DNA from: an uncultured Prevotella sp.
Lineage (GTDB): Bacteria; Bacteroidota; Bacteroidia; Bacteroidales; Bacteroidaceae
DNA: 38,528 nucleotides
NCBI GenBank assembly: GCA_946055365.1
Contig: CAMGFM010000001.1
Location: 1-38,528, forward strand
Direction: 5' to 3'
Shown: positions 1 to 38,528 of the stretch, in pieces
Position numbering within the stretch: position 1 is the stretch's first letter
Layout: each line of letters opens with the position of its first letter
Position numbers and translations under genes: made by a program
Notes under the pieces: model-generated
Seen by the model: only the letters and a program-made list of their open reading frames with translations
Database searches by the model: none
What the model was told of the DNA's origin: nothing

Positions 1-198
1 ATAGCTTTTCATGTTGCTAACTTTTTCGGAAAAACGCGTGTCATTCCTCCCGTCAATTATCTTCGCATCCACCCCCGTAGGGCGCATAATGTCGGTCAAC
101 CGTGATATTAGGTCACTCGTGCTTATAAAATAATCCTTTGACTGTGCCATCAAGTATAAAGCAGGCAGCACCAGCTGGCTTTCTGTAATTATCTGCAT
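1..198 (-). CDS. 5' part of a hypothetical protein running off the window; N-terminus resembles winged-helix domains of restriction/HNH-type nucleases
   Basis: Not in the ORF track. Manual translation from ATG at 198: MQIITESQLVLPALYLMAQSKDYFISTSDLISRLTDIMRPTGVDAKIIDGRNDTRFSEKVSNMKSY (66 codons, no stop). Co-oriented and directly downstream of the methyltransferase. The family call is recognition from memory only. Confidence 0.6.
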   Translation of the reverse strand, partial: MQIITESQLVLPALYLMAQSKDYFISTSDLISRLTDIMRPTGVDAKIIDGRNDTRFSEKVSNMKSY

Positions 199-397
199 AT
201 TTCCCTGTATGGGCTTCAATAAGCCCCAAGATTAATAAATAATGTTTTTAGTGTAGTGCATCGTATGTTTCTCACGTCTGTCTGACACATACAGCCAGTC
301 TCGTATGTCACGACGCGCTCGTCTCTTCACTTATACTGACTCTCTATGCGCATAGACACATCGGGCAGACGACATGACCAACAGAGAAAGCCACACC

Positions 398-1663
398 CTA
401 ATAGTTTGTAATCATAAGGTGTGTGACCCTCTTGTCGTTTCTGTTCATAAAACTGACAATATATTCCTTGTCAAAAGAGCGGATTCTAATGCCCTCCTTA
501 TCGTAAAGACCATATATGAAATCCGTGTTTTTGATAATCATCATCCATTTGGCCTTGCACTCACAAATCAGGTAATTTGCCAGTCTTGCCTGATCGGCAC
601 GCGTAAACGTGTTTTGGGCATAGGTGCTAAACTCACTGTCGTATGGCGGATCCAAGAAAACGAAATCGTCTTCTGAGGGTTTTGTCTCGCGCAAGAACGC
701 CTCAAAGTCGAGATTGTATATCCTTGTGGCGGCAAAATGGTTAGAGACAGGTCTTGAACGGTAATAATTGAGCTTCCTTGCCATCAGTTTAGCGTTATAG
801 GCAATGCCTCCATAAGGCACATTAAACTCTCCCTTGCCGCTATACCTGAACATTCCGCTGTAAGCATAGTTTCTCATGAACAGAAACAAGGCTGTGTGCA
901 GGGGCGCATTGTCCCTTGCGATGTCCCTGTCATTATACACGTGACGGTAGTTCATGTAAACGGCACTCTTTATGGCGGTCTCTATATTGTCAAGGACATC
1001 ACCGTAAGGCAACACATGTCTCTCCATCTCAAGCTCACGCATCCTTGTCATCTTCCTGAACAGATTTTTCTCCATTTCCATTGGCAGTATGCAAGGACAT
1101 GACGCAAACTCCGAGCCTATAATATGCAATATTTCGGTCTCCCTCTCCTGACAATAACCGTGCAGAAAGGCTCTTAGCTCCTCCCTTGTTGTCATGTCGC
1201 CGCGGTATTGCAGGTATTTTTCTACCAGAATCTTGTTTGCGCTGAAAAAGTCATGGGCTTTTACCCATGAGGCATCCAGCATTTCCGAATAGCGGAAAAA
1301 CTCTCTGTCGGCAGTTGCAATGCCTTGATACAGGGCAACAAGCTCAGAAGAAAGGTCGTTGATGAGGTATTCACAGGCACGCACTGCCATATAGACAGAG
1401 CCACCACCGACAAAAGGCTCAAAGAAACGCTTGAAGACGGGCAGATTAGGCATAATATATTTCAATTCCTTCTCCTTGCCGCCCGGCCATTTGACTATCG
1501 GCTGAAGCCCCGTCGGCACGTTATTGTCTGGAACGACCCTATTGTCAGACAGCCGAAGACACTCATCCAGTTCAAAAAATGACGACTGATAAGGCACAGC
1601 AGCGTCACACACCGCAAAAGATGTGTCCCCGTCAGTTGTATTATATGATTTGTTGTTTGACAT
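398..1663 (-). CDS. Dam-family (D12 class, group alpha) N6-adenine DNA methyltransferase
   Basis: KWPGGK motif X, FEPFVGGGSV motif I, GMFRYSGKGEFNVPYG, FVFLDPPY catalytic motif IV, C-terminal HLMITNY. Confidence 0.93.
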   Translation of the reverse strand: MSNNKSYNTTDGDTSFAVCDAAVPYQSSFFELDECLRLSDNRVVPDNNVPTGLQPIVKWPGGKEKELKYIMPNLPVFKRFFEPFVGGGSVYMAVRACEYLINDLSSELVALYQGIATADREFFRYSEMLDASWVKAHDFFSANKILVEKYLQYRGDMTTREELRAFLHGYCQERETEILHIIGSEFASCPCILPMEMEKNLFRKMTRMRELEMERHVLPYGDVLDNIETAIKSAVYMNYRHVYNDRDIARDNAPLHTALFLFMRNYAYSGMFRYSGKGEFNVPYGGIAYNAKLMARKLNYYRSRPVSNHFAATRIYNLDFEAFLRETKPSEDDFVFLDPPYDSEFSTYAQNTFTRADQARLANYLICECKAKWMMIIKNTDFIYGLYDKEGIRIRSFDKEYIVSFMNRNDKRVTHLMITNY

Positions 1664-1722
1664 CTTATTGTTCTTTAGAGTGTACTGCGCGCTTTTCCCT
1701 CATTCTCATGCGACTCAGGAAG

Positions 1723-2190
1723 TCATTTCCTGCCAAAATCAGCAGGCACCTCTCCCCATTTGCGCGTGTCCCACTTCACTATGTTGTTTCTTATCTGGTG
1801 TGTTGCCAGCCACGCCTCCGCACGGGCTATAATCTGAAAGAGCCTTTCGGTCTGCGGAGTGCGCTCCAGCTTGGTCTTGCATTTGCGTTTCTGCACCCAG
1901 AGTATGGCGTTGTAGGAGTCAGAATATATGGTCTTGCCGCTCACGCCCTGCCTGTCGAGCAGTGCCAGCGCATGTACGATGGCAAGAAACTCGCCGATGT
2001 TGTTTGTGCCGTGCAACGGGCCGAAGTGAAAGACGGTAGCTCCAGTGGCGAGGTCTATGGCCTGATATTCCATAGGACCGGGATTGTGGCTGCAAGCGGC
2101 ATCCACCGCCCACGCATTGGCCGTCACCTCCATAGGCAAAGGCAACACCGTGTCCGTGCGGTAGTCTGGCGGATTAAGCATACTGTTCAT
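1723..2190 (-). CDS. rnhA: Ribonuclease HI, catalytic domain only
   Basis: AVDAACSHNPGPMEY, GTNNIGEFLAIVHAL, IYSDS and KWDTRKWGEVPADFGRK supply the D-E-D-D catalytic set of Bacillus halodurans-type RNase H. Confidence 0.9.
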   Translation of the reverse strand: MNSMLNPPDYRTDTVLPLPMEVTANAWAVDAACSHNPGPMEYQAIDLATGATVFHFGPLHGTNNIGEFLAIVHALALLDRQGVSGKTIYSDSYNAILWVQKRKCKTKLERTPQTERLFQIIARAEAWLATHQIRNNIVKWDTRKWGEVPADFGRK

Positions 2191-2372
2191 TTGTCTTCGC
2201 TGTATTTGTTGTCTTTAGGCTTCAATATTGGCATTTGGGCAGGCATTGGCGACGTCAGTGCATGTACACAACGCAGTGCCTTATATATGAAGACACTAAT
2301 AACGTAAAAACGGCACCTACGCATCACACGGACAACGTCACACGCCTGCCCATTTATGCCATTGAGACCATA

Positions 2373-4034
2373 TTATATCAAGAACATTATTATCACCTGC
2401 GCGAGTATCACCCTCACAAACATGCCGAGAGGATAGACCGAGGTGTAAGCCACGGCGGCACGGTCGCCCTTGAGCGTCTCATTGGCATAGCTGAGAGCCA
2501 TGGGGTTGGCCATCGCGCCGCAGAGGAGGCCGCAGACAGTACCGAAGTCAAACTTCTTTGTGCGCAGGGCCGTCGCGCCCACTATCAGCAGCGGCAGCAC
2601 GGTGAGCAGGAAGCCCACGCCCACCCAGAGCAGTCCCTCCGGGCGTATCACGATGGACAGAAAGTCCTTGCCAGCGACGAGCCCCAGACACGCCAGGTAG
2701 AGCGACAGCCCGAGCTTGCGCAGCATGAGCGAGGCAGAGCGCGTAGTGTAGCTTATCATGTGTATTCTTGAGCCGAGCGCGCCTATGACAATGCCCACTA
2801 TAATGGGTCCTCCGGCTATGCCAAGCCTCACCGGCGCACTCATGCCGGGGATAGTAAAGGGTATCATGCCCACGCCCAGACCCAGCAAAAGGCCAAAGAA
2901 TATGGCCCCGAGGTTGGGTTCGTTAAGCACGGAGACGGCATTGCCGAGAAAAGCCTCGGCATGGTCGATGTCCTCGGGCGTGCCTACGACTGTCAGACGG
3001 TCGCCATATTGCAGGTGAAGGCTGTCGGTGGCAAGGAGTTTGATGTCGCCCCTCATCACGCGGCTCACGTTGACACCGTAAGTCTGCCTCATGTGCAGTG
3101 CGCCGAGCGTCTTGCCGTTGAGCTTGGTGCGCGTCACCACTATCACGCGGCTCTCCACCGACGCGTCTATGGCGTTCCAGTCTATCTTGTCGCGGTTCCA
3201 GTCTTTTTCGACCCTCTTGCCGAAGAGCAAGTCCATCACGGGCTGTTCCTCGGGCGTGGTCACCACCAGCACATTGTCGCCCTCCTCAATCTGCGTGGAC
3301 GCTACAGGCACGATAACCTTGCCTCCGCGCCAGATGCGCGACACTATAAAGTGCCGCCGTGAAATTTGCGACACCTGCGCGATGGTTCTGCCCACGATGG
3401 CAGGGTTCACCGCCACATACTGACCGATGAATGTCTTGTTCTCATCGCTCTTGCAATGAGGCTCAAGGTCGTCGGGAGTGACCACAAAGCGGCGCAACAG
3501 CACCATGGCAAGTATCACTCCCACCACTCCGAGCGGATAAGTGACGGCGCAACCGAGTGCCGCGCCGTTGCCCGACACGCCCGCGTTGGCAAGAGCCTGC
3601 TGCGCCGCGCCGAGGGCAGGCGTGTTGGTAGTGGCTCCACACAGTATGCCCATCATCTCAGACAGCCCTATAGGCAGCACGAGGCACAGTGCGAGAGCCA
3701 TGACAGTGCCCGCGAATATCACGCCGAGCCCCCAGAGGTTGAGGGAGAAGCCCTCCTCGCGCATCATGCCCACAAAGTTGGGGCCCACATGCAGGCCCAG
3801 GGCATAGACAAAGAGCGACAGGCCCAGCGTCTCAGCGAAATTCAGCATCTGAGCGTCAGCAGAGAAATGCAGACTGCCTGCCACGATGCCTGCAAAGAAC
3901 ACAAACGCCACGCCAAGAGACACGCCCTTGATGTGGAGCTTGCCGAGAGAGAGTCCCACCGACACTATCAGCGACAGCAGAACGACTGTCTGAACTGCTG
4001 AGTGGACGGTGAACAAGCTGTTTATCCAATCCAT
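2373..4034 (-). CDS. AspT/YidE/YbjL-family transporter with two TrkA-C (RCK_C) domains
   Basis: Two hydrophobic multi-TM blocks (GATTNTPALGAA; LGIAGGPIIVG; GAMANPMAL) around a soluble region with SRIWRG and SRVMRG repeats. Start trimmed to MDWINS at 4034. Confidence 0.9.
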   Translation of the reverse strand: MDWINSLFTVHSAVQTVVLLSLIVSVGLSLGKLHIKGVSLGVAFVFFAGIVAGSLHFSADAQMLNFAETLGLSLFVYALGLHVGPNFVGMMREEGFSLNLWGLGVIFAGTVMALALCLVLPIGLSEMMGILCGATTNTPALGAAQQALANAGVSGNGAALGCAVTYPLGVVGVILAMVLLRRFVVTPDDLEPHCKSDENKTFIGQYVAVNPAIVGRTIAQVSQISRRHFIVSRIWRGGKVIVPVASTQIEEGDNVLVVTTPEEQPVMDLLFGKRVEKDWNRDKIDWNAIDASVESRVIVVTRTKLNGKTLGALHMRQTYGVNVSRVMRGDIKLLATDSLHLQYGDRLTVVGTPEDIDHAEAFLGNAVSVLNEPNLGAIFFGLLLGLGVGMIPFTIPGMSAPVRLGIAGGPIIVGIVIGALGSRIHMISYTTRSASLMLRKLGLSLYLACLGLVAGKDFLSIVIRPEGLLWVGVGFLLTVLPLLIVGATALRTKKFDFGTVCGLLCGAMANPMALSYANETLKGDRAAVAYTSVYPLGMFVRVILAQVIIMFLI

Positions 4035-4108
4035 TTTGTTTGTTTTGTTGTTTAAGTCGTGACACCGGGGCATGCCCCACGCGCGGCGCAGGTCACGGCG
4101 GTGTCAGG

Positions 4109-4190
4109 AAAGAGCCACTTTTCAGTTGCAAAAGTGGCTCTTTTCACTTGCAAAAGCGGCACTTTAGGGTCAGTAAAGTGCCGCTTTTGC
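4109..4190. repeat. Palindrome array 1 (4 units, 22-bp period)
   Basis: AAAGAGCCACTTT@4109, AAAGTGGCTCTTT@4131, AAAGCGGCACTTT@4153, AAAGTGCCGCTTT@4175. Confidence 0.95.
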
Positions 4191-4346
4191 GCATAAAAGA
4201 CGCTCTCCCGCACACAGCGGGAGACTCCTTGTGCATGACTCTGCGCCAGAGACCAGCGTCTCGAGCGCGTCGCCATGACAGCGAAAGAGGCGGCACACGG
4301 GCAGAGCGTGGCTCTATGGCACCGCCATCGTTTCACGTGACACCTG

Positions 4347-6473
4347 TTATTGTGCCACGCCTATCTCCTTGAGCAGGCGGTCGGCATGACCCCACTTGTC
4401 CATGAGGTAGAGCATATAGCGTATGTCCACGCCGATGCAGCGCGCGAGACGGCGGTCAAACCAGATGTCGCTCGAGAGCGAGTCCCAGTTGCCGTCAAAG
4501 GCAAGGCCTATAAGCTGTCCCTTACCGTCAAACATGGGCGAGCCAGAGTTGCCTCCCGTGATGTCGTTGTTGGTAAGGAAGCACAGCTGCATCTTGCCTG
4601 TGGTGGCGTCGGTGTAGCGTCCGAAATCCTTAGCCGAGAACAACTCCTTCATGACAGGCTCTGCCTGATAGTCGATAGTGCCTCTCTCGCCCGACTGCAT
4701 CTTGCGCACGATGCTCGCAGCGTCGGTATAGTAGCCCGAGGGTGCTCCTGCGAGCGTGTAGCCGCCCACCTGACCATAGCTGAGCCTCATCGTGAAGTTG
4801 GCATCGCTATAATGGGGCAGCTCCTGTTCCATGCGTATCTTGGCATCGCACAGATAACGCTCCTGCAACTCTATCGCGCTGTCCACATCACGGAACACTG
4901 CGCGTGCGTTGTCGAGTATTTCCATTATCTGTCTGCCATATTCCACGCCCGGATCGTCCTGCACGTCCTTGGCATAGAGCTTGATTTTCTTGCCCGACTG
5001 CATCAGTACGGAGTTGTTGTAGAGCCACTCGACATACTTGCGTGGGTCGCCGCCAAACTCGCGCTTGATGGTAGCGTAGAAGGCGGGCAGGTCTTTCTCG
5101 TCGCAATAGCGTCTGTAGTTGTCGATGAGTGCCGCCATCACGTCCTTGTCAAGCGCAGCGTCCCACTCTGCGCTGTTGTCGGCAAAGACATAGTATTGCT
5201 TGCTCTTTGCCGCCTTGGGGTTCTTGGGCTCGAGGCCGCGCGCAAAGGCCAGGGCCCTGGCATTAAACTCGCAGGTGTTGCGGAATGTCTCGCTCCACAC
5301 GGTGAGTTGCTTGGTGGCATCAAACCTCTTGGCATAGAGACGCGCCATCTTGTCAAAGTTGAGCTTGTCCTTGAGATAGCCAGTCCACTTCTGATATTCC
5401 ATGATGCGCTCCTCAAAGTCGGCTTTCTGGCGTATGATGCCCACAGAGTCGATGCACTTGTTCATGCCGAGGGAGTTTTTCCAGTAGTTGGAGCTCTGTG
5501 CATACTTGGAGTCATACTTGATGCGCACAGCCTCCGACGCTCTCATGTGGCGGAGCATCACCTCCTGCTTCACGCCCCTTATCTGGGCACGCGGAGCGTT
5601 CTCTGCGTCGCGCATCTCGCGTATGCCATAAGACGACATGTAGCGGCTGGTGCTGCCCGGATAGCCTATGGTCATGGCAAAGTCGCCCTCCTTGTAGCCG
5701 TCGAGCGACACCTTGGCCCAGTGAGCAGGCTTGTAAGGCACATTGTTCTTGCTATAATCGGCAGGCCCGTTGGTCTTCGGGTCTGCATAGATGCGAAACA
5801 CGGAGTAGTCGCAGGTCTGTCGCGGCCACATCCAGTTGTCGGTCTCGCCACCAAACTTGCCCATTGACTTTGGCACGGTGAACACGAGGCGCAGGTCACG
5901 GAACTCTTTGTAGGTGGTGGCATAGAACTTGTTGCCCTCATAGAACGGCAGCACCTCCACGATGAGGTCTTTGTCCTTGGCTCTTGCCTCCTTTGCCAGC
6001 TCTGTCTCCACAGTTGCGAGCAGCGACTCCTGATCGCGTATGGTCAGGGAGCGTATTCCCCTCTTCTCAAGCATGTCTGTGATGTCTCTCTGCTCCACCA
6101 TGAAGCGCACGAACATGCCCTCATTGGGCAGCTCCTCGGCATAGCTCTTGGCATAAAAGCCGTTGAGCATGTAGTCATGCTCCACTGTAGAGTGGCTGCG
6201 GATGGCCTCAAAGCCACAGTGATGGTTGGTAAAGACGAGTCCATCGGGCGACACTACCACGCCAGAGCAGTATCCGGAGAAATTGACCACGGACTTCATG
6301 ATGGCGTTTTCGCTCTGATAGAGATCCTCATAGGGGGCTGAGAACCCGTAACTCTTCATTTGCTCATACACCGCCTGCGGCAGATCGTAGAGCGTCCACA
6401 TGCCTTCGTCGGCGTGGGATGCGGTGGCTGAGAATGTCAGCGCAGCCGCAAGAAACAGCTGTTTGATTTTCAT
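4347..6473 (-). CDS. S46-family dipeptidyl peptidase, DPP7-like
   Basis: Signal peptide then ADEGMW; TNHHC (catalytic His); GGETDNWMWPRQTCD; DITGGNSGSP (catalytic Ser); AFDGNW with Gly at the S1 position. Confidence 0.93.
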   Translation of the reverse strand: MKIKQLFLAAALTFSATASHADEGMWTLYDLPQAVYEQMKSYGFSAPYEDLYQSENAIMKSVVNFSGYCSGVVVSPDGLVFTNHHCGFEAIRSHSTVEHDYMLNGFYAKSYAEELPNEGMFVRFMVEQRDITDMLEKRGIRSLTIRDQESLLATVETELAKEARAKDKDLIVEVLPFYEGNKFYATTYKEFRDLRLVFTVPKSMGKFGGETDNWMWPRQTCDYSVFRIYADPKTNGPADYSKNNVPYKPAHWAKVSLDGYKEGDFAMTIGYPGSTSRYMSSYGIREMRDAENAPRAQIRGVKQEVMLRHMRASEAVRIKYDSKYAQSSNYWKNSLGMNKCIDSVGIIRQKADFEERIMEYQKWTGYLKDKLNFDKMARLYAKRFDATKQLTVWSETFRNTCEFNARALAFARGLEPKNPKAAKSKQYYVFADNSAEWDAALDKDVMAALIDNYRRYCDEKDLPAFYATIKREFGGDPRKYVEWLYNNSVLMQSGKKIKLYAKDVQDDPGVEYGRQIMEILDNARAVFRDVDSAIELQERYLCDAKIRMEQELPHYSDANFTMRLSYGQVGGYTLAGAPSGYYTDAASIVRKMQSGERGTIDYQAEPVMKELFSAKDFGRYTDATTGKMQLCFLTNNDITGGNSGSPMFDGKGQLIGLAFDGNWDSLSSDIWFDRRLARCIGVDIRYMLYLMDKWGHADRLLKEIGVAQ

Positions 6474-6663
6474 TGTTTAAAGTTTGAGGTTTATATTCTC
6501 ATTACACGTATTTTACGCTTTGCAGTATGCATTATTGACCGCAGGAGACTGCACCGCCAGCTCGCGGCACACATGTATCATCAGTGTCAACCCGCGTCCT
6601 GCGGCTCGCGGCACACCTTAATTATATATAGCGACCCACAGTCTGCGGCACGCCGCGCTCACT

Positions 6664-8163
6664 CTATCCCTTTGCCTTGCGCCTTATCCTGCTCAAGGAA
6701 GCCAGTGCGCCCGGCGGCAGCTCGCGCCTGACGACATAGGCGGCGAACACGCCCAACACGAGGGTGTTTGTCACGACGGCAGGGAGCAGCGCGAGGCGCG
6801 CGTTTGCCAACGCCATGACACAATAGAGCGCGGCGGTAAGGGCAGTGTAGGCAGCCATGCTTGCCAAGGGATAGTCTATGGCATATTTGCGCTGTCCCAC
6901 GACATAGGACAGTATCATCGCCGTGCCGTAGCCTGCCACTCCGCCCCACGCACATGCCATATAGCCATAGCGAGGCACGAACATCACGTTCACAGCCACC
7001 AGCACCAGACATCCCGCGCCCGAGAACCACGCCCCATAGATGGTCTTGTCAATGAGCTTATACCAGAATGACAGATTGAAATAGATGCCCATCATTATCT
7101 CCGCCGCCATCACTATCGGCACGACGCGCAGTCCCGTCCAGTAACTCGGGTCGGGAATGACATAGCGCAGCACATTGATGTAGGCAGTGACCGTGAGAAA
7201 AGCCAGAAGCGTGAACACGAGAAAATATTTCATGGCCTTGGCATAGGTGTCGCGGCTGTCTCTGTCCTTGCTCTTGCCAAAGACAAACGGCTCGTAGGCA
7301 TAGCGAAACGCCTGAGTGATCATGGCCATTATCATGGCTATCTTTGTGGCAGCCCCATATATGCCGAGCTGTGTCTTGCAGTCATCGCCGTCATAGAGAT
7401 AGGGAAAGAGAATTTTGTCAAGCGTCTGATTGAGTATGCCAGCAATGCCCAGCACGAGCAGCGGCCACGCATAGCGCAGCATCCTGCGCCACAATGCCGT
7501 GTCGAAGACATAGCGGAAGCCTGTCAACTCCTTGCGGAAGCACAGCAAAACCACCGCCGTACACACGAGATTGATGTAGAACACCATGCCCACGTCGAGC
7601 GTGAAGTTTTCGTCGTAGAGCCCCAGAGGATTGAGGCGCAACGCTGGCAACACCACAAGATACATGAGGTTGAGGAAGATGTTGAGCAGGATGTTGAGCA
7701 TCTGCAACGCGGCAAACTTGAGTGCCTTTTTCTGATAGCGCAGGTAGGCAAAGGGTATGCACTTGAAGGCATCTATCGCCACGCACACGAACATCACCGC
7801 CACCCAGTCCTCGTGCCCGTCATATTTCATTGCCGACGCGAGCCACGGCAGGCACGCAAACACGAGGGCCACGAACAGCAATGCCGTGGAGCCTACTGAC
7901 AACAGCACCGTGGAGTAGACCTTGCGGGGGTCTTCGTCGGTCTTATTGACATATCGAAAGAATGTTGTCTCCATGCCATAGGTGAGTATCACGAGCAGGA
8001 GTGCCGTGTAGGCATATATGTTGGTGACCACCCCATACTGTCCGCCGCCTGCCGCAAACGCGGAGGTCTGTATAGGCACGAGCAGATAGTTGATAAACCT
8101 GCCCGCAATGCTGCTTATGCCATAGATGGCAGTGTCCTTGGCGAGTGATTTGAGATTTGCCAT
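6664..8163 (-). CDS. Polysaccharide biosynthesis / oligosaccharide flippase (Wzx-like, MOP superfamily)
   Basis: Typical start MANLKSLAKDTAIYG; many hydrophobic segments; QAFRYAYEPF and LSFWYKLIDKT motifs. Start trimmed to 8163 because the longer ORF overlaps spmAB. Confidence 0.85.
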   Translation of the reverse strand: MANLKSLAKDTAIYGISSIAGRFINYLLVPIQTSAFAAGGGQYGVVTNIYAYTALLLVILTYGMETTFFRYVNKTDEDPRKVYSTVLLSVGSTALLFVALVFACLPWLASAMKYDGHEDWVAVMFVCVAIDAFKCIPFAYLRYQKKALKFAALQMLNILLNIFLNLMYLVVLPALRLNPLGLYDENFTLDVGMVFYINLVCTAVVLLCFRKELTGFRYVFDTALWRRMLRYAWPLLVLGIAGILNQTLDKILFPYLYDGDDCKTQLGIYGAATKIAMIMAMITQAFRYAYEPFVFGKSKDRDSRDTYAKAMKYFLVFTLLAFLTVTAYINVLRYVIPDPSYWTGLRVVPIVMAAEIMMGIYFNLSFWYKLIDKTIYGAWFSGAGCLVLVAVNVMFVPRYGYMACAWGGVAGYGTAMILSYVVGQRKYAIDYPLASMAAYTALTAALYCVMALANARLALLPAVVTNTLVLGVFAAYVVRRELPPGALASLSRIRRKAKG

Positions 8164-8276
8164 TGTGTGTCGTTTATTTCCTTTATATATATAATGTGTG
8201 TCACCGCTGACGATATGCGTTGTCAGCCCATGCGCGGCAGCGTTGCGCCATCGCCTTTCAAGCCCCTTGCCGCCGC

Positions 8277-9506
8277 TCAGAAGAACAGATAGCAGAGCGC
8301 GATGGCAGCCACTATGCCAGCAAAGTCGGCTATGAGACCGCAGGTGACGGCATGGCGCGTGTGTCTCACGCCCACACTGCCAAAATACACCGCTATGATA
8401 TAGAACGTGGTGTCGGTGGCTCCCTGAAACACGCACGACAGCCTGCCCACAAAGGAGTCTGCGCCATAGGCGGTCATGGCATCGACCATCATGCCGCGCG
8501 CCCCGCTGCCCGAGAGGGGCTTCATGACAGCAGTGGGCAAGGCTCCCACAAACTCGGCGTCGCAGCCTGTCATGCCCACCAGCGTCCTTATGCCGCCGAC
8601 GAGCATGTCCATGGCACCCGAGGCACGGAACACGCCTATGGCCACGAGCATCGCCACGAGGTAGGGTATGACCCTCACGGCAGTGTTGAAGCCGTCCTTG
8701 GCACCCTCGACAAAGGCATCATAGACATTGACCCTGCGCCTGAGACCCGCCACTATGAACGCCATGATGACAGACAGCAGCAAGACGTTGGCCACAGTGG
8801 AGCTGACGGTGTTCATGGTGTCCTTGGACATGAGCGAGAAGCCCCATATCACCGCCGACACCGCGCCGCACATCACGAGCAAAGCCAGCAACACCGAGCG
8901 GCGCAGTAGGTTGATGCGCTGATAGAGCGACGTGACCACTATGCCTGCAAGCGTAGAGAAGAACGTGGCAAGCAATATAGGCACAAACACATCGGTGGGC
9001 TGAGCCGCCCCAAGCTGCGCCCGATAGACCATAACCGACACGGGGATGAGCGTGAGGCCAGAGGTGTTAAGCACAAGAAACATTATCATGGCATCGGAGG
9101 CGGTGTCCTTGCGGCTGTTGAGCGACTGCAACTGCTCCATGGCCTTTAGCCCGAGCGGCGTGGCGGCATTGTCGAGCCCCAGCATGTTGGCTGCCACGTT
9201 CATGAAGATGCTGCCCGTGACGGGGTGGGCCTTGGGGATGGAGGGAAAGAGCCTCACAAACACGGGAGACAGCAGGCGCGCCACAGCGTCGACCACCCCA
9301 CTCTTCTCGCCTATCTTCATTATGCCAAGCCACAGCGACAGCACTCCCGTAAGCCCGAGCGAAATCTCGAAAGCTGTCTTTGCCGTGGCAAACGTGGAGT
9401 CCATGACCGCCGGAAACACCTCTGTGTCGCCCATAAACACGAGTCTCACGACGCTCAACACAAACGCCACGAGAAAGAACGACACCCATATATAGTTTAA
9501 TACCAT
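8277..9506 (-). CDS. SpmA/SpmB fusion membrane protein (nucleoside-recognition Gate domains)
   Basis: ANMLGLDNAATPLGLKAM (SpmA-like) and KPLSGSGARG / DTTFYIIAVYFGSVG (SpmB-like). Confidence 0.9.
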   Translation of the reverse strand: MVLNYIWVSFFLVAFVLSVVRLVFMGDTEVFPAVMDSTFATAKTAFEISLGLTGVLSLWLGIMKIGEKSGVVDAVARLLSPVFVRLFPSIPKAHPVTGSIFMNVAANMLGLDNAATPLGLKAMEQLQSLNSRKDTASDAMIMFLVLNTSGLTLIPVSVMVYRAQLGAAQPTDVFVPILLATFFSTLAGIVVTSLYQRINLLRRSVLLALLVMCGAVSAVIWGFSLMSKDTMNTVSSTVANVLLLSVIMAFIVAGLRRRVNVYDAFVEGAKDGFNTAVRVIPYLVAMLVAIGVFRASGAMDMLVGGIRTLVGMTGCDAEFVGALPTAVMKPLSGSGARGMMVDAMTAYGADSFVGRLSCVFQGATDTTFYIIAVYFGSVGVRHTRHAVTCGLIADFAGIVAAIALCYLFF

Positions 9507-9543
9507 AACAATGTTACTGCACTTGTTTTACTTTTCGCCATCA

Positions 9544-9643
9544 TAAGAGCCGCCCTGCATTTTCAAAAGTGGCTCTTTGCGCCTGCCAAAGTGCCACTCT
9601 GCGCCTGCAAAAGTGCCACTTTACGCAGCTGGAGAGGCTCTTT
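9544..9643. repeat. Palindrome array 2 (3 good and 2 degenerate units)
   Basis: Units at 9544 (degenerate), 9566 AAAGTGGCTCTTT, 9588 AAAGTGCCACTCT, 9610 AAAGTGCCACTTT, 9631 GGAGAGGCTCTTT; periods 22,22,22,21. Confidence 0.9.
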
Positions 9644-9846
9644 CGGGACGGCCTCATCAAGCCATTGCAGACGTAGACAGCCTCTCGCCCACGCAAAAGG
9701 CAAGAGCCGCGACACACGACCACGCTCCTGGCTCTCTGCCACAGACGCTGCCATAAGGCCCTGAAGCCGCGGCAACTCCACACGACGGCATCCACAGTCA
9801 CGCCGCCGTGGCAGGCATGACAAGGCACGATATACTTACCGCGCTG

Positions 9847-9895
9847 CAAAATTAGGCATTATTTTAGAATAAGTCAAATAAAAATGTTACTTTTG
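9847..9895. promoter_or_regulatory. Divergent Bacteroidota -7 promoter elements for spmAB (-) and coaD (+)
   Basis: TAATTTTG on - strand at 9847-9854 and TACTTTTG on + strand at 9888-9895; both match TAnnTTTG in an AT-rich patch. Confidence 0.65.
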
Positions 9896-9921
9896 CAAGC
9901 ATAACATACAGTTAGTGACAA

Positions 9922-10380
9922 ATGGAAAAAACAGGATTGTTCGCAGGCTCGTTTGACCCGTTCACCATAGGACACGCATCCATAGTGAGACGCGCCCTGC
10001 CGCTCTTTGACCGTCTCGTCATAGGCGTGGGGGTAAACGAACAGAAAAGATACTCGCAGACGGCGGCGCAACGCGTGGAGGCCATAAGGCGGCTCTACGC
10101 CGGCGACAGCCGCATAGAGGTGATGCAATATAGCTGTCTCACCGCCGACTTTGCGCACGACATAGGCGCGGCGTTCATCGTCAAGGGCGTGAGAAACGTG
10201 AGAGACTTTGAGGCGGAGCGCGACCAGGCCGACATCAACCGCCACCTCACGGGCGTGGAGACCCTGCTGCTGTGCGCGGAGCCGGGACTGGACAGCGTCA
10301 GCTCATCTGTGGTGCGCGAGCTGAGGAGCTTTGGCAAGGACACGGGCGAGTTTTTGCCTGCAAGGCAGGACAGCATGTGA
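9922..10380 (+). CDS. coaD: Pantetheine-phosphate adenylyltransferase
   Basis: FAGSFDPFTIGH, VKGVRNVRDFEAE, VSSSVVREL. Confidence 0.97.
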   Translation: MEKTGLFAGSFDPFTIGHASIVRRALPLFDRLVIGVGVNEQKRYSQTAAQRVEAIRRLYAGDSRIEVMQYSCLTADFAHDIGAAFIVKGVRNVRDFEAERDQADINRHLTGVETLLLCAEPGLDSVSSSVVRELRSFGKDTGEFLPARQDSM

Positions 10381-10631
10381 CACCGCGGGCCAAGACCATC
10401 CACACTACGGCACGACATAAACATCCATACACACATAATTATTAACTCTAAGGTGGCGACGTGATGATGGCGTACATCTCTTATTAACAAAGACATTGCG
10501 TGAATGTCCAAGAGAACACGCCACGCACACCACCGACAAGCATGCCTCCATCGCCACGGCACGGGCATCGGCACGGCACCGCGCCGCCAGTGTCATGGCG
10601 AGAGGGGCGTGACAAGAAAAAAATCACGACT

Positions 10632-11045
10632 ATGATAACATACAATGCGGAAGGCGTGAGAATGCCAAAGCTCAAGAAACGCGAGACAACGGCGTGGATA
10701 CGCGCCGTGGCAGGCTCTTATGGCTACAAGGTGGGCGAAGTGGGCTATATGTTTGTTGACGACGAGAAAATTCTCGAGGTCAACAACGAGTTTCTCGGAC
10801 ATGACTACTACACCGATGTCATCACTTTTGACTATGACGAGCCGGGCATAGTGAGCGGCGACATCGTCATCTCGCTCGACACGGTGAGGTCAAACGCCGA
10901 GAAGTTTGGCAAGGACTATGAGGAAGAGCTGCGGCGTGTCATCATACACGGCATACTGCATCTCTGCGGCATCAACGACAAGGGCCCTGGCGAGAGAGAG
11001 GTGATGGAAGAAGCCGAAAACAAGGCTCTCGCCATGCACCCCTGA
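10632..11045 (+). CDS. ybeY: rRNA maturation endoribonuclease YbeY
   Basis: HDYYTDVITFDY, GDIVISLD, HGILHLCGIND zinc motif. Start trimmed to MITYN at 10632. Confidence 0.95.
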   Translation: MITYNAEGVRMPKLKKRETTAWIRAVAGSYGYKVGEVGYMFVDDEKILEVNNEFLGHDYYTDVITFDYDEPGIVSGDIVISLDTVRSNAEKFGKDYEEELRRVIIHGILHLCGINDKGPGEREVMEEAENKALAMHP

Positions 11046-11048
11046 GCG

Positions 11049-12287
11049 TCACATAATGACAAGACGCGTGAGGCGCGAGTCGTCGAAGATGTCCTGAGCC
11101 ACGCCTTGCAGGTCTTGGGGAGTGAGCGCGTCTATCCTGTCATACATCGCGCCTATGTCCTTGAGCCATCCGTAGTGGAGAAAGCCCTTGGCAAAGTCAA
11201 GGGCAAAAGCCTCACGCGAGTCGCAGGCTATGCCTATCTGCCCCTTTATCTGCCTCTTGGCGGCAGTGAGCCTCGCCTCGGTGAGGGGCGATAGCATCAC
11301 CCTGTCGAGTTCCTTGCGCACGAGCCTCACACAGCGGTCTACATTGGCGGGGTCGCAACCGAAGTAGACGGCCCACAGGCCCGCGTCGGAGTAGCCCGTC
11401 ATGGAGCTTTCCACGGTATAGACCAATCCATTGCGCTCGCGCAACGACATGTTAAGGCGCGCGCTCATGCCCGGTCCGCCGAGGATATTGTTGAGCAGAT
11501 AGAGTGCTGTGCGCCTCTTGTCGCCTGCTGGATAGGCCCTGTTGCCCATCATGACGTGGGCGAGGTGGGTGTCCATGTGTCGCGTGACATTCTGAGGCAC
11601 ATATTCGCGCATGACACACGCCTCTCTCGCCGCCCCGCGGGGCAGTGCCGAGGTCTGGAGGTCGCCAGTGGCACGCTCCAAGAGTCTCAGGAGACGCGCG
11701 AAGTCCACGTCGCCGTAGGCAAAGAACACGGCGTTGTCGGGGCGGTAGTGCCTGCCCGTAAACGCAAGCGCGTCATGCGTGGTGAAAGTGCGCAGACGCT
11801 CCGCGCTGCCAAGTATGTTGCGGCCCAGAGGATGCCCGTGGAAGAGCATATCCTCAAAGATGTCGTATATGAGTTCGGCTGGCGAGTCGTTGTAGCTTTC
11901 TATTTCGTCGCATATAACCTCCACTTCCTTGTCTATCTCACGCTGCGGGCAGGTGCTGTGAAACACCATGTCGGTGAGAATGTCCACCGCACGGTCGACA
12001 TTAGCCCTAAGCACGGCGGCGTGATAGACAGTCTCCTCCTTGCCAGTGAACGCATTGAGGTCGCCGCCCACGCTTTCGAGACAGTTGATGATGTGCCACG
12101 GACGGCGGCGTGCGGTGCCCTTGAACATGACATGCTCGCAGAAATGGGCCATGCCCTCCTTGCCCTCGTCCTCGTCGCGTGTGCCTGCACCCACGGCATA
12201 TCCGCAATAAAGCACGGGCGACTCACAGTGCAGGTGAATGACGCGCAGGCCGTTGGCAAATGTATGTGTGTTGTAGTCTTTCGTCAT
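11049..12287 (-). CDS. M16 (pitrilysin/insulinase) family zinc peptidase
   Basis: Inverted zinc motif HFCEH in GMAHFCEHVMFKGT; LNAFT; LRERNGLVY. Confidence 0.93.
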   Translation of the reverse strand: MTKDYNTHTFANGLRVIHLHCESPVLYCGYAVGAGTRDEDEGKEGMAHFCEHVMFKGTARRRPWHIINCLESVGGDLNAFTGKEETVYHAAVLRANVDRAVDILTDMVFHSTCPQREIDKEVEVICDEIESYNDSPAELIYDIFEDMLFHGHPLGRNILGSAERLRTFTTHDALAFTGRHYRPDNAVFFAYGDVDFARLLRLLERATGDLQTSALPRGAAREACVMREYVPQNVTRHMDTHLAHVMMGNRAYPAGDKRRTALYLLNNILGGPGMSARLNMSLRERNGLVYTVESSMTGYSDAGLWAVYFGCDPANVDRCVRLVRKELDRVMLSPLTEARLTAAKRQIKGQIGIACDSREAFALDFAKGFLHYGWLKDIGAMYDRIDALTPQDLQGVAQDIFDDSRLTRLVIM

Positions 12288-12387
12288 ATTTTCTTCTTTT
12301 GTAGGGTAGTGTTTTTATTCCCATCGTCCATGTTGTCACTCACGGCGCAGGCCTTACGTCGGCTATGGCAGCGGCAACGCATCTTGG

Positions 12388-12466
12388 CAAGTGGCACTTT
12401 ACATGCCGTAAAGTGCCACTTGTGTGATGGCAAAGCGGCACTTTTGGGTGGCAAAAGTGGCGTTTT
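12388..12466. repeat. Palindrome array 3 (4 units, 22-bp period)
   Basis: CAAGTGGCACTTT@12388, AAAGTGCCACTTG@12410, AAAGCGGCACTTT@12432, AAAGTGGCGTTTT@12454. Confidence 0.95.
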
Positions 12467-12562
12467 CTGACGTGGGCATCGGCGTGTACGGGGTCTCGTG
12501 CATGGGCTGTGGCTGCGTGAACATCAAGACTACGGCCTCATCACAGAGGTCTGGCGACCTGA

Positions 12563-15916
<3,354 letters not shown>

Positions 15917-15936
15917 AGTGTGTCACAATAAATCAC

Positions 15937-16008
15937 AAAGCGGACAAAGGAGGACAAGCGTGTCACACACATCAGTAAAGCAGACAAAGGAGGATAGGAC
16001 ATGTCACA
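15937..16008. repeat. Imperfect two-copy direct repeat, 40-bp offset
   Basis: AAAGCGGACAAAGGAGGACAAGCGTGTCACA@15937 and AAAGCAGACAAAGGAGGATAGGACATGTCACA@15977. Confidence 0.75.
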
Positions 16009-16086
16009 TTCTGTCATCCCCTTGTACGCTCTTCGGGGCATGAAAGTCAACGCCACGACAGAAGGCACACCACCTCTACAACAGTC

Positions 16087-16121
16087 AAAAAGGCAACGGA
16101 CGACATGTCTGTTGCCTTTTT
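16087..16121 (+). terminator. Intrinsic terminator after lacZ
   Basis: AAAAAGGCAACGGAC-GACAT-GTCTGTTGCCTTTTT stem-loop with A and T tails. Confidence 0.75.
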
Positions 16122-16157
16122 CTCATGCGCACGATTGGCAAAACTGCAAAAAATGAT

Positions 16158-16165
16158 TATCTTTG
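16158..16165 (+). promoter_or_regulatory. -7 promoter element for ruvB
   Basis: TATCTTTG followed by CA, about 30 bp before the ATG. Confidence 0.65.
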
Positions 16166-16196
16166 CACCCTGCCAAACATCATTACAAGACAAGAC

Positions 16197-17231
16197 ATGG
16201 AAGACAATTTCGACATAAGACAAGAGGGAAGACGCTCCACCGAAAAGGACTTTGAGAACGCCTTGCGCCCCTTGCAGTTCGGCGACTTCAGCGGACAAAA
16301 CAAGGTGGTCGAAAATCTGGAGGTGTTTGTGGAGGCCGCAAAGTATAGAGGCGAGCCTCTGGACCACACACTGCTGCACGGACCTCCGGGACTCGGCAAG
16401 ACCACTCTCAGCAACATCATAGCCAATGAGCTGGGGGTGGGCTTCAAAATCACCAGCGGCCCCGTGCTTGACAAGCCGGGCGACCTCGCAGGCATACTCA
16501 CCTCGCTTGAGCCGCGCGACGTGCTGTTCATCGACGAGATACACCGCCTCTCGCCAGTGGTGGAGGAGTATCTCTATTCTGCTATGGAGGACTATCGCAT
16601 AGACATCATGATAGACAAAGGCCCGTCGGCACGCTCCATACAGATAGACCTCAACCCGTTCACTCTCGTGGGCGCAACCACGCGCAGCGGACTGCTCACC
16701 GCACCGCTGAGGGCGCGCTTTGGCATAAACCTCCACCTCGAATATTATGACCCCGACACGCTCAGCCGCATCATAAGACGCTCGGCAAGCATAATGAGAG
16801 TGCCGTGCGACGATGACGCGGCGTATGAGATAGCACGACGATCACGCGGCACGCCACGCATAGCCAACGCCCTGCTGAGGCGCGTGAGGGACTTTGCGCA
16901 GGTCAAGGGCAACGGACGCATTGACCTGGACATTGCAAGGGTGTCGCTCGCGGCTCTTAACATCGACCAGTATGGGCTGGACGAGATAGACAACAAGATA
17001 TTGCTCACGATAATAGACAAGTTCAACGGCGGACCGGTGGGCGTGTCTACCATAGCTACCGCCATAGGCGAGGACACGGGCACCGTGGAGGAGGTGTATG
17101 AGCCTTATCTCATCATGGAGGGCTTTATCAAACGCACTCAACGGGGACGTATGGTGACACCGCTTGCCTACAAGCATCTCGGCAGACAGCTCACAGGCAG
17201 CAATGTGGCGGAGCTGTCGCTGTTTGACTGA
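16197..17231 (+). CDS. ruvB: Holliday junction branch migration helicase RuvB
   Basis: GPPGLGKTT Walker [10 protein letters not shown] Walker [25 protein letters not shown]. Start trimmed to MEDNF at 16197. Confidence 0.98.
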
Positions 17232-17269
17232 ACGACAACGCACACGGGGAACGGCTCCCTGCCGTTGAC

Positions 17270-17347
17270 AAAGCGGCTCTTTGGACATGCTAAAGTGGCA
17301 CTTTGGACATCTAAAGCGGCACTTTTCGCAGCCTAAAGGGCCGCTTT
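17270..17347. repeat. Palindrome array 4 (4 units plus a degenerate one at 17248)
   Basis: AAAGCGGCTCTTT@17270, AAAGTGGCACTTT@17292, AAAGCGGCACTTT@17313, AAAGGGCCGCTTT@17335. Confidence 0.95.
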
Positions 17348-17358
17348 GCATTTTCATA

Positions 17359-17415
17359 ACGGCGGCTCCTTACACGTCTGCAATAATGCTTTCAGACAAT
17401 GTAAGGAGCCGCCGT
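17359..17415. terminator. Long inverted repeat between convergent ruvB and S41 genes; probable bidirectional terminator or 3'-end hairpin
   Basis: ACGGCGGCTCCTTACA ... TGTAAGGAGCCGCCGT (16-bp perfect arms) with inner GTCTG/CAGAC pairing; U-tracts are weak. Confidence 0.6.
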
Positions 17416-17472
17416 CACGTTTGTTTGCTGGCATAGGCCCTTAATATAGCGGCGTGTCACGCCGCCGTCATG

Positions 17473-19056
17473 TCAGTTGCTTATCACCTCAAGCCCCTTC
17501 TGCACTATGCGGTTGGAGGCGTTGATAACGTGATAGTATTCGTTCATGTCCCAGATGTCTCTCGCCACAAGAGCCTTGAGCTGCAGGCGCATCATGGGCA
17601 GGCTGTTGGCAAGCTCATTGTCGTCCTTGGGCTTCACCCCGAGCTTGTCCGCCTCGCTGAGTATGCCGTCTATGACCGTCTGAGGGATGTCAAAGCTCTC
17701 GAGGAATGACTCAAACGACGGGTAGTCGCGCTTCAGCTTCTTGCGATTGGCGTCGACATAGCGCATGGAGGCGTTGATGACAAGCGAGCGAGAGACAATG
17801 TCGCGATAGAATGTGGTGAACTGTGTGGTGTCAAGAGGCACAAACACGTCGGGCATGATGCCTCCGCCGCCATACACCACGCGGTGCTTGCGGAGAGTGG
17901 TGCAGCGCAGAGAGTCGTTGAAGTGTATGGAGTCTTGCGAGAAGAGTTCGCCACGCTTCAGGCGACGCTCTATGTCACGGGCATAGTCCTCTTTCTCGCC
18001 CTTGACAAAGGGCTTCTGTATGCAGCGGCCCGACGGCGTGTAGTAGTGAGACACGGTGAGACGCATCATGGAGCCGTCTTCAAACTCGACGGGACGCTGC
18101 ACAAGACCCTTGCCAAAGCTGCGGCGACCAACGATGACCGCCCTGTCCTGATCTTGCAGCGCACCCGAGAATATCTCGGCGGCAGATGCCGAATACTCAT
18201 TGATAAGTACGCACACCTTGAGGTTCTTGAGGCTGCCGTCTGATGGCGCGCAGTATTCGCTGCGCTTCATGGAGCGTCCCTGAGTGTAGACCACAAGGTC
18301 GCCACGTGAGAGAAACTCTGACGTGATCTGCACCGCTGACTGCAAGTAGCCGCCTCCATTGTTCTGAAGGTCTACTATCAGCTGCTCCATACCCTGCCCT
18401 TTCAGCTCTTCCACGGCGGTCATGAACTCGCCGTAGGTGTTCGCGCCAAAGCTGCCTATACATATATATCCTGTCTTGGGGGCTATCATATACTTGGCAT
18501 CGACGGTGTAGACGGGTATCTTGTCGCGCACTACGGTGAAATGGATCATGTCTGGCACTCCGCGACGCATCACGCCAAGGCTCACCTTGGTGCCTTTTGG
18601 TCCGCGCAGGCGTTTTGCTATGTCGGGGGTGGTTATCTTGACCCCTGCAATGGTGGTGTCATTGACCGTCAGGATGCGGTCGCCAGCCATCAGGCCCACC
18701 CTCTCCGACGGGCCTTTGGATATGGTCTGCACCACGACGAGCGTGTCTTCTATAATGTTATACTGTATGCCGATGCCTTCAAACGATCCGTTCAACGGCT
18801 CGTTAAGTGCCTTTGTCTCCTTGGCTGTTGTGTAGGACGAATGAGGGTCGAGCTTCTCGAGCATGCCCCTTATGGCATCCTCCACGAGGAGGTTGTCGTC
18901 TACCTCGTCCACATAGAGACTGGATATGGCCATCTGCGCAAGGCTCAGCTTGCGCATGGCCTCCCTGCCGTCGCTCTGTTCCTTGAGCTGTGCGTGACTA
19001 ATGAGCGGTATCAGGGCGAGTGCCGCTGACAATAATACTGTCTTGAGTGTGTTCAT
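17473..19056 (-). CDS. S41A C-terminal processing peptidase (Prc/CtpA-like) with PDZ domain
   Basis: LDPHSSY, FEGIGI, LRGPKGTKV, DLQNNGGG, SASAAEI (Ser), FGKGLVQ (Lys), YYTPSGR. Start trimmed to MNTLKT at 19056. Confidence 0.93.
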   Translation of the reverse strand: MNTLKTVLLSAALALIPLISHAQLKEQSDGREAMRKLSLAQMAISSLYVDEVDDNLLVEDAIRGMLEKLDPHSSYTTAKETKALNEPLNGSFEGIGIQYNIIEDTLVVVQTISKGPSERVGLMAGDRILTVNDTTIAGVKITTPDIAKRLRGPKGTKVSLGVMRRGVPDMIHFTVVRDKIPVYTVDAKYMIAPKTGYICIGSFGANTYGEFMTAVEELKGQGMEQLIVDLQNNGGGYLQSAVQITSEFLSRGDLVVYTQGRSMKRSEYCAPSDGSLKNLKVCVLINEYSASAAEIFSGALQDQDRAVIVGRRSFGKGLVQRPVEFEDGSMMRLTVSHYYTPSGRCIQKPFVKGEKEDYARDIERRLKRGELFSQDSIHFNDSLRCTTLRKHRVVYGGGGIMPDVFVPLDTTQFTTFYRDIVSRSLVINASMRYVDANRKKLKRDYPSFESFLESFDIPQTVIDGILSEADKLGVKPKDDNELANSLPMMRLQLKALVARDIWDMNEYYHVINASNRIVQKGLEVISN

Positions 19057-19145
19057 GTCGTGTGTTTTTTTGTCTTTTGGTGGTTGATGACACCTGCGGA
19101 TAGAAAGTAACCTGTGGCGAGGCATGTTTTTCTCTCCGCAAAGAG

Positions 19146-21080
19146 TCACGCGAGATCCTCCTCCACCACGAGATTGTCTATGATAAACGACTGTCTCTCC
19201 ATGGTGTTCTTGCCCATATAATATTCGAGGAGCTTCTGCACCTGGTCGTTCTTGTGCAGCGTGACCTGCTCGAGGCGCATGTCAGGGCCTATGAAATGGG
19301 CAAACTCGTCGGGCGAGATTTCTCCCAAACCTTTGAAACGCGTGATTTCGGGGTCGGGACCCAACGCCTGTATGGCAGACACGCGCTCTTCCTCGGTGTA
19401 GCAGTAGCGCGTGACAAAGTCTGACTTGCGCCCTGCCGTCTCCTGTCTGCCCGCCTCCTCAAGCACCTTGCGGTCGCGTATCTTGCTGCGGCGGTTGCGC
19501 ACCCTGAAAAGGGGTGTCTGCAACACATATACATGGCCCTTCTTGATGAGATCGGGAAAGAACTGCAAGAAAAAGGTGATGATGAGCAGCCTGATGTGCA
19601 TGCCGTCGACATCGGCATCGGTAGCCACGATGACCTTGTTGTATCTTAGAGTGTCAAGGCCGTCCTCTATGTCAAGCGCAGCCTGCAACAGATTGAACTC
19701 CTCGTTCTCATAGACAATTTTCTTGGTGAGTCCGTAGGAGTTGAGCGGCTTGCCCCTGAGCGAGAACACCGCCTGAGTGTTGACATCACGGCTCTTGGTG
19801 ATGGAGCCGCTGGCAGAGTCGCCCTCGGTGATGAATATTGACGACTCTTCCTTGCGCTCGCTCTTGGCGTCGGAGTAATGTATGCGGCAGTCGCGCAGCT
19901 TGCGGTTGTGGAGATTGGCTTTCTTGGCCCTCTCGCGCGCCAGTTTGGTCACGCCAGCCATGGCCTTGCGCTCTCGCTCGCTCTCTGCTATCTTCTGCTG
20001 GAGGGCTTCTGTCACGTCAGAATGGATGTGCAGGTAGTTGTCGACCTCACGCTTGACAAAGTCGCCCACATATTTGTTGATGCTTTCGCCGCCCGGCGAC
20101 ATCTGGAGTGAGCCGAGCTTTATCTTAGTCTGCGACTCAAACATCGGCTCTTCCACATTGACGGCAATGGCGGCCACTATGCCGTTGCGTATGTCGGTAA
20201 ACTCGTAGTTCTTGCCGAAAAATTCCTTTATGGTGCGCGCTATATGCTCCTTGAACGCGCTCTGATGCGTGCCTCCCTGCGTGGTGTGCTGTCCGTTGAC
20301 AAAGGAATGATATTCCTCGCCATACTGGTTGGTGTGGGTGAAGGCTATCTCTATGTCCTCGCCTTTGATGTGTATGATGGGATAGAGGCCGTCGTTGGTC
20401 ATGTTGTCGTTAAGCAGGTCAGCGAGACCGTTGCGCGAGAGTATGCGCCTGCCGTTATACATGATGGCAAGGCCCGAGTTGAGATAGGTATAGTTGCGCA
20501 GCATGGTCTCCACGATGTCGTCATGAAACGTGTAGTTGGCAAAGAGCGTGGCATCTGGCTCAAAATGTATGTATGTGCCGTTCTCTTCCTCTGAGGCGAC
20601 AGTGTCATCGCTCTTAAGAATGCCTCTCTCAAACGTCAGCGTGCGCACCTTGCCCTCCCTGAACGAGCGCACCTCAAAGCGCGAACTCAGCGCGTTGACC
20701 GCCTTTACGCCCACGCCGTTGAGGCCCACGCTCTTCTTGAAAGCCTTGGAGTCGTACTTGCCGCCGGTGTTAAGCACGCTCACCGCCTCAACGAGCTTGC
20801 CTTGTGGTATGCCGCGGCCATAGTCGCGCACGGTCACGCGCAGGTTGTCCTCCACATCTACCTCTATGCGCTTGCCCGCGTTCATCTTAAACTCGTCGAT
20901 AGAGTTGTCCACGACCTCCTTGAGCAGCACATATATGCCGTCCTCTGGCAGGTTGCCGTCGCCGAGACGGCCTATATACATGCCAGGACGCGTGCGCACA
21001 TGCTCCATGTCGGAGAGATGCCTGATGTTATCGTCGGTGTAGTCCACCGTAACGCCGTCCAAAAGATTTTCCTCGTTCAT
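19146..21080 (-). CDS. parE: DNA topoisomerase IV subunit B
   Basis: [33 protein letters not shown] (GHKL ATPase); TEGDSA, LRGKPLN, TDADVDG (TOPRIM); RFKGLGEI. Bacteroidota ParE-like rather than GyrB-like variants. Confidence 0.9.
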
Positions 21081-21175
21081 ATAACGCTGTCTGTTTTTAC
21101 GTGCAGGATGTTGTCGCATGGCGTTTTGCCGTTTGCGGTCAGGCATATTGCCCCTGCCCTACTGCACACTAACAT

Positions 21176-22327
21176 TTACTTTTCTATCTTTTTCTTGTAG
21201 CACTTGCGCCGTTTATGCACCTCTCTTTGCAGCTCTCCCCACTGTCCCTGCACACTACTGTTGCTCTCAAGCTCCACATGCGTCTCGCCCCACTCAAAGC
21301 CATACTTCTGGTAGCGCGGTATGAGGTCGGCAAAGAGCAGCGCGTTGGCGCCCTTGTTGCGATATTCGGGCAACACGCCCACAAGCAGCAGGTCCACAAT
21401 CTTGGTTTTGTGACGCTTGAGCGCGTTCATCACGTGCATCCAGCCAAACGGCAAGAGCCTGCCCTTTCTACACTTCTGCAAAGCGCGTGCCAAAGACGGC
21501 ACGGTGATGCCCACGCCCACAAGACGGTTGTCTGCGCCCGCGTCCTCTATGCACGTTATGAGCGAGAGGTCGGCCATGGGAAAATACATATTTATATATT
21601 GGTCTATCTGACGGTCGGTCAGCGTGGAGTAACCATAGAGATGAGAGTAGGTGGCATTGACAAGCTCAAATATCTTTTTGCCATATCCGCCCTCAAAAAC
21701 GTCCTTGCGCGTGAGCTTCTTCACTCTCAGGTTGTAGCGTCGCTGTATCATGGATGCCACCTTGGCGTACTTTTCAGGCACGGTGTCTGGCACATAGAGC
21801 TTGTATTCCAGATAACGCGAGTCTACGGCCCACCCTTCCATGCTCTCGATGTGCTGTGGATAGTAGGGAAAGTTGTAGATGGTGGCCATGGTGCCGAGCT
21901 GGTCAAAGCCCTCAGTGAGCATTCCCTCGGGGTCAAGGTCGGTAAAACCGAGCGGACCGACGACTTCTTCCATGCCCATGTCGTGCCCATAGTCTTCCAC
22001 AGCCTTGAGCAGGGCCGCCGACACCTCACGGTCGTCTATGAAATCAATCCATCCGAAGCGCACCGACTTGCGCCCCCACTTGGTGTTGGCACTGTTGTTG
22101 ATGATGGCTGCCACACGCCCCACTATCCTGCCGTCCTTATAGGCAAGGAAATACTCTGCGTCGCAGAAGTCAAAAGCCGCGTTGCGATCCTTGCTGAGGG
22201 TGTTAAGCTCATCCGAATACATGTTTGGCACATCGTATTCGTTGCCCTTGTAAAGGTCATAATGAAAGTCGATAAACCTGCGGAGGTCTCCGCGCGACTG
22301 CACTTTTCTAATTTCTATTGCTGACAT
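21176..22327 (-). CDS. GNAT-family N-acetyltransferase-like protein (YghO-like)
   Basis: IVGRVAAIIN, RFGWIDFIDD, GPLGFTDLDPEGML, VGVLPEYRNKGANALL acetyl-CoA loop. Start trimmed to MSAIEI at 22327. Confidence 0.8.
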   Translation of the reverse strand: MSAIEIRKVQSRGDLRRFIDFHYDLYKGNEYDVPNMYSDELNTLSKDRNAAFDFCDAEYFLAYKDGRIVGRVAAIINNSANTKWGRKSVRFGWIDFIDDREVSAALLKAVEDYGHDMGMEEVVGPLGFTDLDPEGMLTEGFDQLGTMATIYNFPYYPQHIESMEGWAVDSRYLEYKLYVPDTVPEKYAKVASMIQRRYNLRVKKLTRKDVFEGGYGKKIFELVNATYSHLYGYSTLTDRQIDQYINMYFPMADLSLITCIEDAGADNRLVGVGITVPSLARALQKCRKGRLLPFGWMHVMNALKRHKTKIVDLLLVGVLPEYRNKGANALLFADLIPRYQKYGFEWGETHVELESNSSVQGQWGELQREVHKRRKCYKKKIEK

Positions 22328-22474
22328 TTGCTTGTTGTTTTTCTTTTCATGCGCCCTATTCCATTCCATGTGGCCGCAAGGCACTACGGACACGGCTCCC
22401 GCCGCACAGACAGCCCCATGCAAGAATTGCAGTGCCAAGGCGGCGTGCCGAAAAGGGGGAATAAGGAGCAGATG

Positions 22475-22596
22475 CAAAAATAAACAAATTTCGCCAAATA
22501 AACATGCCTGCGCCTTATTATTTATGCTTCATTAAAGATAAATCTGTCTTTTTTCTTAAAAATGCTTGCACATATCGTTTGCAATTTATATCTTTG
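22475..22596. promoter_or_regulatory. Divergent -7 promoter elements for the GNAT-parE-S41 run (-) and the secreted protein (+)
   Basis: TATTTTTG on - strand at 22475-22482; TATCTTTG on + strand at 22589-22596. Confidence 0.6.
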
Positions 22597-22724
22597 CTCT
22601 TACAAAACAACATTATTACCCACAAACACCATACAGAAAGAAAGGGAAACAAGCGTCAGACAGCACAAACAGACACACCCCGAAACATGAAAGTAACATT
22701 AGGAAACCACTAAAAAGGAAGATT

Positions 22725-24446
22725 ATGAACAAATTTTACGCTTCAATCGTTGCAATCATGATGACTGCAATGTCATTTGCACAGTCACCCATAGCAAGAA
22801 CGGGCATGCAGCCGGCAAGGACGGGGTTGTCTGCCATTGCCAAACACAGCAATACTGATGTCATGCGCACTCCGCTCACAGGCATAAGCCTCACCACGAC
22901 ACCCATGAAGAAGGCTCCTGCCATAGCCAAGGACAAGGAATACGTCAACGACCCCATCATCACCGACACCCCCGACGGCACTCTCTACGCCGACCAATAC
23001 TGCACGGGCAAGGGCTACTACGCCTTCTGGGGATATGTCTATGAAGATGAAGCCGACGGAGACGTGGCCGCCTACGTCATAAACGGCGAGGACATATACA
23101 TATTCCAGCCCATGTGCATGCTCTATCTCGACACCTGGATAAAGGGAAAGATAGACACCGAGGGCAACGTGACGGTAGACCTGCCGCAAAAGGTGTATAT
23201 GGAAGAGGTAACCGACGACTATGGCGAGCCGACGGGCGAGATATATGAATACTATCTGTGGAGAATGGTGCCAAACGAAAGCACGGAGCTGTACGACCCC
23301 GACGAGACAAGCCAGCAGATACACTACACGCTCAAGGACGGCGTGCTGACAAGGACTGACGAGAACATTCTCGTGGGACTCTGCGACGAGGACGGACAGT
23401 GGACTGGCTACGGCGACTATGAATACACGCTCACCACACCCGACGCGCTCACCGCTACTCCTGCCACCTACAATCCCGACGAGGACTACATGCTGGTCTA
23501 TGGCGAGGAAGGCGCAAGGAACATGATGAAAGTGAAAGTGGCTGTGGACGGCAACGACGTCTACCTCGGCGGACTCACCGAGACCGACAACGTGACATGG
23601 GCAAAGGGCTCTGTGGTGGACGGCGACAAGGTGGTGTTCAGCGGCAAGAGCTATCTCGGACTGTCAGCCGACGGCAGATACCACGCCTATCTCACGCCCG
23701 CAAGCGTGTCGCAGGAATATGACCCCGATAATGACCATACGTTTGACGTGGTGAACTTTGAAGATGAAATCACATTCGCCTACGACGCGGCCAACAAGAC
23801 GCTCGTGTCTGACGGCACGCTGTCCATAAACTACGGCAAGAACATATCCGCGAGCCAGCAACTCTTCGTGCAGCCGGCAGTAAGCCCGTTAAAGGAAGTG
23901 GCGGCAGCACCTATAGACCCTGACGTGATAGACTACGCAGACTACTTCGCCGACTACGACTACGGCGGCATGGCCGTGCAGATATTCACCGAGGATGCCG
24001 ACGGCAATATCCTCAACCCCGACAACATCTATTATAACATCTTCATAGACGGCGAAAAAGTCACGTTTACCAATGATCTCTACACGTCCGTAGAGGAAGA
24101 CATGACTGACGTGCCGCTCGGATTTGTGGACGGATGGGACTTTAACGACAACAACGGCAGCAGCAACATAAGAATAATTTACTTCTACCAGCAGCCACAA
24201 AGCACCGTGGGCGTGCAGTCTTTGTATAAGGACGGCGACAATGTCTACAAGTCAAATATCGTAACCTACGACATAGCGTCTGGCACCGGCATAAACGGCA
24301 CCGCCGTCTATGGCAAAGAGGCCGCCACAGTGACCTATTATGACATGCTCGGAAGGAAGACCAACGCTCCAACACACGGCGTATATGTCAAGAAGGTGAC
24401 CTATTCTGACGGAAGCACTACAACCTCTAAGGCTGTGATGAGGTAA
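22725..24446 (+). CDS. Secreted acidic hypothetical protein with T9SS-like C-terminal sorting domain
   Basis: Signal peptide MNKFYASIVAIMMTAMSFAQ; D/E/Y/T-rich body; C-terminus TGING...YYDMLGRK...GVYV...KAVMR. Confidence 0.8.
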   Translation: MNKFYASIVAIMMTAMSFAQSPIARTGMQPARTGLSAIAKHSNTDVMRTPLTGISLTTTPMKKAPAIAKDKEYVNDPIITDTPDGTLYADQYCTGKGYYAFWGYVYEDEADGDVAAYVINGEDIYIFQPMCMLYLDTWIKGKIDTEGNVTVDLPQKVYMEEVTDDYGEPTGEIYEYYLWRMVPNESTELYDPDETSQQIHYTLKDGVLTRTDENILVGLCDEDGQWTGYGDYEYTLTTPDALTATPATYNPDEDYMLVYGEEGARNMMKVKVAVDGNDVYLGGLTETDNVTWAKGSVVDGDKVVFSGKSYLGLSADGRYHAYLTPASVSQEYDPDNDHTFDVVNFEDEITFAYDAANKTLVSDGTLSINYGKNISASQQLFVQPAVSPLKEVAAAPIDPDVIDYADYFADYDYGGMAVQIFTEDADGNILNPDNIYYNIFIDGEKVTFTNDLYTSVEEDMTDVPLGFVDGWDFNDNNGSSNIRIIYFYQQPQSTVGVQSLYKDGDNVYKSNIVTYDIASGTGINGTAVYGKEAATVTYYDMLGRKTNAPTHGVYVKKVTYSDGSTTTSKAVMR

Positions 24447-24522
24447 GGCAGGGTGTAAATATCCTCACAGACCATACTTTTCTCTCATATAATACTATGC
24501 CACTCTGCATAGTGTGTATCAC

Positions 24523-24561
24523 ACGAGGGTGTGCCGCTTGTGGCACACCCTCGTTTTGTTT
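24523..24561 (+). terminator. Intrinsic terminator after the secreted-protein gene
   Basis: ACGAGGGTGTGCC-GCTTGT-GGCACACCCTCGT followed by TTTGTTT. Confidence 0.8.
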
Positions 24562-24651
24562 CCCAAAAAAGGCTGTCATCATGCTGACAAGCAGCCGCCA
24601 CGTGACGGCAATATGGCCTTTCGACATTTATAAGCGGATTTTCATTATTGG

Positions 24652-24793
24652 CAAGTGACACTTGGTGATTGCAAAGCGGCACTTTGATGATTGCCAAGAG
24701 GCACTTGGTGATTGCCAAGTGGCACTTTGGTGATTAGCAAGAGGCACTTGATGATTGCCAAGTGGCACCTTGGTGATTGCCAAGTGGCACTGA
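24652..24793. repeat. Palindrome array 5: tandem repeat of 7 units, alternating 21/22-bp period
   Basis: Units at 24652, 24673, 24695, 24716, 24738, 24759, 24781; unit approximately CAAG[T/A]GGCACTT(T)G[G/A]TGATTGC; two more degenerate units at 24610 and 24631. Confidence 0.97.
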
Positions 24794-24877
24794 AAAGCCC
24801 CGCTTTTTCAGTTCTTGCTCTCTGGACCGCACATTTTATTTTATGCAAAAACAACATGTGTTACAGAAAGGCTGGTG

Positions 24878-26167
24878 TCACGGCACTCTGCCGCACACCA
24901 GCAACACATGAGAGCCTGCGGCTGTGGTGGTGGCGAATATATAGGTGTCGCCACCGTCCTTTAGCCTCAGCCTCCTGCGCAGTTCCTCAGCTCTCAGGGG
25001 AAAGTTGCGCACGGTGATGTTGGCTCTTTCCACGCCGGCAAGGGCGGCCCTGAGCAAACGGCGGTTCATGGTGGCGACAGCCCTGACGCTCATCACGCGC
25101 CCCGGGAAGCCCTCTGCACGTGTGAGCGAAAGGAAAAGGTGACTGTTAGGGCTTACCGCCGACACGCCAAACGACATTGACAGCTCGTCAAAACAGCCTG
25201 CCTTCATGACCGTGGCGTTGGGTTCGCACAGATAGAGAGGCGTGTCAAGCTCTCCAGCGTCAAGCACATCGTCAAGAGAAGGGCAAGGCTGCGCAGGCAC
25301 GGCCGCCTCCACGCGCGCGCCGTCAGGACAATGACTGAAGGCATAGACGCTGCGGCTGCCCGTGGAGCGTCTTATGTCCACACAGTTTACCTCCACACAG
25401 CCGTCAAGAGAGGGCTTGCGGGCAAGCACAAAGAGCAGTTCCTTGCACTCACCGTCCACCGCCACGATGTGCAGCTGCGTCACGGTGTGGCGCAGGTCGC
25501 ACAACGCCTTGTGCCAGTCGAGCATGGGCGAGAGCTTCAGCACCACAAAGAGCGAGCGGGCCAAAAGCTCGTCAAGCAGAAGTGTCACGTCGGGAGAGCA
25601 GTCGCCAATGGCGTAGGTGCGCGCGCCGCTGCTGTCACGCCGCGCAGGGTCCATATAGACCACCGTCGTGGCTTCCATGCTACGCAGCACGCTCTCCGCG
25701 TCAGAGTGTGTGACGGTCACGTTGTCCCTGCCGAGGCACCGCATGTTGTGGGCAGCCATCTCACACAACGCCCCGTCGCGCTCCACATATACAGCACGGT
25801 CAAAGAGCGGGGCGAGAAAGGAGAAGTCCACGCCAAAGCCGCCCGTCAGGTCTGTAAGAGAGGTCTCGCGCGACAGTGACACATCGCCGCCGCCCTCACC
25901 GCCGCCCAATGACGACAGCAGGCGCGACACTACCACGGCCTTATAGGCGGCAGCCGCCTCCGACGAGCATTGCTCCATGGAGACGCGGGGCGGATAGACA
26001 ATGCCGTCGACAGCCGCCCACGACGGCAGCTTGTCACGCGCTGCCTGCCAGCCAGCTATCTGGTCGAGGGCGTATGGCATGTTGACCTCGGGATAACGCC
26101 CCGACAGCAGGGCAAGGCCGCGCGGGTCGTCGAGCCTGTGCCGCAGTATAAACTGTGTTATGTCCAT
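24878..26167 (-). CDS. Class I SAM-dependent methyltransferase with THUMP-like C-terminal domain
   Basis: KLPSW, SMEQCSSE, DLTGGFGVD (SAM-binding), YMDPARR, LKLSPMLD, NITVRNFP...LKDGGD. Confidence 0.88.
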   Translation of the reverse strand: MDITQFILRHRLDDPRGLALLSGRYPEVNMPYALDQIAGWQAARDKLPSWAAVDGIVYPPRVSMEQCSSEAAAAYKAVVVSRLLSSLGGGEGGGDVSLSRETSLTDLTGGFGVDFSFLAPLFDRAVYVERDGALCEMAAHNMRCLGRDNVTVTHSDAESVLRSMEATTVVYMDPARRDSSGARTYAIGDCSPDVTLLLDELLARSLFVVLKLSPMLDWHKALCDLRHTVTQLHIVAVDGECKELLFVLARKPSLDGCVEVNCVDIRRSTGSRSVYAFSHCPDGARVEAAVPAQPCPSLDDVLDAGELDTPLYLCEPNATVMKAGCFDELSMSFGVSAVSPNSHLFLSLTRAEGFPGRVMSVRAVATMNRRLLRAALAGVERANITVRNFPLRAEELRRRLRLKDGGDTYIFATTTAAGSHVLLVCGRVP

Positions 26168-26229
26168 TTTTTTTATATTTGTGTCACTGTTCTTTTATAA
26201 AGGAAATGTGTATTGTGATGTCCTGCCTG

Positions 26230-26237
26230 CAAAATTA
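26230..26237 (-). promoter_or_regulatory. -7 promoter element for the THUMP-like methyltransferase
   Basis: TAATTTTG followed by CA on - strand, about 60 bp before the start. Confidence 0.55.
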
Positions 26238-26632
26238 CTAATTTATCCTGCATCGGCAGGCATACGAAAGCAGTTTTATATACACACCCACCACCCGTTT
26301 TCCGCAAACATGTGTAAACTTTTATCCCAAATCGGTCATTAGGACGTTATGATGATAACGACTTCTATTTTTGAACAGATGTTTTTCTGTCTTGAGGGCG
26401 CAATGGGGTTTCATTGTAACCGAAAAACGGGAAAATAGATGCCAAAAAGAATGTTTGTTTGCGCTTAACGTGCTAATGACCGTTTTGGGTTTATGCACGC
26501 CAACGCCTGCATGCCACACTCAAAGGGCAGGGCAAATAGTCCTGCAAAGGGTGTAAAGTGGTCAATTTGTAAGCTATCAGAAATTTATTGCACAAATTTA
26601 GCCGATTTGAGAAAATAAAAACCCTCTTTTCC

Positions 26633-26663
26633 TTTGTAGTTTCCTTAACTTAATATATCTTTG
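26633..26663 (+). promoter_or_regulatory. Full Bacteroidota sigma-A promoter for ptb-buk
   Basis: TTTG(26633)-N19-TATCTTTG(26656) matches the -33/-7 consensus. Confidence 0.75.
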
Positions 26664-26936
26664 CAGCAGTTTGCACAAACGAACAAAATTTGAGCAATAC
26701 GAAACATATCAAACCTAAAACATCCCTATGCAGGCAACGCCTGCCATGGTAAGCTCCCAGAAAGGGAGACATACAGAAAAAACATTAACAAAGAGCCGTC
26801 TCACACACGGGCTTACGGCCAGAGCCAGGCACTGACACGACAACGCCAAGGCCGCATACACACCGCACGACCTCTGGATTTGAGGGTGAGAAAGTGGCGC
26901 ATGAACAACGAACACCAAACAATTTTTCTATTAACA

Positions 26937-27863
26937 ATGACTATGGAACCCATCGTAAATTTCAAGTCCCTGCCTGAACGCCTGCGCAAGGCCGGCAGAA
27001 AGGTGACAGTAGCCGTAGCCTGCCCCGCTGACTCGCACACCGAGGAAGTGATAGAGCGCAGCATCAAGGAGGATTTTGCCACGTTCACACTCGTGGCGGT
27101 GAACGGCAAACGGGAAGTGAGCGAAAGGCTCGCCGCACTCTACCCCTCACACGTGAGCATCATCAATGCCGACGACGATGACGACGCGGCACGAAAGGCC
27201 GTGGCTGAGGTGAAAGAAGGCAACGCCAAGGTGCTTATGAAGGGTACTATAAACACGGACAACCTGCTTCGGGCCGTGCTGAACAAGGAGACAGGCATAC
27301 TCGTTAAGGGCAGCGTGCTTACACACATAGCCGTGGCAGACGTGCCGTCACTCGACAGACTGCTGTTCTTCACCGATGCGGCCGTGATACCCTACCCCAC
27401 AACCGAGCAGTTTGACGCTCAGGCAGGCTATATCATCGACACCTTCCGCAGCGTGACGGGCATGGAGAGGCCCAAAGTGGCACTCACCCACTGCACGGAA
27501 AAGGTCAGCGAGAAGTTTCCGCTCACTCTGAGCTACGTCACACTCAAGGAACACGCGGCAGAGGGCAAGTATGGCGAGGTGGACATGGACGGACCGATGG
27601 ACGTGAAGACCGCTTGCGACGCGGAGAGCGGAGCCATCAAGGGCATAGCGTCGCCCGTGGTGGGCAAGGCAGACATCCTGATATTCCCAGACATCGAGGC
27701 TGGCAACACATTCTACAAGACTGTCACTCTCTTTGCCAAAGCCACGGTGGCAGGTATGCTCGCAGGCACGACGGCACCCGTGGTGGTGACATCCAGGGCT
27801 GACTCTGCCGACTCAAAGTTCTACAGTCTCGCCACGGCATGTATCAAGGCTCTCAACGGATAG
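26937..27863 (+). CDS. ptb: Phosphate butyryltransferase / phosphate acyltransferase
   Basis: LMKGTINTDNLLRAVL, FFTDAAV, DGPMD, ADILIFPDIEAGNTFYK, PVVVTSRADS; adjacent to buk. Start is 26937 or 26943. Confidence 0.92.
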   Translation: MTMEPIVNFKSLPERLRKAGRKVTVAVACPADSHTEEVIERSIKEDFATFTLVAVNGKREVSERLAALYPSHVSIINADDDDDAARKAVAEVKEGNAKVLMKGTINTDNLLRAVLNKETGILVKGSVLTHIAVADVPSLDRLLFFTDAAVIPYPTTEQFDAQAGYIIDTFRSVTGMERPKVALTHCTEKVSEKFPLTLSYVTLKEHAAEGKYGEVDMDGPMDVKTACDAESGAIKGIASPVVGKADILIFPDIEAGNTFYKTVTLFAKATVAGMLAGTTAPVVVTSRADSADSKFYSLATACIKALNG

Positions 27864-28082
27864 TGCAACCACACAATCCCGCAATGGCTCATACATTACC
27901 AGTAAAGACTCATACATTATATATATAATGGCTGCTGAAATCACTATTAATAAAGAAAAGACACAGTATTAGCTTACATGACGACCTTTTCCTGCGCGCC
28001 ACGCACACACGGCAGGGACTTGCCATGATGTGACGTGGCAGGAAAAGGCCACGAACATGACAAAAACTCACACTGAAAAATA

Positions 28083-29144
28083 ATGAAAAGGATTTTCGTT
28101 ATCAACCCGGGATGTACATCCACCAAGGTGGCTGTCTACGAGGACGACAAGGCTGTATGGACATCAGACGGTCTGCACTCTCAAGAGGAGATAGAGCGTT
28201 TTATGACCGTCAACGAACAGTACGAATACCGCAAGGACTTTGTGCTAAACCTGCTCAAGGAGGCTGGCATACCCCTCAAGTTTGATGCCGTAATAGGCAG
28301 AGGCGGACTGCTCAAGCCGCTGAAAGGAGGCGTGTATGCCATCAACGAGCAGATGAAAGAGGACTTGTGGAACGCAAGACACCAGCACGTGTGCAACCTC
28401 GGCTCGCTGATAGCCGACGAGATAGCGCGCCAGTGCCACTGTCCAGCGTTTATGGCAGACCCCGTAGTGGTGGACGAGATGATGACAAGGGCACGCTACA
28501 CTGGCCTGCCGTTCATCAAGCGCGAGTCAATATTCCATGCGCTCAACGCAAAGGCGGTGGCACGCATGCACGCTCACTCCGTGGGCAAGAACTATGAGGA
28601 CATGAACATCGTGGTGGCGCACCTCGGAGGCGGCATCTGCGTGTCTGCCCATCACAAAGGCAAGGTGATAGACGTGAACAACGCCCTCAACGGCGAAGGC
28701 CCGATAGCCCCTGAACGCTCTGGCACGCTGCCTGCCGACCAGCTGGTGAGACTCTGCTTCTCGGGCAAGTACACGCAGGCACAGATAATGAAGATGCTCG
28801 CAGGCTACGGTGGCTGTTACGCACTGCTCGGCATCAAGGACATGAAGGAGATAAGCACACGCGCCGAGCGTGGAGAGGAGCCTTACCACGAGGTGCTTGA
28901 GGCCATGCTCTACACAGTGTCAAAGCAGATAGGCGCAATGGCGGTGGCTCTCTGGGGCAAGGTGGACGCCATAATACTCACGGGCGGCATAGCCTACAGC
29001 AAATACTGCGTGGAGGACATAAAGTCGCAGGTTGGCTTCCTCGCACCCGTGATTGTGATGCCAGGAGAGGGCGAGATGAAGTCGCTTGCCTACAACGCTC
29101 TCGGCGCACTCAACGGCGAGCTGCCCATACAGGAGTATGTATAA
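28083..29144 (+). CDS. buk: Butyrate kinase / branched-chain carboxylate kinase
   Basis: INPGCTSTK, GRGGLLKP, DPVVVDE, FHALN, AHLGGG, GPIAPERSG, LTGGIAY, PGEGEM. Confidence 0.96.
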   Translation: MKRIFVINPGCTSTKVAVYEDDKAVWTSDGLHSQEEIERFMTVNEQYEYRKDFVLNLLKEAGIPLKFDAVIGRGGLLKPLKGGVYAINEQMKEDLWNARHQHVCNLGSLIADEIARQCHCPAFMADPVVVDEMMTRARYTGLPFIKRESIFHALNAKAVARMHAHSVGKNYEDMNIVVAHLGGGICVSAHHKGKVIDVNNALNGEGPIAPERSGTLPADQLVRLCFSGKYTQAQIMKMLAGYGGCYALLGIKDMKEISTRAERGEEPYHEVLEAMLYTVSKQIGAMAVALWGKVDAIILTGGIAYSKYCVEDIKSQVGFLAPVIVMPGEGEMKSLAYNALGALNGELPIQEYV

Positions 29145-29188
29145 TATATAAAAGGTGCATACAGTAAGCACAGACACACACATAAGGA

Positions 29189-29340
29189 CGGCCGGACGGT
29201 ACACTTCCCACAAACATAATCGTGGAATGTACCGTCCGGCCGCCTTTTCGTTTACAGTCCGCGGTCCTTTGGTTTACCGTCCGGCTGTCTTTTTGTTTAC
29301 CGTCTGCCGTCCTTTGGTTTTACTGTCTGCCGCCTTTCGT
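29189..29340. repeat. Second phased repeat: 5 tandem units of 22-23 bp plus one inverted copy
   Basis: TAC[C/A/T]GTC[C/T]G..GC-rich..CTTT..GTT units at 29230, 29253, 29275, 29298, 29321; CGGCCGGACGGTACA (29189-29203) is the reverse complement of 29228-29242. Confidence 0.9.
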
Positions 29341-29370
29341 GACAGAAGGGGGCTTTTTGGCACGGGGATG

Positions 29371-31581
29371 TCAGCGGCGCACACTCACTTCTATGTCCTT
29401 TACATAGGAACGTATGCTGCGGTCGGCGGCAACGACATCCACCACCATCCTATAGCGGCCCTCCTTGTCGGGCAGGCGACAGTCAAATGCCTGAAGTGGC
29501 GGCACCACTCCCATAGGCTGTATAGTCACTCCGTTTGACACGATAGAGCTGGCTTTGAACTGCGGCGCGAACTTTATCTCAAAGAAACCCTGTCCCGTGT
29601 CATACCACATGCAGCGCACGTCAAGCGGAGGTACAAGCTCTATACTCTCAATGCCAGTTGTCACCATGCCAAGTATGTCGCTGAGATCACGGTCAAACGC
29701 CATGCCATTCATGACTATGGCTATCTGACTCTTATTGTCACGATCACCAGGAATCCCAGGAGGCATCAAGCCTTGAAGTTTCTGACTCTTCCACATTATA
29801 TTATTGTCGTTGTCGGTGACAAGCACCTTGCCCGTGTAGAGTATGGCGTCCTTTACGGTGAAGATGCAGTGGTGATCATCTAAGAACTTACGGTCAAAAT
29901 AGCAGAAAGGGTCCCTAATCCTCGCCCAGTCGTATGACTGGGGGCGGCGTTTCCTCACCTGCACCTCCGCGAGGGTGTTTACCGTCTCCTCCATGGACGG
30001 GCTGTTAGGCACTATATCCTCGCCTCTCACCTCCCTCGCAAGCATCGGCAAGGCAGAGAAGCTCTGTATGGAGGGAAAATCAAGGTCGTCAAGGGTGTAG
30101 GAGTAGATGCTTGTCTTGCCTTTCTTGTTGTAGGCCTGCACATAGAGGCTTGTGCCGTCAAGAAAGTCGCCTGTCACGGCCTCAAAATGGCCCGTGCTGT
30201 CGGTATAGGCTATCGTGGCATCGTTGGTGAGCGTGTTGTATATCTGCACGCTGGCCCCGTCAAGTGGCTTACGACCATTTTTTACAGTGCCAGACACGCA
30301 CGGGGCTGCCTCAACGGGATAAGCGTAGGCTATGCTGTCGGCATTTAGCACCTCCCTGCCCACCATAGTCTGCGAGGCAGACAACAGCCACGTGTCTATG
30401 TCGCCGCGTGACTGTTCTGCGCCACTGTCCGTGACCGCGGAAAGCGGAAACGGCACGGGCGAGAACGCCTCGGAGCGATATTGCAACATCTCCATGGCAG
30501 TATGCACATTGCGGCTGCCCTCGGGCAGGAAGCGCACAAAGACACGCCCTGACGGCACGCTGTCATTGAGCGTCACGTGCAGAGCATCGCCCTGACAGCC
30601 CGTCGTGGATATGCTTATGCCGCCAGAGGAAGGGAGAGTGCCGCCGTCGCCAGTCCACAGCACACGCTGCGAAAGGACATTGCCGTCGCCGTCGACAAGC
30701 CACAGCGTGAGAAGGCCCGGGGTGCAGCCATCAACGTCTGCCATGCCAGCACCCTCGCGCATGGCAAGGGGCTTTATGCCGAAGCTGGAATGATACATAT
30801 AGACACGGCACGAGTCGGCACGGCCGCGCATGGACTCCCCGCAAAGCACACGGCACACCAGACGGCCGCGGTTTTGCGTGACACGGAGCGTGGGAGTGTC
30901 CATGGCTGCGGGCAGGACAAACTTGCGCATGCCTTCGCCGCCATTTACCACAAGCATACAGTCATCGCCGTCTGGCATGAACGACACTCTGGCGAGACCA
31001 GAGCCACTGGTCTTGCCGCTGCACACCACCTCGCCGTTGCTGCGCACAACGTCAAACTCAGCGGAGACGGGAGACAGCGTGGCGTTGCAGAGATACACGC
31101 CCATGGTCTGTAGCTCTCCCGACACAAAATGGCCGCCCTCGGGAAAGAACATGGCACTCACGCATGACGTGTCGCCGTCTGCCACGGGCCTGACACCCAC
31201 ATAGAGGGGTGTCATGGGATAGAAATCATTGCCGCGGTTGCGCATGAACTGGGTGTAGCCGCGCAGGTTGTAAACCCCTTGTGCCATCTCGCCGTCCAAA
31301 GGCATGGCCGCATAAAACGACCCGTCATTATTGCAGCGCACCTTGATGCGCCTGGCAAGAGCGTTATTGCGGTCGCTAAGCTCCACATACACATAGCGGC
31401 TGTAGGGATAGAAGTCGCCGTAGTCGGTGGATAGCACCTGCCCCATCAAACGCACGGTGTCGCTTGCATAAACCACATTATTGAGAGGAGCTACATACAC
31501 TCTCTCCGAAAGAAAATACTTGTCCTTGGCATGGGATGACAACGACAGCGCAAGGAAAAGGAATGTAATGAGTCGCTTCAT
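29371..31581 (-). CDS. Secreted hypothetical protein with MG2-like N-terminal domain, carboxypeptidase-regulatory-like domain and degenerate TonB-plug-like C-terminus
   Basis: Signal peptide; ERVYV...YVYVEL...YNLRGYTQFMRN; FFPEGG; VSGTVKN...TDSTGHF; LAEVQV; IESIELV. No beta-barrel or terminal Phe. Confidence 0.7.
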   Translation of the reverse strand: MKRLITFLFLALSLSSHAKDKYFLSERVYVAPLNNVVYASDTVRLMGQVLSTDYGDFYPYSRYVYVELSDRNNALARRIKVRCNNDGSFYAAMPLDGEMAQGVYNLRGYTQFMRNRGNDFYPMTPLYVGVRPVADGDTSCVSAMFFPEGGHFVSGELQTMGVYLCNATLSPVSAEFDVVRSNGEVVCSGKTSGSGLARVSFMPDGDDCMLVVNGGEGMRKFVLPAAMDTPTLRVTQNRGRLVCRVLCGESMRGRADSCRVYMYHSSFGIKPLAMREGAGMADVDGCTPGLLTLWLVDGDGNVLSQRVLWTGDGGTLPSSGGISISTTGCQGDALHVTLNDSVPSGRVFVRFLPEGSRNVHTAMEMLQYRSEAFSPVPFPLSAVTDSGAEQSRGDIDTWLLSASQTMVGREVLNADSIAYAYPVEAAPCVSGTVKNGRKPLDGASVQIYNTLTNDATIAYTDSTGHFEAVTGDFLDGTSLYVQAYNKKGKTSIYSYTLDDLDFPSIQSFSALPMLAREVRGEDIVPNSPSMEETVNTLAEVQVRKRRPQSYDWARIRDPFCYFDRKFLDDHHCIFTVKDAILYTGKVLVTDNDNNIMWKSQKLQGLMPPGIPGDRDNKSQIAIVMNGMAFDRDLSDILGMVTTGIESIELVPPLDVRCMWYDTGQGFFEIKFAPQFKASSIVSNGVTIQPMGVVPPLQAFDCRLPDKEGRYRMVVDVVAADRSIRSYVKDIEVSVRR

Positions 31582-31656
31582 CGGTTAAACTTTATTCTGA
31601 TAATGTATATATCGGCTACTGGCAGTAGCACAAATGTTTAATGGTTAATTACATTG

Positions 31657-31664
31657 CAAATATA
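31657..31664 (-). promoter_or_regulatory. -7 promoter element for the MG2-like gene
   Basis: TATATTTG followed by CA on - strand, about 75 bp before the start. Confidence 0.55.
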
Positions 31665-31775
31665 CACATTATGCAAGTACACGGTCTAATATGCCTGTTA
31701 AAAAACACAAACACCTCGCTTTTTTTGTCATAATGTACAACGACAGCCCAAGGAAACTTTCTCTCCAATAAAACC

Positions 31776-31942
31776 GAAAAGTCACTTTTGCCGTCGGAAA
31801 AAGCCTTGTTGCAAGAATAAAATGCCGCTACGCAAATATAAGATGCCACCTTGTAATGACAAAGTGCCGTTTTGAGCCTGTCAAAGTGCCTCTTCGCAAA
31901 CATCAAGTGGCACTTTAGCAGGCTCAAAACGGCACTTTGTCA
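31776..31942. repeat. Palindrome array 6: 4 good units forming a fold-back, preceded by 4 decayed in-phase units
   Basis: Good units at 31861, 31883, 31904, 31926; decayed units at about 31776, 31798, 31819, 31840; perfect 24-bp inverted arms at 31857-31880 and 31919-31942. Confidence 0.92.
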
Positions 31943-32076
31943 CACGAAAAGAGGATGTGCCAATGACGACACACCCTCCCTATCATTTTTTAGACTTCAT
32001 ATTTTTCGATATTCCACACCCCTGCCCCGTCGGCAGCAAGGACACCGCCGCCAGTGCAGAGGCCCAAAAGGCTTGC

Positions 32077-32829
32077 TTAGTCAGCGAGCTTTGCCTTGAT
32101 AAACTCGCGGTTGAGGCGAGCGATGTTGGCGATAGACTCGTTCTTGGGACACTCTGCCTCGCACGCACGTGTGTTGGTGCAGTTGCCAAAGCCCAGCTCC
32201 TCCATCTTTGCTATCATAGCCTTGGCACGCTTTGCGGCCTCGGGACGGCCCTGAGGCAGGAGTGCCAGCTGGCTAACCTTAGAGCTGACGAAGAGCATTG
32301 CAGAACCGTTCTTGCAGGCAGCCACGCAGCAACCGCAGCCGATGCATGTGGCACAGTCCATAGCCTCGTCGGCATCCTGCTTAGGTATGAGTATGGCATT
32401 GGCATCCTGAGCCTGGCCAGTGCGTATGGTGGTATATCCGCCAGCGGCAATAATCTTGTCAAAGGCAGAACGGTCTACCATACAGTCCTTGATGACGGGG
32501 AAGCCCGCACTGCGCCACGGCTCTACGGTGATGACATCGCCATCCTTGAAACGGCGCATGTAGAGCTGGCAGGTCGTGGCACCCGTTGCCGGGCCGTGGG
32601 GATGACCATTGATGTAGAGCGAGCACATGCCGCAGATGCCCTCGCGGCAGTCGTGGTCGAAGACAAACGGCTCCTTGCCCTCATTGATGAGCTGCTCGTT
32701 GAGCATGTCGAGCATTTCAAGGAAAGAAGTGTCATCAGGGATGTTCTTCATCTCACGTGTGTCGAAATGGCCCTTGCTCTGAGGTCCATCCTGTTTCCAA
32801 TATTTAAGTGTGAATGATATATTTGCCAT
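32077..32829 (-). CDS. frdB: Fumarate reductase/succinate dehydrogenase iron-sulfur subunit
   Basis: DCREGICGMC, CIGCGCCVAAC and CTNTRACEAECP cysteine motifs. Confidence 0.96.
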   Translation of the reverse strand: MANISFTLKYWKQDGPQSKGHFDTREMKNIPDDTSFLEMLDMLNEQLINEGKEPFVFDHDCREGICGMCSLYINGHPHGPATGATTCQLYMRRFKDGDVITVEPWRSAGFPVIKDCMVDRSAFDKIIAAGGYTTIRTGQAQDANAILIPKQDADEAMDCATCIGCGCCVAACKNGSAMLFVSSKVSQLALLPQGRPEAAKRAKAMIAKMEELGFGNCTNTRACEAECPKNESIANIARLNREFIKAKLAD

Positions 32830-32874
32830 TGTTACTTACTTTTAAAACGTTGATTATTGAATGAACTCAGAGTA

Positions 32875-34857
32875 TTAGTTCTTATAGTTACGTGTCTGTA
32901 CCTTGATGATCTCATACTCGAGCGGCTCCTTGTTGAGTGCGGGTGCCTTGTCGTCGCTGCCCTGATACTCCCATGCGCCTACATAGAAGAAGTTTGCGTC
33001 GTCGCGCTTGGCCTCTCCCTCCTCTGTCTGGTGCTCCTCACGGAAGTGACCGCCGCAAGACTCCTCGCGATGGAGGGCATCGTTGGCGATAAGCTCGCCC
33101 ATAAGGATGAAGTCACGCAGGTGTATGGCCTTGTCAAGCTCAATGTTGAGACCCTCCTTTGCGCCCGGCACGAAGAGGTTAGTGTCAAATTCCTTGCGTA
33201 TGTTCTTCAACAGCTTGAGACCTTCCTCAAGTCCTTTCTTGGTGCGGCCCATTCCCACATGCTCCCACATGATGTGGCCAAGCTCTTTGTGGATAGAGTC
33301 GACAGAACGCTTGCCCTTGATGTTGAGCAGACGCGTGAGCTCTGCGTCAACAGCCTTCTCGGCAGCCTCAAACTCGGGCATGTCGGTGGAGAGACGCGGC
33401 CAGATAGTCTGGTCGGCAAGGTAGTTCTGTATGGTGTAAGGCAGCACGAAATAGCCGTCGGCGAGACCCTGCATGAGCGCGGACGCACCGAGACGGTTGG
33501 CACCGTGGTCGGAGAAGTTGCACTCGCCTATTGCGAAGAGTCCAGGGATGGTTGTCTGCAACTCATAGTCTACCCAGATGCCGCCCATGGTGTAGTGGAT
33601 GGCGGGGAAGATCATCATCGGCTTGTAGTAGTCGAAGCCTCCCTCAGAGCGAACAAACTCTCCGGGGTTGACATCAGTGATTTCCTCATACATGTCGAAG
33701 AGGTTGCCATAGCGTGCGCGTATCTCTGCTATGCCGAGACGCTGTATTGACTCGGAGAAATCGAGGAACACGGCGAGACCGGTGTTGTTCACGCCGAAGC
33801 CCTTGTCGCAACGCTCCTTGGCTGCACGAGAGGCAACGTCACGGGGAACGAGGTTGCCAAATGCGGGATAGCGACGCTCGAGATAGTAGTCGCGGTCCTG
33901 CTCGGGTATGTCCCAACCCTGCTTTGTGCCGGCCTGCAGAGCCTTGGCATCTTCAATCTTTTTCGGCACCCAGATGCGGCCGTCGTTGCGGAGAGACTCC
34001 GACATGAGGGTGAGCTTTGACTGCTTGTCGCCGTGCACGGGGATACATGTCGGGTGTATCTGCACATAAGAGGGGTTGGCAAACATGGCTCCCTTGCGGT
34101 AGCACTGTATTGCAGCCGTACAGTTGCAGCCCATGGCGTTGGTAGAAAGGAAGTATGTGTTGCCATAACCGCCAGTAGCTATTACCACGGCGTTTGCAGA
34201 GAAACGCTCGAGCTTGCCTGTCACGAGGTTCTTGGCAATGATGCCGCGTGCGCGGCCGTCTACAAGCACCACATCCTCCATCTCATAGCGTGTGTAGAGC
34301 CTCACCTTGCCTGCATTGACCTGACACATGAGCGAAGAGTAGGCTCCGAGCAGGAGCTGCTGGCCAGTCTGTCCCTTTGCATAGAAAGTACGCGACACCT
34401 GCGCGCCACCAAAAGAACGGTTGGCGAGCATTCCGCCATACTCACGTGCGAAAGGCACGCCCTGAGCTACGCACTGGTCGATGATATTGTTTGACACCTC
34501 AGCCAGACGATAGACATTGGCCTCACGTGCGCGGTAGTCGCCGCCCTTCACGGTGTCATAGAAGAGACGGTAAACGGAGTCGCCGTCGTTCTGATAGTTC
34601 TTGGCAGCGTTGATACCGCCCTGTGCGGCGATGGAGTGTGCGCGACGCGGAGAGTCCTGTATGCAGAAGTTGTAAACGTTGAAGCCCATCTCGCCAAGTG
34701 AAGAGGCGGCAGACGCGCCTGCAAGGCCGGTACCTACGACAATAACGTCGAGCTTGAGCTTGTTCTTTGGGTTCACCAGACGCTGGTGAGCTTTATAGTT
34801 GGTCCACTTCTCAGCCACTGGGCCTTCGGGTATTCTTGAATTTAATGTCTTAGCCAT
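32875..34857 (-). CDS. frdA: Fumarate reductase/succinate dehydrogenase flavoprotein subunit
   Basis: [11 protein letters not shown]-binding motif, [10 protein letters not shown] covalent-FAD His, [30 protein letters not shown]. Confidence 0.97.
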
Positions 34858-35032
34858 AATTTTGTTTTAGACTTATGATTCTGTTATTATGTTTTATATA
34901 ACTTGAGCAGACGTGCCTTGGCTATCTGCATGTATGAATGTGCATGTCTTTATATGTGATGGCTCGCGCTTCTGTCAGCCGCCCATTGCCTTTACATATA
35001 TAAAGATAGCTCTTGCCGCCGCTCACCTACCT

Positions 35033-35725
35033 TTAACAGCAGCTGCCGCAGCACAGGCTGGGAGCGCAACCGAAAGCAAATGCGAGGACTACAACGAGGA
35101 AGCCGAGCATGAGAACCGTAGAATAGACGAGTCCGATGGTCTTCCAACGCTCAAACCATGTCTTGCCGTTCCATCCGAGTGTGTGCATGGCACTCCAGAA
35201 GCCGTGAGAGAGGTGGAACCACAGAGCCACGAGCCACACGATGTAAAGCACTACAAACACGGGGTTGGAGAATGTCTCCTTGATGTAGGCAAAGCCGTCT
35301 GCCGGGTGGAACTGTGTCTCAAAGCCAACGAGCTCTGCAAACATCATGTTGTACCAGAAGTTCCAGAAGTGCAGCACAAGACCGAGAAGCACGATAATGC
35401 CAAGCACAAGCATGTTCTGTGAAGCCCACTCCACCTTTTCAGGCTTTGCGGTAACCTCATAACGCTCCGTACCGCGTGCGGCACGGTTCTGCATAGTAAG
35501 CCAGAAGGCATAGACAATGTGCAGCAACGCCAAAGCGGCGAGACCCATTGTTGCAACTACAGCATACCAGTTGGCGCCGAGGAACTCACAAATCATGTTG
35601 TAGCCTTCTCCTGAGAAGAGCGCAACAATGTTCATTGACATGTGGAATGTCAGGAATAGAATAAGCGCGATGCCCGTGAGAGACATCACAACCTTTCTAC
35701 CGATGGATGAATTGATTAACCACAT
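35033..35725 (-). CDS. frdC: Fumarate reductase/succinate dehydrogenase cytochrome b subunit
   Basis: SSIGRKVVMSLTG, about five TM segments with heme-ligand His residues, HLSHGFWSA; first gene of the CAB operon. Confidence 0.95.
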   Translation of the reverse strand: MWLINSSIGRKVVMSLTGIALILFLTFHMSMNIVALFSGEGYNMICEFLGANWYAVVATMGLAALALLHIVYAFWLTMQNRAARGTERYEVTAKPEKVEWASQNMLVLGIIVLLGLVLHFWNFWYNMMFAELVGFETQFHPADGFAYIKETFSNPVFVVLYIVWLVALWFHLSHGFWSAMHTLGWNGKTWFERWKTIGLVYSTVLMLGFLVVVLAFAFGCAPSLCCGSCC

Positions 35726-35880
35726 AAATGATAGAAATTTTTAAAATTACTGAATGTTAGATAATGATTTTGATTTTTTGATTGTCACAGTCATAGCATC
35801 CCGTCTGGATTGCGGTCAAGCGGGGCGCACTTGGCCGCGGAGGGCATGTCACAAAGGGCATACGCCTTTTCAGGTTTTCT

Positions 35881-35959
35881 CAAGTGCCGCTTTAGGCATC
35901 AAAAAGTGCCACTTTTGGGCATCCAAAGAGCCTCTTTTCTAACGCTAAAGTGCCACTTT
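35881..35959. repeat. Palindrome array 7 (4 units, 22-bp period)
   Basis: CAAGTGCCGCTTT@35881, AAAGTGCCACTTT@35903, AAAGAGCCTCTTT@35925, AAAGTGCCACTTT@35947. Confidence 0.95.
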
Positions 35960-36038
35960 CGCACTGTGCGTTGTCAAGTCCCTGACGTGAAGATGGCATT
36001 TGGCCGTTATGACACACACTCCCCCTCCATACAGTCTG

Positions 36039-36069
36039 CAAAAATACTTATTTTTAATGACAATTCAAA
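36039..36069 (-). promoter_or_regulatory. Full sigma-A promoter for frdCAB
   Basis: On - strand TTTG(36069-36066)-N19-TATTTTTG(36046-36039). Confidence 0.72.
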
Positions 36070-36228
36070 TTATTTTGAGCGCAAAAATCATTTTTTATTC
36101 TTAATTTTGCGAAGAATTATTTTTTACCTCTGCGCGCCGTGGCCGCAAAGCAGGCTCGGCAGACGTGGTAAAGGCTTTATAATTGTAGTATATTATATTA
36201 TTGTAACAGGCATAATCACAGCAAAAGG

Positions 36229-38100
36229 ATGGACATGTATTATGATGTACTCGTGGTGGGCGGAGGCCACGCGGGGTGCGAGGCGGCAACAGCAGCCGCA
36301 AACATGGGGGCAAAGACCTGTCTCGTGACAATGGACATGAACAAGGTGGGACAGATGAGCTGCAACCCTGCCGTGGGAGGCATAGCCAAGGGACAGATAG
36401 TGCGCGAGATAGACGCGCTGGGAGGCCACATGGGCATGGTGACAGACGCCACATCCATACAGTTCAGGATGCTCAACCGCGGCAAAGGGCCCGCGGTGTG
36501 GAGCCCGAGGGCGCAATGCGACCGCAGCAGATACATCACCGAGTGGCGCAACACCCTCGACCGCACCGACAACCTCGACATCTGGCAGGACGAGGTGTGC
36601 GAGATAACAACGTCTCACGGCACCGTCACGGGAGCAAGGACAGTGTGGGGCGTGGAGATGCACGCAAGGTGCGTGGTGATAACGGCAGGCACGTTCCTTA
36701 ACGGACTCATGCACGTGGGGCAACGCATGGTGCCGGGCGGACGATGCGCCGAGCCTGCCGTGAGGGGACTCACCGAGAGCATCACGCGGCACGGCATAAG
36801 GGCCATGCGCATGAAGACTGGCACCCCAGTGCGCATAGACCGACGCAGCGTACACTTCGAGGACATGGAGGAGCAGCCGGGCGAACACGATTTTCACAGC
36901 TTCTCCTACATGCCAAGCCAAAGACACCTGCGGCAACTGCCCTGCTGGACATGCAGCACCAACAAGGCGGCACACGACACGCTGAGGTCGGCCATCAGCC
37001 AGTCGCCTCTCTACAACGGACAGATACAAAGCACGGGCCCGCGCTACTGCCCCTCCATAGAGACAAAGCTCGTGACCTTTGCCGACCGCGACCAGCATCC
37101 TCTGTTTCTCGAGCCAGAAGGCGAGGACACAAACGAGATGTACCTTAACGGCTTCTCGTCGTCCATGCCGATGGAGGTGCAGCTTGAGGCACTGAGACAG
37201 ATACCGGCGTTTCGCGACGTCAAGGTCTACCGGCCTGGCTATGCCATAGAATATGACTATTTTGACCCCACACAGCTCAAGCCCTCTCTTGAGTCAAAGC
37301 TGATAGGGGGTCTGTTTCTCGCAGGGCAGGTGAACGGCACCACGGGATATGAGGAAGCGGGCGGACAGGGCCTCGTGGCAGGCATAAACGCGGCGTTGCT
37401 GTGCAGCGGCAGCAAGCCTTTCGTGATGAAACGCGACGAGAGCTACATCGGAGTGCTCATAGACGACCTCACGACAAAGGGCGTGGACGAGCCATACCGC
37501 ATGTTCACCTCAAGGGCAGAATACAGAATATTGCTGAGACAGGACAATGCCGACGCAAGACTCACGCCCATGGCCTATGATCTTGGCATCGCCAAAAGGG
37601 ACAGGCTCGACTTCTGGCTGAAGAAGCAAAGGCACAGAGACAGAATCATCGATTTTTGCAACAGCACATCGGTAAAGCCGAGAGACATAAACGCGGCTCT
37701 CGAGAGGTTTGGCACCACTCCAATGAGATTTGGATGCACCATAGCCGAACTCATCGCGCGCCCGCAACTCAGCATCGTGCAGCTGGCAGAGGCCATACCG
37801 CAACTCAAGGAGGCCATAGACTGTGACGACGCGAGAAAAGAGGAGATCGTGGAGTCTGCGGAGATACTCATCAAATATAAAGGATATATTGAGCGCGAGA
37901 AAATCATCGCCGACAAGATGCACAGGCTCGAGGACATCAAGATAAAGGGACACTTCAATTATGGCGAACTCAAGGAGATTTCTACCGAAGGCCGCCAGAA
38001 GCTGACCGCCATCGACCCCGAAACTCTCGGACAGGCATCGCGCATCCCTGGCGTGTCGCCAAGCGACATCAACGTGCTGCTCGTGCTGATGCACAGATGA
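36229..38100 (+). CDS. mnmG: tRNA uridine-5-carboxymethylaminomethyl modification enzyme MnmG (GidA)
   Basis: GGGHAGCEAA, MSCNPAVGG, KTGTP, GPRYCPSIE, GYAIEYD, GQVNGTTGYEEA, EPYRMFTSRAEYR. Confidence 0.98.
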   Translation: MDMYYDVLVVGGGHAGCEAATAAANMGAKTCLVTMDMNKVGQMSCNPAVGGIAKGQIVREIDALGGHMGMVTDATSIQFRMLNRGKGPAVWSPRAQCDRSRYITEWRNTLDRTDNLDIWQDEVCEITTSHGTVTGARTVWGVEMHARCVVITAGTFLNGLMHVGQRMVPGGRCAEPAVRGLTESITRHGIRAMRMKTGTPVRIDRRSVHFEDMEEQPGEHDFHSFSYMPSQRHLRQLPCWTCSTNKAAHDTLRSAISQSPLYNGQIQSTGPRYCPSIETKLVTFADRDQHPLFLEPEGEDTNEMYLNGFSSSMPMEVQLEALRQIPAFRDVKVYRPGYAIEYDYFDPTQLKPSLESKLIGGLFLAGQVNGTTGYEEAGGQGLVAGINAALLCSGSKPFVMKRDESYIGVLIDDLTTKGVDEPYRMFTSRAEYRILLRQDNADARLTPMAYDLGIAKRDRLDFWLKKQRHRDRIIDFCNSTSVKPRDINAALERFGTTPMRFGCTIAELIARPQLSIVQLAEAIPQLKEAIDCDDARKEEIVESAEILIKYKGYIEREKIIADKMHRLEDIKIKGHFNYGELKEISTEGRQKLTAIDPETLGQASRIPGVSPSDINVLLVLMHR

Positions 38101-38231
38101 CAAGCAGCCACGGCAACACGACTGCCGACAAGAGCCGTCTCACACGACAGTGGCTGCCGACGACAACGCCTGCACACACATTGCGCCATTCTATTTACAC
38201 CAAAAACATATCACTTATTTATATCTGCAAA

Positions 38232-38528
38232 ATGGACAAGAATTTATTGCTTGAAAACCTGCGGTCAATACCCGACTGGCCGAAGCCGGGCATCAACTTC
38301 CGCGACGTGACATCGCTTTTCGAGAAACCCGAATGTCTGAAGGAGATGTGCGACGGCATCTGCGAGCTTTACAAAGACAAGCACATCACCAAGGTAGTGG
38401 GCGTGGAGTCGAGAGGATTTGTGCTTACGTCTGCCGTCGCGCTCAAGCTCGGCGCAGGCGTAGTGCTGTGCCGCAAGCCCGGCAAGCTGCCGGGCGACAC
38501 CGTGAGCGAGAGATATGCCAAGGAATAT
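38232..38528 (+). CDS. apt: Adenine phosphoribosyltransferase, truncated by the window edge
   Basis: Manual translation: MDKNLLLENLRSIPDWPKPGINFRDVTSLF...GVESRGF...RKPGKLPG...YAKEY. Confidence 0.95.
   Translation, partial: MDKNLLLENLRSIPDWPKPGINFRDVTSLFEKPECLKEMCDGICELYKDKHITKVVGVESRGFVLTSAVALKLGAGVVLCRKPGKLPGDTVSERYAKEY

What the first reader, a model, noticed from the sequence alone, without database searches (positions are those of the whole stretch)
4109..35959. Genome-dispersed family of helically phased palindrome arrays (AAAGTG[G/C]CACTTT every 21-22 bp)
Seen: seven separate intergenic arrays (about 4.1, 9.5, 12.4, 17.3, 24.7, 31.8 and 35.9 kb) with about 30 recognisable copies of a 13-bp 6-1-6 palindrome. 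The period is always 21-22 bp although the 8-9 bp spacers differ between arrays. Arrays lie between tandem, divergent and convergent genes of unrelated function, and I found none inside a CDS. Known: 21-22 bp is about two B-DNA turns. Inference: conserved spacing with free spacer sequence suggests a dimeric protein binding cooperatively along one DNA face, such as a nucleoid-organising or topoisomerase-recruiting factor. An alternative is a BIME/REP-like non-autonomous element. Density and context-independence argue against an ordinary operator. I know of no described element with this consensus, but cannot search. This is the best candidate for an undescribed system here.
Basis: partly seen in the sequence, partly recalled or inferred. 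Interest (0 to 1): 0.85.

Follow-up and report, generated by a model that had tools for sequence, protein, structure and literature searches.

The report
Palindrome arrays on a genome-wide lattice
This gut bacterium carries hundreds of evenly spread four-unit palindrome arrays whose two-helix-turn rhythm continues faintly through the neighbouring genes, likely the footprint of an unidentified protein that coats the chromosome in register, somewhat as nucleosomes do.

Summary
G000 (likely Prevotella) has 342 arrays; 199 have exactly four units and only 32 have two or three. Four-unit span is held near 65 bp. Arrays sit one per intergenic region and are evenly spread: 5.7% of gaps under 2 kb against 36% expected. 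Spacers are free and hairpins are not favoured.
New here: the motif's A-before, T-after pattern recurs every 21.53 bp beyond the arrays, in third codon positions, in phase to about 2 kb (z 11 at 100-800 bp; controls clean). It replicates in G282 and G166 at 22.0 bp and was not found in 5 of 5 array-poor genomes.
Best reading (0.6): high-affinity sites of a dimeric chromatin protein that polymerises one dimer per two turns. The binder is not identified; HU-HIG has mixed support. That arrays set the phase is not shown.
The scan saw similar arrays on other DNA; constant-size 20-23-nt repeats are published. I found no report of the lattice.

The parts
4109..4187 (.). Array, 4 units (22,22,22), downstream of S46 peptidase; units 1-2 and 3-4 are exact inverted pairs and fold as twin hairpins
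   Evidence: a 1-bp deletion at 4172 is listed in 4 of 4 runs
9566..9643 (.). Array, 4 units (22,22,21), between divergent genes
12388..12466 (.). Array, 4 units, between divergent M16 peptidase and GH2 genes
17270..17347 (.). Array, 4 units, between convergent ruvB and S41 peptidase; 5 units in two of four strain contigs
24652..24793 (.). Array, 7 units with near-identical spacers (recent tandem expansion, inferred)
31819..31938 (.). Array, 6 units (first two weak), downstream of the Fe-S subunit of the succinate dehydrogenase-like genes
35881..35959 (.). Array, 4 units, upstream of mnmG/gidA
1..38528 (.). Faint 21.53-bp lattice in third codon positions, in phase with the arrays; a statistical signal, not a visible repeat (z 3.0, phase 16.9 from this window's 14 array ends; z 11, phase 17.0 genome-wide)

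Best explanation
The arrays are evenly spread rows of at least four palindromes that lie on a continuous 21.5-bp sequence lattice running through the whole chromosome, and they are likely the high-affinity docking sites of an abundant dimeric chromatin protein that would polymerise along DNA at one dimer per two helical turns. Shown: unit spacing, four-unit minimum, constrained span, even spread, free spacers, the lattice in intergenic and coding DNA, its match to the motif profile, its species-specific period, and whole-unit gain or loss between strains. Inferred: four or five dimers form the smallest stable seed; the filament extends outward in register; selection or protection-biased mutation leaves the motif's ghost in synonymous sites; a 10.8-11.0-bp half period means underwound or negatively supercoiled DNA; arrays are born by unit duplication and turn over between species. 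Guessed (about 0.35 overall): the binder belongs to the HU/IHF superfamily.
For: 199 of 342 arrays have four units, stable over five thresholds; 40 of 56 have five in G282 and 34 of 37 have four in G166. Span 65 bp in 130 of 199 against 88 expected; span variance 0.42, below all 5000 permutations. Gaps under 2 kb 5.7% against 36% (p<0.001); no gap under 3.9 kb among 56 arrays in G282. AA peaks at +9, 31, 52, 74, 96, 118, 140, 160, 181 and TT peaks at +19, 40, 62, 84, 106, 127, 149, 170, 192 in non-coding flanks. Third-position A-T signal z 11.0 at 100-800 bp, 3.1 at 1600-2000 bp, same phase on both sides, both gene orientations and both contig halves; z below 1.1 from start or stop codons; jitter maximum 2.3; synonymous shuffling cuts amplitude from 0.052 to 0.007-0.014. 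G282 and G166 lock at 21.8-22.0 bp, where G000 gives only z 2.1. Two-turn signal in 3 of 3 array-rich and 0 of 5 array-poor genomes. The best-conserved AA and TT steps are 9 bp apart, the spacing of HU/IHF intercalating prolines (recalled). In G282 an IHF-like motif (consensus recalled; two mismatches allowed) ends 13 bp from the array in 29 cases among 31 arrays. 22-bp arrays lie upstream of 18 of 30 and 13 of 30 HU-HIG genes against 1 of 30 downstream each.
Against: No protein or binding is shown. Lattice coherence decays alike whether or not an array lies between two windows, and there is no phase slip midway between arrays, so arrays are on the lattice but are not shown to set it; unanchored periodicity is about as strong far from arrays as near them. 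HU-HIG copy number does not rise with array count (hand-counted medians 3, 11.5 and 3 in 20 array-rich, 20 low and 20 zero genomes; none at E 1e-8 in array-rich G160 and G236). The closest homologues of G000's HU-HIG gene (up to 65% identity) are in genomes with few or no matches to this motif and many carry another upstream motif. The HU-HIG loci are partly orthologous, and 10-28% of ordinary genes with long upstream gaps also score. 0 of 86 array neighbours in other genomes are HU-HIG. No HU or IHF-like residue cleanly separates array-rich from array-poor genomes. G000 has no IHF-like motif at a fixed distance. Even spacing is not significant in G166 (p 0.07). G047 has a strong 11-bp signal without the two-turn asymmetry. 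Selection and biased mutation were not told apart.
Confidence: 0.6

Rival explanations
1. DNA-shape code without a dedicated dimer: phased A and T tracts favour plectoneme tips or gyrase wrapping, and arrays are the strongest form of the known 11-bp periodicity where no protein code constrains the DNA.
For: Half periods of 10.76-11.0 bp fall in the plectoneme range described in PMC4132750. The lattice is continuous and not shown to start at arrays. Array cores differ wholly between lineages while the period stays. Even spacing suits topological domains.
Against: Bending needs no A-then-T alternation every second turn, no 99% conserved G and C in the core, no four- or five-unit quantum with sharp edges (fifth slot median score -22), and gives no reason for 21.5 against 22.0 bp in one genus.
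Confidence: 0.17
2. A selfish repeat (REP/BIME-, MITE- or minisatellite-like) spread by an enzyme or by slippage, with even spacing from target exclusion.
For: Patchy copy number: 0 to 486 generic matches across 400 genomes, 38 with 50 or more by hand count. Spacers within an array are more alike than between arrays (0.39-0.42 against 0.33). A whole 22-bp unit is added in 2 of 4 strain contigs. Only 9 of 34 orthologous gene ends in five relatives carry an array. In G282 the element has fixed polar flanks.
Against: 1047 distinct spacers among 1176, no shared flank k-mer in G000, no RAYT match (57% complete), no transposase among 86 neighbours. It does not explain a lattice in old housekeeping genes out to 2 kb, including first and second codon positions. 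It may still be how arrays spread.
Confidence: 0.1
3. Operators of a global transcription regulator acting on nearby promoters.
For: Outward -7-like boxes (consensus recalled) avoid the first 95 bp beside arrays (3 of 107) and are helically phased to them (R 0.33).
Against: Arrays are commonest between convergent genes (28 of 32 gaps over 400 bp, against 24 of 44 divergent). Control TTTGC motifs are phased about as strongly (R 0.18-0.51, small n). Neighbouring genes share no function.
Confidence: 0.07
4. RNA-level elements: hairpins acting as bidirectional terminators or stabilisers.
For: 3 of 5 window arrays fold far better than shuffles (z -6.2 to -8.8); median 103 bp from the upstream stop in tandem gaps.
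Against: In 199 four-unit arrays neither units nor spacers are more complementary than controls from other arrays; neighbours more often share orientation (638 against 369). 2 of 5 fold no better than chance. No Rfam match. Local co-option remains possible.
Confidence: 0.05

Closest known systems
Constant-size, variable-sequence 20-23-nt bacterial tandem repeats (Subirana and Messeguer; PMC8161180, passages and section 3.3 read; the 2020 J Bacteriol paper was not held)
   Same: Two-turn unit, non-coding, species-specific families, a short conserved motif, and their proposal of a protein polymerising on DNA to stabilise the nucleoid.
   Different: Here units are palindromes with saturated spacers, arrays have a four- or five-unit quantum, are evenly spread and lie on a lattice through coding DNA. 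The passages read cover Bacillus; 'Bacteroid' does not occur in PMC8161180 or PMC6749651.
Genome-wide ~11-bp periodicity (Atzinger and Lawrence, PMC7537859, parts 1 and 5 of 8 read; Lehmann et al., PMC4132750, passages)
   Same: Signal in third codon positions, species-specific period, kilobase coherence, and an unknown binding partner proposed.
   Different: Here the true period is two turns with A/T dyad asymmetry and is tied to discrete arrays with the same profile; '21 bp' and '22 bp' do not occur in PMC7537859, nor '22 bp' in PMC4132750.
REP/BIME of enterobacteria, including IHF-binding RIP/RIB (recalled)
   Same: Hundreds of intergenic palindromic clusters; an IHF-like motif flanks the G282 arrays.
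   Different: No hairpin covariation, no RAYT found, strict helical period, free linkers.
BrickBuilt minisatellite-MITE of Porphyromonas gingivalis (PMC4596501, passages)
   Same: Intergenic Bacteroidales repeat with a unit near two turns (23 nt) and variable unit number.
   Different: 19 copies with leader, tail and terminal inverted repeats; unrelated arrangement; none of these flanks seen in G000.
Phage phi29 p6 and archaeal hypernucleosome filaments (recalled)
   Same: Working analogy: a dimer repeating every two to three turns from bendable or phased signals.
   Different: No homologue was sought or found; periods recalled as 24 and 30 bp; analogy only.

Membership tests
Constant-size 20-23-nt bacterial tandem repeats | Constant unit length of 20-23 nt with variable sequence | tested here: met
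   1157 of 1176 spacings are 21 or 22; 1047 distinct spacers
Constant-size 20-23-nt bacterial tandem repeats | Non-coding, species-specific families with a short conserved motif | tested here: met
   321 of 324 outside predicted CDS; cores differ between genomes
Constant-size 20-23-nt bacterial tandem repeats | This family listed in the 2020 survey of 1241 genomes | not testable with these tools
   Paper and supplements not held
REP/BIME | Stem-loop units kept by complementarity | tested here: not met
   Reverse-complement identity no higher than control for any unit or spacer pair
REP/BIME | RAYT (Y1_Tnp) gene in the genome | tested here: inconclusive
   No PF01797 match in G000, 57% complete; other genomes not searched
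MITE (BrickBuilt type) | Shared leader/tail or terminal inverted repeats | tested here: not met
   No conserved flank in G000; G282 does have fixed polar flanks
MITE (BrickBuilt type) | Target-site duplication at filled against empty sites | not tested
   Empty orthologous gaps exist but no alignment for duplications was made
Plasmid-type iterons | Non-palindromic direct repeats beside a rep gene at one origin | tested here: not met
   Palindromic units at 342 loci beside unrelated genes; features recalled
HU-HIG binding sites | Gene presence or copy number tracks the arrays | tested here: not met
HU-HIG binding sites | 22-bp arrays enriched upstream of the gene | tested here: inconclusive
   18 of 30 and 13 of 30 against 10-28% background; loci not independent
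HU-HIG binding sites | Direct, phase-dependent binding | not testable with these tools
   Needs EMSA or ChIP
Known structured RNA | Rfam match at gathering score | tested here: not met
   0 matches in the window

The most novel reading that the evidence does not exclude
Some Prevotella lineages have true phased chromatin: a protein filament with a 21.5-22-bp repeat coats the chromosome in register, seeded every few kilobases by four- or five-unit arrays, and writes a second code into synonymous and even amino-acid choices. This would name the long-sought binding partner behind bacterial 11-bp periodicity in at least one group.
Probability: 0.4. Interest if true: 0.92.

Novelty: new variant of a known kind. 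Interest (0 to 1): 0.8.

Why it matters
The cause of the ~11-bp periodicity of bacterial genomes has been open for decades, and recent work argues for an unknown binding partner (PMC7537859). Here the periodicity is tied to a discrete, short, high-copy DNA element that can serve as bait, has a testable quantum (three against four units) and a species-specific period (21.5 against 22.0 bp). If a filament is confirmed, a dominant gut genus has positioned chromatin that shapes codon choice, indel fixation and perhaps uptake of foreign genes (genes in the lowest GC3 decile show a weaker signal).

Tried and rejected
Chance: rejected. Hairpin selection: rejected genome-wide. RAYT: no match, incomplete genome. 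Shared flanks or IHF-like site in G000: none. Matches outside Bacteroidales among the 108 loci of the partial all-genome scan (5 of 64 parts) were, by eye, mostly two-unit terminator-like hairpins; a few were short direct repeats. No close relative among 80 metagenome loci (best 66% identity). Register between neighbouring arrays: not significant when the period is scanned, weak at the independently fitted period (p 0.01-0.14 for 21.49-21.57, n 113). Arrays as phase-setters: not shown. Promoter phasing as a specific effect: controls similar. Binder search: G000 paralogue and codon-bias screen gave only HU, IHF-like and three Lrp/AsnC-like proteins, named by eye; HU and IHF-like alignments uninformative; HU-HIG has no PDB sequence match. 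Lrp/AsnC, CI-like, OxyR, AraC, KorB and ArgR were considered from recalled geometries only and not tested. The first read-laying listed only the best-supported 40 differences, none inside arrays, so palindrome against spacer substitution rates could not be counted. The jitter control crashed; equivalent controls ran. A wide filled/empty comparison with the nearest relatives was not done; only seven gene ends were compared. Literature searches with no description of this family; subscription papers and the supplements of the Subirana papers were not seen and may list Prevotella repeats.
Full report
Observation. The window is contig C1 of G000, a 1.69-Mb, 57% complete assembly. Flanking genes are unrelated housekeeping and catabolic genes. 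Sites within one mismatch of the consensus number 693 against 8-9 simulated. There is no Rfam match.

Anatomy. A weight-matrix scan gives 463 loci: 121 single sites and 342 arrays holding 1518 units. Of the arrays 199 have four units, 67 five, 25 six, 19 seven or more, and only 32 two or three. The four-unit mode holds at five thresholds, and the slot for a fifth unit scores near background (median -22 against -32 for random non-coding DNA). Spacings compensate: 130 of 199 four-unit arrays span 65 bp against 88 expected, and the span variance is below all 5000 permutations. Spacers are almost all different (1047 of 1176), slightly alike within an array (0.39-0.42 against 0.33), and no more complementary than controls; the same holds for units. 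So the constraint is on double-stranded geometry, with tandem duplication as the likely origin. Three of five window arrays can still fold strongly as RNA, as palindromic units allow.

Placement. 244 of 245 array-bearing intergenic regions hold one array; arrays occur in convergent (28 of 32 gaps over 400 bp), tandem (85 of 112) and divergent (24 of 44) contexts (my own gene calls). Against length-matched shuffles the arrays are over-dispersed: 5.7% of gaps under 2 kb against 36%, coefficient of variation 0.39 against 0.71, one contig over 6 kb without an array against 9.6 expected; none of 1000 shuffles was as regular.

The lattice. Beyond the last unit, AA and TT keep alternating with a 21.6-bp step for at least 190 bp of non-coding DNA. 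The signal continues into long genes. At third codon positions the A-minus-T signal at 21.53 bp has z 11.0 at 100-800 bp from 518 array ends and falls to 3.1 at 1600-2000 bp. It has the same phase left and right, in both gene orientations and in odd and even contigs. It is absent when start or stop codons are the anchor, stays at or below 2.3 in 30 jitters, and drops by about four fifths after synonymous shuffling; first and second positions carry a weaker copy (z 4.9, 3.7). The folded profile is the motif's own: A about five bases before the unit centre, T five after, G then C between. Against a simple nucleation story: unanchored periodicity is as strong 2-4 kb from arrays as beside them, coherence between coding windows decays over about 1.5 kb with or without an array between, and there is no slip at midpoints. 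The arrays therefore lie on a chromosome-wide lattice; that they set it is inference.

Other genomes. The exact motif pair occurs in 49 of 400 genomes of the genus, five with 20 or more matches. A generic three-unit pattern occurs in 245 of 400, up to 486 times; its reversed control also scores in many genomes, up to 303 in G216, which has another 22-bp family. Across 250 genomes of the order the maximum is 28. In 800 kb of G282, 40 of 56 arrays have five units, all 209 spacings are 22, the smallest gap is 3916 bp, and the lattice locks at 21.95-21.99 bp to 2.2 kb. In 400 kb of G166, 34 of 37 have four units, all 108 spacings are 22, the lattice locks at 21.8-22.0 bp, but even spacing is not significant (p 0.07). 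The two-turn signal is present in these three genomes and not found in 120-200 kb each of five array-poor ones; G047 has the 11-bp signal alone. Those five carry sparser 22-bp arrays with unrelated cores.

Turnover. Strain contigs bridge the 17270 array in 4 of 4 runs; two carry one extra whole unit with a new spacer. At seven orthologous gene ends in five relatives, 9 of 34 carry an array, each with the host's own core; where both flanking genes were conserved and checked (gidA in G331 and G352, M16 in G331) the gap was empty. Arrays are gained and lost, and cores drift, while the period stays.

The binder. Earlier scan notes proposed HU-HIG proteins. For: de novo 22-bp arrays lie upstream of 18 of 30 and 13 of 30 such genes against 1 of 30 downstream, G000's one detected gene has an array upstream, and G282 arrays carry an IHF-like flank at a fixed 13 bp. 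Against: copy number does not track arrays, two array-rich genomes have none at E 1e-8, homologues of G000's gene do not track its motif, background for long gaps is 10-28%, and none of 86 scanned neighbours (of 89 extracted) is HU-HIG. PMC5499826 (passages) proposes a conflict role for HU-HIG and no binding sites. Classical HU and the IHF-like protein show no diagnostic residue. The 9-bp distance between the best-conserved AA and TT steps fits HU/IHF geometry as I recall it. The binder stays open.

Mechanism. I commit to a polymerising dimeric chromatin protein (0.6): arrays are its strongest sites, four or five dimers its smallest stable seed, and the lattice its evolutionary footprint on underwound DNA. 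Rivals are a pure DNA-shape or gyrase code (0.17), a selfish repeat (0.10), operators (0.07) and RNA hairpins (0.05).

Prior knowledge. Constant-size 20-23-nt repeats with variable sequence, and the idea of a protein polymerising on them, are published for Bacillus and others (PMC8161180). Genome-wide 11-bp periodicity with an unknown partner is published (PMC7537859; PMC4132750; PMC3940949, abstract). BrickBuilt differs. Ten library searches found no description of this family, its quantum, its even spread or a two-turn lattice; the 2020 survey that might list Prevotella repeats was not available. The scan itself noted similar arrays in four other genomes; two further word look-ups found no note on the lattice. 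Verdict: real; a new variant of a known descriptive class, with a new genome-wide property that makes an old question testable. Interest 0.8.

Noticed in passing
window 29230-29337: A second 22-23-bp tandem array with an unrelated, non-palindromic unit (about five copies) between convergent genes; few relatives in G000 (11 loose matches).
   Followed up: partly
G000 intergenic DNA, genome-wide: An AT-rich motif ACCTTATTATATA occurs 66 times within one mismatch and is depleted beside arrays.
   Followed up: no
L221-L240 (G282), array flanks: Arrays are polar: one flank has a ~30-bp dyad holding IHF-like half sites, the other a TGTAAAATAAATT-like motif, both at fixed distances.
   Followed up: partly
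L313, L314, L322-L326, L330, L334, upstream of HU-HIG genes: A shared 22-bp array with an AAGTATSATACTT-like unit travels with this HU-HIG clade across species; only 2 loose matches in G000.
   Followed up: partly
L218:1498-2220 (G000:C268): HU-HIG gene followed by a short hydrophobic ORF, with a host-type array about 150 bp upstream.
   Followed up: partly
L220:372-662 with L381-L383: The IHF-like protein of G000, G352, G331 and G084 has a changed arm region compared with most of the genus sample; it does not track array count.
   Followed up: partly
L298-L303 (G155): Intergenic arrays with an 8-bp step (ACAAG-like units; lags 16, 24, 32, 40), a different periodic family.
   Followed up: no
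G000, -7-like boxes beside arrays: Outward TAnnTTTGC boxes almost never lie within 95 bp of the last unit (3 of 107), unlike control motifs (28 of 89).
   Followed up: partly
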